64,000 nucleotides of DNA from the NCBI GenBank assembly GCA_030615625.1, contig JAUWYX010000002.1, positions 82,722-146,721 on the forward strand. Reading direction: 5' to 3'. Positions 1 to 64,000 of this stretch are shown piece after piece. Position numbers and translations under genes: made by a program. Below the pieces are notes generated by a model that was not told the DNA's origin, did not search any database, and saw only the letters and a program-made list of their open reading frames with translations. The stretch comes from Dehalococcoidia bacterium (GTDB lineage Bacteria > Chloroflexota > Dehalococcoidia > GIF9 > AB-539-J10). Positions within the stretch are counted from its first letter, which is position 1, and the number at the start of each line of letters is the position of its first letter.

Positions 1-2670
1 CTTGATATCTATTTTCACAGGGACACAAAGCTCGACAGCCCCGGGCATAAGTTCGGCAACCAGGGATTTCATTTCCTCCACTTCCTCTTCGGGCACCTCA
101 AAGAGCAATTCGTCGTGTATTTGTAACAGCATCTTGCTCTTAAGATTCCGCTTTCCCATTTCCCGATGGAGATTTATCATGGCAATTTTAATGATGTCGG
201 CGGAACTGCCCTGCACCGGGGCATTTATAGCCATGCGCTCCGCAGCTTCCCTGACCATTCGGTTGGAAGAATTAATTTCAGGCAGGAACCGCCGCCTCCC
301 CAACACTGTCTGTACATAGCCCAGCTTCCGGGCTTGCTCCTTGGTTGCCTCGAGATATTCCTTCACCCTGGGATATTTCTCAAAATACAGGGCGATAAAT
401 TGAGAGGCTTCCTCCCGGCTGAGATTGGTGGCTTGCTCCAATCCATAATCGCTCATGCCATAAACAACCCCGAAATTGACTATTTTGGCATTTCGGCGCA
501 TCTCAGGGGTCACTTCACCGGCGGGGATGCCGAAGATTTTAGAGGCGGTCGTGGCGTGGATATCCTCGTCGTGGGCAAAGGCGGCAATGAGACCGGGGTC
601 TTGAGAGAGGTGAGCCAGGGCTCTAAGGTCAATCTGGGAATAATCGGCGCTTAAAAGGTATGCCCCGGGCGGAGCTACGATAGCTTTCCTTATCTTATTT
701 CCAAGTTCACTTCTTATAGGTATATTCTGGAGGTTGGGGTCGCTGGAGGAGAGTCGGCCGGTAGCTGTGCCCGTCTGGTTGAAATTGGTATGCACCCTCC
801 CCGTCTTATGGTTAATAAGCGCGGGCAGGGCATCAACATAGGTCGACTTGAGCTTACTAAGCTGGCGGTATTCCAGTATAAATTCAATTACGGGATGAAC
901 GCCTCTCAATGCTTCCATGACCGAGGCTTCGGTGGAGTAGCCGGTTTTCGTTCTGCGAGACTGGGGTAGCTTGAGCTCCTGGAAAAGCACCCTGCCTAAT
1001 TGCTGGGGCGAGTTGATATTAAATTGATGCCCGACACTGCTGTAGATTTCCTTCTCCAGTCTTAGCAGTTCCTGGCCCAGCTCCAGAGACATCTCACGGA
1101 GCAGGTCGGTATCCAAAAGAATGCCATCTCTCTCCATAGCTACCAGAACTGGAATCAAAGCCATCTCCACCTCGGTGAAAAGCTGCCACAGTCCCTGTTT
1201 TCGTAGCTCGGTTTCCAAACTCTCCTTTAAACTCCAAGCGATATCCACGCTGGCGCAGGCATAATCGGCAATTCGTTTTACCTCCAGCAGGGATAGGGAG
1301 CTTTGTTTCTTTCCTGTGCCAGTTAATTCAGCGGGGGTTACTATTTCGGTGCCCAGTTTATTAAAGGCTAGCGCTTTAAGCCCCAGGTTTTTTTCGCCAA
1401 GGAGATAAGCCGCGAGCATGGGGTCGAAATTCAAATTCTCAAGCTTAACCCCACAAACAGCCAGTACCGCCATAACATGTTTGCCATTATGGGTAATTTT
1501 GCCTATGCTGGCATTTTCTAAAATTGTTTTGAGCCGGGCTGTAACCTGGGTTAGCGGCAATTGCGGCGGCTGATTTAGACCAAGGTGCCCCAGAGGTATA
1601 TAAAACGCCTTCCCCCGGGCTGGCGATATTGCTATTCCTACCAAATCGGCCATCGCAGCCTTTTCGCCCGTGGTTTCAATCTCGATGGCGAAGTCCTGTG
1701 CTTTTTCCAGCTCGCCTATAAGCTGCTCCAAAGCTGTCTCGGTGTTCACCACGTGGCACTTGACTGCCGAGGGCTGATGGCTCTCGGCCTTCATTTGGGG
1801 CAGCCTGGGAAGCAATTTAATGAACTCAAGCTCCTGGAAAAGCCTTGCTACTTCGTTCCGGTCATAGTGGCTTACCTGGCAGGTTTTCAAGTCCAGCTTG
1901 ACAGGAACATCTTTGACTATAGTAGCCAACTCTTTATTCCGGAAAGCCCGAGTCCGATATTCGCGTAGCGTGTCCTGCAACTTGCTCGGCGTTATATCTT
2001 CAATATGGTCGTAGATTCCCTGGAGGCTGCCATATTGCTGAAGTAATTTAGTGGCTGTTTTCTCACCGACGCCTGGCAGGCCAGGTATATTGTCCGAGAC
2101 ATCGCCAGCCAGCGCTTTAAGGTCGGGGAGTTGTTCTGGTTTGATGCCATATTTCTGCTCTACTGCCTCTTCATCGTACAGGATGGTATCTGTGAAGGTC
2201 CGCCTGGGAGCAAGGGTTTTCACTCGAGGCAAGACAGCCTGCAGCATGTCATTGTCCCCGGTAACAATGATGGTCTCAACGCCCTGCTCATCAGCCTGCC
2301 TGCTTAAGGTGCCCAGGACATCATCGGCCTCGAAGCCATCGATTTCAAAAACGGGGATATGGAAGGCTTCCACCAACTGGTGAACCTTTTTTATCTGGCT
2401 TTTCAACTCCTCCGGCGTGGCCGGGCGCTGCGCTTTGTACTCCTCGAACATTTCATGCCTGAAGGTCGGCGTGGGACGGTCAAAGGCGACAGCCCAGTGA
2501 GTGGGCTTAAAATCAGCAAATACTTTGAGCAGGGTACTGGCAAAGCCATAGACGGCATTTACCAGCTCCCCGGTCCTGGGTTGGGTTAGCGGGGGCAGGG
2601 CGTGAAAGGCGCGGTGCACCAGGGCATTGCCGTCAAAAAGCAGCAAAAGCGGTTTCTCTTCCTTTGCCAT
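1..2670 (-). CDS. polA: DNA polymerase I (PolA); partial, the C-terminal part runs off the window start
   Basis: Reverse-strand translation is continuous from the ATG at 2670-2668 (MAKEEKPLLLFDGNALVHRAFHALPPL..., a 5'-3' exonuclease N-terminus) through the polymerase-domain motifs (...VNFGVVYGMSDYGL..., ...LLQIHDELLFEV...) and runs off position 1. The plus-strand ORFs in this interval are antisense artefacts. Confidence 0.85.
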   Translation of the reverse strand, partial: MAKEEKPLLLLFDGNALVHRAFHALPPLTQPRTGELVNAVYGFASTLLKVFADFKPTHWAVAFDRPTPTFRHEMFEEYKAQRPATPEELKSQIKKVHQLVEAFHIPVFEIDGFEADDVLGTLSRQADEQGVETIIVTGDNDMLQAVLPRVKTLAPRRTFTDTILYDEEAVEQKYGIKPEQLPDLKALAGDVSDNIPGLPGVGEKTATKLLQQYGSLQGIYDHIEDITPSKLQDTLREYRTRAFRNKELATIVKDVPVKLDLKTCQVSHYDRNEVARLFQELEFIKLLPRLPQMKAESHQPSAVKCHVVNTETALEQLIGELEKAQDFAIEIETTGEKAAMADLVGIAISPARGKAFYIPLGHLGLNQPPQLPLTQVTARLKTILENASIGKITHNGKHVMAVLAVCGVKLENLNFDPMLAAYLLGEKNLGLKALAFNKLGTEIVTPAELTGTGKKQSSLSLLEVKRIADYACASVDIAWSLKESLETELRKQGLWQLFTEVEMALIPVLVAMERDGILLDTDLLREMSLELGQELLRLEKEIYSSVGHQFNINSPQQLGRVLFQELKLPQSRRTKTGYSTEASVMEALRGVHPVIEFILEYRQLSKLKSTYVDALPALINHKTGRVHTNFNQTGTATGRLSSSDPNLQNIPIRSELGNKIRKAIVAPPGAYLLSADYSQIDLRALAHLSQDPGLIAAFAHDEDIHATTASKIFGIPAGEVTPEMRRNAKIVNFGVVYGMSDYGLEQATNLSREEASQFIALYFEKYPRVKEYLEATKEQARKLGYVQTVLGRRRFLPEINSSNRMVREAAERMAINAPVQGSSADIIKIAMINLHREMGKRNLKSKMLLQIHDELLFEVPEEEVEEMKSLVAELMPGAVELCVPVKIDIK

Positions 2671-2788
2671 AGCCTTATTATACTATGGCTCCACCGAAAC
2701 CCTAAACAAAAGAAAGGAGAAATTTAATTCTTCCCATCGAAAGCCCAATGACCAAAACATGATAAAATCATGCCAGAAAGCTTGACAA

Positions 2789-3553
2789 ATGGCAGACACC
2801 ACTCACATTAATACAACCAGGCATAACCGTTTCTGGGAGATAGACCTCTTACGCACCATCGCCATAGTAGGTATGATAACCTTCCATACGCTCGATCTAC
2901 TTTACTTTTTTGACCTCTACCCCACCAATATGCTCTATGGGTTCTGGTGGTGGTGGATCAGAAGAGTGAACGCAGGAATTTTCATTTTCCTCGCCGGAGT
3001 AGCGCTCACAATCACCTATTCCAGAGGGAAGAACATGTCAGGGTTTATGCTCAGAGGCCTGAAAATATTCGGATGGGGCATGGCGCTTACTCTGATTACA
3101 TTGCTAATCTCCAGAACAGAGTACATCCGATTCGGCATACTTCACTTCTTCGGTATTGCGTTCATACTCACGCCTTTCTTTTTAAGATTCCGCTTCATCA
3201 ACCTGATACTGGGCATCGCTCTGCTGGCAGCAGGCATTTACCTGTGGGGTACTTCTTTCGACTTTCCTTGGCTGCTCTGGCTGGGGCTGAAGCCACATTA
3301 CTTCCGCACGCTGGATTACTTCCCGCTGCTGCCGTGGTTTGGCCTCTTTCTTGTGGGGATGTTTTTCGGCAAAATTCTATACCCGCAAGGAAATAGGCGC
3401 TTCAATATACATGAATTCAACGACCCTGTTACCTCAGCACTGACTTTTCCAGGAAGACATCCGCTGGTGATATATCTCGCCCAGTGGCCGACAGTTATCG
3501 GGGTCCTCCTCCTCCTGTTCCCTGCCAAGGTGCTCCCCTACTTCCCATTCTAA
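2789..3553 (+). CDS. Polytopic membrane protein, DUF1624 / heparan-alpha-glucosaminide N-acetyltransferase-like acyltransferase family
   Basis: N-terminal RFWEIDLLRTIAIVGMITFH motif and multiple hydrophobic segments typical of DUF1624 membrane acyltransferase-like proteins. Confidence 0.5.
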   Translation: MADTTHINTTRHNRFWEIDLLRTIAIVGMITFHTLDLLYFFDLYPTNMLYGFWWWWIRRVNAGIFIFLAGVALTITYSRGKNMSGFMLRGLKIFGWGMALTLITLLISRTEYIRFGILHFFGIAFILTPFFLRFRFINLILGIALLAAGIYLWGTSFDFPWLLWLGLKPHYFRTLDYFPLLPWFGLFLVGMFFGKILYPQGNRRFNIHEFNDPVTSALTFPGRHPLVIYLAQWPTVIGVLLLLFPAKVLPYFPF

Positions 3554-3580
3554 GCATGGCTCCAGAACTGCACCGACGCC

Positions 3581-4204
3581 TTAGTAACTGGTAAAAAAGA
3601 CCATCATTACGTAGATACCGAAGTGTATGATAAAACAAGGCAAAAACGACCTCGTTCTGTAAGCTACATAACCCAAAATGAAGCCGCCGGGGATGCAGGC
3701 CAGCGTCTCTAAAAAGGGCTTGCCCAGATGAAGCAACACAAAAGGAATGGCCTGCACAAAGATGGCACTTTTGCCTATCAACTTTTCCAGTCCAAACAGC
3801 ATATATCCACGGAACAGAAACTCCCAGGCAAACATGTATAGTGCGGTGTCGAGCAGCAGCTTGGACCAGTCTATGGCATCCCTGTGATAGTAAGAGTGAA
3901 ACTCGGGCATTTTACCGACCTCATAGAGAATCAGTGCCATGGCAGCAAGGCAGGCCGCGGTTAGAATTATCGACGCTTTCCAGCGGCCAATGCGGATGCC
4001 ATAATCCCAGGGCTTATCCCGAAAAAGCAGAAAGCCCGCCGCCAGCGGGACCAGCAGGTAATAAATGAGCTCCGTTGCCCGGGGAAAATCAATGTTTAAA
4101 GGATAGTAACGTTTCAGGACTAATACCAGCGTGGATATGCTGACCACCGCCAGAAGGTTCAGGTCATAGCCCCCTAACATCCTGTTTTTGATGTACTTTT
4201 GCAT
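3581..4204 (-). CDS. CPBP-family (CAAX) intramembrane metalloprotease
   Basis: Multi-TM protein with the signature motifs EFLFRG (EExxxR-like) and FVLLHLGK (HxxxN/H) of CPBP/Abi glutamic endopeptidases. Confidence 0.6.
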   Translation of the reverse strand: MQKYIKNRMLGGYDLNLLAVVSISTLVLVLKRYYPLNIDFPRATELIYYLLVPLAAGFLLFRDKPWDYGIRIGRWKASIILTAACLAAMALILYEVGKMPEFHSYYHRDAIDWSKLLLDTALYMFAWEFLFRGYMLFGLEKLIGKSAIFVQAIPFVLLHLGKPFLETLACIPGGFILGYVAYRTRSFLPCFIIHFGIYVMMVFFTSY

Positions 4205-4616
4205 TCCAGTTGCGACGGACTACACCTTCTTATTAGCCCATGGTTCCAAGGCACCTTCTAATGGCAGTAGTGTACCACAAACGACTATTTAGACAATCCG
4301 TTCAAGCGGCAACCATGCAGCGTTAGTAGTTGACATTCGAAGCAGAAATTTGCTACAATTACCTCTTTAAGGTTTATAACTTGGGGAAAAGTCACCTGAG
4401 GTCTTTCTCCTAATGAAAAAACTCCATCCGCAGCAATTTCAAGGGTACCGTCACAGCCACGCTTCTAAAAACCTGTGCGTATAAGTTTGTAAGCAATAGT
4501 TGTTTGCATTTATTAGACACATACCGTAAAGGAGGTGAAGGTTATAGAGTAAATATAGTTTTATGAGTTTTATTAGGCCTTTTATGTAAAAAGAATCTAA
4601 AAGGGAGGAGGGAAAA

Positions 4617-6164
4617 ATGGCTTTAAAGAAATATTGCATTATTGCTCTTGTGGCAGTCATGGTGATGGTGTTGTCCGTGGGGAGCCCTATTGTCGTCGCC
4701 GAGTACTCACCTGAGTCCTCACCTGGGCTCCACACGGGTTGGATGATGGAGCTCGGTGGAGATAACATCACGTATAACCGCACGTATGAATACTATATCC
4801 CGACCGGTTACACCGGTTCAGAGGAGGTCCCCCTGTTGTTTTCGTTTCACGGCTTGGGCAGCAGCGGATTAGGCCAGATCACTCTAACCGAGTTTGATGT
4901 ACTTGCCGAACAAGAAGGGTTTATTGCCGTGTTTCCGAATGCCACAACATTAGATCCGGCGAGTTATCCCTCCTGCGCAGAGGGTTTGCCAGATCTCCCC
5001 GGTGCAGAAATCCAGTGGAATATGGGTGCACCAGGGTCATTGCAATACTGCGCAGGTATTGATGATGTGGGATTTGCTTCGGACATGGTTGACTGGTTTG
5101 AAAATAACTATAACATTGATGAAAGCCGGATCTACGCCACGGGGATGTCCAACGGCGCCATGTTTTCATACTTACTGGCCTTTAACCTGACGGGCACGTT
5201 TGCAGGCATCGCACCGGTTTGTTCACCAATGACGTTAAATCTGGGTGGGAGCACCACTCCGATAACCGTGATAGTGATGATGGGCACAGCCGACCCAATC
5301 GTTCCTTATGAGGGTTATGGTAGCCTAAATGTCACTTATTCTACCAATGAGACTATCGCTTACTGGCGTGGGGTCGACAATACAACCACCGGGCCGGTGG
5401 AAACTGTATGGGGGCCAACTGAGTCGGATTCGACCGTAGTTACCCGCTATGTTTACAGCGGAGGAACGGACGGGACCGAGGTGATATTGTTTAAGGTCGA
5501 TGGGGGCGGGCATACATGGCCCGGCGGGCCCGAGTATGCGCCCGAGTGGGTGATTGGCAAATTTTCCAATCATATCGACGGCAGTGCACAAATATGGAAG
5601 TATTTACCGCCGGAAAAATATTTCCTGACAATATACAGCACTAAAGGTGGCTCGGTAACCACTCCTGGCCGGGAGACATTCGCCAATATCGAGTTTGACG
5701 GAGCTACTATGTTCTTCTATCCCGGCACCGGTGACACCGTGGTCGACCTTGTGGCCACACCATTTAGTAGTAACTGGGAGTTCGTCAACTGGACCGGTGA
5801 CGTGAGTACCATCGCCGATGCCGATGCTGCCACAACCACTATCACTATCACCCCGGACAGAGACTATGAAATCACAGCCAATTTTCAGCTTGTGTCAGAA
5901 GAAGAGCCCGGGGGATGCTTCATAGCCACCGCAGCCTACGGAACTTCCACCGCTGAACAACTCGATGTGTTGCGAGAGTTCCGGGATGACGTGTTGCTGG
6001 AAAGCACCGTGGGCTCTCGACTTGTTGACCTCTACTACCAGGTCAGCCCCCCTATCGCAGACTTCATATCGGAACATAGCTTTGTGAGAACCCTGGTCAG
6101 GGAGCTCCTGATTGACCCCGTTGTTTGGTTAGTTGAAGCCACGGGAGATATATGGCGGAATTAA
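4617..6164 (+). CDS. Secreted alpha/beta-hydrolase (esterase/PHB-depolymerase-like) with one InlB-B-type repeat and a conserved C-terminal module
   Basis: N-terminal signal peptide. The hydrolase region has LLFSFHGLGSSG and a GMSNG nucleophile elbow (GxSxG). A ~75-aa repeat (VNWTGDVSTIADADAATTTITITPDRDYEITANF) follows. The C-terminus is GGCFIATAAYGTSTAEQLDVLREFRD...SPPIADFI, shared with two other proteins in the window. There is a strong RBS (AAAGGGAGGAGGG) upstream. Confidence 0.6.
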   Translation: MALKKYCIIALVAVMVMVLSVGSPIVVAEYSPESSPGLHTGWMMELGGDNITYNRTYEYYIPTGYTGSEEVPLLFSFHGLGSSGLGQITLTEFDVLAEQEGFIAVFPNATTLDPASYPSCAEGLPDLPGAEIQWNMGAPGSLQYCAGIDDVGFASDMVDWFENNYNIDESRIYATGMSNGAMFSYLLAFNLTGTFAGIAPVCSPMTLNLGGSTTPITVIVMMGTADPIVPYEGYGSLNVTYSTNETIAYWRGVDNTTTGPVETVWGPTESDSTVVTRYVYSGGTDGTEVILFKVDGGGHTWPGGPEYAPEWVIGKFSNHIDGSAQIWKYLPPEKYFLTIYSTKGGSVTTPGRETFANIEFDGATMFFYPGTGDTVVDLVATPFSSNWEFVNWTGDVSTIADADAATTTITITPDRDYEITANFQLVSEEEPGGCFIATAAYGTSTAEQLDVLREFRDDVLLESTVGSRLVDLYYQVSPPIADFISEHSFVRTLVRELLIDPVVWLVEATGDIWRN

Positions 6165-6316
6165 GGTGATGTAGAGTGTTGGGTTATACGGAGAAGCTTG
6201 CCCATTGGTACAAGGGTGAGACACCGACCCAGCAAAGGATATCATACCTGCCATGCCCAGAGCCGACCGTGTCTGGACACGGTCGGCTCTTTTATTACCA
6301 TTCTCTCCACACTCGA

Positions 6317-6341
6317 CAGCGCGGGGGGTGTGATATAATAA
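6317..6341 (+). promoter_or_regulatory. Putative promoter with extended -10 (GCGCGGGGGGTGTGATATAATA) upstream of the small secreted protein genes
   Basis: TGATATAAT fits TGnTATAAT. Nearly the same box (GCGCGGGGCGTGATATAATA) recurs at 44988-45007. Confidence 0.45.
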
Positions 6342-6433
6342 ATGCAAACCAAGATTTTGGGGAACTAAACTATTACAGGAGAAGGTAGTGGTTGAAGCCT
6401 CGTTGAGACAAATAATGACGAGGTGTTTTTAAA

Positions 6434-6973
6434 GTGAGTGGAAGTACTAGGAAGAAACTGCTAGCTAGCCTCTCTGCCCTTCTGGCAGCTATAATGATAT
6501 TTGCTACCTTTTGTGCTCCCCAGGAAGATAAAGTACAAGAGGCATTAAATCAAACCAAGATGCAAGCGCTATTCGGACAATTGCTTGCGTCCCAAAATAT
6601 TTCAATCGGATTTGGTAATACTGGGGGAGATTTAGCAAGGGTAAGCTACGCGGGTGGAAACTATACCATAACCATTCACAATAGTTACGCAGGCGCAAAC
6701 GTATCAGTAATCAAGGCGTTCCTTGCTCATGAACTCACCCATGTTAAGTGGGCAGTAAATGGCACCGGTGCCCTCGTCACTCATAACCTCACCTTCGCGG
6801 AGGAATACGATGCTTGGAAAACACAAACCGAGGTTTGGAGGGCACATAAAGGCGGCTTAACAGACGACCAGCTCGATCAAAAGGAGCAGCTTATATTCAC
6901 CAACGGGGGATACCGGAATAAGGACGAGGTGAAGACAACGCTGGAGTGGGTGGGCTATACGTTCGGCGACTAA
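6434..6973 (+). CDS. Small secreted/anchored protein with an HExxH motif (putative mini zinc-metallopeptidase-like); GTG start
   Basis: N-terminus MSGSTRKKLLASLSALLAAIMIFAT is a hydrophobic signal/anchor. AFLAHELTHVKW contains HExxH. The 5' ~110 bp, including the upstream leader, are ~95% identical to the next gene. Confidence 0.45.
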   Translation: MSGSTRKKLLASLSALLAAIMIFATFCAPQEDKVQEALNQTKMQALFGQLLASQNISIGFGNTGGDLARVSYAGGNYTITIHNSYAGANVSVIKAFLAHELTHVKWAVNGTGALVTHNLTFAEEYDAWKTQTEVWRAHKGGLTDDQLDQKEQLIFTNGGYRNKDEVKTTLEWVGYTFGD

Positions 6974-7015
6974 AGGCTCGCTGAGGCAAACAAATAATGT
7001 CGAGGTGTTTTTAAA

Positions 7016-7627
7016 GTGAGTGGAAGTACTAAGAAGAAACTGCTAGCTAGCCTCTCTGCCCTTCTGGCTGCTATAATGATATTCGCTACCTCTAGTGCTT
7101 CCCAGGAAGAAATGAACTACACGCAACATGAGGAGCCGGGTTTTGGAGTGACCTTCGAATACCCGCAAGGTTGGCGCCTGGTGAGGTGGGACCTCGAATC
7201 CCCTCCTTATGCGGGTGGTATATGCATATACACTGAGTACACCGGGGAGGACTTGAAGGAGCCGAGGGCCGTTGCCCTGATACTTTCGATAGTTCCTGCG
7301 GTGGAACAGGGAGGGAGTCTGACAACGGTGGATGAGTATGTTGACTATACAATCGTGCAGAGAAGCATCGGTACTACTATGGTTATCAGTGATAATAGCA
7401 CAACGATCGCAGGCCAGTCTGCAAGGGAGGTAAGCATCTCCTACGACCTTCTCCTCCCACCGAACGTTATAGACCCCACACTTGTAACTTGCATAACAAC
7501 CTGGGTGGTCTGCAAGAAAAATGGGTACTTTTATGACCTTCAATTCAGTGCCGGCGCAGCCGACTACGATGACTTCTTCGAAAAAGTTTACGAACATGCT
7601 AAAGAAACGATTAGCTTTGCATCGTAA
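7016..7627 (+). CDS. Small secreted/anchored protein, paralogous N-terminus to the upstream gene; PsbP/DUF1795-like fold suspected
   Basis: N-terminus MSGSTKKKLLASLSALLAAIMIFAT is almost identical to the 6434 gene. The mature part (FEYPQGWRLVRWDL...) is unrelated to its neighbour. Fold assignment is tentative. Confidence 0.45.
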   Translation: MSGSTKKKLLASLSALLAAIMIFATSSASQEEMNYTQHEEPGFGVTFEYPQGWRLVRWDLESPPYAGGICIYTEYTGEDLKEPRAVALILSIVPAVEQGGSLTTVDEYVDYTIVQRSIGTTMVISDNSTTIAGQSAREVSISYDLLLPPNVIDPTLVTCITTWVVCKKNGYFYDLQFSAGAADYDDFFEKVYEHAKETISFAS

Positions 7628-8009
7628 GGCTTTTGAGAAGACCCTGGCATTTGCCTAGCCCAAGACTTATCTTAATCTAACCAGCACCGGGTATTTATCA
7701 GGTCAATCGACCACCTTGTTCCTCAAGCTATTGGATACCCCGGGCACACCACCATCTTAAATATTAGTAATAGTCTAGTTTTTCCTGAAAGCTGCATATA
7801 ATTTGCCCTGTTCTATACGTTCCGGCTCCACATTTTTGTAGTTGCCCCGATTTCATCGGGGCTAGTAATCACCGCCCCAACAAGGTTGACCAAGACGGAG
7901 ACGTGCCCGATGACCCTTACTACTCAGGATAGTGACCTGGAGCAGCTTGTATCACAGTCCTGGGAAACAGGGGTATAATAAACAAGGAAGGGAGAAGACG
8001 AGCAAAGGC

Positions 8010-9731
8010 ATGAAAAACAGCGAGGTGGCTAAGGTATTTCAGGACATTGCTGACCTTCTGGAGCTTAAAGGGGAGAATGTCTTCAAGATTCGCGCCTATC
8101 AGAAGGCAGCCAGGGCTATCGAGCACTACCCCAGGGAATTAAAGGTTATGATTGACGAAGGGGAGGAGTTGCAGAGTATTCCCGGCGTGGGTGAGGCAAT
8201 AGCTAAAAAGACCACCGAGCTGATAACGACCGGTAAGCTGGGTTATTATGAGAATCTGAAGGCTGAGTTTCCCCAAGGGGTAACTAATCTCCTGGCCATA
8301 CCAGGGATTGGGCCTAAGACGGCTCACAAGCTTTCCAGTGAGTTAGGGATAAGCTCTGTGGATGAACTGGAGCGAGCAATCAATGAGGGGCGAGTGGCTA
8401 AGGTCTTCCGTCTGGGCGAAAAGACCGCTGATAATATCCTTCACCAAATCCAGGCATTGCGCCGCAAAGACCAGCGCATCCCTATTGGCGAAGCTTTGCC
8501 CATTGTCGAGGACATATTAGGCGCCCTCCGCTCCGTCCCCGGCGTGAGAAATCTCACTCCCGCTGGCAGCTTACGGCGCTTTCGGGAAACATTGGGTGAT
8601 ATTGACCTGATGGGCACTGCCGATAACCCTAAAGAGGTTATAGATGCTTTTGTTGCCCTGCCTCACGTAAGGCAGGTGCTGGCCCAGGGGTCAACCAAGG
8701 CCAGTGTTATTGTCAGCGGCGGGTTGCAAGTTGACTTGAGGATGGTGGAGCATGACTCCTTCGGTTCCTTGCTTCAGTATTTTACCGGGAGTAAACAGCA
8801 TAACATTTCCTTGAGAGAAAGAGGGCATAAGCAAGGGTTAAAGCTGAGTGAGTATGGGATAACTGTTATAGCTACAGATAAGCTGGAAAAATTTTCTACG
8901 GAGGAAGAATTCTATCATCGGCTGGGACTTCAGTATATTCCACCAGAACTCAGAGAAGCTCAGGGTGAAATAAAAAAGGCTGAGCAGGGAGCTATACCAA
9001 AACTCGTGGAGTTATCTGACATAAAGGGAAACTTTCATACGCATACTGAATGGAGCGATGGGCATGATTCCATCGAGGAACTGGCTCTGGCTGCCAAAGA
9101 TATGGGCTATCAATATATCGCAATCACGGAACATTCCGCTGGACGTGGTATTGCTCACGGTCTCAATGTGGAGAGGCTGAGGAGGCAAGTTGCTGAAATC
9201 AGAGCTCTTAACGGGCGCTTAACCGGGATTCATGTGCTTACTGGCATCGAGGTTGATATTCGGGCGGATGGCAGCTTAGACCTGCCACACGAAATTCTAT
9301 CTGAATTGGATATGGTGATTGCTGCTGTACACTCCGCTATGCACCAAAGTGAAGAAAAGATGACCCGGAGGGTAATAGACGCCATAGAAAATCCCGATGT
9401 TGATATGATTGCCCACCCTACTTGCCGCCTTTTGGGAGAGCGTGAGCCCGTAGCCATAGACTTAGAAGCCATCTTTCAGGCGGCAGCTAAGTATAATAAG
9501 ATTATGGAGATTAACGCCATGCCTGACCGCCTCGATTTAAAGGATATCCATGCTTTCCGTGCCAGAGATTTGGGAGTAAAGCTCGCCATCGGGACCGATG
9601 CTCATAGCATTGCTCATCTGGGCTTTATGCGATTCGGGGTTGGCGTCGCTCGACGGGCTTGGTGTGAGCCGCAGCATATATTAAATACTTTACCCCTGAC
9701 AGAATTGCTTGCCTTTTTAAATAGGAATTGA
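8010..9731 (+). CDS. polX: DNA polymerase X family protein with C-terminal PHP phosphoesterase domain
   Basis: Pol-beta-like N-terminus (KIRAYQKAARAIE, helix-hairpin-helix GIGPKTA) and a PHP domain (FHTHTEWSDGHDSIEELA...ITEHS). The ATG at 8010 is preceded by GGAAGGGAGAAG. The track's 7932 start is an upstream extension. Confidence 0.85.
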   Translation: MKNSEVAKVFQDIADLLELKGENVFKIRAYQKAARAIEHYPRELKVMIDEGEELQSIPGVGEAIAKKTTELITTGKLGYYENLKAEFPQGVTNLLAIPGIGPKTAHKLSSELGISSVDELERAINEGRVAKVFRLGEKTADNILHQIQALRRKDQRIPIGEALPIVEDILGALRSVPGVRNLTPAGSLRRFRETLGDIDLMGTADNPKEVIDAFVALPHVRQVLAQGSTKASVIVSGGLQVDLRMVEHDSFGSLLQYFTGSKQHNISLRERGHKQGLKLSEYGITVIATDKLEKFSTEEEFYHRLGLQYIPPELREAQGEIKKAEQGAIPKLVELSDIKGNFHTHTEWSDGHDSIEELALAAKDMGYQYIAITEHSAGRGIAHGLNVERLRRQVAEIRALNGRLTGIHVLTGIEVDIRADGSLDLPHEILSELDMVIAAVHSAMHQSEEKMTRRVIDAIENPDVDMIAHPTCRLLGEREPVAIDLEAIFQAAAKYNKIMEINAMPDRLDLKDIHAFRARDLGVKLAIGTDAHSIAHLGFMRFGVGVARRAWCEPQHILNTLPLTELLAFLNRN

Positions 9732-9851
9732 TGATTAGCATGGCCCTTTTTGACTTAAATGGCGCTTTGCCCCTGAAGGCACAGGGAAATTCCGGAGGAA
9801 TGTCAGTTCCTTGACATGCCACCGAATAATTACGAAAAAAGGAGGTTCATA

Positions 9852-10649
9852 ATGGCAGAACAGGACGTACTCTACACCAAGGAGGATAACATTGGCATAA
9901 TAACGCTTAACCGTGCCGAAAAACTGAATGCGCTAACACACGAAATGCTCCGCAGTATTAATTCAATTATCGAAGACATTAAGAAGGATGGCAAGGTGAG
10001 AGCTGTCATACTGACTGGAAACGGTCGTGCTTTCTCTGCTGGAACCGATATCTCAGGCGAAGTGCCACAGACAGCGGAGGTAGAGATAAACCTTATGAAA
10101 GAGAAGACCTCCACAGAGTACCGCCAGTCAATTTGGTTCTTCAACAGTATTCCCAAGCCAGTGATTTGCGCCATCAACGGGGCCGCCGTAGGCATTGCAG
10201 CCGAATTTTCACTACATTGCGATATCAGAATCGCTGCTGAAAGTGCCAGGTGGGGACAGGTGTTCGTCTTGAGAGGCATGACACCGGACACCGGCGCAGG
10301 GACTTATCTTCTACCTCGCATCGTGGGACTATCCAAAGCCTGTGAACTGGTATTCTCAGGAGATATCATCGACGCTCAAGAGATGCTGCGAATAGGACTG
10401 GTGAGCAAAGTTGTGCCTGACGCAGAATTGATGCCCACAGCTATAGCAATGGCCAAGAAGCTAACCAGAGGTGCCCCTTTAGCAGTACAGATGGCTAAGC
10501 AATTGATGTATAGAGGCCTTGAGCAAACCATGGAAGCTCACCAGGAGGCTGCGCGCTACTGCTTCCAGTTAAGTTGCAAGACAGAGGATGTCCAGGAAGG
10601 CATCGTATCCTTCTTTGAAAAGAGGGAGCCTCGCTGGAAAGGCAAATAG
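9852..10649 (+). CDS. Enoyl-CoA hydratase/isomerase (crotonase) family protein
   Basis: Crotonase-fold motifs (ITLNRAEKLNAL, AVILTGNGRAFSAGTDI, ICAINGAAVGI). The ATG at 9852 follows AAAGGAGG. Confidence 0.8.
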   Translation: MAEQDVLYTKEDNIGIITLNRAEKLNALTHEMLRSINSIIEDIKKDGKVRAVILTGNGRAFSAGTDISGEVPQTAEVEINLMKEKTSTEYRQSIWFFNSIPKPVICAINGAAVGIAAEFSLHCDIRIAAESARWGQVFVLRGMTPDTGAGTYLLPRIVGLSKACELVFSGDIIDAQEMLRIGLVSKVVPDAELMPTAIAMAKKLTRGAPLAVQMAKQLMYRGLEQTMEAHQEAARYCFQLSCKTEDVQEGIVSFFEKREPRWKGK

Positions 10650-10810
10650 CCTGTCAGTCAGTGCGTTTGCCTGTCTTGAAGGCTCCCGAGGTTTCGTGGA
10701 GGAGAAAGCCTGTTTTTAACGCGAAATAGGAACACTTATGCCTGCGTGAATGTGCTGGATTAACCGCTTAGATGCTATAATCAAAACAAATAACAGAAGG
10801 AGGAAACACG

Positions 10811-11821
10811 ATGTTTAAAACACGCATAACCGAGCTTTTCGGTATCAAGTATCCTATCACCCAGGGTGGAATGATGTGGATTTCCCGGGCAGAACTGGTA
10901 GCCGCAGTGTCCAACGCCGGAGGGCTCGGCATTATCACGGCATTTACATTTCCAACCCCCGCGGAGCTGGCCGCTGAAATCAAAAAGACCAGAGCACTTA
11001 CTGATAAGCCCTTCGGGGTAAATATAACGCTGTTGCCCACTCTTCACCCTGTGGATATTGACGGCTATTTAGATGCGGTCATCAATTCTGGAATAAAGAT
11101 TGTGGAAACAGCCGGCAGAAGCCCGGAGCCATATATGGAGCGGCTTAAGGCGGCTGGAGTAAAGGTGATACACAAGTGCACCGCAGTCCGCTTCGCTCGC
11201 ACCGCTCAGCGAATAGGCTGCGACGCCGTTAGCATTGATGGTTTTGAGTGCGCCGGACACCCTGGCGAAGAGGACGTTACTTCCCTCGTCTTGATTCCTC
11301 TGACTGCTGATGCTGTAGAAATTCCCGTTATTGCCTCTGGAGGCTTCGGCGATGGGCGTGGTCTTGTTGCCGCCCTGGCACTGGGAGCAGAAGCAGTCAA
11401 TATGGGTACCCGCTTCATGGCAACTAAAGAGGCGCCAGGACATGCCAAAGTAAAAGAATTCTTAATCACAGCATCGGAGCGTGACACAGTATTGTTGCTG
11501 CGCTCATTCCGTAACACGATGAGAGCATTGAAAAACCCCACAGCCGAAAAGGTGCTCGAGCTGGAAAAGCAAGGTGCCGATATACATCAACTGGAATCGC
11601 TCATCAGTGGTAGGGTAGGTCTGAACCTGCTTGAATCAGGTGATATCGATAACGGCTTGCTTAGCGTGGGGCAGGTAATAGGCCTTGTTCATGACATTCC
11701 CACGGTCAAGGAGTTGATAGACAGGATAGTAAAGGAAGCTGAGGAGGTTGTCTCCAATATAGCCGCCGGCGGCATTTTCAAGCCACTGCGCAAGCCGACT
11801 GATGTCGCAAATAAGCAGTAA
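10811..11821 (+). CDS. Nitronate monooxygenase / 2-nitropropane dioxygenase (NMO, FabK-like) family flavoprotein
   Basis: N-terminus MFKTRITELFGIKYPITQGGMMWISRAELVAAVSNAGGLGII is the NMO family signature. RBS AGGAGG upstream. Confidence 0.75.
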   Translation: MFKTRITELFGIKYPITQGGMMWISRAELVAAVSNAGGLGIITAFTFPTPAELAAEIKKTRALTDKPFGVNITLLPTLHPVDIDGYLDAVINSGIKIVETAGRSPEPYMERLKAAGVKVIHKCTAVRFARTAQRIGCDAVSIDGFECAGHPGEEDVTSLVLIPLTADAVEIPVIASGGFGDGRGLVAALALGAEAVNMGTRFMATKEAPGHAKVKEFLITASERDTVLLLRSFRNTMRALKNPTAEKVLELEKQGADIHQLESLISGRVGLNLLESGDIDNGLLSVGQVIGLVHDIPTVKELIDRIVKEAEEVVSNIAAGGIFKPLRKPTDVANKQ

Positions 11822-11906
11822 ACCCTGTCAATTATAGATAGGCTCATAATGGCAGGGGTTACCATGCTATTAATCATACAGGAGGATGGGTTCTGTTCTA
11901 TTTTAG

Positions 11907-12176
11907 TTGATGATGACAGAGATAAATATCACCAAAGTTGTTGTTAAGTGGGTAGATGCTAAAATTTACCCAGGGATGCATAAGTCTAGCGAAGCATTAG
12001 AACGCAAGATGGACACATTTGAGAGCTTAGGATACCTTATTGAAAAGAATGACCAAGCCACTATTATCGCTCATGAAATTACAGATGAAGGCGAATATCG
12101 GGATGTGCTTTTGATACCTAGTGGCTCTGTCATATCCATTTACGAATTAGTAACCAGCCCACTCGATAATAGCTAG
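11907..12176 (+). CDS. Hypothetical small protein (89 aa) at the edge of a low-GC island
   Basis: Open frame in an AT-rich segment. No recognisable motif. Confidence 0.3.
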   Translation: MMMTEINITKVVVKWVDAKIYPGMHKSSEALERKMDTFESLGYLIEKNDQATIIAHEITDEGEYRDVLLIPSGSVISIYELVTSPLDNS

Positions 12177-12522
12177 GTTACTTCCTTACCTACTTCTTCG
12201 ATTGTCGTTTTCTGATTCGGGGCTTGTTCCAATATGGACTCCGACAGTTTGGACACAATGTTGGTTTTGCTACCTTGGGTATCCATTTATATTCACACCT
12301 CTTGCACTCAAGAAGTCTAAACCTTAGCCGTCTGGTCATATACAAACCTCCCTATAGACGGGCTTGATATTATCATACAATGATAACAACTCAATGTCAA
12401 TACTTTATTGGCATTGACATACCTATAGCATATATGCTAGAAAAAGCTTGCGTCTGGAATGAGTCGCTTAGCGTCTCGTATTGGGGCGTGAACCCCAAAA
12501 GTCCAGTCGCTTTTTTATTGTC

Positions 12523-13458
12523 ATGTATCTTTGTTACCTTGACGAATCTGGGACTGCAGATATTCCTGGTAGTACCTCACACTATGTACTCGCTGGGCTA
12601 TCTATTCCTTACTCAAACTGGAAGAACCAAGATAAAGAAATTGAGCAAATAAAAGGAAAATATGGTCTTCAGGACACTGAGCTCCATGTTGGTTGGATGC
12701 TTAGACAATACAAAGAGGAGTCAAAAATTCCGAATTTCTTGAAGCTAAGTTTTACACAAAGAAGGTCTAAAGTAAAGCAATTGCAGAAAGCAACCCTACT
12801 GAGACTTCAAAAGACAGGAGGCTCAGCCCATAAGCAAGTCAAGAAAAACTTTGCACAAACTGATGGATATATTCACCTCACTTACCAAGAAAGAGTGCAG
12901 GTCGTGATGGAGGTTGCGACTCGTGTATCACGATGGGGCAATGCTAGATTGTTTGCAGAATGTGTGGACAAGGTTTTCTTCGACCCCGCTCGCACTGGGA
13001 GGACTGTTGCTGAACAGGCTTTTGAACAAGTTGTTACAAGGTTCGAACATTACCTGCAACTAATAGGTGCCAAAGACCCCATTCCTGAACTATGCTATGG
13101 TCTATTAATCCATGATAATAATGAGACAGTTGCCAAGAGACATACAGCTTTGATGAAAGATTATTATAAGAAGGGAACTAGCTACCTGTCTTTAGAACGT
13201 ACAATCGAGACACCATTGTTTGTTGATAGCCAACTTACATGTATGGTACAAATCGCTGACCTATGTGCATACGGATTGCGTAGATATCTTGAGAATGGCG
13301 AAGAAAATATATTCAAGCTCGTAATGAAGAGGGCAGACAGAAAACAGGGAGAACTCGTTGGTATAAGGCATTATACCGATTCAAGCTGTACCTGCAAAAT
13401 CTGCTCTCAACGCAGAACTCCTACGGGCGTACAAGCTGACTTGCCCCTATCCATTTAA
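12523..13458 (+). CDS. DUF3800 family protein
   Basis: N-terminal MYLCYLDESGT matches the DUF3800 (YxDESG) signature. Start trimmed to the ATG at 12523. Lies in an AT-rich segment. Confidence 0.6.
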   Translation: MYLCYLDESGTADIPGSTSHYVLAGLSIPYSNWKNQDKEIEQIKGKYGLQDTELHVGWMLRQYKEESKIPNFLKLSFTQRRSKVKQLQKATLLRLQKTGGSAHKQVKKNFAQTDGYIHLTYQERVQVVMEVATRVSRWGNARLFAECVDKVFFDPARTGRTVAEQAFEQVVTRFEHYLQLIGAKDPIPELCYGLLIHDNNETVAKRHTALMKDYYKKGTSYLSLERTIETPLFVDSQLTCMVQIADLCAYGLRRYLENGEENIFKLVMKRADRKQGELVGIRHYTDSSCTCKICSQRRTPTGVQADLPLSI

Positions 13459-13588
13459 CGACTCAATTTATGACAGGCTATACCTTCTATGCCCGAATTT
13501 TCTATCAACTTCAACCAACAGTACAGGAGGATGTGGTGCCTTGAGTCCTTGGGCTGATGGAGATATAATATGATTTTCCGGAATAATT

Positions 13589-14293
13589 GTGGAGGTGGCT
13601 GGAGTGTCCACTCGAGATACTCAGGCAATCCAAGGGCTGAAAAGTGCTATTGCTGAAGGCAAGAATTGGTATGTGGCCGTGCTTGAAGCCACTCGCCTCT
13701 GGAGTAGTCCTGAAGAGGACTACGACGGGCGACATTATCAATATCTTGTTGACAACGAAGCTTTCGATTGGCTAGTTCTGGCGGAGAGGTTATGTGAAGA
13801 GCTCGATGGACTTATTTCAGAAAAGGAGCGGGCAAATCTTCTCTTCTTCGGTATACCACCAATAGAATTATCTAAAGACGAGTTTAAAAATATAATTGGT
13901 GACTTTAAATACCAGGCTCACCTCAACTATTTCTATGGCATTCTTGTGGAAAAATTTCTCATTTTGGCTGTAACTGAAGAGATACGAAAGAAAAAGAGAG
14001 TTTTAGGTTTGAACAACGATAACGGAATAGTTGATGAGGCCTACCAACGCATTTATGATGCCACTCAATTTGCCCTTTTAAAGCAGTTTAGAAAAGAAAG
14101 ACATTATCCTCAGCTCAGGTCTATAAGCCTGAGCGAGCTTAATGAATTTACCTATTGGCTATTTAAATATCGTATAAAAGGGCGTGATAAATCCCGCGTG
14201 GCCAGCGATACTAAAAAAGCCCTGACAAAGTTGCACGGGTTATTGAAGCTAAAAACTAAATCGCTCCGCTTTTCACCTTCAGAAAGCCAATAA
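13589..14293 (+). CDS. Hypothetical protein (about 234 aa), island-associated; start uncertain
   Basis: Long open frame in the AT-rich segment, convergent with valS. No recognisable domain. Confidence 0.4.
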   Translation: MEVAGVSTRDTQAIQGLKSAIAEGKNWYVAVLEATRLWSSPEEDYDGRHYQYLVDNEAFDWLVLAERLCEELDGLISEKERANLLFFGIPPIELSKDEFKNIIGDFKYQAHLNYFYGILVEKFLILAVTEEIRKKKRVLGLNNDNGIVDEAYQRIYDATQFALLKQFRKERHYPQLRSISLSELNEFTYWLFKYRIKGRDKSRVASDTKKALTKLHGLLKLKTKSLRFSPSESQ

Positions 14294-14311
14294 CTCTTAG
14301 CTATCAGCCGA

Positions 14312-16969
14312 TTAAGAGCTCAGTTGAGATAATTCTTGGTGTAACCTTTTCAATTTATCTTCGAACATAGCAAGCTTTTGTTTCTCTCTTTCAATAACCT
14401 GAGATGGCGCTTTGCTTAAAAAGGCGTTATCTCTTAGCCTGGCTTCAAGTTGGGCGATTCTTCCTTTGATTTCCTCACTTTCCTTTACCAGTCGTTGTTC
14501 TTCAATACGCCGGTCCACCATGCCCGCCAAAGGCACAACTACCTCAGCCTCTTTCAACACCAAAACCAGGGCTTTATCTTTAGTGGGTCCTCTTTCCTGA
14601 CGACCGAGTATTGTTAAGGGGCGAACTTTAGCCAGTGTTTCTATTATATTTGCTTGTGTGATAAGACTCGAAAGAAGCTCACCAGTATAGACTTGGGCTT
14701 CAATCCATCTGGTTGGCCCTACCTTATATTGAGCCCGAACGTTACGAATAGAGCGGATAACCTCTACTACAGAATCCATCACCCGCTCTGCTTCTGGAGC
14801 AAAGGCTTTATCGTCAGCGAGGGGATAAGGAGCTATCATTATAGAAGCTGGCATTTGCCCCTTGTCAGGTAGACGCTGCTTCAAGCTTTGCCAGAGCTCC
14901 TCGGTAACGAAAGGCATGAAAGGATGCAGAAAGCGCAGTGATTTCTCCAATGTATTGGCCAGGAAGGGCAAAGGTGAAGGGGTTAACTGGCTACGAAGCC
15001 GTATCTTAGCAATTTCAATATACCAATCACAGAACTTCGACCAGACAAAATCGTAAATCTGCTGCTCTGCTTCACCAAATTGGAACTCTTCCATCAGCTC
15101 GGTAACATTTTTGACAAGCTTGTTGAGCTGGCCATCAATCCATTGGTCTTCTATTCTCTGCGGTTGGAGCTCTATTGCCTGAGCTTCTAGCCTTTCAGCG
15201 TCCAGGCTCTGAAGGATAAATCTGGTGGCATTCCACAATTTATTAACAAAATTGCGGCTGGATTCCAATTTGCCTTTGCCCAGATTTATATCATTCCCCG
15301 GTGAACCCCCAGTAGTTAGAGCAAAGCGGAGAGCATCAACACCATACTTGCTTATAGCTTCGGCAGGGTTTATAACATTCCCTCGCAATTTGCTCATCTT
15401 TTCTCCGCTTTCATCGCGAATCAGGCCATGGAGGTAAACAGTGCAGAAAGGTATCTCGCCGGTATCCTCCAGTCCCATCATAATCATCCTGGCAACCCAG
15501 AAGAAAAGGATGTCATAGCCCGTTTCCATTACCGAGCCGGGATAGAAATAGCGGAGGTCATCAGTGTCCTCTGGCCAGCCCAGCGTAGAATGTGGCCATA
15601 GCGCTGAGCTAAACCAGGTGTCAAGGACATCAGGGTCCTGGATGATTTGTTTTGAACCACAATGAGTACATGCTGTCGGTTCATCTATCGAGGCAGTCAC
15701 CTCAGCACAGCCCTGACAGTACCATACAGGGATGCGATGTCCCCACCATAGTTGTCGGCTGATACACCAATCTTTGATATTTTCCATCCAGTCAAAATAT
15801 ATCTTGGCGAAGCGTTCCGGCATTATAGTGACCCTGCCATCTTCGACAGCCTCGATAGCAGCTTTAGCTAAGGGCTGTGTTTGGACAAACCATTGCAGGC
15901 TGACTTTGGGTTCAATCATCGTCTGGCAACGACCACAATGTCCTACCGAATGAAAATAAGGCTCTATCTTCTCCAAAAGCTTTTTGTCTTCCAGGTCGGC
16001 TAATACCTTATCTCGACAGGCAAATCTTTCCAGTCCGTGGTAGGGCCCGGCGTTTTCGTTCATAGTAGCATCAGGGTTCATGATATTTACCAAGGGCAAA
16101 TTATGTCTCTGGGCTACTTCGAAGTCTGTGGGGTCATGGGCTGGAGTTATCTTCAACGCTCCGGTGCCGAAAGAAGTATCAACAGCCTCATCAGCAATTA
16201 TGGGGATTTCCTTACCTATAATAGGGAGGGTGACACTTCGGCCTATGAGATTCTTGTAGCGCTCATCTTCGGGATTTACCGCCACAGCCGTGTCGCCGAG
16301 GAAAGTTTCCGGTCGGGTAGTAGCTACGGTGACGAAACCTTCGCTTTGAGTTAGAGGATAGCGAATATAATAAAGATGTCCGACAATATCTTTATGCTCT
16401 ACCTCGAGGTCGGAGAGGGCAGTTTGGCAGCGGGGACACCAGTTTATCATTCGCTCCCCACGATAGATTAACCCCCTGTTGTACAAACGTACAAAGGCAG
16501 TACGGACTGCTTTGCTCGGACCTTCATCCAGGGTGAAGCGCTCCCTTGTCCAATCACAAGAAGCTCCCAAGAGTTGGTGTTGACGCCTGATATTCTCCCG
16601 GCTCTTATCAGCCCATTCCCAGGTCAATTTAGTGAAATTCTCTCTGCCTATCTCCTCCTTGGTTCGCCCTTGTTTAGCCAGTTGCTGTTCCACAACCACT
16701 TGCGTGGCGATGCCAGCGTGGTCGGTCCCCGGTAACCATAAGGTGGGCTCTCCCCTCATTCTGTGCCACCTGACCATAATATCCTCCAGTGTCGCGGTTA
16801 GCGCATGCCCCAGGTGGAGCTCACCAGTAACGTTAGGAGGCGGCATGATAATGACAAAAGGCTTCTTATTGGGATCTATCTTAGGAGAAAAATAGCCCTG
16901 CTGGAGCCAGAAATCATGCCATTTCTTTTCTATCTTGCCTGGCTCATAGGCTTTAGGTACTTCGGACAT
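14312..16969 (-). CDS. valS: Valine--tRNA ligase
   Basis: Class I aaRS HIGH-type motif (PPPNVTGELHLGHAL), KMSKS motif (KMSKLRGN), C-terminal coiled coil; 885 aa. Confidence 0.9.
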   Translation of the reverse strand: MSEVPKAYEPGKIEKKWHDFWLQQGYFSPKIDPNKKPFVIIMPPPNVTGELHLGHALTATLEDIMVRWHRMRGEPTLWLPGTDHAGIATQVVVEQQLAKQGRTKEEIGRENFTKLTWEWADKSRENIRRQHQLLGASCDWTRERFTLDEGPSKAVRTAFVRLYNRGLIYRGERMINWCPRCQTALSDLEVEHKDIVGHLYYIRYPLTQSEGFVTVATTRPETFLGDTAVAVNPEDERYKNLIGRSVTLPIIGKEIPIIADEAVDTSFGTGALKITPAHDPTDFEVAQRHNLPLVNIMNPDATMNENAGPYHGLERFACRDKVLADLEDKKLLEKIEPYFHSVGHCGRCQTMIEPKVSLQWFVQTQPLAKAAIEAVEDGRVTIMPERFAKIYFDWMENIKDWCISRQLWWGHRIPVWYCQGCAEVTASIDEPTACTHCGSKQIIQDPDVLDTWFSSALWPHSTLGWPEDTDDLRYFYPGSVMETGYDILFFWVARMIMMGLEDTGEIPFCTVYLHGLIRDESGEKMSKLRGNVINPAEAISKYGVDALRFALTTGGSPGNDINLGKGKLESSRNFVNKLWNATRFILQSLDAERLEAQAIELQPQRIEDQWIDGQLNKLVKNVTELMEEFQFGEAEQQIYDFVWSKFCDWYIEIAKIRLRSQLTPSPLPFLANTLEKSLRFLHPFMPFVTEELWQSLKQRLPDKGQMPASIMIAPYPLADDKAFAPEAERVMDSVVEVIRSIRNVRAQYKVGPTRWIEAQVYTGELLSSLITQANIIETLAKVRPLTILGRQERGPTKDKALVLVLKEAEVVVPLAGMVDRRIEEQRLVKESEEIKGRIAQLEARLRDNAFLSKAPSQVIEREKQKLAMFEDKLKRLHQELSQLSS

Positions 16970-17061
16970 TAACTCTAAACCTGTCTTAGCTATCGGCTGT
17001 CAGATGAAAGAAATCTTGATATCTGAACAAACTCAAAATTCCAAATTCAAAGCTTGTTTGG

Positions 17062-18261
17062 TCATCGGGATTTTGGCTTTGGAAGAAGCTCCACCACCCT
17101 ATCCAAGACCCTTTCAGCCACCTCTCGCTTAGCCAGTAGAGGCAAGCTATCAATCTTGCCCTCTTGGTCAATTATGGTTACCTTATTGGTGTCAACGCCA
17201 AAGCCACTATCACTAGCTGTAATATCATTGGCCACGATAAAGTCAAGTCCCTTTTGCTGGAGTTTCTGCTTAGCATTTTTCACCAGGTTACTGCTCTCAG
17301 CGGCAAAGCCTACTTTAATGAAATTTCCTTTGACACTGCCTAAGATATCCGGGGGGCATTCCAGCTCTAAGGTTAACCCTGCCTCTCTTTTTTTAATCTT
17401 ATCTTTAGCCGCCTTTATCGGACGGTAATCAGCTACGGCGGCTGCCATAATGAGAGCATCAGCCTGGGAAGTTACCTTCACTACTGCTTGACGCATTTCC
17501 TGGGCTGTGCCGACTTTGATGACATCAACGCCTACGGGCTCGGGTAACGAGATAGGTGCTGTAACCAATGTTACTTTAGCTCCCCGGTCACGGGCTGCTT
17601 CAGCCAGAGCATAGCCCATTTTCCCCGATGAGCGGTTGCTGATGTAGCGAACCGGGTCGATAGGCTCTTGGGTACCGCCTGCGGTAACCACGATATGCTT
17701 GCCAGCCAGGTCTCCACCCCTCCCCAATACCTTGCGGATGTTGCCTATAATATCATCGATATCGGCGAGTCGCCCCAGACCTTCTTTACCCGAGGCTAGC
17801 CAGCCCGTGGCTGGACCAATAATCACAAAGTTGCGAGCTTTAAGCTTGGACAAATTGTCCTGGGTGATTGGATTATTGTACATGTTGGTTTCCATAGCTG
17901 GGGCTATGGCCACCGGCGCCTTGGTAGCCAGCACCGTGCAGCATAGCATGTCGTCAGCAATGCCCGCAGCCAGTTTGGCAATTATATTAGCTGTAGCAGG
18001 AGCAATGACTACTATATCGGCAGCTTCCGCCAAAGAGACATGTTCAATACTGAATTCTGAAGCCAAATCAAACATTTCAGTAACTAAAGGCCTACCGGTA
18101 ATGGCCCGGAGGGTGATGGGTGATATGAACTGGATGGCTTCTTTGGTCATAATTACATTCACATTGGCCCCTGCCTGAGTTAGCTGGCTGGCAATCTCTG
18201 CTGCTTTGTAGGCAGCAATACTCCCTGTTATCCCTAAAACTATAGTTTTGTTGCTAAGCAT
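17062..18261 (-). CDS. coaBC: Bifunctional phosphopantothenoylcysteine decarboxylase / phosphopantothenate--cysteine ligase
   Basis: Flavoprotein N-terminal domain (IVLGITGSIAAYKAAE) and the CoaB ligase C-terminal domain. It overlaps the downstream coaX by 1 nt. Confidence 0.9.
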   Translation of the reverse strand: MLSNKTIVLGITGSIAAYKAAEIASQLTQAGANVNVIMTKEAIQFISPITLRAITGRPLVTEMFDLASEFSIEHVSLAEAADIVVIAPATANIIAKLAAGIADDMLCCTVLATKAPVAIAPAMETNMYNNPITQDNLSKLKARNFVIIGPATGWLASGKEGLGRLADIDDIIGNIRKVLGRGGDLAGKHIVVTAGGTQEPIDPVRYISNRSSGKMGYALAEAARDRGAKVTLVTAPISLPEPVGVDVIKVGTAQEMRQAVVKVTSQADALIMAAAVADYRPIKAAKDKIKKREAGLTLELECPPDILGSVKGNFIKVGFAAESSNLVKNAKQKLQQKGLDFIVANDITASDSGFGVDTNKVTIIDQEGKIDSLPLLAKREVAERVLDRVVELLPKPKSR

Positions 18262-19031
18262 TACTGTTCCTTGTTCATTTCATAAATGAAACGCAGTCCA
18301 ATTAAGGTTAAATTGGGATTTATTACGTCTATGGCTGCTATCTCTTCGGCAAAAGGGTAAGCCTGGCCACCGGTAGCTATCGCCTTTGCTTTGCTTCCCA
18401 ATTCCTGTTCTATTCGCCGAATCATGCCTTCAATAAGCTCAATGTAACCAAATATTATACCTGATTGCATAGCCGCGATAGTATTTCTGCCGATGACTTG
18501 CTTGGGATGGACTAGTTCTATTCGAGGCAACATGGCAGTGCGGGCGAACAATGCTTCACTAGCTATATTAATCCCTGGGGCAATAGCCCCGCCAAGATAA
18601 TCTCCCTCCTTGGAAACAACGTCGAAAGTGGTAGCTGTGCCAAGGTCAATAATTATTAACGGTTTTCCATAGAGGTTCTGGGCAGCCACGGCGTTGACCA
18701 CGCGGTCAGGGCCAACCTCACGAGGATTATCCAGGCGGATGCGCATGCCTGTCTTAACACCAGCTTCGACCACTAAGGGTTTAGTATTTAAATATTTCCT
18801 ACACAGTTCCACGAATGTATACAGCAGCGGTGGCACAACACCACATAATACTACTCCGGTAACCTTTGAAGGCAAGACCTTTTCCCGCTCCATAAGGTTG
18901 AGCACCGCTCCGCCATACTCGTCTGAAGTGCGATGAATGCCGGTAGCTAAATTCCAGGTAGCTTTTAGCCTATCACCATCAAATATACCCAGCTTAACGT
19001 TGGTGTTCCCAATATCAATTGCTAATAACAT
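18261..19031 (-). CDS. coaX: Type III pantothenate kinase
   Basis: MLLAIDIGNTNVKLGIF N-terminus and the second DLGTATTFD phosphate motif typical of CoaX. Confidence 0.85.
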   Translation of the reverse strand: MLLAIDIGNTNVKLGIFDGDRLKATWNLATGIHRTSDEYGGAVLNLMEREKVLPSKVTGVVLCGVVPPLLYTFVELCRKYLNTKPLVVEAGVKTGMRIRLDNPREVGPDRVVNAVAAQNLYGKPLIIIDLGTATTFDVVSKEGDYLGGAIAPGINIASEALFARTAMLPRIELVHPKQVIGRNTIAAMQSGIIFGYIELIEGMIRRIEQELGSKAKAIATGGQAYPFAEEIAAIDVINPNLTLIGLRFIYEMNKEQ

Positions 19032-19128
19032 AGGTGCTTAGCTTTATCTTTATCCTCCTGGCATTATGGACTGAGTATAGCACTACTATCTAATCCATGC
19101 CATTATTGAAGCTCTGGGAAGACGGGCA

Positions 19129-19626
19129 TTAGGTAGAAGCATGATTTTCGCCACCCCCTCCTTGCAAGTCTTGTAACCTCTTGACCATCGCCTGCCAGTG
19201 TGTGCCCTGCCAGTAGATACGATGGCAGGCGGGACATTCCGTATATTGAGTTTGAGTTTCAAAAACGTGAGCGGGGACCAGGTTTTTCACCTCTTCCTTG
19301 CCCCGGGCTATTAATACTTGATTACATTCCAGGCAAAGCGAGAAGGGTTTGAAATGATAATTCAAATTCATCGTTTTCACTACTTCCTGCATCTGGAGTT
19401 TAGGGTCATCTTGTTTAATGAGTATAGTTTTGAGTTTGCCATTTGTGACCAAGCGCCTTTTCATAAATTGAGTATCTTTAGTCAAAATCACCCTGCCCTC
19501 ACTAAGAGCTGTTTTAATCATTTGACCATCGTCTTTTTGCCTAAACAGTAGAGTATCATAGCCAATCAGCCTTAACCATCGAGCCAGTTTGCCAACGTTG
19601 TTATCTGCAATGAATTTAACTTCCAT
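19129..19626 (-). CDS. Mut7-C / DUF82 RNase-like domain protein
   Basis: MEVKFIADNNVGKLARWLRLIGYDT matches the DUF82 (Mut7-C) N-terminus, with C-terminal CxxC...CPxC zinc-ribbon-like cysteines. Start trimmed to the ATG at 19626. Confidence 0.55.
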   Translation of the reverse strand: MEVKFIADNNVGKLARWLRLIGYDTLLFRQKDDGQMIKTALSEGRVILTKDTQFMKRRLVTNGKLKTILIKQDDPKLQMQEVVKTMNLNYHFKPFSLCLECNQVLIARGKEEVKNLVPAHVFETQTQYTECPACHRIYWQGTHWQAMVKRLQDLQGGGGENHAST

Positions 19627-19872
19627 CGCTTGTCCAGAACAAAGGTAATTGATTCGGCTGGAAGGCTTAGAGGTTTCGCCGATGGCAGGTGTTAAAAAAT
19701 ATGCCCACGAATAACAATTCCTATCTATTTTAACATTAATTCCGTGGCTAAAGTAGCTATTGCCACTCACCCCCTTAGATCGTTCATATCGAATCTGCGT
19801 GATTCAGATTATTGACAGAAGACGGTTTTTTTTATATCCTTTGGCTGCAAAAATCTTTAAGGAGGTTAGGAA

Positions 19873-20673
19873 ATGCCAGTTAATATGATTGTCTGTTGCA
19901 AGCAAGTGCCTGACCCTGAAGCGCCACCGTCTGTGTTTAAGGTGGTAAACAACAAGATGACCTTGCCACCAGACGTAAAACCTGTAATCGGTCAATACGA
20001 GGAATTCGCCTTGGAGGCTGCCCTCAAAATCAAGGATACCGGAGGGGGCAAAATTACTGCACTCAGCTTAGGTAATAAGTTCGTTCGCGACGTAATTAAG
20101 AAAGCGTTAGCTGTAGGGGGCGATGAACTCATTCTTCTGGAAGACGAAGCTTTTGAGGGAGGCGATAGCTGGTCAACTGCCAACGCCCTGGCTATGGCAA
20201 TAAAGAAAATAGGGGAATATGACATTATTTTCTGCGGTAGACAATCCTCTGATTGGGATGCTGGTCAAGTAGGTCTAGGCATTGCTGATATTTTAGGAAT
20301 CCCGGCTGTAACCTTAGCTCGTAAGGTGGAAGTCGTCGATGGGAAAGCGAAGGTTGAGCGAGTTATTCCCGATGGCTACCAGGTTGTTGAAGTGACACTT
20401 CCTGCCCTAATTATAGTAACCAGCGGGTTAGGAGCACTTCGTTATGCCACCTTGAAAGGAATCATGACAGCAGCTAAAAAACAACCTGTCATTTGGAAAC
20501 CAGCCGATATTGGGCTCGAGCCTTCACAAATTGGCGCTGCTGGAAGGCATAGCAAGTTAGATAAACTCTTCCAGCCAGTCAAGGAAGCCAAATGTGAAAT
20601 AATCGAAGGAGAGACACCCGCAGAGGCCGGCGCTAATCTAGCCGTAAAACTCAGGGAAGCCAAATTACTTTAA
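19873..20673 (+). CDS. etfB: Electron transfer flavoprotein beta subunit
   Basis: MPVNMIVCCKQVPDPEAPP N-terminus typical of EtfB. RBS AAGGAGG. Followed by etfA. Confidence 0.85.
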   Translation: MPVNMIVCCKQVPDPEAPPSVFKVVNNKMTLPPDVKPVIGQYEEFALEAALKIKDTGGGKITALSLGNKFVRDVIKKALAVGGDELILLEDEAFEGGDSWSTANALAMAIKKIGEYDIIFCGRQSSDWDAGQVGLGIADILGIPAVTLARKVEVVDGKAKVERVIPDGYQVVEVTLPALIIVTSGLGALRYATLKGIMTAAKKQPVIWKPADIGLEPSQIGAAGRHSKLDKLFQPVKEAKCEIIEGETPAEAGANLAVKLREAKLL

Positions 20674-20689
20674 AGTTAAGGAGGAAATA

Positions 20690-21691
20690 ATGGCTGAATA
20701 CAAAGGTATATTAGTTTGTGGTGAGCTAGCAGACGGGAAGTTAGCCTCCATTACCACTGAGTTGCTAGGATGTGGTAGGAAGCTTGCTGATGACCTGAAG
20801 GAAGACTTATCTTGCCTGCTGGCCAGCGATGCAGTTGGCGGAGCTTCTAAAGAAGCAATTGCCTTCGGAGCAGACAAGGTTTATGCTGTAGAACACCCCG
20901 CCCTCAAAGAATACCAAGCTGATTCTTATATGCAAGCCGCGGAAAAATTGGTCAAAGAGATTTCGCCTCGGACAATACTTATGGGGCAAACATCTATGGG
21001 TAGAGACTTGGCTCCTCGCCTTGCCTTCAGACTAGGTACCAGCCTGACAACAGATTGTCTCGACTTAAGCATAGACCCGGCGACAAAGCTGCTGACGCAA
21101 ACGCGTCCTGTTTATGGCGGCAATGCTCAAGCTATGTTCACCAGCGAGTTTATGCCTCAGATGGCTACTGTTAGGACCAAGGCAATGTCACCGTTGGAGC
21201 GTGATGACTCAAGGAAAGGAGAGGTCATACCCACTAAGATTGACATAGATACGTCGAAAGTAAGGACAAAGATATTAGAAACTGTTAAGGAAGAGGCGGT
21301 CGGCATTAAGCTTGAGGATGCCCCTGTGATTGTCTGTGGAGGCAGGGGGATAGGTAGTCCTGAGCCTTTCCAGACTACATTGAAGGAGCTAGCTGATTTG
21401 CTGCATGGTGCAGTAGGTGCCTCACGTCCTCCTGCTGATAATGGTTGGGTGTCAGAGGCGCTGCATATCGGCCTTACTGGAAAAATTGTTGCCCCCGATA
21501 TCTACATTGCTATAGCTGTTTCAGGTGCTAGCCAACACACAGCTGGATGTACAGGCTCCAAACACATCATAGCCATCAATAAGGATCCTGAGGCGAATAT
21601 ATTCAGAGAGGCGGAATTAGGAGTGGTGGGCAAATATGAAGAAGTGGTGCCAGCCTTAACTAACAAGCTAAAGGAGTTATTAGCTGGCTAA
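20690..21691 (+). CDS. etfA: Electron transfer flavoprotein alpha subunit
   Basis: EtfA FAD-binding C-terminal motifs ([20 protein letters not shown]). RBS AAGGAGG. Confidence 0.85.
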
Positions 21692-21760
21692 GATAGGCTG
21701 AGATAGCAGACTTATTAGCTGACCAAGATAGCGCACTAGCTTTCAGTTGATAACTGTCAG

Positions 21761-23806
21761 CTACCCCGCCTTCTTCTTGTCAGCGATGACTTTCTGACTG
21801 ACATGAGCCGGCACCTCTTCATAATGGTCAAACTCCATCACAAAGCTACCGCGCCCTTGTGTCATTGACCTTAAATCTATGGCATAACGAGTCAGTTCTG
21901 CATAGGGTGCCTGGGCTTCAATGACATTGATGCCATCACCGGGGCTCATCCCAAGCACGTGTCCCCTCTTAGTATTAAGATCGCTAGCAATATCCCCAGT
22001 ATATGTCTCAGGCACGGTTATAGTAAGATTCATTATAGGCTCAAGCAATACCGGCTGTCCCTGAGATAATCCCTTTTTTAAGGCCTGTGCTCCCGCAATC
22101 TTAAAAGCAATATCAGAAGAATCTACTGCATGGAAGCTGCCATCGTAAAGGGTTACTTTCACGTCCACTATGGGATAACCAGCTAAACCCCCTTCTTGTT
22201 TCGCCTCATTGACTCCCTTTTCCACAGAGGGAATATAGTTCTGGGGTATTGCCCCCCCAACGATTTTCTTAGCAAATTCAAATCCCCCACCCCGAGGCAA
22301 AGGTTCCAACTCCAGACGGACATGTCCATATTGACCATGTCCTCCAGTCTGCTTTTTATGTTTATACTCTGCCTTGGTTGACATAGTAATAGTTTCTTTG
22401 TAAGGAATCTTGGGCAGATCTAATTTCACCTCTACTCCAAATTTGCGACGTATTTTATCTTTGATTATCTCCAGGTGGCTATCACCAACTCCGGAAATAA
22501 TAAACTCGTTAGTATCAACTTCGCGACGTGTTTGGAGAGAAGGATCCTCCTCACAAATCCTGGGCAAAACGGTGCTCATCTTGTCTAAATCGGTTTTCGT
22601 CTGAGGCTGGATTGCCATGCTGAAATTCGCTCTGGGGAATTCGATACCAGGGAATATCACAGGATGTTCACGAGCACAGAGGGTATCCCCGGTGGTGGTT
22701 AAACTTAACCTCACTACTGCCCCAATATCTCCGGCAGCAACCTGCGGCACTGGCTGTTGATTTTTGCCCAGCACGGTAAAGAGTTGGCCAATCCGTTCCA
22801 TGTTATTCTTGTTGGCATTCCAAACCTGGGAATTACTGGAAATAACGCCTGAATAAACCCGAAAATAGCTGAGCTTGCCAACATAGGGGTCGGCGCTGGT
22901 TTTAAAAACAAGACCGGAAAAGGGGGACTCCGAATTAGGTTGGATCTCCTCTTGATTACCAGTGGCCCCATCCTTAGCTACGAAGATATCCTTTTCTTCT
23001 GGCGAAGGCAGGTAGTAGCAAATACCATTGAGAACTTGCTGGGTGCCGATGCCCTGCAAAGCAGAGCCAACAAAAACAGGCACCAGCTTGCCAGCAATTG
23101 TAGACTTTTTTATGACAGCAAGAATTTCTTCGTTGTTTATGGGCTCGCCCTCTAAATACTTGTTAATGAGTTCATCATCAGCTTCCACCGCGGCCTCTAT
23201 TAACTTTTCACGGCTAGCTTCCACTTGTTCCCGAAGTGTCGAAGGTATTTCTGCTTCCTGTGAGGCAGCGCCAATATAAGCTTTCATAGTCACCAAATCT
23301 ACAATGCCTTGAAAATCACTTTGTGACCCTATAGGTAACTGAAGAGGCAAACATCTTGGTGACAACTTAGCCTGAATTCCTTCCAAAGTAGCGAAGAAAT
23401 CAGCATTATCACGGTCCATCTTATTAATAAATATTAACCGAGGCAAATTTGCTTTTTCAGCATCGCCCCACATCTGTTCTGTGCCTACCTCCACACCCGA
23501 AGCGGCGCATATTACAACTATTGCCCCCTCGGTTACCCTCAATCCCGATCTTACTTCACCCATAAAATCAGCATATCCCGGGGGATCAATGAGATTCAGC
23601 TTCATCCCCTGCCACTCAAATGGAAGCAGGGACAGGTTGATGCCCATATGACGTTCCATCTCGAGAGGGTCATAATCTGAGGTAGCAGTGCCATTTTCAA
23701 CGTTCCCTAAACGCTGAATAGCGCCTGAGCTAAAGAGCATGGACTCAGTAAGCGAAGTTTTACCTGCCCCTTGATGAGACAGCAAGACAACATTCCGGAT
23801 TTGCAT
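21761..23806 (-). CDS. Elongation factor G family GTPase (EF-G paralogue, EF-G2-like)
   Basis: 681 aa translational GTPase with G-domain and domains II-V. The P-loop is the atypical SHQGAGKTS rather than AHIDAGKTT. Not in an rpsL-rpsG-fusA-tuf context. Confidence 0.75.
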   Translation of the reverse strand: MQIRNVVLLSHQGAGKTSLTESMLFSSGAIQRLGNVENGTATSDYDPLEMERHMGINLSLLPFEWQGMKLNLIDPPGYADFMGEVRSGLRVTEGAIVVICAASGVEVGTEQMWGDAEKANLPRLIFINKMDRDNADFFATLEGIQAKLSPRCLPLQLPIGSQSDFQGIVDLVTMKAYIGAASQEAEIPSTLREQVEASREKLIEAAVEADDELINKYLEGEPINNEEILAVIKKSTIAGKLVPVFVGSALQGIGTQQVLNGICYYLPSPEEKDIFVAKDGATGNQEEIQPNSESPFSGLVFKTSADPYVGKLSYFRVYSGVISSNSQVWNANKNNMERIGQLFTVLGKNQQPVPQVAAGDIGAVVRLSLTTTGDTLCAREHPVIFPGIEFPRANFSMAIQPQTKTDLDKMSTVLPRICEEDPSLQTRREVDTNEFIISGVGDSHLEIIKDKIRRKFGVEVKLDLPKIPYKETITMSTKAEYKHKKQTGGHGQYGHVRLELEPLPRGGGFEFAKKIVGGAIPQNYIPSVEKGVNEAKQEGGLAGYPIVDVKVTLYDGSFHAVDSSDIAFKIAGAQALKKGLSQGQPVLLEPIMNLTITVPETYTGDIASDLNTKRGHVLGMSPGDGINVIEAQAPYAELTRYAIDLRSMTQGRGSFVMEFDHYEEVPAHVSQKVIADKKKAG

Positions 23807-23893
23807 GGCCCTCCATTATAATCTTGCCCCTGAAGATACGCAACCATTGTTACATTACGAAGCGTAATGCTATAATGTAACAGTCACGCCAAG

Positions 23894-24181
23894 ATGAAAC
23901 TGAGTTACGAACAGGTGAGGCATATCGCTTGGCTTGCTCGCTTGGGCTTAAGCGAGGAGGAGGTGGATAAATTTAGCCTCCAGCTATCTAATATTCTGGA
24001 GAACTTCGAAATACTCAAGCAAGTAGATACAGGCAACGTGTCACCAGCAACTCATACCATCCCACTACAAAATGTCTTCCGGAAAGACGATGTAGCTGAC
24101 TCATATTCCCAAGCTGAGATTTTATCAAACGCACCAAAACAAGCAGAAAAATGTTTCAACGTTCAGGCAATACTAGAGTAA
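23894..24181 (+). CDS. gatC: Asp/Glu-tRNA amidotransferase subunit C
   Basis: 95 aa, MKLSYEQVRHIAWLARLGLSEEEV typical of GatC. Confidence 0.8.
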   Translation: MKLSYEQVRHIAWLARLGLSEEEVDKFSLQLSNILENFEILKQVDTGNVSPATHTIPLQNVFRKDDVADSYSQAEILSNAPKQAEKCFNVQAILE

Positions 24182-24194
24182 GCTCATCAGACAA

Positions 24195-24845
24195 ATGATT
24201 ACCGACATAGTTATCGCCATCATAGTTGGCTACCTCTTTGGCTCTTTCCCTTCAGCATATCTTGCCGGTCGTCTGAGAAAAAGGATAGACATCCGAGAGG
24301 TCGGAAGCAAAAACATGGGTGCTATGAATGTCTACTACGAGGTCGGGCGAGTAGAGGCCGTGCTAGTGACCCTGGCTGACCTGGGCAAAGGCATAGGAGC
24401 AATTCTTTTGGTGCGGTGGTTGTCAGGCATCCCTCTGACTTCAGGATTTGATCTTCTTACCGGGCTTACCAGCGCAGCTGCCATAATCGGCCATGTCTTT
24501 CCCGTTTTTCTTAAATTCCGTGGTGGTAAAGGAGGAGCTGTCGCCATCGGGATTCTCATCTTCTTGATGCCCTGGGCAGTTCCGTTTCTCTTTATTGTTT
24601 TTGCAATAGCTTTACTTGTTACTCGTAATCCCACCTTTAGTTATAGCCTGCTTCTTATTGTTTTACCATTTGTTGCCTGGCGTATCTATTTTAATACCCA
24701 CGGCGAGGATTTAATATTCTTTTCAATAGGCGTAGGGGTATTCATGGGCATACAGTACATCCCCAGGCTTAAAGAGATGCACAGCAAAACTGGTGGCGAC
24801 TGGCGCAAAGTTATCAAGCGTCGCAGCCTCAAAGAAAGGTTCTAA
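24195..24845 (+). CDS. plsY: Glycerol-3-phosphate acyltransferase PlsY
   Basis: Membrane protein with the [10 protein letters not shown] (GSGNxGATN-type) PlsY motif. Confidence 0.8.
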
Positions 24846-24847
24846 GT

Positions 24848-26320
24848 ATGCAGGCGAATGAACTGCACCAGCTAACTACCCATGAAGCACACGAGCTTCT
24901 TAAACAAAGGAAAATTTCGTCAGCGGAACTGACAAAATCTGTACTGAAGCGTATCGCTGAGATAGAAGGGAAGGTTCACGCCTGTGTCACTATTGCTGAA
25001 GACATCGCTCTGAAAGAGGCAGAAAAGGTCGATGATTACATCAAAACTGCCCATGAAATTACCCCTTTAACCGGCATCCCTATCTTAATCAAAGATGTCA
25101 TATGCACCAAGGGGATAAGAACTACCTGTGGTTCAAAGATGCTGGAAAACTTCGTCCCTCCCTATGATGCTACGGTAATAGAGAAACTGAAGGCACAGAA
25201 GGCGGTAATAGTCGGCAAAACGAATATGGATGAATTTGCCATGGGCTCTTCCACGGAGCACTCCGCCTTTTTCCCCACCCACAATCCCTGGGATTTAAGT
25301 CGTGTCCCTGGAGGTAGCAGCGGTGGCTCAGCGGCTGCTGTAGCTGTTGATGAAACTATTTATGCTCTGGGCTCTGACACTGGGGGCAGCATCCGTCAAC
25401 CAGCCGCACTTTGCAGTGTGGTGGGACTTAAACCAACCTATGGTCGGGTCAGCCGCTTCGGCTTGGTTGCTTTTGCCAGTTCTCTCGACCAAATTGGACC
25501 AATAACCAAGGATGTCACTGACTGCGCCTTGGTGATGAATGTCATTTCCGGGTATGACTCCAGAGACTCAACCTCAGCACCTTATCCTGTCCCAGACTAC
25601 ACCCGACAACTGATTCCCAGCATCAAAGGACTAAAGATTGGCATTCCCAGGGAATATCTTGTCGAGGGCGTGCAGAACCAAGTAAAAGCAGCTTTGGAAG
25701 CTGCTATAAATAAACTCCAGGAACTTGGTGCGGAAATAGATTGGGAAGTCTCTTTACCACACACTAAATACGCCCTGGCTGCTTACTATATACTTGCTCC
25801 ATCCGAAGCCTCAGCTAATTTGGCTCGCTATGACGGAGTGAAATATGGCTTTTCTGAGCGAAATGCCCGTAATGTAATCGAAACAACGGAGAGGACTCGG
25901 CAATTTGGCTTCGGGCTTGAGGTTAAAAGGCGTATAATGCTAGGCACTTATGCTCTATCCGCAGGTTATTACGACGCTTACTATCTTAAGGCACAGAAGG
26001 TGCGCACACTGATAAAACAGGAATTTGACCAGGCCTTTGAAAAATATGATGCTCTGGTCACCCCAACTTCGCCAATAGTGCCTTTTAAGCTGGGTGAAAA
26101 GTTAGAAGACCCGATGCAGATGTATCTAAGCGATGTATGCACCTTACCCATAAACATCGCTGGAATCCCGGCCATCTCCATACCCGCCGGCTTTGCTGAC
26201 AACCTACCTATAGGTATGCAAATTATGGGCAAGCCTTTCAGCGAGGAAATACTGCTGCGCATCGCCTTCGCCTATGAACAAACAACCGATTGGCATAAGA
26301 GAAAACCTCCGTTATCATGA
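24848..26320 (+). CDS. gatA: Glu-tRNA(Gln) amidotransferase subunit A
   Basis: Amidase signature [12 protein letters not shown] and the catalytic Ser-cisSer-Lys context; 490 aa. Confidence 0.9.
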
Positions 26321-26413
26321 AAATAGTGCGAGTGACATGCTATTCAGGCTATGTCTCTGCCGAAGCGCCGCAATCCTTTATGACTTTCCATATCCTGTGG
26401 ATTTGGGCACAAT

Positions 26414-26551
26414 ATGACTAGCAGGCGGAAGAGAAGGCAGGCTGAACGCAGGCTTGCCAAGGCTGGCAAACGGACTCAGATTTCGATTTGGACCATCGTT
26501 ATTATCGCCCTGGTAGTTTTGGTGGTTGGCTTAGCCCGAACTTGCGGATAA
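26414..26551 (+). CDS. Possible small membrane protein (45 aa); weak call
   Basis: ATG-initiated MTSRRKRRQAERRLAKAGKRTQISIWTIVIIALVVLVVGLARTCG: a basic N-terminus followed by one TM helix. Below the ORF-track size cutoff. Confidence 0.25.
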   Translation: MTSRRKRRQAERRLAKAGKRTQISIWTIVIIALVVLVVGLARTCG

Positions 26552-26875
26552 CTCACCGACAGAGCGGGGTCAACTGTATTTTTTACAATACATGGTAAGA
26601 CAGAACTGAATTTAGTGACGGAGTTCATCTCCGCCTAAAGGAGAGAATAGCGTATTCACCCCCTCGAATTAGCTCGTGACACAAAAGCTCTCCGTGAAGA
26701 AATACAGCAGAACGCTATGCAACAAATTGGCCACATGTGGGCGTTAAGAAGGAACGAAGGAACCGGCTTGGGACTATTATGATACGAGGCTTAGGCCACA
26801 ATCAACCAAAAGGCACAGCCGTGGCAGGCCACTCAATAAGATTCCTGGCTCAGAGGTGAATTACACGTGATTAAT

Positions 26876-27934
26876 TCACAAGTTATATAGAGACACCCAC
26901 TTAGGCTTCATATCCCTTATATTCCGGAAGACTTCATCAAAGTCGAAGCTGTAGTCAAAATGCTCCTTTGCTTGGTGTCTCATATGTCCTCGTATCTCAA
27001 GGTGGCGGATAACGATTAGCTCTTCCTCTTCATGAGACGCATGCACAAGTTGGATTCCCGAAGGACTCCAGACGCCGCTTTCGCCGCAGAAGCGCCTACC
27101 ACTTTTTTCAAACACGCCCACGCAGTTAGCCCCGATGCTCCATACCTGGTTATGGGCAGCCAATGCTGAGTGCATCAGCCTCCAGATGAACTGATAGTAG
27201 TTGTCTAGCTGCAGGTTAAGCAAGGGGTACTTACGGACTGCTTCCATTCGCCAAGCAGCCAAGGTAATGATAACATCCACATCATCGTCAAAAGCATATC
27301 TTCTGCCCAGACCTACAAAACACAGGTCATAGCACATCACTATTCCCATCCTCCCCCATCGCATATCCAGCACCAACCTCCTGTCACTTCCTCTGTGAAA
27401 AAAGAGTTTATCCAGCGGAGTTAAAAATATCTTGTCGTAGAATATATTATTGTAATCAGCGTCCGGCGTCATCACAAAGGTGCTATCGTGTATCTTTGCG
27501 TGGTGTTTATCCACTCTTACATTGCTAAAGAAGACCATCTTCAGCCCGTTGCCGCTGCCAACTAGCCCCGCTTTTATACCATCCAGCACCCTTTTTACCT
27601 CCGGCTGGTGGTTATCACTGGCTTTCAGTTGCTCCTGTACCTCTGCCTTGTGGCCCGCGTCCCAAACATAGCCAGAAATACACAATTCTGGAAAGATCAG
27701 GATATCAGCACTCACCTCGTGGGCTACCTGTACGATACTTTCCATGCGTGAGAGATTGTAGCTAATATCAAACTTGGGGTTTATATTCGCTATCATAAAT
27801 GTAGGGCAAGCTTCGCTTTCGGAGAATGTCACATCCATCACCTTGTATCCGCTGACCAGAGTGGCAACGGCACCATCTCCTTGTTTTACACTTGCCGATG
27901 TATTTGGTTCGGTTTTCCTTTGCTTCTCACTCAT
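26876..27934 (-). CDS. Carbon-nitrogen hydrolase (nitrilase/amidase superfamily) protein
   Basis: IFPELCISGYVWD (catalytic Glu region) and GIVMCYDLCF (catalytic Cys) motifs of the CN-hydrolase family. The exact start is uncertain. Confidence 0.7.
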   Translation of the reverse strand: MSEKQRKTEPNTSASVKQGDGAVATLVSGYKVMDVTFSESEACPTFMIANINPKFDISYNLSRMESIVQVAHEVSADILIFPELCISGYVWDAGHKAEVQEQLKASDNHQPEVKRVLDGIKAGLVGSGNGLKMVFFSNVRVDKHHAKIHDSTFVMTPDADYNNIFYDKIFLTPLDKLFFHRGSDRRLVLDMRWGRMGIVMCYDLCFVGLGRRYAFDDDVDVIITLAAWRMEAVRKYPLLNLQLDNYYQFIWRLMHSALAAHNQVWSIGANCVGVFEKSGRRFCGESGVWSPSGIQLVHASHEEEELIVIRHLEIRGHMRHQAKEHFDYSFDFDEVFRNIRDMKPKWVSLYNL

Positions 27935-28057
27935 TCGTACATTCTACACCAACCGTTGTGCCAGGCAAAAGAAGTTTTTGAGAGTGTGTTTTGGCTCGTC
28001 AAGCCACTTCCCTGTGCTCGGTATGGAAATAGAAAGCCTGTGCCGTTGAACAATCTG

Positions 28058-28350
28058 GGTGATGAAGCCTTCCCATCCCCGGGCTTTTCGCTGAACATCA
28101 ATTAACTTGGCATGCTCGGAGTTGATTTCGGGAATTAAGATGGGCACATCTTCATCGTAGCGGAAGGCTGAGGCCGTACTTATAACCGCTTTATCTCTGG
28201 CAAATTTCGGTTACAGAATCTTCGCCTGGTCGGATTCTACGGCGGGAAAGACGATATCCAGAGCGGAGACATCCATGTAGGTAGCATTCTGGACGGGCAT
28301 GGCCATAACCTCCTCTACCGGAGGCTCCTGGCAGAACCAGCGCAAGGCTC
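28058..28350 (-). pseudogene. Degenerate internal fragment of asd (partial segmental duplicate)
   Basis: About 290 bp with ~90% nucleotide identity to asd positions ~29076-29350. It carries frame-disrupting differences. The ORF 27944..28147 encodes ...ILIPEINSEHAKLIDVQRKARGWEGFIT, matching the internal Asd peptide ILIPGINSEHAKLIDVQRKARGWKGFIT. Confidence 0.6.
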
Positions 28351-28437
28351 AGTTTCTACGTTGTTGCCAGGCTGGCTTCGCCAGCCGAGGTAATCTCGGT
28401 GGGGAAAGAGTAGGAGAAAAGTAGAGTTGCCCCCATT

Positions 28438-29520
28438 TTACGAGGAAATATACCCTTCTCTGATAAGGAGTTCGGCGACAAGAACTGCGCCCTTAGCAGC
28501 TCCCATCTTGGTGTTGTGGGATACGAGAAGGTACTTGATGCCGTTTTTCAGGACGTTGTCTTTCCTGATTCTACCGACCACGGTGGCCATGCCATCCTCA
28601 GCATCACGGTCAAGTCGCGGCTGAGGTCGGAACGGGTCTTCGTGGACTATTATCATGTGTCTGGGGGCTGAAGGCAGGTCAGTGTCACCAGGCGAACCAA
28701 CATATTCCCTCATGGCCCTGGCAACCTCGTCCGCCTCACAGGCTTTCTGGGTGGAGACGAAGACTGATTCCGTATGTCCTTCCCGAACATTAACACGGGT
28801 GCAGGTGCAGCTTACGTTGAACTTGGCTGAACTGATAGAATTACCTGCGAACCTGCCCAAGATTTTCTGCGTTTCACGCTGTACCTTTTCTTCTTCCCCG
28901 GCAATAAAGGGAATAACATTATCCAGGATGTCGAGGCCTATCACTCCCGGGCTCCGGCCTGCTCCTGACAGGGCTTGCATGGAGGTCATTATAACGGCAT
29001 TCACGCCAAACGATTCGCAGATTGGTTTTAGGGCTATAGCCAGGCCGGTGGTGGTGCAGTTGGGAATAGGTGTAATGAAGCCTTTCCATCCCCGGGCTTT
29101 TCTCTGAACATCAATTAATTTGGCATGCTCGGAGTTGATACCCGGAATTAAGATGGGCACATCCTCATCGTAGCGGAAGGCTGAGGCCGTGCTTATAACC
29201 GCTTTATCTCTGGCGAACTTCGGTTCCAGAATCTTCGCCTGGTCGGACTCTATGGCGGAAAAGACGATATCCAGGGCGGAGGCATCCATCTCGGCGGCAT
29301 TCTGGACAGGCATAGTCATAACCTCCTCTACCGGAGGCTCCTGGCAGAACCAGCGCAAGGCTCCAGACTGGGCATCGGTTATGGCTTCCTTATAGCTGCG
29401 CCCTGCTGACCTCTCGGAGGCAGCAAGGGCAGCAATTTGAATCCAGGGGTGACCCTTCAGGGCAACGAGAAATTGCTGACCAACTATGCCAGTGGCTCCG
29501 ACGATTGCAGCTTTTACCAT
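28438..29520 (-). CDS. asd: Aspartate-semialdehyde dehydrogenase
   Basis: MVKAAIVGATGIVGQQF NAD-binding N-terminus and Asd dimerisation/catalytic domain. The start at 29520 is preceded by an AGAGGGA RBS. Confidence 0.85.
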   Translation of the reverse strand: MVKAAIVGATGIVGQQFLVALKGHPWIQIAALAASERSAGRSYKEAITDAQSGALRWFCQEPPVEEVMTMPVQNAAEMDASALDIVFSAIESDQAKILEPKFARDKAVISTASAFRYDEDVPILIPGINSEHAKLIDVQRKARGWKGFITPIPNCTTTGLAIALKPICESFGVNAVIMTSMQALSGAGRSPGVIGLDILDNVIPFIAGEEEKVQRETQKILGRFAGNSISSAKFNVSCTCTRVNVREGHTESVFVSTQKACEADEVARAMREYVGSPGDTDLPSAPRHMIIVHEDPFRPQPRLDRDAEDGMATVVGRIRKDNVLKNGIKYLLVSHNTKMGAAKGAVLVAELLIREGYISS

Positions 29521-29718
29521 GGTTTCCCTCTGCTCTGTTTTCAATTTAAGGATAATCGGGCACTATAAATTAAATACTTATTTCTTGTCAAATTTCGTGC
29601 ACCTGCTGATACCTTGTCAGGTGTCGCCTTGGTAGCTCCTCATGTTTGGCCTATATATCTATATTTTCTCCCTGCAGATTAGGCACAAGCAGCTTGCACT
29701 CCCTTTTACTGAGCTAAT

Positions 29719-29790
29719 CGGGGCGAGAGGACTTGAACCTCCGACCTCAGCGTCCCGAACGCTGCGCGCTACCAACTGCGCTACGCCCCG
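29719..29790 (-). tRNA. tRNA-Pro (anticodon CGG)
   Basis: Reverse complement reads CGGGGCGTAGCGCAGTTGGTAGCGCGCAGCGTTCGGGACGCTG...GGTTCAAGTCCTCTCGCCCCGA. It has a 7-bp acceptor stem and D-loop AGTTGGTAG. Anticodon stem CAGCG/CGCTG has loop TTCGGGA (anticodon CGG). T-loop GGTTCAAGTCC. CCA is not encoded. Confidence 0.8.
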
Positions 29791-29833
29791 TTTGCCTATG
29801 CTATTATATGATGCTTTAACTATTGAGGCAAGG

Positions 29834-31018
29834 GTGAAATATTGCGTTTTAATAATTGATGGAGCATCAGGTTGGCCATTGGCTGCTCATGGTGGGAGGA
29901 CTTGCCTGGAGCTGGCGCATACTCCGAACATGGATGCTATGGCAAAGGCGGGTGCTGTCGGGCTGCTTCGCACCGTGCCGCCGGGGATGGAACCTAGCAG
30001 CGCCTGTGCCTGTATGTCCGTGCTGGGTTATGACCCTCAGGTATATTACCAAGGCCGGAGCGCCATTGAGGCTCGTGGCATGGGCGTTCCTATTAACAAA
30101 GGAGAGATCGTTTTTCGCTGCAATTTGGTAGCCGTTCGCAACGGGAGAATGTGGAGCTATAGTTGCGGGCATATCAGTACTGGCGAAGGCCGAGCTCTTA
30201 TCGCTAGTTTGAATGAAAAGCTTGGCAGCGATAAAGTGCATTTCTATCCTGGTGTGAGCTATAGACATATATGTAAGATAAAAGGGAAGGAAGATGCCCT
30301 CCTGGCTAGCTGTACTCCACCGCATGATATTCCCGACAAAGCTATTGACGAATTTCTTCCCAAAGGGCCTGGGAGCGACCTGTTAAGAGAGCTTATGGCA
30401 CGCTCTGAGCTTGTGCTTCGTGACCATCCTGTGAATATGGAGCGAGGAGCACGCGGCGATATTCCAGCTACCATGGTCTGGCTTTTCTGGAGTAGTGGTA
30501 AAATACCTGATATGCCAGCCTTCAAAGAGGTCTATGGACTCGATGCTGCTATAACGTCCGGAGTGGATATTATGCGGGGCTTAGCCCGAATGACAGGTAT
30601 GCGGGTGATGGATATTTCCGGTGTGACCGGCGGTCTGGACAACGATTACGTTGCTCAGACAATTGGTGCCCTGGAAGCACTTGGGGAATATGATATGGTG
30701 GTTATTCATGTGGAAGCAACCGATGAGTCGGCCCATGCCGGCCTAGTTAAGGACAAAATAGAGGCCATTCAGAGCGTGGATAAAGAGGTTGTGAGTCGGC
30801 TTCGTTCCTGGAACAGGGATGCCCTCCGGGTGCTAATTCTGCCTGACCACTCCACGCCGATCAAGATTCAGACCCATGTTGCTGACCCCGTTCCATTTAT
30901 ACTCTGGGGGCCGGGATTCACAGCTAGTGGGGCAAAGAGATTTACCGAAGCAGAGGCTAAAGGCACAGGCTTTTTTGTCGAAGAAGGATATAGTATTATG
31001 GGCAGGCTGATAGAGTAA
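29834..31018 (+). CDS. apgM: Cofactor-independent phosphoglycerate mutase, archaeal type (ApgM; alkaline-phosphatase superfamily)
   Basis: VKYCVLIIDGASGWPLAAHGGRTCLELAHTPNMDAMA matches the ApgM N-terminus (MKYxxLIxDGxAD). GTG start at 29834 after a GAGGCAAGG RBS. The longer ORF from 29642 would overlap the tRNA. Confidence 0.7.
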   Translation: MKYCVLIIDGASGWPLAAHGGRTCLELAHTPNMDAMAKAGAVGLLRTVPPGMEPSSACACMSVLGYDPQVYYQGRSAIEARGMGVPINKGEIVFRCNLVAVRNGRMWSYSCGHISTGEGRALIASLNEKLGSDKVHFYPGVSYRHICKIKGKEDALLASCTPPHDIPDKAIDEFLPKGPGSDLLRELMARSELVLRDHPVNMERGARGDIPATMVWLFWSSGKIPDMPAFKEVYGLDAAITSGVDIMRGLARMTGMRVMDISGVTGGLDNDYVAQTIGALEALGEYDMVVIHVEATDESAHAGLVKDKIEAIQSVDKEVVSRLRSWNRDALRVLILPDHSTPIKIQTHVADPVPFILWGPGFTASGAKRFTEAEAKGTGFFVEEGYSIMGRLIE

Positions 31019-31032
31019 ATAAAGGTGAAGAG

Positions 31033-32253
31033 ATGGCACTGATAGTTCAGAAGTATGGTGGCAGCTCGGTGGCTGATGCCGAGAAGATTAAAAATGTAGC
31101 TCGCCGTATTGCTAAAGCAAAAGACGAAGGAAATCAAGTGGTGGTCGTTGTTTCGGCCATGGGACACACCACCGATAACTTGATTAAATTAGCTTACCAG
31201 GTTAATGAACAGCCTGGTGATAGGGAGCTTGATGTTCTTTTGTCCACTGGGGAGATAGTTTCCAGTACCCTTTTAGCCCTGGCTTTGGAGAGTTTGGGGT
31301 GCAAGGCAGTCAGCCTTACCGGCGCTCAGGCAGGCATCCAGACTGATTCTAGTTACAGTCGAGCTCGGATTCTCCGCGTCGACACGAAACGAGTGGTCAG
31401 TGAGTTAGAAAAGGGGAATATTGCCATTGTGGCTGGGTTTCAGGGCGTGACTCAAGAAATGGATATTACCACTTTGGGTCGTGGTGGTTCCGATACGACG
31501 GCAGTTGCTCTCGCTGCCAGCTTGAGTGCCGAGATATGCCAGATATATACTGATGTCGAAGGTGTCTATACTGCTGACCCACACCTTATTCCCGGAGCCA
31601 GGAAATTAAAGGACATTGGCTATGAAGAGATGTTAGAGCTGGCTAGCTATGGAGCCAGGGTAATGCATAACAGAGCAGTGGAATTGGGAGAGTTGTATAA
31701 TGTGCCTATCTTGGTGGCTTCTAGCTTTAGCGACAGCCCTGGTACCATTATTTGTAAGGAGGCCTCTATGGAAGTAAAAAACAAGGCAAGGGGTATTGCC
31801 TATGATACCAATGTGTCTAAAGTCACCGTCGTTGGTGTCCCCGACCATCCTGGCATTGCTGCGGCAATCTTTGAGCCCCTGGCTAGAGCAAATATAAGTG
31901 TAGATACCATCGTCCAGAATGCCAGCATTAACAATATTACTGATCTCACGTTTACGGTGGCGCGGAGTGATTTGCTTAAGGCAATGTCCATCGTGGAGCC
32001 AGTGGTTAAATCTGTGGGGGGTAAGCAATGTGTCACCGACTCCACATTGGCCAAAGTTAGCATCGTAGGTACTGGCATGCAAAATACACCGGGCTATGCC
32101 GCCAGAATGTTTCGCGTTCTTTATGAACAGGGCATCAACATCCAGTTAATTACCACCTCCGAAATAAGGATAACCTGTATTCTCTCTGAGGATAAGGTTA
32201 AGGATGCTGTTCAAGCATTGCATCAAGCTTTTGAGCTAGAGAAAGAAACTTGA
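31033..32253 (+). CDS. lysC: Aspartate kinase
   Basis: MALIVQKYGGSSVADAEKI N-terminus, and two C-terminal ACT domains. Confidence 0.9.
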   Translation: MALIVQKYGGSSVADAEKIKNVARRIAKAKDEGNQVVVVVSAMGHTTDNLIKLAYQVNEQPGDRELDVLLSTGEIVSSTLLALALESLGCKAVSLTGAQAGIQTDSSYSRARILRVDTKRVVSELEKGNIAIVAGFQGVTQEMDITTLGRGGSDTTAVALAASLSAEICQIYTDVEGVYTADPHLIPGARKLKDIGYEEMLELASYGARVMHNRAVELGELYNVPILVASSFSDSPGTIICKEASMEVKNKARGIAYDTNVSKVTVVGVPDHPGIAAAIFEPLARANISVDTIVQNASINNITDLTFTVARSDLLKAMSIVEPVVKSVGGKQCVTDSTLAKVSIVGTGMQNTPGYAARMFRVLYEQGINIQLITTSEIRITCILSEDKVKDAVQALHQAFELEKET

Positions 32254-32285
32254 CAATCTTGGCTTGACATCATAAGTATAAGGTT

Positions 32286-33170
32286 ATGGAAATGTATATA
32301 GCCTCCTACCAACAGGAAGAGGAAGAAAAGGCTCGATTAAGGCAACGACTGAGCAAGGAAGCCATAGATTTAGCCCTTCAGGGTAGGTGGGAGGAGGCTG
32401 AAGCGGTAAACAAGGACATAATTGAGAGATTTCCTACTGATGTCGAGGCTTATAATCGCGTTGGCCGAGCTTTGACAAAGTTAGGGGATTTTGGCCGAGC
32501 TAAGGAAGCCTATTTTAAGGCTCTGGAGCTTGCCCCTGAGAATGCTATTGCTAAGAAAAATGTTGCCCGTTTAACTAACTTGTCAGAGTCTATGGCGACC
32601 TTGAGTAGCGACCCTCAGAAAGCTTCGACCCGAAGAGCTCAAGCTCGAAGAGTTGCTCTTGACCTTTTCATAACTGAGATGGGCAAGGCTGGGGTGGTTA
32701 ATCTTCATAATGTGGCTCCAGGCGAGGTCCTAGCTAAGATGGGGTTTGGTGACCAAGTGCACTTGGAAGCAAGAGGGCAGCACCTGGTTGTGGTGAGTCA
32801 GAGTGGAGAATATTTGGGCGAGGTGGAGCCGAGACAGGGATTGCGCCTCATCAAACTAATGCTAGGTGGAAATAGATACGATGCGGCAATTCTCAATGTA
32901 GAAGAAGATAAAGTACAGGTTATTATTAAAGAGGTGTATCAACATCCCAGCCAAGTGGGACGTCCCTCCTTTCTTGTTAAAGCTACAGAGCACCTGCGCA
33001 CGCGTATTAAAGAAAGCCTCCTCAGGCGAGGAATCATTACTGATGAAAGTGAGGCCTCGCCTGAGCTTGGATATCTCGAGGAAGAAGAAGATCTTGGCCC
33101 CGAAGAGGAATCTTTGCCTGAAGGTTTCACCGTCGTTGGTGAAGATGGTGAGAGAGGAATTGAGATTTGA
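32286..33170 (+). CDS. TPR-repeat protein of unknown function
   Basis: N-terminal region with TPR-like helices ([52 protein letters not shown]) and an acidic C-terminus. The stop overlaps the gyrA start. Confidence 0.5.
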
Positions 33171-35602
33171 TGGAAGCCGCAATAGTAAAGCCTATTGATA
33201 TCGAAGAGGAGATGAAAAGCTCCTATCTAGACTATGCGATGAGTGTCATCGTCTCCCGAGCCCTGCCTGATGTACGTGATGGCTTGAAGCCAGTGCAGCG
33301 ACGTGTTTTGTACGCTATGGATGGCTTGGGGTTACGATACAACAGTCCATACAAAAAGAGTGCCCGCATTGTTGGTGAAGTCATGGGGAAGTATCATCCC
33401 CATGGAGATTCCCCGATATATGAAGCTATGGTACGCATGGCTCAGGATTTTTCTCTGAGATATCCCTTAGTTGATGGGCAGGGTAATTTTGGCAGCGTTG
33501 ACAATGATCCACCAGCGGCAATGAGGTATACCGAAGCTCGCCTTTCCAAAATTGCCGAGGAAATGTTAGTTGACATCGAAAAAGATACCGTCGCCTTTGT
33601 TCCCAACTTCGATGATTCTCTCCAGGAACCCTCTGTCTTGCCCGCCAAGTTGCCTAATTTACTAGCTAGTGGCTCTTCAGGCATAGCTGTGGGAATGACG
33701 ACAAACATCCCTCCTCATAACTTAGACGAGATATGTGATGCCATTGTCTATCTAATTGACAATCCCCAAGCCACTGTAGAGGAACTAATGGAGTTGGTCA
33801 AAGGTCCCGATTTTCCCACTGGCGGGATAATTTGGGGGAAAGGGGGCATAGACAATGCTTATACTACAGGGCAAGGAAAAATTATACTCCGCGCTAAAGC
33901 CAACGAACTGACTAGCAAGGGGGGCAAGAGACAAATAGTTGTTACTGAACTTCCCTATCAGGTAAACAAAGCAGCTTTGGTAGAGAGGATAGCTGAGCTG
34001 GTTAAAGTGAAGAAAATTTCGGGGATAGCCGAGGTGCGTGATGAGTCGGATAGGGAAGGCATGCGCATTGTTATCGAACTCAAAAAAGAAGCACAACCTC
34101 GACAGGTACTTAATAACCTCTACAAGTATACTGCGATGCAATCTGCCTTTTACATCAATATGGTTGCTTTGGTTAATGGACAACCTAAAGTAATTAATCT
34201 TAAAGAGGCGCTAACTTCTTACATTGACTTTCGTTCTCAAGTCATTACCAGGAGGTCTCAGTTTGAACTTGATAAGGCAAAGGATAGGGCTCACATCCTC
34301 GAGGGCTTCAGAATTGCCCTAAACAATATGGAGCAGGTGATCAAGATTATTCGACAGTCTCAAACCGTAGAGTCCGCTCGTGCCAATCTAATGGCAGCTT
34401 TTACTCTGTCACAGATTCAAGCGCAAGCTATCCTTGATATGCCGCTTCGTAGATTGGCTAAGCTAGAGCAAGACAAAATAACTGAGGAATATGCCGCTGT
34501 GATAAAGAGTATTTCCTATCTTGAGGATTTGTTAGCTAACCCTCGGAAAGTATTATCACTTGTTGCCCAGGATGCCGAGGAGCTTAAATCCAAGTATGGT
34601 GATTCCCGGCGGACCATAGTGGAAGCAGAAGAAATCGAAGAATTTCGTACGGAAGACCTTGTTCCCCATGAGGCAATGGTAGTTACCTTGACTAACAGGG
34701 GGTTCATTAAAAGAATTCCTGCCAGCACTTATCGGCTGCAACACCGTGGCGGAAAAGGCGTCATGGGAATGGTAACCCGGGGTGGCGATACAGTGAACCA
34801 CGTCTTGGTAGCTGACACCCATGATAATCTCCTTTTCTTTACCAGCACTGGTAAGGTTTACTGTCTTAAGTGCTACGAGATTCCCGAGGATTCATCCCGC
34901 ACGGCCAAAGGGATAGCCCTGGTTAATTTATTGCCTATTGACTTGAAAGACGAAGTAACTGTGTTGTTAGCCCTGGCAAGCTTTCCTTCAGACAAGTTCT
35001 TATTAATGGCCACTAAGGGTGGCGTGATAAAAAAGACTACACTGAGCAAATTTGCTTCGATAAGGAGGAATGGCATTATTGCTATGGGGCTCAGAAATGA
35101 AGATAAGCTGATCTCGTCCGGTGTAGTTGCTGATGAAGATGAGGTCATCCTGGTAAGTCGAAATGGGCAGGCTATGAGATTTAAGGTCAAAAGCTTGAGG
35201 ACTGCGTCTCGAACTAGTGGCGGTGTCCGTGGCATTCGTCTTGTTGACGATTATGTTGTTGGTATGGACATTGTCCTTCCCGATGCTTATGTGCTCACAG
35301 TGACCGAAAAGGGTTTTGGCAAGCTGACCCCGATAAAAAATTATCCTGTTCACAATAGGGGAGGCAAGGGGGTGAGGGCTTATAGGGTTGGCCCGAAAAC
35401 GGGTAATCTAGCTGTGTCCAAGCTTGTTTTCTCGCAAGGCTCCCTGGTGATGTTATCAGCCAGGGGCAACGTGGTGAACATTCCTATGGAGCAGGTCTCA
35501 ATTCAGGGCAGGGGTGGCCGGGGAGCCAGGCTAATGGGCTTAGCCGAAGGTGATAGCGTGGTTTCGGCCACCTGGGTTTTCCGGCACGATGAAATCCTGT
35601 GA
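33170..35602 (+). CDS. gyrA: DNA gyrase subunit A
   Basis: [29 protein letters not shown] active-site region and C-terminal beta-pinwheel repeats. Confidence 0.9.
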
Positions 35603-35772
35603 GCAAAATTTACCCTTCGCGTTCTTGTGATTCTGGCTCCTTTGCTTCTTGTCATTCCGAGTGTAATGAAAAATCTAGCCCCTCCACTAACGCTCAGGGC
35701 GACAAAACGCCTCAAAGGACTATTGACACATTCGTAATATATAATATAGATTTGTAGCATAAGGAGGTGAAT

Positions 35773-36213
35773 ATGTTCTGCTCTCAATGTGGCGCGGAAA
35801 ATCCCGAGAGGGCTAAGTTTTGCTCCAAGTGTGGCGCCGGGCTTGGTGTTGCGGCAATGCCAACTGAAGGTGCGGCTAAACCCGAAGCGGAGAGTAGCAC
35901 AGGTTTGTCAGCCAATGTTGCCGGACTTCTTTGCTACGTGGTTGCCTGGGTAACGGGGATAGTTTTCGTAGTGCTGGAAAAGAAGAGCACCTTCGTTAAA
36001 TTCCATGCCTGGCAATCCATTATGACCTTCGGGGTATTAACCGTAGCCAATCTTATCTTGCGCTGGATTCCCTTTGTTGGCTGGATCCTGGAGATACTTA
36101 TTGGGATCTTGATGTTTGTCTTGTGGCTTATCCTTATCATCCAGGCAGGCACGGGCAAGATGTGGAAGGTGCCCTGGGCAGGCGACTGGGCTGAGAAGCA
36201 AATCAGCAAGTAA
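35773..36213 (+). CDS. Zinc-ribbon / membrane protein (zinc-ribbon N-terminus plus DUF4870-like TM domain)
   Basis: MFCSQCGAENPERAKFCSKCG zinc ribbon followed by three hydrophobic helices. ATG at 35773 after AAGGAGGTG. Confidence 0.5.
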   Translation: MFCSQCGAENPERAKFCSKCGAGLGVAAMPTEGAAKPEAESSTGLSANVAGLLCYVVAWVTGIVFVVLEKKSTFVKFHAWQSIMTFGVLTVANLILRWIPFVGWILEILIGILMFVLWLILIIQAGTGKMWKVPWAGDWAEKQISK

Positions 36214-36439
36214 AAGTTTTTAAAGACCCGGTGCCCCAAGCCCGATAAATCAGGCAGCTACGGCCAGCTCTTTAGCGTCGCCGCTGTAGAGTTCTGCCTC
36301 GGGAAATTCTGCTTCTGTTATTCCATTGTACTATAGGCAGCCGCTGCATGTGCTGTAAAAAATTGATATGTTACTCGTGCTATGGCGCAAAAATCTCCTT
36401 TAGAGATTAAGTGGAGGGTGGTATAATAAGATTTAATAT

Positions 36440-38041
36440 ATGGGTTCTGAGGTTTTTTACCGCAAGTGGCGGCCACAGACCTTAAGCGAGGTGCTGGGAC
36501 AAGAGCCTGTGACTCAGACTCTGCGTCATGCTGTAGAGGGTGGGAAGATAGCTCATGCTTATCTTTTTTGCGGTCCACGAGGTACAGGCAAAACCAGCAC
36601 GGCACGCATCTTAGCCAAAGCAGCCAACTGTCCTAATCAAGCAGGTGGCGAGCCGTGCAATGCTTGCGATATGTGTCGTTCAATCACCGAGGGCAGGGCT
36701 TTGGATGTAATAGAGATAGATGCCGCCAGCAATCGTGGCATTGACGAAATCCGTAGCCTGAGGGAAAAGGCAAATTACGCCCCCAGCCTTGCTCGCTACA
36801 AGGTATATATTATAGACGAAGTCCACATGCTTACCGAGGCAGCTTGCAATGCCTTGTTGAAGACGTTGGAGGAGCCACCCGGGCATGTAATTTTTGTTTT
36901 AGCTACCACGGAAGCGCACAAGGTGATAGCCACCATAGTATCGAGATGTCAGCGGTTTAATTTCCATCGCCTGCGGCAAACCGAGATAATGGATAAACTC
37001 AAGCTAATATGCGAGAAGGAGGGAATTCATATTGAGCCTGATTCCTTAAGGCTTATTGCTCGTGCTGCTACCGGCAGCCTCCGAGATGCTGAAAATATTT
37101 TACAACAGATGATTGCTTACTATGGCAATCAAATTGAGCTTGATCAGGTTCAATCGGAGCTTGGCATCGGCCGGGATTCACGAGTTAGACAACTAGCACG
37201 ATGTGTGGTCAGTAGGGATGTGGCTGCTGGGCTAAAAGTTATAAATAGCCTCAATAGCGATGGTGTTGACCTTCGTCAGTTTAATCTGGGCTTGGTAGAA
37301 TACCTTCGAGGATTGTTGCTGGCTAAATCCCGATGCGAAGAGGCTCTAGATGTTACCAGCGAAGACTTAGCTGAAATGGCAAGCCTTGCGACCAATGCTA
37401 CGCTGGATTATCTGCTTAAGGCAGTTAAGTCTTTCTCTAGCATAGATTTTCGAAGTGATAATTACTCCGCTTTGTCCTTAGAATTGGCTTTACTGAGTTG
37501 TGCTTTGTCTCCACCTACAGGACAAGAACAGCTAATTACAACTAAACCTTCGGAGGTAGCGGATGCTACTGAGATAACTGAGTCCTTAGAGGAAGCTGGG
37601 GTTCCTGTAGCACTGGATAGCTCTGAGATTCCAAGCGAGGTTCCTGTGGCACTGGATAGCACTGAGGTTCCAAGCGAAGAGATTTCTCAGAACATTGATT
37701 ACCTCCGTAGCCGCTGGAGGGAGTTCATTAAATCTTTGCGAGGGGAAGGTTCCAGTGGCAATTTGGATGCTTTTTTGCGTAGCGCCTGCGACCCCGTAGC
37801 TCTTGAGGATGATACACTGGTGTTAGGTTTCTATTATTCCTTCCATAAGGAGAAAATCGAAGACGCTAAATATCGACATCTGGTGGAGAAAAAGCTTAAG
37901 GAGGTCTTTGGTCGGCCCTATAAGATACGGTGTATTTTAGTTGATTATAAAAGGGAAGCCCCGTCCCAGGCAAGGACACAAAACCCGGTAATTAAAGCTG
38001 CTCTGGAAATGGGAGCCAGGATTAGTGAGGAGGAGTTGTAA
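36440..38041 (+). CDS. dnaX: DNA polymerase III subunit gamma/tau
   Basis: Clamp-loader AAA+ motifs (GPRGTGKTSTARILAKA, Walker B DEVHML, sensor SRCQRF). An extended -10 (TGGTATAAT) lies at ~36410. Confidence 0.85.
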   Translation: MGSEVFYRKWRPQTLSEVLGQEPVTQTLRHAVEGGKIAHAYLFCGPRGTGKTSTARILAKAANCPNQAGGEPCNACDMCRSITEGRALDVIEIDAASNRGIDEIRSLREKANYAPSLARYKVYIIDEVHMLTEAACNALLKTLEEPPGHVIFVLATTEAHKVIATIVSRCQRFNFHRLRQTEIMDKLKLICEKEGIHIEPDSLRLIARAATGSLRDAENILQQMIAYYGNQIELDQVQSELGIGRDSRVRQLARCVVSRDVAAGLKVINSLNSDGVDLRQFNLGLVEYLRGLLLAKSRCEEALDVTSEDLAEMASLATNATLDYLLKAVKSFSSIDFRSDNYSALSLELALLSCALSPPTGQEQLITTKPSEVADATEITESLEEAGVPVALDSSEIPSEVPVALDSTEVPSEEISQNIDYLRSRWREFIKSLRGEGSSGNLDAFLRSACDPVALEDDTLVLGFYYSFHKEKIEDAKYRHLVEKKLKEVFGRPYKIRCILVDYKREAPSQARTQNPVIKAALEMGARISEEEL

Positions 38042-38054
38042 CGAAAGGAGGTAG

Positions 38055-38360
38055 ATGGATAAATCAATATTGCGTCAAGCCCAGCAACTTCAGGCAAAGT
38101 TGGCGAAAGCCCAAGAAGAATTGGGCAGCATTACCGTGGAAGCTACCAGTGGAGGTGGTGCCGTCAAAGTGGTGCTTGATGGACACCAAAAGGTTCACTC
38201 CGTGGAGATATCTCCCGAAGCGGTAGAGGCTGGAGATGTTGAGTTACTGCAAGATTTGGTCATGGCTGCTGTTAACGAGGCTATTACCAAGTCGCAGGAG
38301 CTTGTTAATAAGCACCTCAGCAGTTTGACCGGTGGTCTCAATATACCGGGGTTACTTTAG
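38055..38360 (+). CDS. ybaB: Nucleoid-associated protein YbaB/EbfC
   Basis: 101 aa with ...QAQQLQAKLAKAQEEL... and the conserved core typical of YbaB. Conserved dnaX-ybaB-recR order. Confidence 0.85.
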   Translation: MDKSILRQAQQLQAKLAKAQEELGSITVEATSGGGAVKVVLDGHQKVHSVEISPEAVEAGDVELLQDLVMAAVNEAITKSQELVNKHLSSLTGGLNIPGLL

Positions 38361-38477
38361 GCAAAAGTTTGGAGCCGCGTCACTCTATGCCACCCGGAGC
38401 AAAGCGAAGGGTCTAAAAAGGGTTTTGGAGATTCTTTGCTGCGCTCAGAATGACAATCAGGTAAAGAGTCAGGGAAA

Positions 38478-39077
38478 ATGAGATTTGTCGCTGAGCCTAT
38501 AGCTAGATTAATTGAGGAATTAAATAAGCTGCCTGGAATCGGGCCAAAAAGTGCTAAAAGGCTGGCTTATCATCTCTTACGCAACCCTGATGAAGAAGCC
38601 AAGGCTTTAGCCGAGGCCATTTTAACACTTAAGGAAAAGATAAAGCTTTGTTCGGTTTGTTTTGACAACACTGATTGTGACCCTTGCCGCGTTTGTCAGG
38701 ATAAAGAGCGTGACCATTCTAAAATTTGTGTCGTGGAGAAACCTTCAGATATCCTTCCTTTGGAGCAGACGGGGAAATATAACGGTGTTTATCATGTGCT
38801 TCATGGAACTATCAGCCCGACAGAAGGTGTAGGGCCTGAAGAGCTAAAGATAAAGGAGCTTCTGGCTCGTCTTAAAGATGGCTCAGTAACCGAAGTGATT
38901 GTCGCAACCAATCCCAATGTAGAGAGCGAAACTATGGCTATGTATCTGCACCGGATTATCACGCCTCTGGGCTTTCGCGTCACTCGCCTGGCTCGTGGCT
39001 TGCCCTTCGGTGCTGAGTTGGAATATGCTGATGACCTAACCTTGGGGCAAGCACTGGAAAACAGGCGAGAATTCTGA
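38478..39077 (+). CDS. recR: Recombination protein RecR
   Basis: HhH motif LPGIGPKSAKRLAYHLL, C4 zinc finger CSVCFDNTDCDPCRVC, Toprim domain. Confidence 0.9.
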   Translation: MRFVAEPIARLIEELNKLPGIGPKSAKRLAYHLLRNPDEEAKALAEAILTLKEKIKLCSVCFDNTDCDPCRVCQDKERDHSKICVVEKPSDILPLEQTGKYNGVYHVLHGTISPTEGVGPEELKIKELLARLKDGSVTEVIVATNPNVESETMAMYLHRIITPLGFRVTRLARGLPFGAELEYADDLTLGQALENRREF

Positions 39078-39116
39078 CAAGGTGTACATAGCTGCACCCC
39101 GAAAATAAAACAGAAA

Positions 39117-39290
39117 TTCTGTAAGAGGTAAGTTTTCCCAAAATCTGAGGGGCCTTCTCGTTTATCAGATTAGCACTATGGGTTGGTATGAGAGGTGGCG
39201 CTCAGCCCCTATCATTCAATTTAGCGATTTTTTACCAATCCGAGAAATTCCAAAAACTCTTGATGGTGCAGACGATGTGATACAATAGTA
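39117..39290. repeat. Element 1 copy a: intergenic repeat with promoter module upstream of the beta-helix gene
   Basis: GTAAGTTTTCCCAAAATCTGAGGGGCC...TATGGGTTGGTATGAGAG...TTTTTACCAATCCGAGAAATTCCAAAAACTCTTGATGG...GTGATACAATAG. It is ~75-85% identical to the copies at 43886, 46607 and 55937. Confidence 0.6.
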
Positions 39291-39581
39291 TAAGATAGGA
39301 TCTTGCAAAACCTAAGCTGTTAATTGTCCTATGTGCTGATCGGGGGTTGAGGAAAAAAGTGACAGAATGGTGGGGAAAAGAGATTACGGGGAGCGATGAG
39401 GCGGCGCCTTTAGGTGGTCACCTGGCCGCGGGTAGCTAACGATGAAACCGACCTTTTGAAGGTCGGTTTTGTGTTTTTAGAGAGGGTGATGCTTGTCGAA
39501 CTGAAAGTTGTGCGATAGAGAGGCCCCTAGGCCTCTGGTCGAGGGGCTATAAGTCAACATAAAAGCAATAAAGGGGGAGAA

Positions 39582-41786
39582 GTGAAAAAGATATTTAGTA
39601 TCCTTTTTGCCCTGGTGCTGGTGGTGAGTTTGGGGCTGGCGTCGACGGCGCCAGTTTTGGCAGATGTTATTGATGTGCCCGGTGACTACCCCACTATCCA
39701 GCAAGCCATTGATGCTGCCTCGGATGGTGACACCATCATGGTGGCGGCGGGTTTGTATGAAGAGAATGTTGAGATTGACAAGTCGTTGACCTTAAAGGGC
39801 GCCCAGGCCGGGGTTGATGCCCGCAACCGCAGTGGCGCTGAGACGATTATTGAACCAGATGAAGGAACAGGGATAAGAATAATTACCGCTGACGACCGAG
39901 ACATCGAGATTGATGGTTTGACGGTGCAGAACGCTGAGCATGGAATCGCGACTCCGGAACCTGAAATGGCCGCTGATATTACCGTCAAAAACGTACGCGT
40001 GTTAAACCCCAGTGAATTCGGGATTAGCCTCACCTTCACCCTGAGAGCAACGATTGAGTATTGCTATGTGGAAGGTGCGACACAAGCCATTAACGCGGGT
40101 GCCCTCGAGCCGTTTCCTCCGACTGTGGCGACCTTCAGGAACAACAAAGTCGTTAACTCGAGGTTTGGCATCACCGGGTACCTCGAAGAAGATTCGCTTA
40201 TCGAAGGCAACGAGGTGAGGGACTTCGTTGCTGGGGGCATAGGCATCAGTGGGTCGTTCCTTAACACCGAAATCAGGAATAACACAGTAACCGGCTATGT
40301 CGATGGCGCGGGCATGAGTTTCGAGGAGCACTACGGCCGCGACCTTTCTGAGAATGTGACTGTGGAAGGTAATACCTTCACAGAGAATAAGCTCGGTATC
40401 TATGTGTTTGATACGCAGACAACACTTACTGGAATCACCGTTAATTTCAACAACATCGCCGACAACTCTCGGTATGGTGTGTGGAACGAGGGAGGCGAGA
40501 CACTGGACGCCACCAAGAACTGGTGGGGCGCTGCCAGCGGACCCGGTAGAGTGGGACCGGGTGACGGCGATGGCGTCTCTACAAAGGTGTTTTACTCGCC
40601 GTGGCTGGGTGCCCAGGTCGGCACCGAGCCAATGACCTGGGGCGTGGACCCGACGAGTTCTATCCAGGACGCCATTGATGCGGCAGCCCATGGCGACACC
40701 ATCATAGCGGCGGAGGGGAAATACGAGGAGGACTTGAATATCGACAAGTCTCTGAACCTCCAGTCGGCAGGCGGGATTGAAGTGACTACTATTACCGGCT
40801 CTGTCAGTATAGAACTGGACGCTGAGATAGTCTTCATTGGTGGAGATGACGCTGGGTTCACCATCGATGCTGATGGTGGTGACTTCGCCTTATGGTTTTC
40901 CATCAACAATGAAAGCGAGGTCTCCATCAGTCACAATGTACTCGCTGGTGCTGTAGATGGCATAACCACCCGGAGCGGCCTGCTGGACAACAGCACCGTC
41001 ACCATCGGGGATAACCAAATCCACGAAAATGACTACGGAATCTACCTGGAATCCGTTGCCGGCGACAGCACCGTGCTCATCAACTCTAACCGCCTCGCTG
41101 GAAACGACGGTTACGGGCTCTACGTCGAAGACAGCGCCGTTATCGTTGACGCCACCTCCAACTGGTGGGGCGATGCCAGCGGACCCAGTGGTGGCGTGAC
41201 CGATCCTGTTACCGGAAAGATTGCGGATGGCACCGGAGATGCTGTTTCGGAACATGTCCACTTTGACCCCTGGCTGCTGACTTATCAATATGCCCTCACA
41301 ATCTCCAGCACCGGTGGGGGTTCAGTAGTCGTCCCTGGCGAGGGGATTTTTACCTATGAGCCTGGAACGGTGGTTGACCTGATAGCGATTACAGACACTT
41401 TCTATAACTTCTACGCGTGGACTGGAGATGTGGGCAACATCGCTAATGTCAACGGCGCAGCAACCAACATCACTATGAACGACAACTATTCTATAACAGC
41501 CAACTTCAATTTTGGGCCGTTTGGGTGGTGCTTCATCGCTACCGCAGCCTACGGTACCGATACAGCAAAGGAGTTAGCCATCCTGAGAGAGTTCAGGGAC
41601 GAGGTCCTGCTGCCTAACAGCTTGGGTGTTATGCTTGTATCTCTCTACTATAAAACCAGCCCTTTCATAGCCAACTTTATCTCCCAACACGAGGTCCTGA
41701 GAACAGCGGTGAGAGTGGGCTTCGTTGACCCAATTGTGAAAATATTAACTTGGACTCAGGGTTTATGGTTGGCGGGAGGCTCATGA
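39582..41786 (+). CDS. Secreted right-handed beta-helix (pectate-lyase/NosD-like) protein with two beta-helix modules, one InlB-B-type repeat and the conserved C-terminal module
   Basis: Signal peptide MKKIFSILFALVLVVSLGLA. There are two modules beginning PGDYPTIQQAIDAASDGDTIMVAAGLYEE and SSIQDAIDAAAHGDTIIAAEGKYEE. Each ends with the NWWG-ASGP...F-PWL motif. The InlB-B-type repeat is ...VVDLIAITDTFYNFYAWTGDV...ITANF. The C-terminus is WCFIATAAYGTDTAKELAILREFRD...SPFIANFI. GTG start with a GGGGGAGAAG RBS. Confidence 0.6.
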   Translation: MKKIFSILFALVLVVSLGLASTAPVLADVIDVPGDYPTIQQAIDAASDGDTIMVAAGLYEENVEIDKSLTLKGAQAGVDARNRSGAETIIEPDEGTGIRIITADDRDIEIDGLTVQNAEHGIATPEPEMAADITVKNVRVLNPSEFGISLTFTLRATIEYCYVEGATQAINAGALEPFPPTVATFRNNKVVNSRFGITGYLEEDSLIEGNEVRDFVAGGIGISGSFLNTEIRNNTVTGYVDGAGMSFEEHYGRDLSENVTVEGNTFTENKLGIYVFDTQTTLTGITVNFNNIADNSRYGVWNEGGETLDATKNWWGAASGPGRVGPGDGDGVSTKVFYSPWLGAQVGTEPMTWGVDPTSSIQDAIDAAAHGDTIIAAEGKYEEDLNIDKSLNLQSAGGIEVTTITGSVSIELDAEIVFIGGDDAGFTIDADGGDFALWFSINNESEVSISHNVLAGAVDGITTRSGLLDNSTVTIGDNQIHENDYGIYLESVAGDSTVLINSNRLAGNDGYGLYVEDSAVIVDATSNWWGDASGPSGGVTDPVTGKIADGTGDAVSEHVHFDPWLLTYQYALTISSTGGGSVVVPGEGIFTYEPGTVVDLIAITDTFYNFYAWTGDVGNIANVNGAATNITMNDNYSITANFNFGPFGWCFIATAAYGTDTAKELAILREFRDEVLLPNSLGVMLVSLYYKTSPFIANFISQHEVLRTAVRVGFVDPIVKILTWTQGLWLAGGS

Positions 41787-41866
41787 ACGTAACAGCAATC
41801 CCGGGCACTAAGTAAACCCTAGGGGGAGCCATTGTAGTTGAGGCAAGCCCGACAAAACTTCGAAAA

Positions 41867-41903
41867 ACCGCTTGACGGTATAGAGGATGTGATATAATAA
41901 TTC
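41867..41903 (+). promoter_or_regulatory. Putative sigma-70-type promoter (CTTGAC -35, 18-nt spacer, extended -10 TGATATAAT) of the second beta-helix gene
   Basis: AAAACTTCGAAAAACCGCTTGACGGTATAGAGGATGTGATATAATAA, with the same architecture as the element 1 promoter module. Confidence 0.5.
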
Positions 41904-42010
41904 AGAAAATTGTAACATGCATTTAATTAACAGGATTTTAACACAAATAGTTTATTATACTGTAAGCCGAAGATTTTGGGGAAAGTGAACTGTTACGAAG
42001 GAGGTGAAGA

Positions 42011-43630
42011 ATGAAAAGGATATTTAGTATCCTGTTTGCCCTGGTGCTGGTGGTGAGCCTGGGGCTAGTGATGGCGACGCCGGTTTCGGCAGGCAACATT
42101 ATTCATGTGCCCGATGACTACGAAACTATCCAAGAAGCCATTGATGCGGCAGGCTCTGGCGACACCATCACAGTGGCGGCGGGGACATGCGCCGCCTTCC
42201 AGGTGCAGGGAAAGACAAATATAAGCATAATCAGCGCTGAGGGGGCAACCGTTACTACCGCAAACTGTTTTACGGTTGACATCGGGCCAATAGTAGGGGA
42301 CGTATGGGTCATGGCTGCGGTGAATGCGTCAGAAAACATCAATATTGAGGGTATTAACTTTGATGGAACCGAGCTCAGCGAAGAAGAAAATGTTTGCGGC
42401 ATCGCCTACCTTGACAGCACAGGGAGACTTGCTGACCTGACGATGGCAAACATTATCGGCACCGAATGGTATTTGGGGGGGGTGGCTATCATAGGTGATG
42501 TCGGCACCTCTGTGGTGAACCTCTCAGGCGTCACCGTCGAGAACTCAGGTGCGGGTGTCGCCATATTGAATGCTGAGACCAATCTTGACGGCTGTACCAT
42601 TACAGAGAATTGGCTAGCAGGTATCCTAATAGGTTGGCCGCTTGACGGGTTCGATCCGTCCACTGCAGAGGTGAAAGGGTCCACAATCTCTAACAACTAC
42701 GGTACAGGCATAGCTGTTTTCGATGATTCTACCCTGGAAGCTCACTTCAACAACATCGTCGGCAACACTGATTTTGGTTTGTGGAACGATGGAGGTGGGA
42801 CGGTGGACGCCACCTACAACTGGTGGGGCGATGCCAGCGGACCATACCACCCCATAGCTAACCCTGGCGGTGAGGGCAATCCCGTCAGCGATGATATGAA
42901 TTTCGAGCCCTGGCTGGAGGCTGAGGCGGTAACAGAGACGGTAACCGATGGCACCGTTGATGCCACGGACGAGGCTGACACCGAGGTTGAGGTAGACGGC
43001 ACAGCTACGGTAACCGTGGCTCCGTATGACGATAATCCCGGCGGGTCCGCTCCAACCGGCTTCAGCTCACAGGATAAATATATCGATGTCTACGTTCCCG
43101 ATACTACGGAAGTCACCGAGCTTGAGATAAGGCTTTACTATACCGATGCTGAAGTAGAGGCGGCAGACGTCGACGAAGAATCGCTACGGCTCTTCTGGTG
43201 GAACGACACTGCCTGGGTGCAGTGCTCAGACGGCGGAGTCAATACCGCCAGCACCAATGGCTACAGCGGTTATATGTGGGCAAAAATAAGAAATAATACC
43301 ACGCCGTCTCTGGCCGACTTGCAGGGGACGGAATTTGGTGGTTATGGCCATCCGTCGGAAACTCCGGGAGGTTGTTTTATCGCTACCACAGCCTACGGTA
43401 CCGATACAGCCAAGGAACTAGACATCCTGAGAGAGTTCAGGGACGAGGTTCTGCTGCCCAACAGCCTAGGCGCCGAGTTTGTATCTCTCTATTATAAAAC
43501 CAGTCCGCCCATAGCCAACTTTATCTCCCAACACGAGGTTCTAAGAACAGCGGTGAGGGTGTGCTTTATTGACCCGATTGTGAAAGTATTAAATTGGAGC
43601 CACGATTTATGGTCGGCGAGAGGCTCATGA
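42011..43630 (+). CDS. Secreted beta-helix protein, paralogue of 39582..41786 with a divergent central region and the same C-terminal module
   Basis: The signal peptide and first ~55 codons are ~85% nucleotide-identical to the upstream paralogue. It has the NWWGDASGP motif, an acidic Thr/Glu/Asp-rich linker, and the C-terminal GGCFIATTAYGTDTAKELDILREFRD...SPPIANFI. The last ~260 bp plus the 3' flank are ~90% identical to 41535-41830. Confidence 0.6.
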   Translation: MKRIFSILFALVLVVSLGLVMATPVSAGNIIHVPDDYETIQEAIDAAGSGDTITVAAGTCAAFQVQGKTNISIISAEGATVTTANCFTVDIGPIVGDVWVMAAVNASENINIEGINFDGTELSEEENVCGIAYLDSTGRLADLTMANIIGTEWYLGGVAIIGDVGTSVVNLSGVTVENSGAGVAILNAETNLDGCTITENWLAGILIGWPLDGFDPSTAEVKGSTISNNYGTGIAVFDDSTLEAHFNNIVGNTDFGLWNDGGGTVDATYNWWGDASGPYHPIANPGGEGNPVSDDMNFEPWLEAEAVTETVTDGTVDATDEADTEVEVDGTATVTVAPYDDNPGGSAPTGFSSQDKYIDVYVPDTTEVTELEIRLYYTDAEVEAADVDEESLRLFWWNDTAWVQCSDGGVNTASTNGYSGYMWAKIRNNTTPSLADLQGTEFGGYGHPSETPGGCFIATTAYGTDTAKELDILREFRDEVLLPNSLGAEFVSLYYKTSPPIANFISQHEVLRTAVRVCFIDPIVKVLNWSHDLWSARGS

Positions 43631-43689
43631 GCGTAACAGCAATCTCGGGCACTAAGTAAACCCTAGGGGGAGTGAAGAGAAACGGTGTA

Positions 43690-43714
43690 AGAGCCGAGGC
43701 TCAGCCTCGGCTCT
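43690..43714. repeat. Palindromic hairpin element (10-bp stem GAGCCGAGGC / GCCTCGGCTC)
   Basis: AGAGCCGAGGCTCAGCCTCGGCTCT. A second, near-identical 13-bp-stem copy lies at 58379-58408. No U-tract follows. Confidence 0.5.
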
Positions 43715-43875
43715 CCCTTTATGGTGCTCTTGGTTTAGTTATCGTGGCACCCTGGATTGCTATAGCGGTGGTCATTATAGTTGGGGCAGGCGCTGAAAAA
43801 CAGGCCAGAATTTTAACAACGTACACCGACTTGTCGGTGCTGTACCTCAAAGACAAAACCTTGCTTACATCGGGG

Positions 43876-44040
43876 TAACAGATTAGGTTTCCCAAAAACC
43901 TGAAGGGGTCTCTGGCTCATCAAATTGCTACTATGGGTCGTATGAGAGCCGGCACCCAGCCTGTGTCACCAGATTCACCGATTTTCTACCAGATGCGGAT
44001 GATTTTATGTAAAATTTGCCAAGCACAGACACTTAAGTGG
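43876..44040. repeat. Element 1 copy b
   Basis: GGTAACAGATTAGGTTTCCCAAAAACCTGAAGGGGTCTCTGGCTCATCAAATTGCTACTATGGGTCGTATGAGAGCCGGCACCCAGCC...; upstream of the DUF169 gene. Confidence 0.6.
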
Positions 44041-44119
44041 TGTGATAGACTACAAATTAAGACTCTGAGGAAACTAAATTATTATTTATTATGTATGCTT
44101 ACCAAAGGAGGAACATAAC

Positions 44120-44911
44120 ATGGCAAATCTAAAACAAATCGATGAGGCGTTGACTTATTATGTGCGGCCACAAACCTTTCCACTTGCGATCAGGATGTGC
44201 GAATCCAAAGAAGAACTCCCTGATAAGACTAGGACACCCCAAAAAGACATAGGAATAACTGTTTCGTTGTGTCACGCAATTAATATGGCGCGGCGCTATG
44301 GCTGGACTATAGCTGTTGACAAGTTTCAGAGCTGTTACGTTGCTGGTATAAGTATGGGATTCTTACCTCTGCTGCCAGATGTCGTTGATGGGAGCTTCCA
44401 GGAGTCCCTTGGGTTATGGGGAATGAACAAAAAACAGGCAGCAGCGGCTATTCAAAACCTTCCCAAATTTGAATATGGTAAGTACAAGAATGTACTCATG
44501 AGTCCTCTAAACAGAGCTACCTTCGAACCACATCTTATCCTGGTTTATGGCAATCCCGCTCAAATATGGATGCTCCTTACGGGTTACCTCACTGGGACAG
44601 GTAAGACAGGTCTAGACACCACTTTGGCTATAGGAGCCGGATGTACAACCTATATCACCCGGACTATCGAAAAAGACGAGTGCCAATTCGCCTTGTTAAG
44701 CCTTGGTGAACGGCTGATTCCTCACACTCAAGATTATGAATGTGCCTTTTCGATACCCATGAGCAAGATTGAGAAAACGATTCAAGGTTTGGAAATAGGT
44801 CATAAGATTGGTGTTTTCAGGTATCCGCTTCCCACGTTTTTGAGATATGACTCACCGCATCCACCCGGATATGACAAAATGCTGAGTCATCTGCTGGGAA
44901 AAGAATCTTAG
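44120..44911 (+). CDS. DUF169-family (COG2043-like) protein
   Basis: About 263 aa, with size and sequence character consistent with DUF169; assignment from memory and tentative. RBS AAAGGAGG. Confidence 0.4.
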   Translation: MANLKQIDEALTYYVRPQTFPLAIRMCESKEELPDKTRTPQKDIGITVSLCHAINMARRYGWTIAVDKFQSCYVAGISMGFLPLLPDVVDGSFQESLGLWGMNKKQAAAAIQNLPKFEYGKYKNVLMSPLNRATFEPHLILVYGNPAQIWMLLTGYLTGTGKTGLDTTLAIGAGCTTYITRTIEKDECQFALLSLGERLIPHTQDYECAFSIPMSKIEKTIQGLEIGHKIGVFRYPLPTFLRYDSPHPPGYDKMLSHLLGKES

Positions 44912-44934
44912 CGAGGCGGGTCTCAGCCCTTATC

Positions 44935-45005
44935 CCCAATTTGCCGATTCTTTTGCCAATCCAAAAAATTCCGAAAAATGCTTGCCAGCGCGGGGCGTGA
45001 TATAA
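44935..45005 (+). promoter_or_regulatory. Promoter module (A-tract, CTTGCC -35-like, extended -10 GTGATATAAT) shared with element 1
   Basis: TTTTGCCAATCCAAAAAATTCCGAAAAATGCTTGCCAGCGCGGGGCGTGATATAATATG parallels the 3' half of element 1 (TTTTTACCAATCCGAGAAATTCCAAAAACTCTTGATGG...GTGATACAATAG) and the GCGCGGGGGGTGTGATATAATA box at 6317-6341. Confidence 0.5.
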
Positions 45006-45072
45006 TATGAACCAAGATTCTGGAAAGCTAAACCATTACAGATTTAGTTATCCATTGAGCAAGGAGGGAACA

Positions 45073-46605
45073 ATGAGGACAAAAGAGCAGTATATACAGG
45101 GTCTGGCAAAAATGAAGCGAAACATTTACTTCAATGGCGCGCTAATCGACCATACAGACGAGCTACAGATGGACTGTATAAATACCATCGGCACCACATT
45201 TGACGAGGCTCTCAAGCCAGAGAACCAGGACCTGTGCACCGCCATTTCTCATCTCACCGGCGAGCGTATCAGCCGCTTCACCCACATCCACCAGAACACC
45301 GACGACCTGCACAAGAAGCAGGACATGACCCGCATGCTCTGCCAGAAGGTAGCCGGCTGCATCCAGCGGTGCATGGGCATTGACGCCACCAATGCCGTCT
45401 ACAACGTTTCTTACGAAGCGGACAAGATGAACAAAGGCGCCACACAGTACCACGAGAACTTCAAGAAGTGGCTTATTCGCTTCCAAACAGAAGACCTGGT
45501 GGGCTGCTGCGCCCAGACGGACGTCAAGGGCGATAGGATGCTCAGGCCTGCTGACCAGCCAAACCCGGATGCCTACGTACGGATTAAAGAGAGGCGCAGT
45601 GATGGCATCATCGTCAGCGGCTGCAAGTTACACATCTCCGAGGCATCAGTTGCTGATGAGATACTGGTGGTGCCGACACGAGCGTTGCGTCCAGAGGACA
45701 AGGACTACGCCGTCGCCTTCGCCATCCCGGGCGATTGGGAAGGACTGAAACAGATTGTTACCGTCCATAACCTCAGGCCCAGAGAACACTTCAAGCGTGG
45801 CTTCCTGCCCGGAGCCACAGATTCCTATATGATATTTGACAACTGCTTCGTGCCCTGGGAAAGAGTCTTCCTCGCCGGCGAATGGCAGCATGGCGGCGTG
45901 CTGGCTCTCCTCTTCGCCCTTTTCCACCGCCACTCCTATTCTGGCTGCAAACCGGCTCTTGGCGACGTACTTTTGGGAACCGCGTCACTTGCTGCCGAGG
46001 TGAATAACATCCACAAGACACCCGGCGTCCGGAAGAAGCTGGCTGAAATTATCATGGTCACCGAGCTGGGTTATGCTGCGGGATACACAGCCTCTGCCCT
46101 GGGCAAGCCAGAGGTCTACATACCCGGGGTGGGATTTGTGCCCTATGGCCCCGGCTCCTATATACCCAATTCAATTTACTGCAACGTCGGCCGCTGCCTG
46201 ACGGGTGAGGCAGTCTATCATGAAGCTGAGATGCTCTGCGATATCACCGGCGGCGTGGTAGCCACCTTCCCACACGAGAAAGATTTCCTGAACCCCGAGA
46301 CCCGTGACTTTCTACTGAAATACACAAAGCGCAATCCGGACATGCCCGTGGAGGATCAGGCACAGCTATGGCGTTATCTGAGTGATGTGCTCTGCTCAGC
46401 GACCGGAGGCATACACAATGTCGGCAGTTACCATGGTGGTGGCTCACCTATCATGGAACAAATCGCCATCACTACCCAGTACGACATCGAGTCCAGGAAG
46501 AAGCTGGTCAGGTACATCGCCGGCATGAGCGGTGGCGACCCTGATGCCCTGAGCAAAAAGATGACTCAGCCAAGCAAGATACCCGCCGAGGCAGCCAGGC
46601 GGTAA
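45073..46605 (+). CDS. 4-hydroxybutyryl-CoA dehydratase / 4-hydroxyphenylacetate 3-hydroxylase (HpaB/AbfD) family flavoprotein
   Basis: MRTKEQYIQGLAKMKRNIYFNGALI..., FTHIHQNTDDLHKKQDMTRMLCQKVAGCIQRCMGIDATNAVY, and DKDYAVAFAIPGD closely parallel the AbfD-type family. ATG at 45073 after AAGGAGGGA. Confidence 0.7.
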   Translation: MRTKEQYIQGLAKMKRNIYFNGALIDHTDELQMDCINTIGTTFDEALKPENQDLCTAISHLTGERISRFTHIHQNTDDLHKKQDMTRMLCQKVAGCIQRCMGIDATNAVYNVSYEADKMNKGATQYHENFKKWLIRFQTEDLVGCCAQTDVKGDRMLRPADQPNPDAYVRIKERRSDGIIVSGCKLHISEASVADEILVVPTRALRPEDKDYAVAFAIPGDWEGLKQIVTVHNLRPREHFKRGFLPGATDSYMIFDNCFVPWERVFLAGEWQHGGVLALLFALFHRHSYSGCKPALGDVLLGTASLAAEVNNIHKTPGVRKKLAEIIMVTELGYAAGYTASALGKPEVYIPGVGFVPYGPGSYIPNSIYCNVGRCLTGEAVYHEAEMLCDITGGVVATFPHEKDFLNPETRDFLLKYTKRNPDMPVEDQAQLWRYLSDVLCSATGGIHNVGSYHGGGSPIMEQIAITTQYDIESRKKLVRYIAGMSGGDPDALSKKMTQPSKIPAEAARR

Positions 46606-46680
46606 CAGGTAAGCCTTTCCCAAAAACCTGAAGGGGTCTCTGGCTCATCAGCTTGCTGGAGACAGTTTCCAAAATGGCCG
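46602..46680. repeat. Element 1 copy c (5' part only, truncated)
   Basis: CAGGTAAGCCTTTCCCAAAAACCTGAAGGGGTCTCTGGCTCATCAGCTTGCT, immediately after the stop of the AbfD-family gene. Confidence 0.55.
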
Positions 46681-46749
46681 CCGATATAAATCTTGATAAG
46701 CTGGGCGTTAGTATGTCATTCCTAGCCAACTTATAAATATTATGTCAAT

Positions 46750-46927
46750 CAGATCAGAACTGCAAATCCCCCGTGGTTTGGCTCTGCCGATGGTTTCGCA
46801 AAATCAAACTATCCTTACCGGGTCGACATCTATAGTCCAGCCCCGCGGCAAAGTGAGCCGGGATAACATCCGAGTTGAGTCAGGGCCGCGGAGGAAGAGT
46901 TGCCAGCGATACCGGCCCCTGGCCCTG
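46750..46927. repeat. Element 2 copy (degenerate duplicate of the priA 3' end plus downstream sequence)
   Basis: CAGAACTGCAAATCCCCCGTGGTTTGGCTCTGCCGATGGTTTCGCAAAATCAAAC...GGGTCGACATCTATAGTCCAGCCCCGCGGCAAAGTGAGCCGGGATAACATCCGAGTTGAGTCAGGGCCGCGGAGGAAGAGTTGCCAGCGATACC matches 58006-58200 and, from AATCAAACC onward, the native priA 3' end at 61609-61740. Confidence 0.65.
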
Positions 46928-47005
46928 CTCCCTTGAAGTTCTGTACCCTACGCTATGATCCGAAGCCTCAATTCCTACCTTTGAGCTTTGAGGCGTTCGA
47001 TGTGC

Positions 47006-48118
47006 TCAAATCCCATCCAGCCGGTGAGACACCCTCTCCTCCGTTATCCCCAGTTTGGCGGCAATTTCCTTCTTCTCCAGCCCAGCTTTCTTCAACCTGA
47101 ATATCTCCTTTGTCTGTTTTCCCTTCTCTTCCTTTCTGCCAGCTATTTCCTTTATGTCAAAGATGTGCCCTATCGCTTTTGTCTCTATAAGCTTCTTCTC
47201 TTCCATGCCGGCAAAGACCTTCTCGCCCGCTTCAGTCCGGATTATCACTGTTGACCACCCCTCGGCGGAGCCATCGCTGCCGATGGCGATATCGGCCAGG
47301 TCAACAGCGAAATCCCGGCAAACCAGGCAATGCCTGGGGACACAGCTCTTGACCTCGGTTATGGGCAAAGACAGCTTCTTCCCGCCGGCATATATGTTGA
47401 ACTCATCGGAAATATCCAGCTTATCTACCTGGTTGATATCCACCCCCTTTGCTCTGACTTTCTCTGCTATACCGGCATATTCGTAGTTTTCGCGGCAGAA
47501 CAGTCCTACGGTAAGTTTCACCGGTGATGCCAGAGGTAGGCCTTTGTGCTTCAGGTATCTTATCGACTGTATATGGCACGGGGAACCCACAACGCAGATT
47601 TTGCTCAGTCCGCGGTCAACAACAGCAGCTCGCAACGCCTTCAGCACCGGCACCACGCCGTATTTGGTACCAGCTGCCTGGATAATCTCATCCCTGGTCC
47701 TGGCAATACAGGCTATCGGTGCCCAGCCGTCTCTGCCAACTACCAGTGCCCCGTCTATGACGCCGCTGTCCAGTGCGTACAGAAGTAGCGTGGTTACGAT
47801 TCCACCGTTCTGGCAGGTTCTTTCAATTTCTGTGTCTTTTGTTCTTGCCGTCACCGCACGCCTGTATAGCCCTATTCTTTCCTTTTTTCCCCAGCCGATG
47901 GTGCTGCCCTCTATAGCCTTCATCAGATCGTGCCTGAGCATGTAGCAGGCTTCGTAACAGATACTGCAACCCACGCAATCCATGGTGCGCTTGGTCCGCT
48001 TCGGCTTGCCCTCAACAAACTTGATGTGAAAGCTGGGGCAGGCCAGAATACATGCCCCACATACCGTGCACTCCCCCGTGTCTATTATCTTGGCCTCTAA
48101 ATCTTCATAGCTCGGCAT
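47006..48118 (-). CDS. F420-hydrogenase/dehydrogenase beta-subunit-like (FrhB/FdhB family) FeS-flavoprotein with C-terminal helix-turn-helix
   Basis: N-terminal 2x[4Fe-4S] ferredoxin motifs (CTVCGACILACP, CVGCSICYEACY), a FrhB_FdhB core, and C-terminal KKEIAAKLGITEERVSHRL (HTH-like). The ATG at 48118 is preceded by AGGAG. Confidence 0.55.
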   Translation of the reverse strand: MPSYEDLEAKIIDTGECTVCGACILACPSFHIKFVEGKPKRTKRTMDCVGCSICYEACYMLRHDLMKAIEGSTIGWGKKERIGLYRRAVTARTKDTEIERTCQNGGIVTTLLLYALDSGVIDGALVVGRDGWAPIACIARTRDEIIQAAGTKYGVVPVLKALRAAVVDRGLSKICVVGSPCHIQSIRYLKHKGLPLASPVKLTVGLFCRENYEYAGIAEKVRAKGVDINQVDKLDISDEFNIYAGGKKLSLPITEVKSCVPRHCLVCRDFAVDLADIAIGSDGSAEGWSTVIIRTEAGEKVFAGMEEKKLIETKAIGHIFDIKEIAGRKEEKGKQTKEIFRLKKAGLEKKEIAAKLGITEERVSHRLDGI

Positions 48119-48378
48119 ATATTTATACTCCTGCTTCGGGAATAACAAGCCAGGCTATTTTACCAGACATAGTTTCAGGATGTCAGACTCACCCTGACTC
48201 AGATGTGCACCACGCGATCTTAATAGGCCACAACTACATGTTTGATAAGCACAGCAGAACATGCCCTAGGTGTCTCCTGTTCTCAGGAGCTACACCACAC
48301 AATACGAATCCTGAAGGTCACTCATGGACCGAGGGCACACAGGCAGATGTTCCATACTACACCTAAAAGCTATTCGCT

Positions 48379-50067
48379 CTACTTTAGTTCCCCGCTGGCT
48401 TTCATCCTGGCTATCTCTTCTTCCCTCAATTGCCTCTTGAATAGCTTCAGGGTGACGGTGAGAGGTAGCTCTTCCCTGAACTCAATGAATTTGGGCACGG
48501 CATAAGCTGGCAGCTTCTCCCGGCAGTGACCGATTATCTCTTCGGCTGTCACTTTCCCCCGAGCCTCTTTTTTTAGCCTGATGAAAGCTTTTATCCTTTC
48601 GCTGCCCGGGCGCTCTGGGTCAGGAATCCCAATCGCCACCGCATCGCCAACCGCCGGGTGTTCATACAGAGCGTCGTCAACCAGCCTGGTGTAGACTTTG
48701 AGTCCAGATATATTGGCCATATCCTTGAGCCGGTCTGTGATGTAGAAATAGCCATCCTCTTCCATTCTTACCACATCACCGGTGGGCAGCCAGCCGTCAA
48801 CAAGCCCTTTACCCACCTCAGGCCAATAGCCAATCATTATCTGCGGTCCACGAACCCACAGCTCACCTTCTTGCCCCGGGGCCACCTCCTGACCTGTGTC
48901 CAAGTTTACAATTTTGACATCTGTATCCGGCAAGGGAATGCCTATGGAACCAAACTTTTCGAAAGGCATGAAGCCCGTGATTTTGGAGAAAGATGAAAGG
49001 TTAATGTGTGTACCACCACCGGTTTCGGTTAGCCCATAGGCTTCGGTTACGGGCACACCAGTTTCTTGCCTGAATTTCCGAGCAATCTCGGGAGCCAGCG
49101 CTGCTGTTGTGGAGAAAAACATTGTGGTAATCCTGCCAAGCCCTTGAGCTACAAGCCGTGAGTATTGAGTCGGCACGCAGGCACAGAAAAAGGGGCGATA
49201 CTTCGTCAACATCTGCGCCAGAGTGTCAATGTCTCTCGGGTCGGGAAGCAAGTAACACTTGAGCCCCCAGTAGACACCGAAATGCATAAGTAAGTGACCA
49301 TACGTATGAAAAAGAGGAATGGGGATCATGCCCGAAGCCTTGCCCTTGATTCCAACTTTTAAGGGCTCATATGCCCACGCAGTCTGTATCACTGCCGCTA
49401 TTCGATTATAATGGGTCAACATTACTCCCTTGGGTAAGCCAGTGGCGCCTCCTGTGAATGGTAGGACAGCCAGGTCTTTCATTGGATCGATGTCAACATC
49501 AGGAGGCTTGGGCTCATGGCTGTCTATTAATTCACGGAATTGATATGTGTTTGGTATTTTTTTCAACTCCGGCTCTTCCGATGAATAATCCATGACAGAG
49601 GTGACTATTATGTTCTTGATCTTGGTTCTGTCCTTTATTGAATCTACCGTCTCCAGGGACATCTCGGTGCAGATAACTGTCTCAGCTTCTGATTCACCGA
49701 TCTCGTATGTCAAGTCAGCGGCCTTGTGCATAACGCTGCATGGGACATGGGCTGCCCCGGTTTTCATAATCCCGAAGTCGCTTATCATAAACTGCGGGCA
49801 ATTTGGTAGAACGGTGGCTACTTTGTCGCCTTTCTTAACACCTAAATCAACCAGTGCCGCAGCCAACCTGTCGCTAAGAAGCTTCATCTCGCTATAAAGG
49901 ATTTCTTTCCCCAGATAGAAACAGGCAGCTCTGTCAGGAAACTCAGCCGCAGTGGCATCCAGAAGGCTGTGGGCAGTCATCTTTGGATAAGGTTCTCTTG
50001 TCTGCGGAAGCTTGTACGGCCCCATCTTATATTGCTTTAACCAGGGTTTTTCAGCCATAGCGACCAC
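48379..50067 (-). CDS. AMP-dependent synthetase/ligase (acyl-CoA synthetase)
   Basis: AMP-binding motif FTGGATGLPKGVMLTHYN and the C-terminal ANL superfamily domain. Confidence 0.8.
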   Translation of the reverse strand: MVAMAEKPWLKQYKMGPYKLPQTREPYPKMTAHSLLDATAAEFPDRAACFYLGKEILYSEMKLLSDRLAAALVDLGVKKGDKVATVLPNCPQFMISDFGIMKTGAAHVPCSVMHKAADLTYEIGESEAETVICTEMSLETVDSIKDRTKIKNIIVTSVMDYSSEEPELKKIPNTYQFRELIDSHEPKPPDVDIDPMKDLAVLPFTGGATGLPKGVMLTHYNRIAAVIQTAWAYEPLKVGIKGKASGMIPIPLFHTYGHLLMHFGVYWGLKCYLLPDPRDIDTLAQMLTKYRPFFCACVPTQYSRLVAQGLGRITTMFFSTTAALAPEIARKFRQETGVPVTEAYGLTETGGGTHINLSSFSKITGFMPFEKFGSIGIPLPDTDVKIVNLDTGQEVAPGQEGELWVRGPQIMIGYWPEVGKGLVDGWLPTGDVVRMEEDGYFYITDRLKDMANISGLKVYTRLVDDALYEHPAVGDAVAIGIPDPERPGSERIKAFIRLKKEARGKVTAEEIIGHCREKLPAYAVPKFIEFREELPLTVTLKLFKRQLREEEIARMKASGELK

Positions 50068-50078
50068 GATATCACCCC

Positions 50079-51935
50079 CTATACCTTATCGATTACATAA
50101 TCCAGATTCAGATCCTTGAGCTTTTCCGGCGTTGGCTTTCCGGTCTTTTTGTCCCAGCCGCGGAACTCATAATAGGCATCCAGCGACTGGTCTAATTTTT
50201 TCACCATATGTCCCTGGGCAGCACCCTCAGGTAATGGCTCCTCAAGCAATCGCTTCGGCAGAGTATCATCTGCCCTGGTCAGGCCGTCCCTGACGCTGAA
50301 AGCTCTCGCCAGGTTATAGACCCTCTCCCCGGCTTTTCTGAAATCGTTGACACTAAACTCCCAGCCAACGCAGTTGGCTATCATGTCAACCCAGTCTTCG
50401 GCAGCCAGTGCCATGCCCATGAACTTGCATGTCCCCACGCAATCGAAGACGGTGAGGGCATCTTCGAGGTCTTTGACCACCTTAGCCTCGGCAGGATTTT
50501 CCACAATCCAGTCTTCGATTCGGCTATCTTCAACACACAGGAAAGGAATATCTACGAAGGCTGGCCCTTCAACGTAAGCTGTAATATGGTCGCCGCCGCG
50601 GTTAGCCGTGGCAAATGCCAGACCGCATATCTTGGCTGCCCTAGGGTCATAAGCCGGCAACTCCAGCCCTTTGACGTGCATGGCAAACCTTTCCGCGCCC
50701 TTGTCCAGCTTCGCCGCTACTCTCTTAGTCCCTTCAGCCAGCAGGTCACCAATACCTTCCCTTTTGGCTATCTTGTGTATGAGCTGAATGACAACATCTG
50801 GCTCACCGAATTTCATCTCCAGCCCGTCGGTATCAGCTTTGGTCAATATCCCTTTTTCATAGCACTCTATGGCAAAGGCTATAGTGCTCCCGGTAGAGAC
50901 TACATCCAGCCCGTAGTCATCGCACAAGTTATGTGCCAGTGTCACTGCCTCAAGGTTCTCCAGCGCGCACATGGCACCAAAGGCGCCGATTGTTTCATAT
51001 TCCGGCCCTTCACCCTTACAGGCATAAGGACCGCTCTTCACCACACTTACCCTGCAGCAGCTAATGGGACAGGCGTAGCAATGCTTCCTGTCCACCAAGA
51101 GCGTGCTTTCCAGCGTGATTCCACTTATTTTGTCTATATCCGGCACAACGCCGGTCTGCCAGTTCCTGGTAGGAAACCCTCCCCTGACGTTTACCAAATC
51201 GGTAACCATGGCCGTCCCGTAGGTCTCGAGAGTAATCTTCAGCAGGCTTTCATTAACCAGGTCATAGTTCCTCTTCGAGATTTGGCTGAAAGCATCTTTG
51301 TTGGCTATTTTAATCTCCTGTGTCCCTCTGGCAGCCACTGCCTTCAGACGTTTCGACCCCATTACTGTCCCAACACCACATCTCCCGGCAGGCCGGTGAA
51401 CATCATTGAAAATACCGGCATATCTGACTAAGTTCTCACCAGCTATGCCAATGCAGGCAACATTGAAGTCCTCACCCAGTTCTTCTCTAATTAGCCTGTA
51501 TGTTTCACCAACACCTTTGCCCCAGAGGTGCTTGGCGTCTCTGAGTTCGACTTTGCCGTCATCTATTACCAGGTAGACCGGCTTGGGTGATATACCTTCG
51601 AAGATAATCCCGTCGAAACCTGAGTTTTTCAGGTAGACTCCCCAGCTACCCCCCGAGTTCGCCTCTGCCCAGAAACCGGTTAGAGGCGACTTGGTAACTA
51701 CACAATATCTTCCGGCGCTTGGTGATTCTGTGCCGGTCAAGGGCCCGGTCATAAAAATAAGCTTATTGTCGGGTCCAAGTGGGTCAGTGCCTTTGGACAC
51801 TTCGTCGAAAAGGTATTTTGTTGCCAGTCCGCTCCCTCCCAGGAACATCTTGCAGTCATCCTCTTTAAGAGCCTCTTCTGATACCTTGCCGTTTGTTAAA
51901 TCAACCCTGAGTATCTGTCCCATGTAACCGAACAT
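50079..51935 (-). CDS. Tungsten-containing aldehyde:ferredoxin oxidoreductase (AOR family)
   Basis: MFGYMGQILRVDLTNGKV N-terminus, AOR_N plus pterin-binding domains, and Cys ligands for the 4Fe-4S cluster. The ATG at 51935 follows GGAGGA. Confidence 0.85.
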   Translation of the reverse strand: MFGYMGQILRVDLTNGKVSEEALKEDDCKMFLGGSGLATKYLFDEVSKGTDPLGPDNKLIFMTGPLTGTESPSAGRYCVVTKSPLTGFWAEANSGGSWGVYLKNSGFDGIIFEGISPKPVYLVIDDGKVELRDAKHLWGKGVGETYRLIREELGEDFNVACIGIAGENLVRYAGIFNDVHRPAGRCGVGTVMGSKRLKAVAARGTQEIKIANKDAFSQISKRNYDLVNESLLKITLETYGTAMVTDLVNVRGGFPTRNWQTGVVPDIDKISGITLESTLLVDRKHCYACPISCCRVSVVKSGPYACKGEGPEYETIGAFGAMCALENLEAVTLAHNLCDDYGLDVVSTGSTIAFAIECYEKGILTKADTDGLEMKFGEPDVVIQLIHKIAKREGIGDLLAEGTKRVAAKLDKGAERFAMHVKGLELPAYDPRAAKICGLAFATANRGGDHITAYVEGPAFVDIPFLCVEDSRIEDWIVENPAEAKVVKDLEDALTVFDCVGTCKFMGMALAAEDWVDMIANCVGWEFSVNDFRKAGERVYNLARAFSVRDGLTRADDTLPKRLLEEPLPEGAAQGHMVKKLDQSLDAYYEFRGWDKKTGKPTPEKLKDLNLDYVIDKV

Positions 51936-51985
51936 GTTTGCTCCTCCTTTTTTTTTGCTCGCATGTGCTCCTAAACTGGTCTTTT

Positions 51986-52249
51986 TCACTCTTCGAATTT
52001 TGTCTTGACAGCATCCATTCGCCGCACACGGTGGATTGTCTCAAACGGCGTCTGCGTCAAGTGGAGGACTCGTCTCAATACCTTCTCATCAGGTGCCTCC
52101 CACTCACAGAAGTGCTTGTTTCCAGCGAAATCGCAGTAACTACACCTCCAGGAGACGCCTTTTGGCATGTAATTGGGTGCGGCCTTAGCGCGTGCAATCA
52201 ACTCCTCCTCAGTGAACGGTGCCTTATGAACAACTATAAAACGTGGCAT
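51986..52249 (-). CDS. DUF4242-family small protein
   Basis: MPRFIVVHKAPFTEEEL...HFCEWEAPDEKVLRRVLH resembles DUF4242 (MPxFMDVH...FCLxEAPD...VH). Confidence 0.45.
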   Translation of the reverse strand: MPRFIVVHKAPFTEEELIARAKAAPNYMPKGVSWRCSYCDFAGNKHFCEWEAPDEKVLRRVLHLTQTPFETIHRVRRMDAVKTKFEE

Positions 52250-52309
52250 TTTTACCTCCTGATGGTTCCCCCGAAATTTCTTGAAGTTAGCACAGTGGCT
52301 CCAGTAAAG

Positions 52310-53476
52310 CTAAAAATCTATACTCTTTCCTTCGTATGTGTAGCCCAAGAACCTCTCGGTCTCTGCAACATTAGGTATTCTGGCAGAAACAATCAGCGAG
52401 CCATCGGCCATGATATTGTCTATTAGCTTCTCCATCGCCTTGTTGAAGCTATTCAATGAAATACCCGTTTCTTTAATGCTCAGCGGTTGATTGATATTAT
52501 GAGCCAGTCCTCGTATAGCTTGTGTTAAAATTGTTGCTGCCCTTTTCCCTTTAGGTACTTCAAGTTTGATAGCGTAAGCTATCTCTGCCCAGAGTTCTTC
52601 GCGAACTTCACCGATGAACTCGATGGTGTAGGGCAGAAACAGCCCAACCGCTCTGCCATGGGGAATATGGAATAGGGCGCCAAGGGAATGACCTGCAGCA
52701 TGGGCCATAGATGACAGCGCGTTGATGAAGCCGATACCTGCGATACAGCCTGCATTATGCATCTTTTCCCTGGCTTCCATGTCATTCCCATCCTTCACCA
52801 CTCTAGGAAGATACTGGAAAACAAGCTGTATAGCTTTGATACAGAGACCGTCGGTGAAGTCGTTCTTCCAGGTACAGGTATATCCTTCGACTGCGTGAGT
52901 TAGTGCGTCCATGCCTGTGTCTGCTGTGATTTGTGGAGGCATTGCCCGTGCCAGTTCTGGGTCTACAATAGCAATGTCTGGGACGATCTCCCGGTTAATA
53001 AGGCTCAGCTTCCTTTGGTCAGCTGTATCGGTAAGCACTACCGCAAAAGTTGCCTCGGCACCCGTGCCCGAAGTTGTGGCAACGCAAACAAGCTTGCACT
53101 TGGCACCCAGACCCAAATCCGAAATAAATGGGTTTATTTCCTCTGGCTTTATGTCTGGCCTTTCATATTGCACCCTCATCGCCTTAGCTGCGTCCATAAC
53201 CGAGCCCCCACCTACAGCAACAACCAAATCCGGTCCATACTGGTTCATCAGAGCCACACCCTTTTGTACCGTCTGCAGCGACGGGTCGGGCTCAACCTCA
53301 TCAAAGACAGTGGCTTGTATCCCCGCTTGGGAAAGCTGTTCTTTGACTTTGTCAACGAAACCCAGACTCACAATGTTCTTATCGGTAACGATGAACGCCG
53401 ATTTCCCCTTCAATTGAGCCAGGTGGCTCAGTGCATCTTGTCCAAAAACTACCTCAGGAACCACGAAGTACCACAT
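52310..53476 (-). CDS. Iron-containing alcohol dehydrogenase
   Basis: Fe-ADH family motifs (GGGSVMDAAKAM, the metal-binding His cluster HxxxH...H); 388 aa. Confidence 0.85.
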   Translation of the reverse strand: MWYFVVPEVVFGQDALSHLAQLKGKSAFIVTDKNIVSLGFVDKVKEQLSQAGIQATVFDEVEPDPSLQTVQKGVALMNQYGPDLVVAVGGGSVMDAAKAMRVQYERPDIKPEEINPFISDLGLGAKCKLVCVATTSGTGAEATFAVVLTDTADQRKLSLINREIVPDIAIVDPELARAMPPQITADTGMDALTHAVEGYTCTWKNDFTDGLCIKAIQLVFQYLPRVVKDGNDMEAREKMHNAGCIAGIGFINALSSMAHAAGHSLGALFHIPHGRAVGLFLPYTIEFIGEVREELWAEIAYAIKLEVPKGKRAATILTQAIRGLAHNINQPLSIKETGISLNSFNKAMEKLIDNIMADGSLIVSARIPNVAETERFLGYTYEGKSIDF

Positions 53477-53578
53477 AGCTACCTCCTCTTCATAAACTGG
53501 TTATATTTCTATAACAACATTATGTCAGCAAACAACAGCTATTATCAGCCTGCTTGTGGCTTCACACTATATAAATGT

Positions 53579-53989
53579 CTAATCAGGGAATACGGTCTCA
53601 AATGCAGTCATGCAGTTGACCAGTTCCACGGCTGCCCTGGGCATCTTCATGATTTGGGCCATATCACCTTTGACCTTGATCTTGCCGGTCATCATAGACT
53701 GGACTGGGTCAACCTTTTTGTCCAGTATTTGCTTCATGTTGGTGAACGAGCCGAATATGCGGTATTTCGGAGACTTCTCATTTTCGTCCGTAATCACGCG
53801 AGCCTCGCGGCATTCACCATGCCACAGGTCAAGGTACATGATGTCCCTGTGTTTGTACGATGCATCGGGCTCCACGATAATGTATATGTCTCCTTCCCAC
53901 TTCTTAGCTGCCTCTTTGTATGCCTGGCTGGTTTCCAGCGCCTTTTTCAGTGCATCCACCCACTCTTGTGATCCAAACAAAATAGCCAT
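53579..53989 (-). CDS. SCP2 sterol-carrier-like domain protein
   Basis: C-terminal MTGKIKVKGDMAQIMKM matches the SCP2 signature (GKLKxxGNMxLAMKL). Confidence 0.55.
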   Translation of the reverse strand: MAILFGSQEWVDALKKALETSQAYKEAAKKWEGDIYIIVEPDASYKHRDIMYLDLWHGECREARVITDENEKSPKYRIFGSFTNMKQILDKKVDPVQSMMTGKIKVKGDMAQIMKMPRAAVELVNCMTAFETVFPD

Positions 53990-54126
53990 TTTAACCTCCT
54001 CCTGATGAATTTCGGCTGTAAATTATACCATTTTTTACCCACTCAAGACGTGTTACATAGACACTACCACCCCCTCCCTGAAAATCGATCACTTATATCC
54101 AGCAGTCAGTGACGACGCAGACTACG

Positions 54127-54531
54127 CTATTTCAGTACCATTATCTTTGAAATCTTGAGCAATAGCAAAGGATTGCCCCCAGACTTCAGCTTGCCGGTGA
54201 GCATAGCCACTATAGGGCTGAGTTGGCCAGAGCTAATATGTGCTAGATTTTCAAACCCAGCTTCCATATATGCCGTCGGCTTGGCTACGGCATCATTCTG
54301 CAGCTCAAGTTTGCCTTGATCGAGATGTAGTGTAACGGCTACACCTGACGTCGACTCCTTGATGACTACACTTCCTTTCACCTTCTCAACGCTCTTATAC
54401 TTCTTAGGGTCCTTGAGGTTTGTGTCCATAATCTCCTTGAGCATTACACCCAGACCGTTAAGTTCTTTCCCCTCCTTCACCTTGACTTCAGTCACCTTCA
54501 ATATACCTCCCTTCAAGGATGTCTCCTGCAA
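54127..54531 (-). CDS. SCP2-like domain protein (second copy, divergent)
   Basis: C-terminal LTGKLKSGGNPLLLLKI. Same size class as the neighbouring gene. Confidence 0.4.
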   Translation of the reverse strand: MQETSLKGGILKVTEVKVKEGKELNGLGVMLKEIMDTNLKDPKKYKSVEKVKGSVVIKESTSGVAVTLHLDQGKLELQNDAVAKPTAYMEAGFENLAHISSGQLSPIVAMLTGKLKSGGNPLLLLKISKIMVLK

Positions 54532-54603
54532 AATTTCTTCACCGATTTATCCCTTCATGGTATATTATATTATAATTATCATGACTATTGTAAGGGTATT
54601 TTT

Positions 54604-55479
54604 ATGGAAAGCAACACAGCCGACAAAGATATTATCCGATATATTGCCGGATCAGCAGAGGCATATTTTGCCCCGGACGGGAAAAGACTCCCCGTTATCA
54701 GCCTGAAAACAGCGGCGTCCATCGCCAATTCGCAAGGAATCTCGACCAAAGAGGTGGAAATAACGGCGTTAAAGCAGGGAATTGTCCCCCGGCGATATCT
54801 CCGAAATATAGGCACAATAGGTCTGGTTGGGCAAATTAAACTATTGCAATCAACCGTGGCCGTGGTAGGTGCGGGGGGGTTAGGTGGCACTGTTATCGAG
54901 TTATTGGCCAGACAAGGAGTAGGCCATCTGATTATCATAGATAATGACTGCTTCACTGAGCGGGATTTGAACAGGCAAATTATGTCCACAGAAGAAAATC
55001 TGGGCGAATACAAAGTTACCGTGGCAGCAAAAAGAGCCGGGGAGATAAATTCAGCAACCACAGTCACTACATTTCGGGAAAGGTTGACCAAGGAGAATGC
55101 TCAAAAGCTTCTTGGCAGTGCTCAGGTAGTAGCCGATGGACTTGATAATCTGCCATCACGGTTGGCGGTTGAGCAGGCTTGTCGTCAACTGGCAATACCC
55201 TATGTCTATGCGTCGATAGCCGGCTTTGGTGGTCAACTCATGACTATTTTTCCTGAAGACACGGGGCTGTCTTCAGTTTATGGGTCATCCAATACTATTC
55301 CCGGACAGGGTATAGAGACTAAAATCGGTAACCCTACAGCCACACCTGCAATCATTGCCGCATTACAGGTTCAGGAGGTAGTCAAAATCATCACTGGAGT
55401 CGGTAAACCTGCACGTAACCAGATCCTCTTGGTGGATGCCAGGGAATGTATTATCGACAAAATTGAACTGGGAAGGTAG
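54604..55479 (+). CDS. ThiF/MoeB/HesA-family E1-like adenylyltransferase with an extra N-terminal segment
   Basis: Rossmann-type nucleotide-binding motif VAVVGAGGLGG plus the ThiF core. The ~75-aa N-terminal extension is of unknown function. Confidence 0.65.
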   Translation: MESNTADKDIIRYIAGSAEAYFAPDGKRLPVISLKTAASIANSQGISTKEVEITALKQGIVPRRYLRNIGTIGLVGQIKLLQSTVAVVGAGGLGGTVIELLARQGVGHLIIIDNDCFTERDLNRQIMSTEENLGEYKVTVAAKRAGEINSATTVTTFRERLTKENAQKLLGSAQVVADGLDNLPSRLAVEQACRQLAIPYVYASIAGFGGQLMTIFPEDTGLSSVYGSSNTIPGQGIETKIGNPTATPAIIAALQVQEVVKIITGVGKPARNQILLVDARECIIDKIELGR

Positions 55480-55483
55480 GGAA

Positions 55484-55768
55484 ATGGCATTAGTTACAGT
55501 GCGCTTCTATAGTCTCTGGCGTTCTTATCTCGACACAGATAGCACCACTTTGCAAGCTGATCACATAGATGACGCACTAACTCAGCTCGAAGAGAAATTT
55601 GGTTCTCGCCTCCGAGAGAAACTCGAGGCTGCTGGGATTCATCTGGATGGGAAGATACAGGACTATTCGCTCATTTTGCTGAACGGTATCGCCTTGCGCA
55701 ATCTGAAGAGCACTGCCCTAAAAGAAGGAGATGTGCTACACATCTTTCCACCCGCCATCGGTGGGTAA
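55484..55768 (+). CDS. MoaD/ThiS-family sulfur-carrier protein (C-terminal Gly-Gly)
   Basis: 94 aa beta-grasp-sized protein ending ...HIFPPAIGG*. It lies directly downstream of the ThiF-like gene. Confidence 0.6.
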   Translation: MALVTVRFYSLWRSYLDTDSTTLQADHIDDALTQLEEKFGSRLREKLEAAGIHLDGKIQDYSLILLNGIALRNLKSTALKEGDVLHIFPPAIGG

Positions 55769-55899
55769 CAGCCGAAGAATATCTGATTGTACCTTGTACC
55801 CTTCCGAGTAATTTGGCATACGCCCTCTTTCCTCACAGAGAAAGTTTGCTTTGTCAATCTCCTGATTTGTGTAGTTGCCTGATTTATCAGGCTTTGCCC

Positions 55900-56135
55900 T
55901 TCAACAAGCCAGGCAAGATACCCGTCGAGGCAGCCAGGCGGTAACAGGTAAGTCTTTCCCAAAAACCTGAAGGGTTTTCTGGCTTATCAGCTTGCTATTA
56001 TGGGTTGGTATGAGAGCTAGTGCCCAGCCTCTATCACTCAATTTATGGACTTTTTTACCGAATGGTGATGAAACTTTGAAAAAATCTTGGAAAATCAGAA
56101 AAACTATTGACAATTCCTTCATTAGTGATATAATA
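55900..56135. repeat. Element 1 copy d, including a 3' remnant of the AbfD-family gene and the promoter module
   Basis: 55906-55945 (CAAGATACCCGTCGAGGCAGCCAGGCGGTAACAGGTAAG) duplicates the last ~12 codons plus stop of 45073..46605 (...SKIPAEAARR*). Then comes GTAAGTCTTTCCCAAAAACCTGAAGGG..., followed by TTGACAATTCCTTCATTAGTGATATAATAGG (TTGACA-N17-TGnTATAAT). Confidence 0.65.
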
Positions 56136-56409
56136 GGCTCCATAAGAATAGTCTTAAAAAAATAGTATTTAAGACTAATATCAAGGTGGGTGGTCAAGTG
56201 TGTGCGTCAGGGGTTTGTTATAGTTCCTACGATGCTCCTAAGAGCACATACAGCTATGTGAACGAGGCTCTTTTTCCCTGCCATGGCAAAATCAATCCTC
56301 CCTTTCGAAACCTAAAATCATTGCCAGGCATAGCCGAGGCAATCCCTTCTCTCTTGAGTCGAAGGATAAGGATTTTGGAAAAACCGAACTGTTACTAAGG
56401 AGTTGAAGT

Positions 56410-57993
56410 ATGAAGATAATACTTAGCTCGAGGAGACGCCACTACGTGAAAAGACTTGGCATCTTTTTGATTACGGTAGCCTTAATTGTGGGAATAGCAG
56501 GCTGTGAGGGTAGTTGTAGTTCTACTCCTGTTCAATACGATCTCACCACCTCCAGTACTGCAGGCGGCGACGTAGTTATCTCCGGTGAGGGAACTTATGC
56601 CGATGGAGCAATAGTCACCATGGAGGCCGTGGCGGATGAGTGTTACGAGTTCGTCAACTGGACCGGCGCAGACGTCGCCGACCCCTACTCTCCCATAACC
56701 ACCATCACTATGGATGAAGCTAAGAGTATAACCGCCAATTTTGCCCTGCTGAGCTACGACCTTACAGCAGACAGCACAGATGGTGGCGAGGTAACCACTC
56801 CTGGCGAGGGGACTTTTACCTATGACTGCGGCACGGTGGTTGACCTGGTGGCGACTCCAGATGCTTACTACGGGTTTGTCGAGTGGACCGGCGATGTGGA
56901 CACCATCGCCGATGTTTATGCTGCCTCAACCGCCATCACCATGAACGGCGACTATTCTATCACCGCTAACTTCATCCTGTTCGCCGGAGGGAACGGAACA
57001 GCCGAGAATCCCTATCAGATTGCGGATTGGTACCACCTTGATAATGTCCGCAATTATCTAAGCAGCTACTTTATCGTCATAAACGACCTCGATTCCAACT
57101 CTATTGGCTATACAGAGCTGGCGAGTGAGACAAGCCACGAAGGAAAAGGCTGGGAGCCAATTGGAAGTATTGCTGTAAATGACGCATTCGTCGGCAGCTT
57201 CGACGGTCAGGGGTACGAGATATGCGACCTGTTTATCGACCGCCCTGACGAATCTGATGTGGGGCTCTTCGGTGTTGTTGAAGAATTAGGGGTCATCGAG
57301 AATGTCGGCGTAGTAGTAAACGGCAATGTGACTGGCCAAGACGATGTTGGCGTTCTGGTGGGAAAGAATGAGGGCACTGTAAGCAACTCCTGTTCCACCG
57401 GCAATGTGACTGGCAACCTCAATGTTGGCGGTCTGGTGGGATGGAATTTTAAGGGCACTGTCACCGACACCTATTCCACCGGCAATGTAACTGGCCTAGA
57501 CAATGTTGGCGGTCTGGTGGGATGGAATACGGGCACTATGAGCAACTCCTATTCCACGGGCGGCGTGACTGGCAATACGAGTGTTGGCGGTCTGACCGGA
57601 AAGAATGGCGGCACTGCGAGCAACTCCTATGCCACCGGCAGCGTGACTGGTGATGATAATGTCGGTGGTCTGGTGGGAAAGAATGACAACACTGGCACTG
57701 TTAGCAACTCCTATTCCACTGGCAGTGTGACTGGCAATACGCATGTTGGCGGTCTGATGGGAAGGAATCAGGGCACTGAGAGCAACTCCTTCTGGGACAC
57801 CGAGACCAGCGGACAAGCTACTTCAGATGGAGGGGACGGCAAGACCACCGCGGAAATGCAGGACATCACCACCTTCTCAGGAGCAGGCTGGGACATAATC
57901 ACAGTCGCCAATCCTGGCACGCGCAACCCTTCCTACATCTGGAATATCGTTAACACTGTGACTTATCCATTCCTGAGCTGGCAGCCTGTTTAA
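56410..57993 (+). CDS. Lipoprotein with two InlB-B-type repeats and tandem GLUG-motif repeats
   Basis: Lipobox LIVGIAGC. Two ~80-aa repeats (FVNWTGADV...ITANF and FVEWTGDV...ITANF). It also has at least six GLUG-type repeats (VGGLVGxNxGTxSNSYSTGxVTG). Confidence 0.65.
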   Translation: MKIILSSRRRHYVKRLGIFLITVALIVGIAGCEGSCSSTPVQYDLTTSSTAGGDVVISGEGTYADGAIVTMEAVADECYEFVNWTGADVADPYSPITTITMDEAKSITANFALLSYDLTADSTDGGEVTTPGEGTFTYDCGTVVDLVATPDAYYGFVEWTGDVDTIADVYAASTAITMNGDYSITANFILFAGGNGTAENPYQIADWYHLDNVRNYLSSYFIVINDLDSNSIGYTELASETSHEGKGWEPIGSIAVNDAFVGSFDGQGYEICDLFIDRPDESDVGLFGVVEELGVIENVGVVVNGNVTGQDDVGVLVGKNEGTVSNSCSTGNVTGNLNVGGLVGWNFKGTVTDTYSTGNVTGLDNVGGLVGWNTGTMSNSYSTGGVTGNTSVGGLTGKNGGTASNSYATGSVTGDDNVGGLVGKNDNTGTVSNSYSTGSVTGNTHVGGLMGRNQGTESNSFWDTETSGQATSDGGDGKTTAEMQDITTFSGAGWDIITVANPGTRNPSYIWNIVNTVTYPFLSWQPV

Positions 57994-58005
57994 TACAACT
58001 AGCAC

Positions 58006-58342
58006 TCAGACCAGAACTGCAAATTCCCCGTGGTTGGGCTCTGCCGATGGTTTCGCAAAATCAAACCATACCCACCGGGTCGACATCTATAGTCCAGCCC
58101 CGCGGCAAAGTGAGCCGGGATAACATCCGAGTTGGGCTAGGACCACGGAGGAAGAGTTGCCAGCGATACCTGCCCCTGGCTCTGAAGGCAAAAGTAGGCA
58201 CAGGACCAATTACATTGAAATCAATCATGTCCTTTCTTGCCTTTTCATCAAGAATTAGACGATACACCCTCTCTGCCTCACGGCGACATAACTCTTCATT
58301 GGTGTGGCTATAAACCAGGCGGACTAACTGGCTAAAAGGGGG
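58006..58342 (-). pseudogene. Element 2 copy: duplicated 3' fragment of priA (last ~94 codons) plus downstream sequence
   Basis: The reverse strand encodes PPFSQLVRLVYSHTNEELCRREAERVYRLILDEKARKDMIDFNVIGPVPTFAFRARGRYRWQLFLRGPSPTRMLSRLTLPRGWTIDVDPVGMV*. This is ~90% identical to the native PriA C-terminus at 61611-61892. The ORF 58061..58267 is part of it. Confidence 0.7.
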
Positions 58343-58378
58343 GGAGCAGCTCGTAATGATGGAAGGGGAGCATAAACA

Positions 58379-58408
58379 GAGAGCCGAGGCTCAAAAGCCT
58401 CGGCTCTC
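58379..58408. repeat. Palindromic hairpin element (13-bp perfect stem GAGAGCCGAGGCT / AGCCTCGGCTCTC, loop CAAA)
   Basis: Second copy of the GAGCCGAGGCT palindrome seen at 43690-43714. It sits between element 2 and the acylase stop. Confidence 0.5.
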
Positions 58409-58484
58409 CATACCAGCCCTGGCTAGCAGTCGGAATGGGCTACACCCACCAGACTTTCGAATCCTGTGGCCGTAGCTTTAATTT

Positions 58485-61001
58485 CTAGAACACCCTCCTC
58501 CATGTTTCCACTGCCTCGATATCCTTACTGCGGAATAACATGTGCTTGTATTGCCAGGCTGCGTACAGCGGCAATTGGTCGAACGCATAAGGGCTGGGAC
58601 CTAGAAAACTCACAAACCCGCTCTGTCCGGGCGGAATCACACTTACCGCATGTGGTGGTGGTCCCTTCGCTCCTGCACCTGGTTTTGCATGTGACGGTGG
58701 CTTTGAGGGCATTTCGGCGATGTGATTGTAGGTGCCGCGGTTCATATAGGGATGGCTGGCCGGGTCCCCTGGTAGAGCTCCCTGCTCGTCATAAGTCTGC
58801 ATGCTCACCGGGGTAAGCCAGGTGGACATATCTTCGCCATATGCGAGCTTCAGGTCATCAATAGCATCTTTCAGCGCGCCGACAATCAGTGCATCCAGTG
58901 CGGCGTCAGAGGGATACCCAGGGTAGTTGAGGGAGCCATCGTCCCTGAAGACGCGGAGTAAGAGGCTGGGCCTACCCTTTATCTGCCCGATTATGTCGGG
59001 TGAAAGGATACCGGCAAACACTGCGGGAACGATTCTGTCATACCAGGAGTTAAAGATGGTCAGACCAGCATGGTCGTACGTGGGATTGGGGTCAGTAGGC
59101 CATTTGGGTGACACAAGGTCGACATAGCTAACAGGAAGAGGTGTTGCGGTAGCCCAGGCTAAGAGGTACCCTAGTGCTCCCTCGACCTCTGGGTCAGTGG
59201 TTGTTCCCAAGTAGGCTGTGACCACGGCTATCAGATCCGCGACGAAGTTCATTCCGTTGATATTGTTGTATCCCGCAATCTGGTTAATCATGTTCATGTC
59301 GTCGAATGTCACGTCTCCCCTTGGAGCGTAATAATCAGCTAGAACATTCATCAGAATCTGTACACGGTGACCCTCGCCCCAGCCAAAATCTGATTCTGCA
59401 TAGGGCCAGTCGGCGATTGGCTTGTTGTTCCAGTTGGTAAGCCAGCCCTGCTCGGGGTTGATGACCCTGGGCATCTCTTCAGGGCCTGTGACACGAACCC
59501 ACTCTTGTGTTCCGTCACCCATCAAGGGCAACCTGCGATCAGCATCTACCGGCTTTACCGGGAAGCGCCCAGCATGCCAGTAGCCTATGTTCCCTTCCCT
59601 GTCAGCCCAGCAGAAGTTGTGGGAAGGCCATATCAGTTCCACTGCCGCCTCAAATTCCTCAATGTTCGTTGCCTCCTGGAAGAGCTGCCAACCTTGCTCG
59701 GCACCAATCTCATTCCTGTAGAAGGGGGTATGCAGGGTAATAGCCGTGCCCGCAGCTATGCCGACGATAGGACCATAGTGCGAGCGATAAAAGGTCTCCG
59801 TCACCGGTCCCGGTAGCCCCTGAACCTGGAATGTCTCTGTTCTAACTTCCATGTCACGCCAGTTACCTTCGTACAAATACTGTAATGGGTTCTCAGGATT
59901 CAGCACCAGGATGCGTATGTCTATGACATCGGAAGAACCGGTGGTTGACGTCCAGGCGCCATGTTCGCTGACACCAATCAAAATGAATGGACCGGATCCG
60001 GGGAATGCCATACCCTGGGCACTGATTCCCGCGCCATGCAACCCTATCTCGTAAACGATTTGCGGAATCGTATGCCCCATCTGCGGTCCTCCCAGTTCAA
60101 GTGCGTTCCCAGTTGCCGACAATTCCGGACTGATAAGCACGGCGTTGCTTCCAAATTTTGTCGGCATACCCAGCGACTCAAGCGTTTCATCCTGAGCTGC
60201 CCGCGACTCCTCATACTGCTCAAGGAGTCCGCTGACGCCATCGGGGAAGTCGAACGAAGGCATACTCAAGAAAGTCGCTCCATAAGCCTCGTCGGCTATG
60301 GTCACAGGTGCTCCAGGGTCATTCAGTGGGAAGAGCTCGTTCCAGATGAGCCCTCCACTCGCTGGGCCATGCATTCCCTGAAGCGTAAGTAGAGCTTCGT
60401 AGAAAGCGCCCTCGTTGCCGCCTGTTCCGCCAAATTGCCAGGCCATCAGCACTGTAACGGCTACCACATCTGCGACGCTAAAGGGCTCAAGTTTATCAAC
60501 TAGCTCCATCCCGATATATTCAACAGGTATAAGGGATAGGTCGCCCTGAGCTGCTGCAGCTAAGGCCTCGGAAATGTAAAGATTTATGCCGTCTACGTAA
60601 GCCTCAATCATCGGCTTGAGATGTTCGTAGCCTTCGCCCGGGTCCCACTCCTCATAAATTTGCAGTAACTCGTCCTGGTTATACCACAACGCTCTCATTT
60701 CCATATCCTGCGGGAGGACGCTTGGGCCTAGTAATTCAGCAAGACGTCCGGAAGCCATTCTCCTGAAGACGTCGGCCTGCCAGAGTCTGTCTTGAGCCAT
60801 GGCATAGCCAGTTCCAAAGCCCAAACCCTCTTTCGTATCCGAGAAAACATGGGGAACTCCATAATCGTCTCTTATGATCCGGAGGTAGCGCCAAGGATGC
60901 CCATCAGCCGTACCGGCGGCCACGCCAGGTAATGGAAAGGTGCTGATTACGAGCACAACGATCAATAGGACTGCTAATATCGATATCTTGGCTTTAGACA
61001 T
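58485..61001 (-). CDS. Secreted penicillin amidase (peptidase S45, Ntn-hydrolase) family protein
   Basis: Signal peptide. YLRIIRDDYGVPHVFSDTKEGLGFGTGYAMAQDRLWQADVFRRMASGRLAELLG matches the S45 N-terminal signature (RDxxGVPHI...GYxxAQDRLxQM...RRxAxGxLSE); 838 aa. Confidence 0.8.
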   Translation of the reverse strand: MSKAKISILAVLLIVVLVISTFPLPGVAAGTADGHPWRYLRIIRDDYGVPHVFSDTKEGLGFGTGYAMAQDRLWQADVFRRMASGRLAELLGPSVLPQDMEMRALWYNQDELLQIYEEWDPGEGYEHLKPMIEAYVDGINLYISEALAAAAQGDLSLIPVEYIGMELVDKLEPFSVADVVAVTVLMAWQFGGTGGNEGAFYEALLTLQGMHGPASGGLIWNELFPLNDPGAPVTIADEAYGATFLSMPSFDFPDGVSGLLEQYEESRAAQDETLESLGMPTKFGSNAVLISPELSATGNALELGGPQMGHTIPQIVYEIGLHGAGISAQGMAFPGSGPFILIGVSEHGAWTSTTGSSDVIDIRILVLNPENPLQYLYEGNWRDMEVRTETFQVQGLPGPVTETFYRSHYGPIVGIAAGTAITLHTPFYRNEIGAEQGWQLFQEATNIEEFEAAVELIWPSHNFCWADREGNIGYWHAGRFPVKPVDADRRLPLMGDGTQEWVRVTGPEEMPRVINPEQGWLTNWNNKPIADWPYAESDFGWGEGHRVQILMNVLADYYAPRGDVTFDDMNMINQIAGYNNINGMNFVADLIAVVTAYLGTTTDPEVEGALGYLLAWATATPLPVSYVDLVSPKWPTDPNPTYDHAGLTIFNSWYDRIVPAVFAGILSPDIIGQIKGRPSLLLRVFRDDGSLNYPGYPSDAALDALIVGALKDAIDDLKLAYGEDMSTWLTPVSMQTYDEQGALPGDPASHPYMNRGTYNHIAEMPSKPPSHAKPGAGAKGPPPHAVSVIPPGQSGFVSFLGPSPYAFDQLPLYAAWQYKHMLFRSKDIEAVETWRRVF

Positions 61002-61610
61002 TTTCCATCACTCTCCTTTCCTTTTGTAATAGTTCGCCCTGAAACGTAGTTTAGCCTCTCTGAAATCTCAGTCCATAGTACATCACCCCCTCGCTGTCAA
61101 GCCTCCATCACCAGTCATCACCCCAACCAGCACAGGCACGAGCGTAATCCCAAAGATTCTGGCTGTCACCTGCCTTCTTCCCATTGTCGTACATCCCTTG
61201 CTCATTGTTTTACATTTATCCTCCTCCCTCGACAGAGCTTCAGCGTGAGCTCAGTCGCACGCCCCGGACAGGTTCTTATCCTTCTTCCCTCAAGCGGAAG
61301 GGGATTGCTTGGGCTATGCCTGGCATGGCCTGGGATTTCGAATGGGAGGATAGATTTTGCCGTGGCTGGGAAAAAAGAGCCGAGACTACATGTCTATATG
61401 CGCTCAACTGAATCTGATGAGGACTAAAGTAACCCCTGACACACACTCTTGACCCCCACTTTTGTATTATTTTATAGTACCACCATCAACAGAAATTTGT
61501 CAACAGGTCTTAACCATGTGGATAAGTAGAAAGCAGCCATATACTCGGCAATAAGAAGAACAAAATGGGAAAGCCCAATATTGATTATCCCCTGAGAAAT
61601 GTCTGTAGAA

Positions 61611-64000
61611 TCAAACCATCCCTACGGGGTCGACATCTATAGTCCAGCCCCGCGGCAAAGTGAACCGGGATAACATCCGGGTTGAGTCAGGGCCACGGAG
61701 GAAGAGTTGCCAGCGATACCTGCCCCTGGCCCTGAAGGCAAAAGCGGGCACAGGACCAATTACATTGAAATCAATCATGTCCTCTCTTGCCCTTTCATCA
61801 AGAATTAGACGATGCACCCTCTCTGCCTCACAGCGACATAGCTCCTCATTGGTGTGGCTATAAACCAGGCGGACTAACTGGCTAAAAGGGGGATAATTGT
61901 ATCGGCGGCGATAATCTATTTCTTTATAATAAAAACCAAGATAATCATGCCTGGCAGCAGCTTCAATAATGTAGTTATCGGGGGAGTAAGTCTGGATGAT
62001 GACCTTCCCCGCTTTAACCCCACGCCCCGCCCTGCCAGCTACCTGACACAGGAGTTGAAAAGTGCGCTCGCTACTTCGGAAATCAGGAAAATTAAGGCCG
62101 GTATCGGCACTGATTATCCCGGCCAGGGTCACTTGAGGCAGATCTAATCCTTTGGCTATCATCTGGGTGCCAATAAGCACATCTGCCTTGTGGTCACGAA
62201 AATTCTTTAACAACTCCTCATGAGCATATCTCCTGGTAATCACATCTCTGTCCCAGCGAAGCAATCTTGCTTCAGGGAAGAAATGCCTTATCTCTTCTTC
62301 TACCCTCTGCGTGCCAATGCCCAGAAACCTCAGATAACGCCGAGAACACCGGGGGCAGCTTTGGGGTGCTGGAACAGAATAACGACAGCGATGGCAAATT
62401 AGCCTTTTCTCCGCTGAATGGTAAGTAAGGGCTATGGAGCAGCGGGGGCAGCGAAAGACAAAGCCACAGTTACGACATCGAACAAAGGTAGCTGTGCCCC
62501 GACGGTTAAGGAAAAGAATTATCTGCTCGCCCTGCGCCAAAGTTTCTTTCATGGCAGCTAACAAGGAACGGCTAAACAAGCTTGTGTTTCCGGCTTTAAG
62601 TTCTTCCCTCAAATCCACTATGCTTACTTCGGGGAGAGGGGAATAACCACGAGGAGTAATTCTTTCCTTTAGCTCTACAAGATAATATTCGCCTTGCTGT
62701 GCCTTATGGAAACTGCCAATATCAGGGGTAGCACTGCCCAGGATGACAACAGCATCGCTGAGTTGAGCCAATTCAATGGCCACGTCGCGGGCATGATAGC
62801 GAGGTGACTTATCTTCTTGTTTGTATGTCCATTCATGCTCTTCATCGATAATGATAAGACCGAGGTTGGCCAGGGGCGCAAATAATGCGCTCCTCGGTCC
62901 GATGACGACGTCGCAGTTTCCCTCCACTATCCATTGCCACTCGTCGAACTGTTCTCCCAAGGAAAGGCCACTATGCAGTACTGCCACACGCCCGGGGAAG
63001 CGATCAGCAAATCTCTCTACTGTTTGTTGGGTCAAAGCGATTTCAGGGATAAGACAAATGCCTCGCTTACCGGCGGCAATAACCTGAGCTAATGCCCGCA
63101 GGTAAATCTCAGTCTTTCCGCTGCCAGTAACGCCAAAAAGGAGAAAAACCGGTGGACTGCTAGATTGCCTTGCTTCCTTCACAATGACATCTTGGATCGA
63201 TTCCCAAGCAGTTTGTTGAGATGAGGTGAGAATCGGAGCTGGAGAAGTTGTGAGGCTGAGGTGAGATAAGGGGTCACGTCTTACCCTGAGCCTTTCCACT
63301 GAGACCAAATGGCGGCTCTCCAGGGCTTTGATAGTGGCAAGAGAGCTATTGAGACGTTTCCTCAGTTCGCTAATTGAAATAGGTTGAGTCTGCCCGGTCA
63401 GAAATTCTAATAGTTCTGCCTGTTTATAAGCTCTAGACTTATCCAGGCGAGCTTTCTCCGCTTCAATTTCTTCTCTGTCAGCTATTAACTTAATATAAGG
63501 AAGCGTTTTGGGCTTTATCTTTGCCTTTTCCAATTCCAGAGTTTTTGCAATTAGCTGACGGTCTAGCAACTGGTCGGTAATTTGCTTGGCTTTTCTTTTG
63601 CCAATTGCTTTCTCCAGCTCAGCCAAGCTTGTCTTCCCCTCCCTTCTCATAATGTGCAGGATTTGCCTTTGCTCGGGTGTCAGGGGCAAATCTACTTGGG
63701 AATCTGTTAGCTGAAAGCAAGTAATAGCCCGTCTCTCAAATCCCGGAGGCAGCATTAAAGCCAGGGCATCGAAAAGGGGGGCAAAATAGTGTTCGCTTAT
63801 CCACTGGGCAAGCTTTATTTGTATCGGGGAAAGCAAAGGAAAATCAGTAACAATGCCAGCTATTTCCTTAGTTTCTTCAACCGATGGCTCGTCTGATAAT
63901 CGGAGCACAATCCCCTGAATAACCCTGGAGCCAAAGGGCACCCATACTGCTTGCCCGGCACTAATATTGAGCCCTGGCGGTATGGCATAGCAAAAAGTTG
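61611..64000 (-). CDS. priA: Primosomal protein N' (PriA helicase); N-terminus extends beyond the window end
   Basis: VPFGSRVIQGIV N-terminal motif, Walker A GVTGSGKTE, DEAH-like DEEHE, and Cys4 zinc-binding CRNCGFVFRCPRCS...CHRCRY. The frame remains open upstream of 63941 (...AIPPGLNISAGQAVWVPFGSR) to the window edge. Its 3' ~285 bp form the native copy of element 2. Confidence 0.9.
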   Translation of the reverse strand, partial: TFCYAIPPGLNISAGQAVWVPFGSRVIQGIVLRLSDEPSVEETKEIAGIVTDFPLLSPIQIKLAQWISEHYFAPLFDALALMLPPGFERRAITCFQLTDSQVDLPLTPEQRQILHIMRREGKTSLAELEKAIGKRKAKQITDQLLDRQLIAKTLELEKAKIKPKTLPYIKLIADREEIEAEKARLDKSRAYKQAELLEFLTGQTQPISISELRKRLNSSLATIKALESRHLVSVERLRVRRDPLSHLSLTTSPAPILTSSQQTAWESIQDVIVKEARQSSSPPVFLLFGVTGSGKTEIYLRALAQVIAAGKRGICLIPEIALTQQTVERFADRFPGRVAVLHSGLSLGEQFDEWQWIVEGNCDVVIGPRSALFAPLANLGLIIIDEEHEWTYKQEDKSPRYHARDVAIELAQLSDAVVILGSATPDIGSFHKAQQGEYYLVELKERITPRGYSPLPEVSIVDLREELKAGNTSLFSRSLLAAMKETLAQGEQIILFLNRRGTATFVRCRNCGFVFRCPRCSIALTYHSAEKRLICHRCRYSVPAPQSCPRCSRRYLRFLGIGTQRVEEEIRHFFPEARLLRWDRDVITRRYAHEELLKNFRDHKADVLIGTQMIAKGLDLPQVTLAGIISADTGLNFPDFRSSERTFQLLCQVAGRAGRGVKAGKVIIQTYSPDNYIIEAAARHDYLGFYYKEIDYRRRYNYPPFSQLVRLVYSHTNEELCRCEAERVHRLILDERAREDMIDFNVIGPVPAFAFRARGRYRWQLFLRGPDSTRMLSRFTLPRGWTIDVDPVGMV

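Follow-up and report, generated by a model that had tools for sequence, protein, structure and literature searches.

Three secreted proteins with a common C-terminal module

The window, by which we mean the whole 64-kb stretch of DNA analysed here, encodes three secreted proteins that end in the same module: an esterase and two beta-helix proteins, A and B, whose genes are adjacent paralogues. The genes and associated features are as follows.

3581–4204, minus strand: CPBP/Rce1-like intramembrane protease gene, divergent from the esterase gene (Pfam PF02517 at 1.5e-13)
4617–6164, plus strand: secreted PHB-depolymerase-like esterase, 515 aa, with signal peptide, esterase domain, InlB B-repeat (Flg_new_2) and CFI-box module
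5916–6164, plus strand: CFI-box-CTERM module of the esterase, 82 aa from Cys to stop, of the subtype ending in DPVVWLVEATGDIWRN; no TM helix
39582–41786, plus strand: secreted protein A (734 aa), a double beta-helix (NosD-like) protein carrying Flg_new_2 and a CFI-box module
41529–41786, plus strand: CFI-box-CTERM module of protein A, 85 aa from Cys, of the subtype ending in ILTWTQGLWLAGGS; no TM helix
41787–41828, plus strand: 42-nt 3' flank of module A, with 2 mismatches in 42 relative to the module B flank
41872–41901, plus strand: promoter-like site TTGACG-18-AATAAT between genes A and B, a consensus match alone
42011–43630, plus strand: secreted protein B (539 aa), a beta-helix protein ending in a CFI-box module
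43373–43630, plus strand: CFI-box-CTERM module of protein B, 85 aa from Cys, of the subtype ending in VLNWSHDLWSARGS; no TM helix
43631–43672, plus strand: 42-nt 3' flank of module B, the counterpart of the module A flank
43691–43713, plus strand: near-perfect GC-rich hairpin, GAGCCGAGGCT-C-AGCCTCGGCTC followed by TCCCTTTAT, terminator-like and closing gene B

The three open reading frames and their C-terminal sequences were confirmed as quoted in the first-pass annotation of this DNA. A six-frame motif scan of the 64 kb found exactly three modules: the first runs from a Cys codon at 5916 to a stop at 6164, the second from 41529 to 41786 and the third from 43373 to 43630. The LRxFRD motif matched at one further place, position 58958 of the minus strand, with no CFI box, and this was set aside as a chance match. 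Stops lie 82, 85 and 85 residues past the Cys, in agreement with the earlier description of a modular, strictly C-terminal unit of about 85 residues. All three proteins have Sec-like N-termini, both as computed and by inspection, with a K/R-rich start, an AxA-like site and a maximum 12-residue Kyte–Doolittle value of 3.3–3.4. In the esterase, which scored 143 bits against NCBIfam NF050058, below the cutoff of 150, Flg_new_2 (Pfam) occupies residues 374–425.

The box reads CFIATAAYG in the esterase and protein A, but CFIATTAYG in protein B. The modules end in DIWRN, LWLAGGS and LWSARGS, respectively, without a terminal basic cluster, and the maximum 17-residue hydropathy after the core is 0.80–1.16 (1.16 in the esterase), as against 2.0–3.3 in TM-bearing relatives. 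They are acidic to neutral (pI 4.3–6.8) and their terminal helix is only weakly amphipathic (muH 0.21–0.41), so that direct lipid binding by the module is unsupported.

Modules A and B are similar at the nucleotide level (41529–41828 versus 43373–43672, 87% over 300 nt), and this similarity starts exactly at the Cys codon and stops 42 nt beyond the stop codon; the coding part alone is 85.5% identical. The similarity reported at first pass, including its extension into the flank, therefore stands, but the figures of about 90% and about 45 bp past the stop become 85–87% and 42 nt. The 42-nt flank is recognisable behind orthologous and paralogous copies in related MAGs; no stable fold was found in it, and an Rfam search with it was empty. 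The hairpin is kept behind the terminal copies in five related loci (L001, L002, L004, L006 and L008) and fails the T-run rule of the terminator scan, and the promoter-like site is conserved in L002. The esterase module shares only blastn fragments of 35–93 nt with the other two and is 58% identical to module B in protein sequence; at first pass this distant copy was described as conserved at the protein level only.

The CFI-box-CTERM family and its forms

The module had at first seemed impossible to place in a named family, yet NCBIfam NF041770, 'CFI-box-CTERM' (model type 'domain', 69 positions, curated cutoff of 40 bits), matched the esterase, protein A and protein B with 91.0, 89.9 and 92.9 bits and E-values of 3e-26, 7e-26 and 8e-27, a resemblance far above chance. 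The modules align to positions 1–66 or 1–67 of the 69; the match in protein A spans residues 650–715. The HMM search proposed at first pass was thus positive in NCBIfam and empty in Pfam, where no family matched the module at E ≤ 10, nor was there any Pfam match to SLH, dockerin, LysM, cell-wall-binding domains or PEP/PGF tags in the module (E ≤ 10) or the full proteins. PDB sequence and fold searches with the module gave no match, and literature searches on the domain returned nothing on function, structure, partner, localisation, interaction or processing. GenBank relatives at 80–88% identity are already named CFI-box-CTERM. The shared C-termini are, with near certainty, three copies of the CFI-box-CTERM domain, and the finding in the window is an instance of a catalogued family without a studied function rather than a discovery. 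What the analysis adds is that the family divides into forms with a TM helix, forms without one and stand-alone genes, that no linked partner gene was found, and that a CPBP protease offers a weak lead.

The family comprises 18,779 representatives of 50%-identity clusters (E ≤ 1e-3) and occurs at no fewer than 586 loci (a lower bound of at least 586) across many phyla, among them Chloroflexota, Nitrospirota, Desulfobacterota and Proteobacteria, as well as in Clostridium and ANME archaea. The domain is essentially always C-terminal, the distance from Cys to protein end peaking at 82 and 85 residues among 203 relatives. Hydrophobic N-termini were found in 85 of 98 full-length relatives, and a Gly/Pro-rich linker usually precedes the domain. 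A survey of N-terminal domain diversity, another of the checks proposed at first pass, counted at least 49 Pfam families as passengers in 108 members, with InlB B-repeat, beta-helix, PKD, RCC1, cohesin, Kelch and CBM domains among them; together with the three Sec-type proteins of the window, this upholds the earlier view of a module carried by secreted proteins with unrelated passengers. There are many paralogues per genome. A local duplication artefact or chance similarity limited to three genes, a case that the first-pass annotation had named as fatal to its proposal, would accord with the adjacency of genes A and B, which also share a signal-peptide region (80%) and segments with an NWWG motif, but it is refuted by the number of cluster representatives, the spread of loci over phyla and the existence of a curated model. 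It is also at odds with the dS of 0.44 between modules A and B and with the fact that module B is nearer to orthologues in other MAGs (88–90%) than to module A (85%).

The core of about 69 residues opens with an almost invariant nonapeptide, C-F-I-A-T-A-A-Y-G, and continues as LRxFRD...G..V..YY..SPP.A..I...R....P.V. In 108 HMMER hits, in an alignment selected without the motif, C, A, R and Y are invariant, so the invariant Cys noted at first pass at the start of the module is upheld. Across phyla, C, G9, Y40, Y41, S44, A48 and R62 are 96–100% conserved; the conserved polar residues are T5, Y8, R20, R23, D24, Y40, Y41 and R62. The Cys is the only one in the core, with no CxxC or His-rich motif nearby, and is preceded by Gly in about 50% of members and by another residue in the rest. 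Given the 96–100% conserved positions and a dN/dS of 0.21 between modules A and B, the core itself, irrespective of what comes after it, is the unit under selection. Its predicted fold is a small all-helical bundle: the AF2 model of module B is compact and all-helical over 88 residues (pLDDT 80, pTM 0.67). A Hint/Hedgehog-intein domain, beta-rich, about 130–150 residues long and beginning with a nucleophilic Cys, was rejected on the basis of this model and the lack of a Pfam or PDB match.

Of 96 CFI-box ORFs, at least 34 have a TM helix and a basic (Arg/Lys) tail directly after the core; they come from Nitrospirota, Desulfobacterota, Gallionella, Clostridium magnum and Chloroflexota and fit the complete 69-position model at 101–109 bits. 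The exclusion of a simple TM-plus-basic-tail signal made at first pass is accordingly true of the window copies, whose post-core hydropathy is low, but fails for the family. As judged from sequence, the CFI box in TM-bearing lineages probably lies outside the cytoplasm, next to the membrane, as part of a type-I C-terminal tether. The window's three modules fall into a TM-less subclass that is frequent among Dehalococcoidia and ANME archaea. Members of that subclass end 82–85 residues past the Cys in a short Trp-containing helix. Because one relative (P0112) has the same helix plus a TM segment and basic tail, the TM-less form seems to be a shortened version of the tethered one. One MAG can carry both forms (L016 versus L040 and L076). 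At the minimal end, relative P0171 consists of a lipoprotein signal peptide and a CFI box, with nothing else, and stand-alone 103-aa CFI-box genes without a signal peptide are conserved between guaA and purD in two divergent lineages. The stand-alone genes show that the domain works without a passenger or TM helix, possibly also in the cytoplasm.

Retention, processing and other possible roles

An anchoring or sorting role, as the first-pass annotation proposed, can be inferred from these features. Our tentative reading, to which we assign a probability of roughly 0.4, is that the CFI box serves for retention or docking close to the membrane. The conserved core would act as an autonomous docking module rather than as a spacer, binding a conserved partner and so keeping the passenger against the outer side of the cytoplasmic membrane. 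The most economical partner would be a second CFI-box domain that is itself anchored, either in a TM-bearing paralogue or in a lipoprotein-type minimal CFI-box protein; forms such as P0171 indicate that such anchors are available in principle. The interface might be formed by the invariant CFIATAAYG helix and its Cys, possibly through a disulfide. Two observations weigh on this reading: a stretch of nine residues that scarcely varies between archaea and Proteobacteria is commoner in enzyme recognition or reactive sites than at protein–protein interfaces and counts against docking, and the stand-alone, signal-less genes in purine operons are unaccounted for by it.

No partner or dedicated enzyme gene recurred beside CFI-box genes in 80 loci, and no CPBP, sortase, exosortase or rhomboid protein was recurrent among 69 multi-TM neighbours; a self-sufficient docking module would fit this better than an enzyme-dependent tag. 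The CPBP gene of the window, 413 nt upstream of the esterase gene and divergent from it, is a weak candidate partner. Its best NCBIfam model is the archaeomyxosortase MrtA, NF040590 (E 2.1e-22, positions 7–182 of 194), but at 80.3 bits against a cutoff of 200 we rejected it as an MrtA member and class it as a generic CPBP protein by PF02517. A homologue occurs near 1 of the 80 CFI loci, which is the syntenic orthologue.

The main rival, possible but rather unlikely in our estimation, is a cleavable, Cys-dependent C-terminal sorting tag: a membrane enzyme, perhaps a myxosortase-like CPBP such as that at 3581–4204, would recognise the CFI box and cut at or near the Gly/Cys junction, after which the passenger would be transferred or the Cys modified. 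The strictly C-terminal position on many paralogues per genome with varied passengers is tag-like, as are the near-invariant motif with its invariant Cys, the Gly before it in half of members and the TM helix and basic tail in many. The curators' '-CTERM' name, the co-occurrence of a 'choice-of-anchor Z' domain in L052 and the nearby CPBP gene with its MrtA-like best match point the same way. The motif, however, lies inside a folded 69-residue domain and does not abut the TM helix but stands 60–85 residues away, and the window copies and many others have no TM helix with which to stay at a membrane enzyme; the sub-cutoff score of the CPBP, the single syntenic homologue and the lack of recurrent membrane enzymes also speak against it. 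That the domain works without any such enzyme, the Cys after Gly performing an N-to-S acyl shift of the Hedgehog/intein or SEA type that frees the passenger or moves it to an envelope nucleophile, we consider very improbable. The frequent G/C junction, the conserved polar residues and the absent partner gene would suit such autocatalysis, and bacteria and archaea with differing envelopes favour self-contained chemistry, but the predicted all-helical fold of about 85 residues is unlike Hint or SEA, Pfam and PDB searches revealed no likeness to self-processing domains, and the −1 residue is other than Gly in half of members. Taken broadly, a new kind of covalent device that processes or attaches proteins by way of the Cys, with a folded helical domain of 69 residues in place of a short peptide tag, whether self-catalysed or served by a myxosortase-like CPBP, seems unlikely.

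A role other than retention is improbable. The CFI box would then be a self-contained domain that binds a ligand, cofactor or metal or acts in redox chemistry, or else an oligomerising stalk, and the Cys would be a ligand or form a disulfide. Such a role would be in keeping with the stand-alone genes between guaA and purD and with the very high conservation of polar and aromatic residues, but by far the most members form the C-terminal tail of a multi-domain secreted protein, after a flexible linker, the lone Cys has no CxxC or His-rich surroundings, and PDB searches showed no likeness to a known binding fold.

With about 19,000 clusters at 50% identity, the CFI box is among the larger unstudied C-terminal modules of prokaryotic surface proteins. 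Its mode of retention or processing, once known, would account for the display of hydrolases and adhesin-like proteins by wall-less Dehalococcoidia and by ANME archaea, and would give a handle for predicting the surface proteomes of both. If the covalent device were true, it would widen the MYXO-CTERM/CGP-CTERM paradigm to Chloroflexota, ANME archaea, Nitrospirota and many Proteobacteria, and the TM-less and stand-alone forms would be variants of one chemistry.

Relation to known sorting and anchoring systems

The window modules resemble CFI-box-CTERM as catalogued in scoring more than twice the cutoff, in having the CFI motif at the domain start and in being C-terminal on secreted proteins; they differ in lacking the TM helix and basic tail of many members. 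With LPXTG/sortase, PEP-CTERM/exosortase, PGF-CTERM/archaeosortase A and GlyGly-CTERM/rhombosortase they share a C-terminal position, varied passengers and multiple, often tandem paralogues. By contrast, the window copies have no TM helix or basic cluster, a cognate enzyme was not found in 80 loci, and the taxonomic range of the CFI box is far wider than that of any single system. Unlike in these tripartite signals and in MYXO-CTERM and CGP-CTERM, the motif of the window modules does not directly precede a TM helix, and even in TM-bearing relatives it lies at least 60 residues upstream.

In the MYXO-CTERM/myxosortase (MrtX) and CGP-CTERM/archaeomyxosortase (MrtA) systems, tags of about 20–35 residues have a Cys motif abutting a TM helix, and Cys-dependent cleavage and transfer or modification by a membrane enzyme has been proposed. 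The CFI box is likewise C-terminal on many secreted paralogues, with an invariant Cys near a Gly-rich stretch, a TM helix and basic tail in its TM-bearing members only, and an MrtA-like CPBP beside one CFI-box gene. It differs in being a folded 69-residue domain whose TM helix is absent (window) or at least 60 residues away, and in that the neighbouring CPBP falls below the MrtA cutoff and is not recurrent.

Dockerin–cohesin pairs, SLH domains and cell-wall-binding repeats have no sequence or fold similarity to the CFI box, which spans organisms with entirely different envelopes. Like it, they are small, self-folding terminal modules reused on secreted enzymes and adhesin-like proteins, and they may serve as a functional analogy for the docking mechanism.

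The C-terminal domain of three secreted proteins

Three proteins encoded in the window end in a common C-terminal module, the CFI box, which begins at an invariant cysteine.

4617-6164, plus strand: PHB-depolymerase-like esterase (515-aa ORF)
39582-41786, plus strand: beta-helix protein A (734-aa ORF)
42011-43630, plus strand: beta-helix protein B (539-aa ORF)

On re-reading the window, we obtained the same three ORFs and C-terminal sequences that the first-pass annotation had quoted, and a six-frame scan found exactly three CFI-box motifs, with Cys codons at 5916, 41529 and 43373. All three proteins carry an N-terminal Sec-type signal peptide (for example, MKKIFSILFALVLVVSLGLASTAPVLA|D; 12-residue hydropathy maximum 3.3-3.4). 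The esterase passenger scored 143 bits against NF050058, slightly below the 150-bit cutoff, and is followed by an InlB B-repeat; the passengers of proteins A and B are NosD-like right-handed beta-helices that are unrelated to it. The first-pass annotation had placed the module in no named family, but all three tails match the NCBIfam model NF041770.1, 'CFI-box-CTERM domain-containing protein' (91, 90 and 93 bits; curated cutoff 40), and show all the features that define membership. The same name is already attached to GenBank relatives from Dehalococcoidia metagenome-assembled genomes (MAGs) at 80-88% identity. The window finding is thus an instance of an already catalogued domain, which a specialist with NCBI annotation would know at once, and its function is the tractable question. 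The annotation's proposal was to fall if the module matched a domain already well characterised and unrelated in function; this is not the case, because the family is named but uncharacterised.

Outside NCBIfam, we found no match to the module in Pfam, even at E<=10, and no relative in a profile search of the PDB, and remote sequence homology was rejected on these two results. A Foldseek search of the PDB gave no structural match, and a literature search on the CFI-box-CTERM name and the CFIATAAYG motif found no paper. An AlphaFold2 model of the module of protein B, which rests on a 31-sequence alignment, predicts a compact, all-helical bundle (pLDDT 80, pTM 0.67) with helices at residues 6-14, 16-30, 34-55, 58-78 and 80-84. 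Direct binding of the module to lipid is unsupported, because the pI of 4.3-6.8 and the low hydrophobic moments speak against it.

Nucleotide similarity between genes A and B, and the surrounding locus

The nucleotide likeness between modules A and B reported in the first-pass annotation is real, but its figures of ~90% identity and ~45 bp past the stop codon need correction: the alignment of 41529-41828 with 43373-43672 is 87% identical over 300 nt, starting at the Cys codon and ending 42 nt past the stop. The esterase copy, as the annotation stated, resembles these two only as protein. The coding part of the alignment is 85.5% identical, and the 42-nt flank contains two mismatches. Two further parts of the genes can be aligned, namely the signal-peptide region (80% over 189 nt) and an 'NWWG(D/A)ASGP' segment behind each beta-helix domain (40446-40543, 41145-41185 and 42746-42843) and is 84-95% identical both between A and B and within A. 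The beta-helix DNA around these segments cannot be aligned, and no nucleotide similarity was detectable in the stretches that separate the alignable parts; A and B are mosaic paralogues. Modules A and B differ by a dN of 0.093 and a dS of 0.439 (ratio 0.21), and module B is 88-90% identical to orthologous copies on two other MAG contigs (L004 and L006), versus 85% to module A. With a dS of 0.44 and module B nearer to its orthologues than to A, recent gene conversion was rejected as the source of the sharp A/B boundary; the same two observations point to an old duplication or shuffling of the module under purifying selection.

41787-41828: 42-nt 3' flank of module A (counterpart in B, 43631-43672)
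41872-41901: promoter-like site for gene B, in place of the hairpin downstream of gene A's flank
43691-43713: GC-rich hairpin and then a T-rich stretch, reached from the flank in terminal copies, including gene B; likely a terminator

The 42-nt flank alone is unusually similar (2 of 42 positions mismatched, versus a module dS of 0.44), and related MAGs have a recognisable version of it behind their paralogous and orthologous copies. It has no stable fold (z-scores +1.3 and +0.3) and no Rfam match, and on these grounds a structured RNA was rejected. An ATGA stop/start overlap opens a 10-codon mini-ORF (MSVTAISGTK) in the flank, whose length is kept in most related copies; inspection across the copies revealed neither third-position bias nor a coding-type substitution pattern, and we therefore rejected it as coding. 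Our preferred reading of the flank is a conserved 3' UTR that moves together with this subtype of the module.

Other features of the window were as follows.

6434-6973, plus strand: ORF of 179 aa, just downstream of the CFI-box esterase
7016-7627, plus strand: adjacent ORF of 203 aa
29718-29790, minus strand: tRNA-Pro (CGG), the sole RNA gene found in the window
44120-51989: anaerobic-metabolism gene block downstream of the beta-helix genes (DUF169; HpaB-like 4-hydroxyphenylacetate 3-hydroxylase family; F420-hydrogenase beta-like; acyl-CoA ligase; aldehyde:ferredoxin oxidoreductase-like)

The two ORFs beside the esterase share a nearly identical N-terminal signal or anchor, MSGST[RK]KKLLASLSALLAAIMIFAT, are otherwise unrelated, and have no match in Pfam or NCBIfam. 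The tRNA overlaps the 5' end of a mechanical ORF (29642-31018, plus strand), the true start of which probably lies further downstream. L006 is a syntenic MAG contig that also has the DUF169 and HpaB-like pair in synteny, but its beta-helix/CFI-box genes (4600-10813) are split into many short ORFs. We rejected the short CFI ORFs among them as genuine genes, since they are frameshift fragments of larger ones; the breaks are probably frameshift sequencing errors, and they yield spurious short 'CFI-box proteins' in databases.

Distribution and architectures of the CFI box

When 1.84 billion cluster representatives were searched exhaustively with HMMER, 18,779 CFI-box matches passed E<=1e-3 and 5,853 passed E<=1e-10, and in almost all of these representatives the match lies at the very end of the protein. 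The module is therefore not limited to the three window genes, and the possibility of a local artefact, raised in the first-pass annotation, is refuted. Scanning one genome for each GTDB species turned up at least 586 loci, the closest relatives being in Dehalococcoidia and other Chloroflexota; further loci were found in Anaerolineae, in ANME-1/Methanophagales, Ca. Ethanoperedens and other Halobacteriota, in Nitrospirota, in Desulfobacterales, Geobacter and Desulfuromonadales, and in Gallionella, Acidithiobacillales, Dongiaceae and Gammaproteobacteria, as well as in a cultured carrier, Clostridium magnum DSM 2767, whose CFI-box protein of 1107 aa is encoded on NZ_LWAE01000002.1 (locus L056, 6992-10315). 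The window itself is syntenic with Dehalococcoidales/Dehalococcoidia MAG contigs at 83-94% nucleotide identity.

The Cys-to-C-terminus distance, taken over 203 relatives, has sharp peaks at 82 residues (92 relatives) and 85 residues (31 relatives), and the residue before the Cys is Gly in about half. A hydrophobic N terminus was present in 85 of 98 full-length-looking relatives. A Pfam scan of 108 members identified 49 passenger families, chiefly InlB B-repeats (26 members), beta-helix, PKD, RCC1, Ig-like, cohesin, Kelch/beta-propeller and carbohydrate-binding (CBM) domains. In an alignment assembled without regard to the motif, four positions are invariant (C, A4, R23 and Y40, counted from the Cys), and about 28 more columns are at least 90% conserved; across phyla, G9, Y40, Y41, S44, P45, A48, I51, R62 and P68 are 96-100% conserved. 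The domain is the C-terminal end of Sec-exported, surface-type proteins.

The main new point is that the CFI box occurs in three architectures, TM-bearing, TM-less and minimal, as read from the tails of 96 CFI-box ORFs in fetched loci. In the TM-bearing form (at least 34 of the 96), a 69-residue core precedes a hydrophobic helix and an Arg/Lys tail, as in ...YPLISVFLVLMSVMSAAVLRRKKISN; such members match the NCBIfam model over its full length (all 69 positions, 101-109 bits) and come from Nitrospirota, Desulfobacterota, Gallionella, Dongiaceae, Clostridium magnum and also Chloroflexota. The TM-less form, that of the window, ends in ...DPIVKILNWSHDLWS(ARGS) or ...DPVVWLVEATGDIWRN and is common in Dehalococcoidia, with shorter or hydrophilic endings in ANME archaea and some Nitrospirota; a single TGA/AGA change separates its 82- and 85-residue variants. 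Both forms occur within one MAG (locus L016 versus L040 and L076). In one relative, P0112, the TM-less type of helix leads into a TM helix and RRRVA, which suggests that the TM-less form is a truncated version of the tethered one. These results show that the core is the conserved unit whatever comes after it. They also place the CFI box on the outer side of the cytoplasmic membrane, since in many members a TM helix tethers it directly.

One minimal form is P0171 (112 aa), which has just two parts, a signal peptide of lipoprotein type (…FLAVGC) and a CFI box, and which might serve TM-less CFI-box proteins as an anchored partner for docking. The other is a stand-alone CFI-box gene of 103-111 aa without a signal peptide, located between guaA, which ends 14-27 nt before it, and purD-purE-purB (L011, 9920-10255; L081-L086, with L081 at 4001-4312; L087-L090). 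It occurs in two divergent Dehalococcoidia-like lineages with unlike N-terminal leaders, MPKRKDWAVFDLWRQKESGWR versus LPNQREPEKGWWKGLDAYPPK, one variant being on 16-17 contigs, and is apparently cytoplasmic with a housekeeping context. Three 'double CFI-box' proteins (P0077, P0090 and P0181) were rejected as cases of an internal domain; each is a gene call that merges tandem genes, since a fresh signal peptide begins beyond the first TM helix and basic tail.

Partner search and candidate functions

Two clusterings of neighbouring ORFs at 80 loci (~1 Mb) yielded nothing beyond antisense shadow ORFs, generic ABC ATPases and secreted InlB-repeat paralogues, and apart from the last of these no neighbour gene recurs. 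A Pfam scan of 69 multi-TM neighbours found assorted transporters only, with no recurrent protease or transferase. Myxosortase-type CPBP proteases are the proposed enzymes for Cys-containing C-terminal tags (MYXO-CTERM and CGP-CTERM), which makes a gene beside the esterase suggestive.

3581-4204, minus strand: CPBP/Rce1-like intramembrane protease (207 aa; PF02517)

This gene is divergent from the esterase gene, 413 nt apart. Among NCBIfam models its product scores best with 'CPBP family archaeomyxosortase MrtA' (E 2e-22, positions 7-182 of 194), but the 80 bits are far below the 200-bit cutoff. Its best 120 database homologues are all close Dehalococcoidia orthologues (84-93% identical), and more than 120 metagenome clusters at 90% identity match it at 84-93%, so that it is very strongly conserved in its lineage. 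A jackhmmer search of all ORFs (~1 Mb) placed a homologue near only one of the 80 CFI loci, the syntenic orthologue in L026, and a motif-plus-TM filter for CPBP-like ORFs near CFI loci gave two ORFs, both unrelated. Given this single locus and the assorted multi-TM neighbours, we rejected the protease as a linked sorting enzyme; as a partner of the CFI box it is a weak lead.

We tentatively favour, at a probability of about 40%, the reading that the core is an autonomous docking module that keeps passengers at the membrane surface through a conserved partner. Binding of the core to this partner would retain the passenger at the membrane surface; the most economical partner would be an anchored CFI-box domain, TM-bearing or of lipoprotein type, and the invariant CFIATAAYG helix and the Cys would lie at the docking interface. 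The main rival is a cleavable, Cys-dependent sorting tag served by some enzyme, possibly of CPBP type. Such a tag accounts better for the near-invariant nonapeptide, but it is a poor match for a folded domain, for a motif at least 60 residues away from the TM helix and for the TM-less members, and we consider it unlikely. An autonomous role in ligand binding, redox chemistry or oligomerisation, which the stand-alone, cytoplasmic-looking genes bring to mind, seems less probable again. Self-cleavage at G|C is the least likely of these readings, the predicted fold being helical rather than Hint- or SEA-like.

The window modules do not belong to the classical tripartite sorting signals, as they have neither a TM helix nor a basic tail, and the neighbours at the 80 loci yielded no recurrent candidate enzyme. 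Although a member of neither group, the module would be functionally akin to dockerins and SLH domains, which act in surface retention, or, alternatively, to the MYXO-CTERM and CGP-CTERM tags.

What the first reader, a model, noticed from the sequence alone, without database searches (positions are those of the whole stretch)
39582..43630. Adjacent paralogous beta-helix surface genes with conserved 5' and 3' ends and divergent cores (cassette-like modularity)
Genes 39582..41786 and 42011..43630 share:
- a ~85%-identical 5' end covering the signal peptide MKK/RIFSILFALVLVVSLGL and the first beta-helix turns, and
- a ~90%-identical 3' end covering the C-terminal module plus the 3' flank.

The central regions differ: two beta-helix modules plus an InlB-B repeat in the first gene, versus one module plus an acidic Thr/Glu/Asp-rich linker domain in the second.

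Both carry the recurrent motif NWWG(D/A)ASGP...(F/H)(D/E)PWL at the end of each beta-helix module. The first gene is itself an internal tandem duplication of the beta-helix unit.

Conserved termini flanking variable cores are what gene conversion or recombinational shuffling of surface proteins would leave. The same pattern, a conserved 5' region with unrelated mature domains, is seen in the small secreted pair at 6434 and 7016.
Basis: seen in the sequence. Interest (0 to 1): 0.5.

Follow-up and report, generated by a model that had tools for sequence, protein, structure and literature searches.

The report
Modular, strain-variable secreted-protein gene array
Two neighbouring genes of an uncultivated Dehalococcoidia bacterium encode secreted proteins that share near-identical export and tail modules around unrelated middles, and related genomes show that these shared ends are kept alike by recombination and let the middles be swapped between strains, a familiar way for bacteria to vary exported proteins, seen here in a little-studied lineage.

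Summary
Genes 39582..41786 (734 aa) and 42011..43630 (539 aa) share three DNA islands:
- a 5' end, 80% identical over 186 nt
- a beta-helix cap, 84% over 98 nt
- a 3' tail, 87% over 307 nt, including 40 of 42 bases after the stop codon

Their cores are saturated at synonymous sites.

Both proteins are built as Sec signal peptide, beta-helix passenger, then CFI-box-CTERM tail (NCBIfam NF041770).

About 90 related Dehalococcoidia loci carry the same array next to recR. Gene 1 is always present. One to four further genes follow, with different passengers (beta-helix, RCC1-like, GLUG-type and others) on the same signal peptide and tail.

In the tail, paralogues from one genome are more alike at synonymous sites than paralogues from different genomes (p = 0.0004). 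That is concerted evolution.

A close relative, L044 (recR dS 0.04), has RCC1-type passengers exactly where the window has gene 2's beta-helix, between conserved ends.

No silent cassettes or invertible promoters were found, so this is not a programmed antigenic-variation system.

Verdict: a new member of a known kind, namely a surface-protein family evolving by gene conversion and module exchange. Interest is moderate.

By-products:
- a ZU5/GAIN-like fold in the tail
- an unclassified conserved leader RNA ahead of gene 1

The parts
39121..39262 (+). Repeated upstream element ahead of the gene 1 promoter. Other copies lie at 43884-43991 and 55941-56089.
   Evidence: Identity is 73-79%. No RNA-structure signal was found.
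39261..39288 (+). Promoter-like site of gene 1: TTGATG, 17-nt spacer preceded by TG, TACAAT.
   Evidence: Read from the sequence. Conserved in 14 orthologous loci. 81% identical to the gene 2 promoter region (D11).
39289..39480 (+). Conserved leader of gene 1, ending in an intrinsic terminator at 39442-39480.
   Evidence: Terminator scan. Conserved in 47 distinct sequences; the alifold structure is 95% paired and is reached by 0 of 500 shuffles. The Rfam c-di-GMP-II hit is sub-threshold and not supported.
39582..41786 (+). Gene 1, 734 aa: signal peptide, two beta-helix modules, InlB B-repeat, CFI-box-CTERM tail.
   Evidence: More than 100 full-length orthologues at 73-87% identity.
39582..39662 (+). 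Signal peptide of gene 1 (27 aa, ...APVLA|DV).
   Evidence: Read from the sequence. Part of the 5' island 39571-39751. The same peptide occurs on all array genes in relatives.
40446..40543 (+). Cap of beta-helix module 1 (FNNI..NWWGAASGP); a DNA island shared with gene 2.
   Evidence: 83.7% identical to 42746-42843; dS 0.19.
41523..41786 (+). CFI-box-CTERM tail of gene 1 (aa 648-734).
   Evidence: NF041770, 89.9 bits against a cutoff of 40. 3' island.
41787..41828 (+). 3' flank of gene 1. 40 of 42 bases match the gene 2 flank, and it carries a motif (AAACCCTAGGGGGAG) found only in these two genes.
   Evidence: Run test p 0.037.
41872..41901 (+). Promoter-like site of gene 2.
   Evidence: 10 of 12 matches. 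Conserved upstream of the second genes in relatives.
41902..42010 (+). 5'UTR of gene 2, conserved among the downstream array genes of relatives. Its last 38 nt recur at 56371-56408.
42011..43630 (+). Gene 2, 539 aa: signal peptide, one beta-helix module, mid-domain, CFI-box-CTERM tail.
   Evidence: Full-length orthologues at 53-73% identity.
42093..42928 (+). Passenger (beta-helix) segment of gene 2. 42185-42928 has no counterpart in the close relative L044; 42093-42184 aligns there only to gene 1's N-terminal cap.
42923..43366 (+). Mid-domain of gene 2 (aa 305-452): a beta-sandwich shared with RCC1-type and other array genes.
43367..43630 (+). CFI-box-CTERM tail of gene 2 (aa 453-539).
   Evidence: NF041770, 92.9 bits. 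In the model the CFI motif sits in a disordered linker followed by three helices.
43631..43672 (+). 3' flank of gene 2, homologous to 41787-41828.
43690..43714 (+). G+C-rich hairpin after the last array gene, conserved in relatives.
   Evidence: Read from the sequence. Conserved in the alignment.

Best explanation
**What it is.** The two genes are the window's copy of a tandem array of secreted, probably cell-surface, proteins. The array sits immediately downstream of dnaX-ybaB-recR in a clade of uncultivated Dehalococcoidia.

**How each gene is built.** Every array gene has three kinds of module:
1. a nearly invariant Sec signal peptide (VKKIFSILFALVLVVSLGLVTAAPVLA);
2. a passenger, which is two beta-helices plus a B-repeat in gene 1 and one beta-helix in gene 2 (RCC1-like propellers, GLUG repeats and other, unclassified domains occur in relatives);
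3. a tail, made of an optional ~150-aa beta-sandwich followed by the CFI-box-CTERM domain.

**How it works.** The end modules serve export and, by inference, sorting or anchoring. Because neighbouring genes carry them as near-identical DNA, they also act as homology arms.
- Gene conversion between paralogues keeps the ends alike (concerted evolution).
- Homologous exchange, within the array and with alleles of other strains, replaces or adds passenger segments.
- The result is that closely related strains display different passenger sets after the constant gene 1.

**Shown:** the mosaic pattern, the module architecture, the conserved array position, concerted evolution of the tail, passenger replacement between close relatives, and divergence of the array that is decoupled from the flanks.

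**Inferred:** surface location, the sorting role of the CFI-box tail, the recombination mechanism (RecA-type homologous recombination) and any selective advantage.
For: **Mosaic pattern.** Three DNA islands and otherwise unalignable DNA. Island dS is 0.19-0.47; core pS is 0.64-0.68.

**Not simply protein-level constraint.**
- The third CFI-box gene of the same window (4617..6164) has a tail that is saturated at synonymous sites against both genes (pS 0.77-0.83).
- The non-coding 3' flank matches at 40 of 42 bases. It carries a motif shared only by the two window genes and absent from all orthologues aligned.

**Modules.** NF041770 at 89.9 and 92.9 bits. PF13229 and PF18998.

**Conserved array.** recR-g1-g2(-more) in L001-L014 and L040-L117.

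**Passenger diversity on the same signal peptide and tail.**. The tail is also attached to SBP_bac_5, RCC1, He_PIG, NlpC/P60, lectin and PQQ domains in database proteins.

**Concerted evolution of the tail (25 dereplicated loci).**
- Whole-DNA quartets: 178 concerted, 115 orthologous, 7 crossed.
- Synonymous sites: within-genome pS 0.388 against between-genome paralogue pS 0.427, permutation p 0.0004; orthologues 0.39-0.40.
- Significant identity runs in L044 (p 0.0002), L065 (0.004), L055 (0.009) and L073 (0.017); W 0.037.

**Passenger swap between close relatives.**
- W and L044 are 96-99% identical through recR.
- Identity drops to 84-91% from about 39115-39260 onward.
- recR dS is 0.04 but g1 core dS is 0.24.
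- W 42185-42928 is absent from L044, which has RCC1-type genes between the conserved 5' module (90%) and tail (87%).
- L063 and L082 give further examples.

**Module phylogenies disagree.** The mid-domain of W gene 2 is closest to RCC1-type genes (82%) and less close to its full-length beta-helix orthologues (69-75%).
Against: - For the window pair itself, tail dS is about 0.4-0.5. Any conversion of the coding tail is therefore old. The only recent-looking tract is about 55 nt at the 3' flank, with p 0.037 in a single uncorrected test.
- The signal-peptide DNA gives a star-like result: quartets 119/114/67 and all distances about 0.19. That fits strong constraint as well as it fits conversion.
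- Gene 1 is a stable full-length orthologue in more than 100 assemblies, so not every member is shuffled.
- Nearly all comparison loci are metagenome contigs or MAGs. Assemblers can switch strains inside repeated modules, which would inflate the mosaic signals.
- Export, surface location and the function of the CFI-box tail have not been tested anywhere. No paper mentions the domain.
Confidence: 0.7

Rival explanations
1. Ancient duplication plus purifying selection only. The ends look alike because a signal peptide and a sorting domain are constrained, while the passengers drifted apart. No recombination is involved.
For: - The ends are recognised functional modules.
- The same signal-peptide and tail protein sequences are conserved across all relatives.
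- The signal-peptide quartets are star-like.
- The window pair's tail dS of about 0.5 is not small.
Against: - Synonymous sites and a non-coding flank are conserved between the two genes, whereas the third CFI-box gene of the same window is saturated at synonymous sites.
- Within-genome paralogues are closer at synonymous sites than between-genome paralogues, p 0.0004.
- Paralogue distance in the tail is about equal to orthologue distance, although the duplication predates all 25 genomes.
- The passenger is replaced between genomes whose recR dS is 0.04.
Confidence: 0.15
2. A programmed antigenic- or phase-variation system. One expression locus would be diversified by unidirectional conversion from silent partial cassettes, or by promoter inversion, as in pilE/pilS or vlsE.
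For: Conserved ends around variable cores resemble the layout of such systems. The locus varies between strains.
Against: - Each gene is a complete ORF with its own promoter-like site, RBS and signal peptide.
- No further partial copies of the 5' or 3' modules exist in 64 kb.
- No convincing inverted repeats flank the promoters.
- No homopolymer or short-repeat tracts were noticed on reading the 5' ends; no systematic scan was run.
- The cores are stable orthologues across many assemblies.
Confidence: 0.04
3. Assembly artefact. The window contig or the comparison contigs are strain chimeras joined inside the repeated modules, so the 'mosaic' and 'swapped passenger' patterns are not real haplotypes.
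For: - The loci come from metagenomes.
- A Logan contig with an identical gene 1 (L005) ends about 266 nt after gene 1. If it is collinear with the window, that point lies inside the gene 2 signal-peptide repeat.
- The exact gene 2 protein is not on record elsewhere.
Against: - The same architecture recurs in dozens of independent assemblies from different samples.
- One of these is a 1.62-Mb single-contig genome (CP070793, L001), which shows the strongest within-genome tail similarity: 90% against 73-84%.
- The two-gene similarity inside the window does not depend on any assembly join.
Confidence: 0.06

Closest known systems
Helicobacter pylori bab (babA/babB/babC) and the wider Hop outer-membrane protein family
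   Same: - Paralogous exported proteins with homologous 5' and 3' regions and divergent middles.
- Intragenomic homologous recombination (gene conversion) makes chimeras.
- Locus occupancy differs between strains (PMC4552749).
   Different: - The bab loci are dispersed in the genome. Here the genes lie in tandem next to recR.
- bab uses CT-repeat phase variation. None is seen here.
- The conserved bab C-terminus is a beta-barrel anchor, not a CFI-box tail.
- Exchange here moves whole unrelated passenger domains.
CFI-box-CTERM domain-containing proteins (NCBIfam NF041770)
   Same: Both genes, and 4617..6164, match the model end to end well above the cutoff. The domain is C-terminal on proteins that carry signal peptides, as the name implies.
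   Different: - The family is only a sequence model. No function, partner enzyme or paper was found.
- The array genes share one particular, much more similar version of the tail, and often an extra beta-sandwich in front of it.
C-terminal sorting-tag families on diverse exoproteins (PGF-CTERM/archaeosortase, PEP-CTERM/exosortase, LPXTG/sortase). This comparison is from general knowledge.
   Same: One short conserved C-terminal module is attached to many unrelated passenger domains within a lineage.
   Different: - The CFI-box tail is about 87 aa.
- It is predicted to be a disordered CFI motif followed by three amphipathic helices, with no transmembrane helix plus basic tail.
- No processing enzyme is known or encoded nearby.
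Silent-cassette antigenic variation (Neisseria pilE/pilS, Borrelia vlsE). This comparison is from general knowledge.
   Same: Conserved segments flank variable segments, and recombination is the source of variation.
   Different: There are no silent cassettes, no single expression site and no evidence of high-frequency switching.
ZU5 / FIIND / GAIN-B beta-sandwich domains
   Different: - Sequence identity is 6-10%.
- No HL/T- or SF/S-type cleavage motif is evident.
- Foldseek E-values are weak.
- Generic beta-sandwich resemblance cannot be excluded.

Membership tests
CFI-box-CTERM domain proteins (NF041770) | Full-length HMM match above the curated cutoff of 40 bits, at the C-terminus | tested here: met
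   Gene 1: 89.9 bits, aa 650-715, profile positions 1-66 of 69. Gene 2: 92.9 bits, aa 455-520.
CFI-box-CTERM domain proteins (NF041770) | N-terminal signal peptide, so the tag sits on an exported protein | tested here: met
   Both begin M/VK(K/R)IFSILFALVLVVSLGL...A|, read from the sequence. No dedicated predictor was available.
CFI-box-CTERM domain proteins (NF041770) | Role of the tail in sorting or anchoring | not testable with these tools
   No literature was found. The model shows a disordered motif followed by three helices.
Right-handed parallel beta-helix proteins (PF13229 / NosD-like) | Pfam match above the gathering score | tested here: met
   Gene 1: 76.8 bits. Gene 2: 44.9 bits. 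Cutoff 25.9.
NosD copper-maturation family (TIGR04247) | Score above the curated cutoff of 300 bits | tested here: not met
   81.6 and 15.1 bits. There is also no nos gene context.
Paralogues under concerted evolution (gene conversion) | Paralogues within a genome are more alike than paralogues between genomes, at synonymous sites | tested here: met
   pS 0.388 against 0.427, permutation p 0.0004, 25 loci. Whole-DNA quartets: 178 concerted against 115 orthologous.
Paralogues under concerted evolution (gene conversion) | Discrete tracts of excess identity with breakpoints | tested here: inconclusive
   Window pair: a run of 26 polymorphic sites at the 3' flank, p 0.037 uncorrected. The result is clearer in L044 (0.0002), L065 (0.004) and L055 (0.009).
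Silent-cassette antigenic variation systems | Promoterless partial cassettes homologous to the expressed gene | tested here: not met
   No extra copies of the 5' or 3' modules in the 64-kb window. The rest of the genome was not searched.
Phase-variable loci | An invertible promoter flanked by inverted repeats, or slippage-prone repeats in the 5' end | tested here: not met
   Only short, weak inverted repeats. No such repeats were noticed on reading the 5' ends; no tandem-repeat scan was run.
c-di-GMP-II riboswitch (RF01786), considered for the gene 1 leader | Bit score at or above the gathering score of 53.5 | tested here: not met
   32.2 bits in the window. Among 14 related loci only two hits appeared, at 25.5 and 23.8 bits.
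c-di-GMP-II riboswitch (RF01786), considered for the gene 1 leader | Covariation supporting the family's helices and pseudoknot | tested here: not met
   72.8% of cells paired, no better than shuffles (244 of 500). A different structure fits better: 95.3% paired, reached by 0 of 500 shuffles.
ZU5 / GAIN autoproteolytic domains, considered for the mid-domain | Fold similarity | tested here: met
   [not shown]
ZU5 / GAIN autoproteolytic domains, considered for the mid-domain | Cleavage motif and self-cleavage | not tested
   Only a nearly invariant Cys-Ser (C103-S104 of the query) was noted.

The most novel reading that the evidence does not exclude
The array could be a dedicated diversification hotspot for the cell envelope of Dehalococcoidia (a class reported, from general knowledge, to lack peptidoglycan). 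This reading has three parts:
- An uncharacterised sorting pathway recognises both the near-invariant signal peptide and the CFI-box tail.
- The ZU5/GAIN-like beta-sandwich next to the tail is a self-cleaving or tethering module. That would be a bacterial extracellular counterpart of the GAIN domain of adhesion receptors.
- Expression of the constant first gene is gated by a new ligand-sensing leader RNA.

The evidence does not exclude any of the three parts. None of them is shown.
Probability: 0.12. Interest if true: 0.7.

Novelty: new member of a known kind. Interest (0 to 1): 0.4.

Why it matters
Dehalococcoidia are abundant in anoxic sediments and aquifers, yet almost nothing is known about how they build and vary their cell surface.

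This locus gives three things:
- a concrete, conserved genomic address (downstream of recR) where strains differ in exported passenger domains;
- a natural set of proteins with which to work out what the unstudied CFI-box-CTERM tail does;
- a marker for strain-level heterogeneity, and for likely assembly breaks, in metagenomes.

The principle itself is well known from pathogens: conserved ends, gene conversion and swapped middles. The value lies in the lineage and the modules, not in a new mechanism.

Tried and rejected
**c-di-GMP-II riboswitch for the gene 1 leader.**
- The hit is full-length but sub-threshold.
- Covariation does not support the family's helices.
- The match is barely seen in homologous leaders.
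- Rejected as a member. The leader remains unclassified.

**Silent cassettes and extra module copies in the window.** None found.

**Invertible promoter.** No convincing inverted repeats.

**Flanking direct repeats (recR tail plus intergenic element) as a footprint of insertion of the array.**
- The repeats bracket the array in several species.
- A third copy of the element sits upstream of an unrelated surface-protein gene at 56410.
- A shared upstream regulatory module is therefore at least as likely. The question is left open.

**RNA structure in that repeated element.** No signal; z-scores -0.8, -1.2 and +0.4.

**Pfam and NCBIfam assignment of the gene 2 mid-domain and of the tail in Pfam.** No family.

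**Literature on the CFI-box.** Nothing found.

**Exact-protein look-up of gene 2.** Not on record.

**Rfam at gathering thresholds over the whole window.** Only one tRNA-Pro.

Full report
**What is at the coordinates**

Two complete ORFs lie on the + strand: 39582..41786 (734 aa, gene 1) and 42011..43630 (539 aa, gene 2). They sit directly downstream of dnaX (36440), ybaB (38055) and recR (38478..39077). Downstream lie a DUF169 gene (44120) and an HpaB-family gene (45007). The wider neighbourhood is ordinary core chromosome, including gyrA, aspartokinase and phosphoglycerate mutase.

Database names on orthologues, and the titles of related contigs, place the window in uncultivated Dehalococcoidia / Chloroflexota.

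**The observation**

blastn of the two gene units against each other finds three islands of similarity and nothing else:
- the 5' end: 39571-39751 vs 41998-42183, 79.6% over 186 nt, starting 11 nt before the start codons;
- the cap of the beta-helix: 40446-40543 vs 42746-42843, 83.7%;
- the 3' end: 41523-41828 vs 43366-43672, 86.6% over 307 nt.

The 3' island continues 42 nt past both stop codons, where 40 of 42 bases match.

At protein level the termini are 72% and 82% identical, and the alignable cores 31-35%.

Synonymous divergence:

| Region | Value |
|---|---|
| N-terminal end | dS 0.37 |
| Tail | dS 0.47 |
| Cap | dS 0.19 |
| Cores | pS 0.64-0.68 (saturated), dN 0.73-0.78 |

So divergence is strongly non-uniform. 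Otherwise the description is accurate, including:
- the internal duplication of gene 1;
- the InlB B-repeat;
- the small secreted pair at 6434/7016, which is 94% identical over 121 nt at the 5' end.

**What the modules are**

- Both proteins begin with a typical Sec signal peptide ending ..A-P-V-x-A.
- Both contain right-handed beta-helix repeats (PF13229).
- Both end in the CFI-box-CTERM domain (NF041770; 89.9 and 92.9 bits against a cutoff of 40).

A third CFI-box protein is encoded at 4617..6164. It is a PHA-depolymerase-like esterase with a B-repeat. Its tail is saturated at synonymous sites against both genes (pS 0.77-0.83). The similarity of the two adjacent tails is therefore not simply what the domain requires.

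Gene 2's 'acidic linker' (aa 305-452) matches no Pfam or NCBIfam family. An AlphaFold2 model built on 52 homologues gives the following:
- a confident beta-sandwich (pLDDT above 90);
- then a disordered stretch that contains the CFI motif itself;
- then three helices (pLDDT about 80).

**Related loci**

Gene 1 has more than 100 full-length orthologues at 73-87% identity. Fetching their contexts gave about 90 loci.

- The order dnaX-ybaB-recR-gene 1 is constant.
- Gene 1 is present in all 32 dereplicated loci that have a complete gene 1 and at least one complete downstream CFI gene.
- One to four further genes follow, 474 to 1213 aa long.

These downstream genes carry the same signal peptide and usually the same mid-domain plus CFI tail. 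Their passengers differ: one beta-helix, RCC1-like propellers, GLUG repeats, other unclassified domains, even two mid-domains in one protein.

A database search with the tail alone finds it fused to further unrelated domains: SBP_bac_5, He_PIG, NlpC/P60, C-type lectin and PQQ propellers. The modular architecture is therefore a property of a whole family, and this locus is a tandem concentration of it.

**Concerted evolution of the ends**

The gene 1 / gene 2 split predates all these genomes. Without homogenisation, tail distances between the two types should exceed orthologue distances. They do not.

Over 234 nt of the CFI domain in 25 dereplicated loci:

| Comparison | Mean p-distance |
|---|---|
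| Paralogues within a genome | 0.154 |
| Paralogues between genomes | 0.178 |
| Orthologues | 0.162-0.166 |

Four-taxon comparisons favour the 'by genome' topology 178 times, the 'by orthologue' topology 115 times and the crossed one 7 times.

Restricting the analysis to synonymous sites gives 0.388, 0.427 and 0.39-0.40. The permutation p is 0.0004 for the within-genome excess of similarity.

A GENECONV-like run test finds significant tracts in L044 (0.0002), L065 (0.004), L055 (0.009) and L073 (0.017).

In the window pair the longest run is the 3' flank (26 polymorphic sites, p 0.037). There the two genes share a motif, AAACCCTAGGGGGAG, found in no aligned orthologue.

The 81-nt signal-peptide DNA shows no orthologue structure at all: all distances are about 0.19 and the quartets are 119/114/67. 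That fits either repeated homogenisation or very strong constraint.

**Passenger exchange between close relatives**

L044 is nearly the same organism as the window's source.
- The upstream DNA is 98.4% identical.
- recR and ybaB have dS 0.04.
- Identity is 96-99% through recR, then falls abruptly to 84-91% from about 39115-39260 and stays there through gene 1.
- The gene 1 core has dS 0.24 and dN 0.084.

After the conserved gene 1 to gene 2 spacer and signal-peptide DNA (about 90%), L044 has two RCC1-type genes. W 42185-42928, the beta-helix passenger, has no counterpart there. Similarity resumes at 42929 in the mid-domain and tail (87%). L063 and L082, with recR dS 0.11-0.13, give further different second genes.

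Conversely, in distant genomes gene 1 is less diverged than the flanks. In L069, recR dS is 1.44 against 0.73 for gene 1. The array's history is therefore decoupled from that of its neighbours.

Two further observations point the same way:
- The mid-domain of W gene 2 is closest to RCC1-type genes (82%), not to its own full-length orthologues (69-75%).
- Its nearest neighbour changes every few hundred bases along the gene.

Together these results indicate homologous exchange at the conserved modules.

**What it is not**

- No further copies of the end modules exist in the window.
- No convincing inverted repeats lie around the promoters.
- Every gene has its own promoter-like site and RBS.

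A silent-cassette or invertible-promoter system is therefore not supported.

An assembly artefact is unlikely to explain the whole picture. The architecture recurs in many independent assemblies, including a 1.62-Mb single-contig genome with the strongest within-genome tail similarity. Still, strain switching inside repeats could inflate the mosaic statistics. One short-read contig with an identical gene 1 ends just where gene 2's signal-peptide repeat would begin.

**Comparison with known systems**

The closest analogue in behaviour is the H. pylori bab/Hop family. It has homologous 5' and 3' regions, divergent middles, gene conversion that makes chimeras, and strain-specific locus occupancy (PMC4552749). 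The present case differs in four ways:
- the genes are tandem;
- whole unrelated passenger domains are exchanged;
- no phase-variation repeats are present;
- the tail is the uncharacterised CFI-box module, for which no literature was found.

I therefore class it as a new member of a known kind.

**By-products**

Upstream of gene 1 lies a conserved promoter and a leader of about 190 nt that ends in an invariant terminator (39442-39480).
- It is conserved in 47 distinct sequences and is sometimes duplicated ahead of other array genes.
- Its weak full-length match to the c-di-GMP-II riboswitch (32.2 bits) is not backed by covariation or by the homologues.
- An alternative fold fits well.

A roughly 120-140 nt upstream element occurs three times in the window: ahead of gene 1, ahead of DUF169 and ahead of a B-repeat/GLUG lipoprotein gene at 56410. 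This hints at shared regulation.

Noticed in passing
window 39289-39480 (+): A conserved leader of about 190 nt lies between the gene 1 promoter and the start codon. It ends in an intrinsic terminator whose stem (CCGACC...GGTCGG) is invariant in 47 homologues. It has a weak full-length match to the c-di-GMP-II riboswitch (32.2 bits, below threshold) that covariation does not support. A different fold (helix GUGAC/GUCAC and others) is 95% paired. It is a candidate new cis-regulatory RNA.
   Followed up: partly
window 39121-39262, 43884-43991, 55941-56089 (+): Three copies (73-79% identical) of an intergenic element, each followed by a promoter-like site. They lie ahead of gene 1, ahead of the DUF169 gene and ahead of the gene at 56410. 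No RNA-structure signal was found. It may be a shared regulatory region.
   Followed up: partly
window 39042-39083 vs 43781-43822; ORF 43672..43878: The last 36 nt of recR plus 6 nt after its stop codon are repeated (83%) downstream of gene 2, inside a 68-aa ORF that has one hydrophobic helix. Together with the element above, this forms a degenerate direct repeat that brackets the array. The same bracket is seen in L002, L068, L076, L086 and L088. It may be a relic of how the array arose.
   Followed up: partly
window 4617..6164 (+): A third CFI-box-CTERM protein: a PHA-depolymerase-like esterase, an InlB B-repeat and the CFI tail. It has a different signal peptide, and its tail is saturated at synonymous sites against genes 1 and 2.
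   Followed up: partly
window 6408-6528 vs 6990-7110 (+): The small secreted pair (6434..6973 and 7016..7627) shares a 94%-identical 121-nt 5' end (RBS region plus signal peptide) ahead of unrelated mature parts. Neither protein has a significant Pfam match.
   Followed up: partly
window 56410..57993 (+): A predicted lipoprotein (lipobox ..IAGC) with InlB B-repeats and GLUG motifs. Its 5'UTR end (56371-56408) is 84% identical to that of gene 2 (41972-42009). A GLUG-type passenger also occurs in the array of L082.
   Followed up: partly
[not shown]
   Followed up: partly
window about 39115-39260, compared with L044: There is a sharp boundary in identity to a near-identical relative: 96-99% up to the end of recR, then 84-91% from the intergenic element onward through gene 1. 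This suggests a recombination breakpoint at the left edge of the array.
   Followed up: yes
L005 (Logan contig, 8499 nt), end of contig: A short-read contig with an identical gene 1 stops 266 nt after it. If it is collinear with the window, that point is window position about 42052, inside gene 2's signal-peptide repeat. This may be an assembly break caused by the repeat or by strain heterogeneity.
   Followed up: no
L001 11255-12679 (CP070793): The third array gene of this genome has the array signal peptide and a beta-helix passenger, but it ends in a hydrophobic helix plus a KRKGK tail instead of the CFI box. The anchor module itself can therefore be exchanged.
   Followed up: no

Follow-up and report, generated by a model that had tools for sequence, protein, structure and literature searches.

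The gap between the convergent genes priA and recR of an uncultured Dehalococcoidia host is a hotspot for added metabolic gene blocks, each of which leaves a cut-off priA end behind. The pattern looks like ordinary recombination rather than a new integrase-driven mobile element, and we consider it probable that this recombination-driven hotspot for accessory genes is fed by ‘3′ end displacement’, in which incoming DNA pushes the old gene tail and its neighbours outward. The window analysed here is a 64 kb stretch of a metagenome assembly (MAG); it was compared with about 130 related Dehalococcoidia loci (labelled L001, L004 etc.), with about 10 kb inspected on each side.

The priA–recR interval

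Among the related loci, the interval between priA and recR ranges from zero, with the two genes abutting tail to tail (L010, L027 and L053), to more than 20 kb. The building blocks that recur are the amidase, a surface protein, the 9 kb block from ThiS to FrhB, HpaB–DUF169 and further surface proteins. They follow the order priA-Amid-LP3-T in the window (Table 1), and other relatives show priA-HpaB-DUF169-recR, priA-LP-LP-recR, priA-T-H or priA-Amid-T, among others. The DUF169/HpaB-like genes of cassette H directly follow priA in L015, L019, L041 and L054, and LP1–LP2 is missing in L015 and L041, where DUF169 adjoins recR. An earlier note on this DNA had suggested that the whole interval is a mosaic accessory region; this is supported. 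In some relatives recR and priA lie directly side by side, and the blocks are variably present among the related genomes.

Table 1. Features of the window between recR and priA.
Feature	Position	Strand	Remarks
recR	38478–39077	+	Core gene at the other hotspot boundary; preceded by dnaX and ybaB
LP1–LP2 surface-protein cassette	39121–43990	+	Bracketed by d1 (39121–39245) and d2 (43840–43990)
Cassette H	44120–46605	+	DUF169 and HpaB-like genes
d3 + 89-nt spacer	46568–46745	+	Overlaps last 38 nt of HpaB
Arm C	46746–46801	−	56 nt, after copy C; from repeat comparison and arm probe
P″ (copy C)	46802–46927	−	Orphan priA tail, 126 nt, open frame
T cassette	46928–55906	− overall; ThiF and ThiS genes on +	9 kb block
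d4	55907–55996	+	Copy of HpaB-tail/d element; family D6, 93%
LP3 cassette	55997–58002	+	Promoter 56107–56134, leader, surface-protein gene 56410–57993
Arm B	58003–58058	−	56 nt, after copy B; native post-priA-stop sequence in amidase-less relatives
P′ (copy B)	58059–58342	−	Orphan 5′-truncated priA tail, 284 nt, open frame
Amidase 3′ region	58343–58484	−	Conserved terminator-like hairpin (~58379–58409)
Penicillin amidase (S45) gene	58485–61001	−	Pfam PF01804, E = 5e-127
ds1	61002–61608	−	Amidase cassette's own upstream region; starts 2 nt after priA stop codon
P(native)	61609–61892	−	Reference copy of repeat; last 94 priA codon positions + 2 nt
priA (primosomal protein N′)	61611–64000, 5′ end runs past window edge	−	Pfam PriA domains

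Three copies of the priA tail

The homologues of priA in relatives are 810 aa long and 90–100% identical. Its reference tail comprises 93 residues and the stop codon (61611–61613, minus strand). A 25-nt core probe finds exactly three sites, in the native tail and in copies B and C, where shuffled sequences lead us to expect none; the three same-orientation copies described in the earlier note are real and far beyond chance. Copy B differs from the native tail at 18 positions over 284 nt (~94% identity) and copy C at seven over 126 nt, and the priA frame is open to the stop codon in both, as had been claimed for the copy at 58006–58342. Copy C is indeed the shorter of the two but not the more degenerate, its identity to the native tail over the shared 126 nt being 94.4%, compared with 92.1% for copy B. 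The approximately 50 bp downstream that had been counted with the native copy do not belong to the repeat, since the three-way homology stops 2 nt beyond the priA stop codon.

The orphan tails are allele-like: 17 of the 18 differences in copy B, and six of the seven in copy C, match functional priA alleles from other genomes. The priA of the window is itself a recombination mosaic, with its first ~1350 nt 97–100% identical to L007 and the remainder nearest to L054, L008 and L009.

The arm and the HpaB-tail repeat

A 22-nt probe from the arm finds exactly two sites (46780–46801 and 58037–58058). The earlier note had taken this sequence, shared by the two distal copies, for an element-borne attP-like arm. 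We rejected this candidate: the arm is of native chromosomal origin and follows the priA stop codon in six amidase-less relatives (L005, L007, L041, L015, L054 and L043). Copy B and its arm line up with native priA ends in L041 (93.7%), L007, L054, L043 and L005. The stretch from copy C through its arm, the 89 nt and d to HpaB is colinear with the native priA–HpaB junction of genomes that do not carry T (L041, L054, L015 and L019), at 88.6%, 85.6% and 85.1% over ~360 nt in the first three. The outer repeat is also longer than first described and reaches the HpaB tail: 46568–46657 matches 55907–55996 at 93% and takes in the final 38 nt of HpaB. In full, the duplicated unit therefore consists of HpaB tail, d, 89 nt, arm and priA tail, measuring 360 nt at locus C and interrupted at locus B by the surface-protein cassette. 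The first 38 nt of d4 are an orphan HpaB 3′ end, and d4 marks the priA-proximal edge of the 9 kb block. The repeats are not the product of a single local tandem duplication, in line with the earlier view that simple tandem duplication does not explain them.

The cassettes and their junctions

The inner pair of tails brackets the S45 amidase gene alone, and the gene content assigned to the outer bracket was likewise found as described: between copies B and C lie a Flg_new_2/GLUG surface protein (LP3), whose gene is convergent with priA, and the T genes (ThiS, ThiF, two SCP2, Fe-ADH, SCO4226-like, AOR, AMP ligase and FrhB-like). The ds1 region holds a sigma70-like promoter (61503–61474) and a leader of ~250 nt that is common to the LP3 gene, and the same sequence is found after priA, or after a fragment of it, in L001, L018, L028, L034, L072 and L080. 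At the other edge of the cassette, the amidase 3′ region ends at a novel junction with priA position ~−284. T terminates in a 50-nt linker (46928–46977) that meets priA at position −126; a direct join to position −257 also occurs, starting from the same end point of T. At least 15 independent contigs from different samples show an identical T/priA(−126) junction, which is therefore real and inherited. Many independent assemblies carry orphan priA tails at the edges of their cassettes.

Could the contig simply concatenate strain variants of one locus through their common priA-tail sequence? The sequence does come from a MAG, several strain variants of the locus coexist in related samples, and strain switching during assembly could mimic the mosaic priA. 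However, each novel junction, taken singly, recurs in independent assemblies: the T/P″ and d/T junctions in L060 (97.8%), L061, L071 and others, the Amid/P′ junction at −284 in L072 and the P-arm-LP3 arrangement, which is native, in L005. In addition, the longest exact run common to the tail copies is shorter than 50 nt, and a graph mis-join cannot yield the junction of the amidase terminator with an internal priA position. We regard such an artefact as very improbable.

The arrangement might also have arisen locally, without gene transfer, from an ancestral array priA-Amid-LP-T-H-LP-recR in which unequal crossing-over or replication slippage duplicated the priA/HpaB tail-to-tail junction, followed by lineage-specific deletions between the repeats. 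T and the amidase adjoin priA even in distant relatives (L030, L042, L045 and L122, with priA 73–80% identical), T divergence tracks genome divergence, and deletion between direct repeats would explain the T-less and amidase-less genomes as well as the repeat-free L001. Nevertheless, such a history leaves unexplained what placed a cassette between two tails at the outset, since the segments that were duplicated do not stand side by side as copies with the same content. Nor does it account for the amidase allele, which is 76% identical to L001 at the nucleotide level between flanks of ~94% (breakpoint near 61512) and lies closer to L080 (81% amino-acid identity to L080/L081) than to the otherwise closest relative. 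The differing cassette orders (LP-d/P(−33)-Amid/P′-T in L072; priA-T/P″-Amid/P‴-HpaB in L080 and L081), the mosaic priA and the orphans carrying the states of functional alleles from other lineages are left equally unaccounted for. We consider a purely local history unlikely.

Search for a recombinase

No gene for an integrase, resolvase or transposase turned up among the window ORFs of at least 140 aa, in agreement with the earlier note. Among 20 unknown ORFs sampled from the related loci the only exception was an unrelated IS6-type gene in L098, and none of the viral contigs searched carries a priA tail. Nothing in these searches points to a site-specific recombinase acting at priA, as the earlier note had envisaged. 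Integrase-less, cis-mobilisable cassettes could still have entered an att site in the priA tail through a recombinase encoded elsewhere or since lost, the orphan tails being attR scars. Serial same-orientation 3′ ends of a conserved gene do flank variably present cargo; the amidase cassette changes position yet stays between priA tails in every order seen, with one edge exactly at the stop codon; and the ssrA islands of the related Dehalococcoides form tandem arrays, some without integration modules (PMC3146451). Against this, there is no common, sharply bounded core: the repeats measure 126–360 nt and both boundaries differ from event to event, with starts at about −284, −257, −126, −95 and −33 and three different ends (at the priA stop codon, ~20 nt past it or 234 nt past it). 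Such heterogeneous truncation points are expected from illegitimate joins and secondary deletions. The chromosomal arm and a cargo GC content like that of the remaining window also argue against integration, as does the T junction, which originated in one or two events and then passed down vertically instead of forming repeatedly. Synonymous sites at the end of priA show no added conservation of the kind that would hint at an embedded recombination site, and the tail contains no conserved non-coding signal. The same genes without repeats, named beforehand as a contrary outcome, were found in part: in L001 and L004, which share the genes priA-amidase-ThiS...AMP ligase, the amidase/ThiS junction is free of repeats. 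Taken together, site-specific integration at priA appears distinctly improbable. What stands of the earlier interpretation is that displaced priA 3′ ends, nested within one another, mark off accessory blocks in a mosaic; the attP-like arm, the recombinase and the sharp core are not supported.

Probable displacement of the priA 3′ end

The anatomy of the locus, the native origin of the arm, the varying content and order of cassettes among relatives, the orthologous junctions in independent assemblies, the mosaic priA and the allele-like orphans are seen directly, as is the lack of recombinase genes among the ORFs examined, and displacement is the reading that we draw from these footprints. A related donor genome with different genes downstream of priA would pair homologously within priA, carrying its own priA tail and downstream cassette into the recipient, and the far end of the donor DNA would be joined illegitimately inside the recipient priA tail. 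A circularised fragment with a priA tail, entering by a single Campbell-type crossover, would be equivalent. By either route priA would stay intact, and the recipient's old tail and downstream neighbours would be pushed outward as an orphan. In the window, one event may have brought in the 9 kb ThiS-to-FrhB block, orphaning copy C with arm, 89 nt, d and HpaB, and another the amidase cassette, orphaning copy B with arm and LP3; we infer this direction and timing, as well as the enzymology (homologous plus illegitimate recombination). The orphan tails could then serve as portable homology for RecA-type recombination or gene conversion, and tail-to-tail exchange within or between genomes would delete, re-insert and reorder cassettes while keeping some orphans similar to functional alleles.

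Two observations sit less easily with displacement. The two priA joins made from one T end point could hint at a defined element end, and the amidase edge always falls exactly at the priA stop codon, as a site-specific model would likewise predict. Where its frequency has been determined, homology-facilitated illegitimate recombination has, moreover, proved rare (PMC5361080, PMC3240628), which counts against displacement. In its favour, an equivalent scheme has been put forward for rhs and T6SS effector–immunity arrays (PMC5361080).

Comparison with known systems

The closest parallels are the C-terminal or 3′ end displacement arrays of rhs, CDI and T6SS effector–immunity loci (Kirchberger et al., 2017, PMC5361080, citing Jackson et al., 2009, for rhs). 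There, as here, a row of orphaned, 5′-truncated 3′ fragments lies downstream of an intact gene, all in the same orientation and each retaining its former downstream neighbour; a homologous anchor in the conserved part and an illegitimate join are proposed, with no integrase, and ordinary homologous recombination later exchanges the arrays. The priA locus differs in having a housekeeping replication-restart helicase as its anchor and in displacing tails that are homologous, not toxin tips that have diversified. Its cargo is made up of cassettes of metabolic or surface-protein genes that have promoters of their own, and the HpaB tail is duplicated as a second gene end.

The Dehalococcoides ssrA islands occur in the same host class (McMurdie et al., 2011, PMC3146451). 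Like SCC-type elements at the rlmH 3′ end, they are tandem islands downstream of a single-copy essential gene, limited by direct repeats of its 3′ end and in some cases devoid of integration genes. Their repeat, however, is fixed at 20 bp, insertion takes place at a defined point and a conserved module for integration encodes the serine recombinases DsiB and DsiA (PMC3146451), whereas the longer priA-tail repeats have variable ends and our searches of the window and sampled ORFs found no recombinase.

The tycheposons and tRNA-flanked genomic islands of Prochlorococcus also occur in streamlined genomes poor in mobile elements, and tycheposon hotspots, as at priA, hold arrays of cargo with partial target-gene copies in between. 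Tycheposons carry tyrosine recombinase genes and mostly target tRNA genes; no tyrosine recombinase gene was found among the ORFs examined at the priA locus. Finally, hotspots of horizontal transfer flanked by core genes and devoid of mobility genes have variable accessory content between two conserved genes, as here, and homologous recombination in the flanks is credited with their turnover. Unlike such hotspots in general, the priA–recR locus retains physical footprints in the form of orphan gene tails, from which the order of events can be read.

Anatomy of the priA-tail repeats

The priA gene lies on the minus strand, with its stop codon at 61611-61613 and its 5′ end outside the window (810 residues in relatives). 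Repeat finding, alignment and probe searches confirmed the claim of the earlier note that its 3′ end occurs in three copies of the same orientation, namely the native one and two orphan, 5′-truncated tails, referred to as copies B and C. Probing the 64 kb returned exactly three cores and two arms, with a chance expectation of none, the arm being a stretch of 56 nt that follows each orphan. The native copy lacks it, other sequence beginning 2 nt past the priA stop codon. The priA reading frame is open in both B and C, and the small ORFs inside the fragments are relics and do not count as genes. The gene content between the copies matches the first description, but the outer repeat turned out to be longer than had been seen, as it extends into the 3′ end of the HpaB gene. 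The 9-kb block from ThiS to FrhB (hereafter T) is bracketed by a 360-nt unit, which is the entire HpaB/priA tail-to-tail junction and which is split on the B side by a surface-protein cassette. Repeats end at the priA stop codon, about 20 nt past it or 234 nt past it. A simple tandem duplication was rejected, since the copies bracket different genes and are unequal in length and allele content.

Features of the priA locus and of other regions discussed in the text (window positions)
Feature	Position	Orientation	Remarks
Native priA 3′ end	61609-61892	minus	Reference copy
Copy B	58059-58342	as native	284 nt, 18 differences from native
Copy C	46802-46927	as native	126 nt, 7 differences from native
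56-nt arm	58003-58058 (after B); 46746-46801 (after C)		Same arm after both orphans
Extension of the outer repeat	46568-46657; 55907-55996		93% match; takes in the final 38 nt of HpaB
Small ORFs inside fragments (examples)	58047-58313; 58061-58267; 46742-46936
d elements	39121-39245; 43840-43990; 46568-46657; 55907-56059	direct	Following recR; ahead of DUF169; at the stop codon of HpaB; following ThiS
LP3 promoter	56107-56134	plus	TTGACA-16-TATAAT; region 56107-56409
Amidase promoter	61503-61474	minus	TTGACA-18-TACTAT; region 61002-61503
Tandem repeats in the LP3 gene	57321-57768		Five repeats of 78-84 nt
Low-GC patch	12000-15000		GC 0.42-0.44 versus about 0.49
DUF3800 ORF	12481-13458		In the low-GC patch
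Unannotated ORF	13589-14293		234 aa; in the low-GC patch

The arm had been read as an attP-like sequence borne by an element, a reading that is refuted by the related Dehalococcoidia loci (numbered L001-L139). In relatives without the amidase, the arm lies directly after the native priA stop codon: the order is priA-arm-surface protein-d-HpaB-DUF169-recR in L005, priA-arm-89 nt-d-ThiS... in L007 and priA-arm-89 nt-d-HpaB in L041, L015, L019 and L054, where d is a repeated intergenic element. Moreover, the 340-nt B locus aligns over its full length with native priA ends (up to 93.7%), and so does the 360-nt C locus with native priA-HpaB junctions (84-89%). Because of this position and these alignments, the arm is old chromosomal flank and not an element-borne attP arm, and each orphan tail is still in front of the former downstream neighbour of priA. 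As in a displacement array, an intact priA is followed by same-orientation truncated orphans that are colinear with the native priA-downstream regions of relatives. This anatomy probably results from 3′ end displacement, whereby donor DNA anchored in priA brings in its own tail and cargo and the old tail is pushed outward as an orphan.

The priA-recR interval in related loci

The source organism is an uncultured member of the Dehalococcoidia with many close metagenome relatives, and we surveyed 52 loci around priA in species-representative genomes together with 80 loci from metagenomes, centred on the FrhB-like gene. The genes priA and recR face each other tail to tail, and their contiguity in relatives, a check proposed in the earlier note, was found in L010, L027 and L053, where the genes abut or overlap. 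Elsewhere the interval holds subsets of the amidase cassette (Amid; S45 penicillin amidase), the surface-protein cassettes LP3 and LP2-LP1, T and H (HpaB-DUF169), in a mostly constant order with exceptions. The window reads priA-Amid-LP3-T-H. L080 and L081 show the reverse (priA-T, tail(-126)-Amid, tail(about -95)-arm-89-d-H, where negative numbers are priA positions counted from the 3′ end), the amidase cassette lying downstream of T between two orphan tails (L080 11216-14900, L081 7465-11140). L072 has three orphan tails and its amidase behind an LP cassette (LP-d, tail(-33)-Amid, tail-T-tail-H); here a third junction type (positions 1-300) joins LP-upstream/d sequence to the final ~33 nt of priA, after which comes the upstream region of the amidase. 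L001 and L004 read priA-Amid-T, with neither a tail nor LP3 separating Amid from T, and in L061, a 417-kb contig of the same strain, a tail is present after T. In the window priA is intact, and across L001-L139 the cassettes are variably present; a restored target gene and a variable island are what the locus shares with integrase-mediated genomic islands at the 3′ end of conserved genes. The view of nested, displaced tails at a hotspot holds.

Junctions and the search for a recombinase

In at least 15 contigs, which come from different samples and span FrhB identities of 76-96%, the T tail meets priA(-126) in one and the same sequence, so this junction is real and inherited. An assembly artefact as the source of the array is extremely improbable. 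In a second form of the junction, the same T end lies directly at priA -257 (L087, L088, L097 and L100). The 50-nt linker between T and priA -126 was considered as decayed priA and rejected, its similarity to priA -257..-126 being no higher than that of shuffles. The amidase/priA(-284) junction also occurs in L072. The novel junctions are unique and inherited, and small indels at the joints obscure any microhomology. There are five truncation points (about -284, -257, -126, -95 and -33) and the repeat ends differ as well; the shared, sharply bounded att core that goes with the proposal of site-specific integration scars is therefore absent.

Pfam scans of all window ORFs of at least 140 aa gave housekeeping or metabolic genes and no site-specific recombinase, so the statement that the window has no integrase or transposase stands at this scope. 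Among 20 sampled unknown ORFs from the variable intervals of related loci, nothing was mobility-related except an IS6/IS240-family DDE transposase in L098 (5439-6503), the sole mobility gene among the ORFs examined, which lies between DUF169 and LP genes and not beside a priA tail. Viral contigs were scanned three times for a phage attP, using conserved probes from the priA tail, and gave no match. A functional element or site hidden in the priA tail was rejected, as the 3′ end shows no excess synonymous conservation (where residues are the same, the proportion of identical codons stays at about 0.68-0.72 all along priA and does not increase towards the 3′ end). The GC content of the cassettes is that of their surroundings. 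With no recombinase in the ORFs examined and no common core, integrase-mediated integration at priA is not supported, and a site-specific recombinase acting in trans on the priA tails is quite unlikely. We may wonder whether the priA tail, possibly with the d linker, is a true attachment site that serves a cassette platform with no integrase of its own. Metabolic cassettes with their own promoters would then leave as circles and insert again at whichever tail copy, through either a host recombinase acting in trans or a dedicated homology-dependent pathway. We consider this very unlikely; if true, it would amount to integron-like gene trading for the streamlined, mobile-element-poor Dehalococcoidia.

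Two known architectures were also considered. Integron-type arrays combine an IntI integrase and an attI site with promoterless cassettes that are bounded by attC sites; here no integrase was found, the cassettes have strong promoters of their own and gene tails, rather than attC-like hairpins, serve as linkers. Xer/dif-type (IMEX) integration, considered for the GC-skew sign change near 45 kb, was rejected: IMEX repeats are 28 bp long and are not gene tails, the TTGACATAAT motif within the 89-nt spacer amounts to no more than a weak half-site and resembles a -35 box more closely, and the skew of the window follows gene orientation. For island callers, a repeated gene 3′ end alone does not imply an integrase-driven island.

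Signs of homologous recombination

At 17 of its 18 differences from the native end, copy B has the state found in functional priA alleles of other genomes, as does copy C at six of seven. The orphans look like pieces of working alleles rather than decayed duplicates. The orthologous orphan has decayed to ~74-77% identity in other lineages, near the identity of four-fold degenerate sites, compared with ~97% to the native consensus in the window's lineage, in line with repeated gene conversion or crossing-over that involves functional tails. The priA gene of the window (61611-64000) is itself a mosaic: its first ~1350 aligned nt share 97-100% identity with L007, the nearest sequences thereafter are L054, L008 and L009 (up to 100% in one 150-nt window), and the last ~300 nt have no close match (best 93.5%). 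The amidase allele (58351-60878) shares only 76% nucleotide identity with L001 (12967-15432), while both flanks share ~94%, with a breakpoint ~100 nt past the priA stop codon, and its protein is 81% identical to those of L080/L081 but 68% identical to the one in the closest relative, a pattern suggestive of an allelic replacement of the cassette. The mosaic priA, the allele-like orphans and the divergent amidase are evidence of the homologous exchange within the anchor and of the foreign alleles in the array that are features of a displacement array. A purely local history, in which duplications and deletions within the locus would account for all copies, is unlikely.

Other features of the locus

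Four copies of the d element occur in the window. The first two bracket the LP1-LP2 cassette as the tail units bracket T, and an orphan HpaB 3′ end of 38 nt forms part of the copy at 55907. GTAACAG...TTTCCC motifs surround the LP upstream regions in inverted orientation; an invertible promoter was set aside here because one motif half is merely a stop codon plus d element. The LP3 and amidase genes have strong sigma70-like promoters and a homologous 5′ leader of ~250 nt, possibly a regulatory leader that secreted proteins have in common; it matches no Rfam family and its folding signal is weak (z = -1.4). The only Rfam hit was one tRNA, far from the locus. The LP3 homologue of L005 is much longer (795 versus 527 aa), suggesting variation in repeat number. 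MITE-like "GTCATTGCGAGGAGCGCAGTGACGAAGCAATCTC"-type repeats fill the priA-downstream spacer of L008 (about 3790-3950), and in L001 and L033 the amidase is followed by short repeats related to them. The cumulative GC skew peaks at 44000-46000, where gene orientation switches (minus strand on the priA side, plus strand on the recR side); a stretch of 64 kb does not distinguish a replication terminus from a mere coding-strand effect. Finally, the low-GC patch may be a small acquired islet.

Probable 3′ end displacement at priA

Under 3′ end displacement, DNA of a relative with different downstream genes would be anchored by homology in priA and provide a new priA tail plus cargo, its far end being joined inside the resident tail, either by illegitimate recombination of a linear fragment or by single-crossover integration of a circularised one. 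With little or no spacer between tail-to-tail genes, only insertions that supply or duplicate a gene end would keep both genes intact, which would explain why both the priA and HpaB tails are duplicated. In the L101 form of T, the flanks are 126 nt plus about 20 nt. Most simply, T of the window, L007 and L060, with its full 360-nt junction flanks, would derive from this form via one additional round of circle formation and homologous re-insertion. For the amidase cassette to move between tail copies, tail-tail recombination would suffice.

The locus offers readable footprints of the gain, loss and reordering of metabolic cassettes in an uncultured sediment lineage of the Dehalococcoidia, at one hotspot flanked by core genes. 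An AOR/acyl-CoA-ligase block, the amidase and surface proteins are among these cassettes, and no mobile-element machinery was found at the locus. The orphan priA tails can be used to order acquisitions and to follow strain variants in metagenomes. The kind of process is already known; the literature searched holds no report of priA as the anchor of such an array or as an integration target. The priA array is unlike the Dehalococcoides ssrA islands, whose repeat is a fixed one of 20 bp and which contain a serine-recombinase module (PMC3146451), and resembles the rhs and T6SS effector-immunity arrays, for which a 3′ end displacement mechanism has been proposed (PMC5361080).
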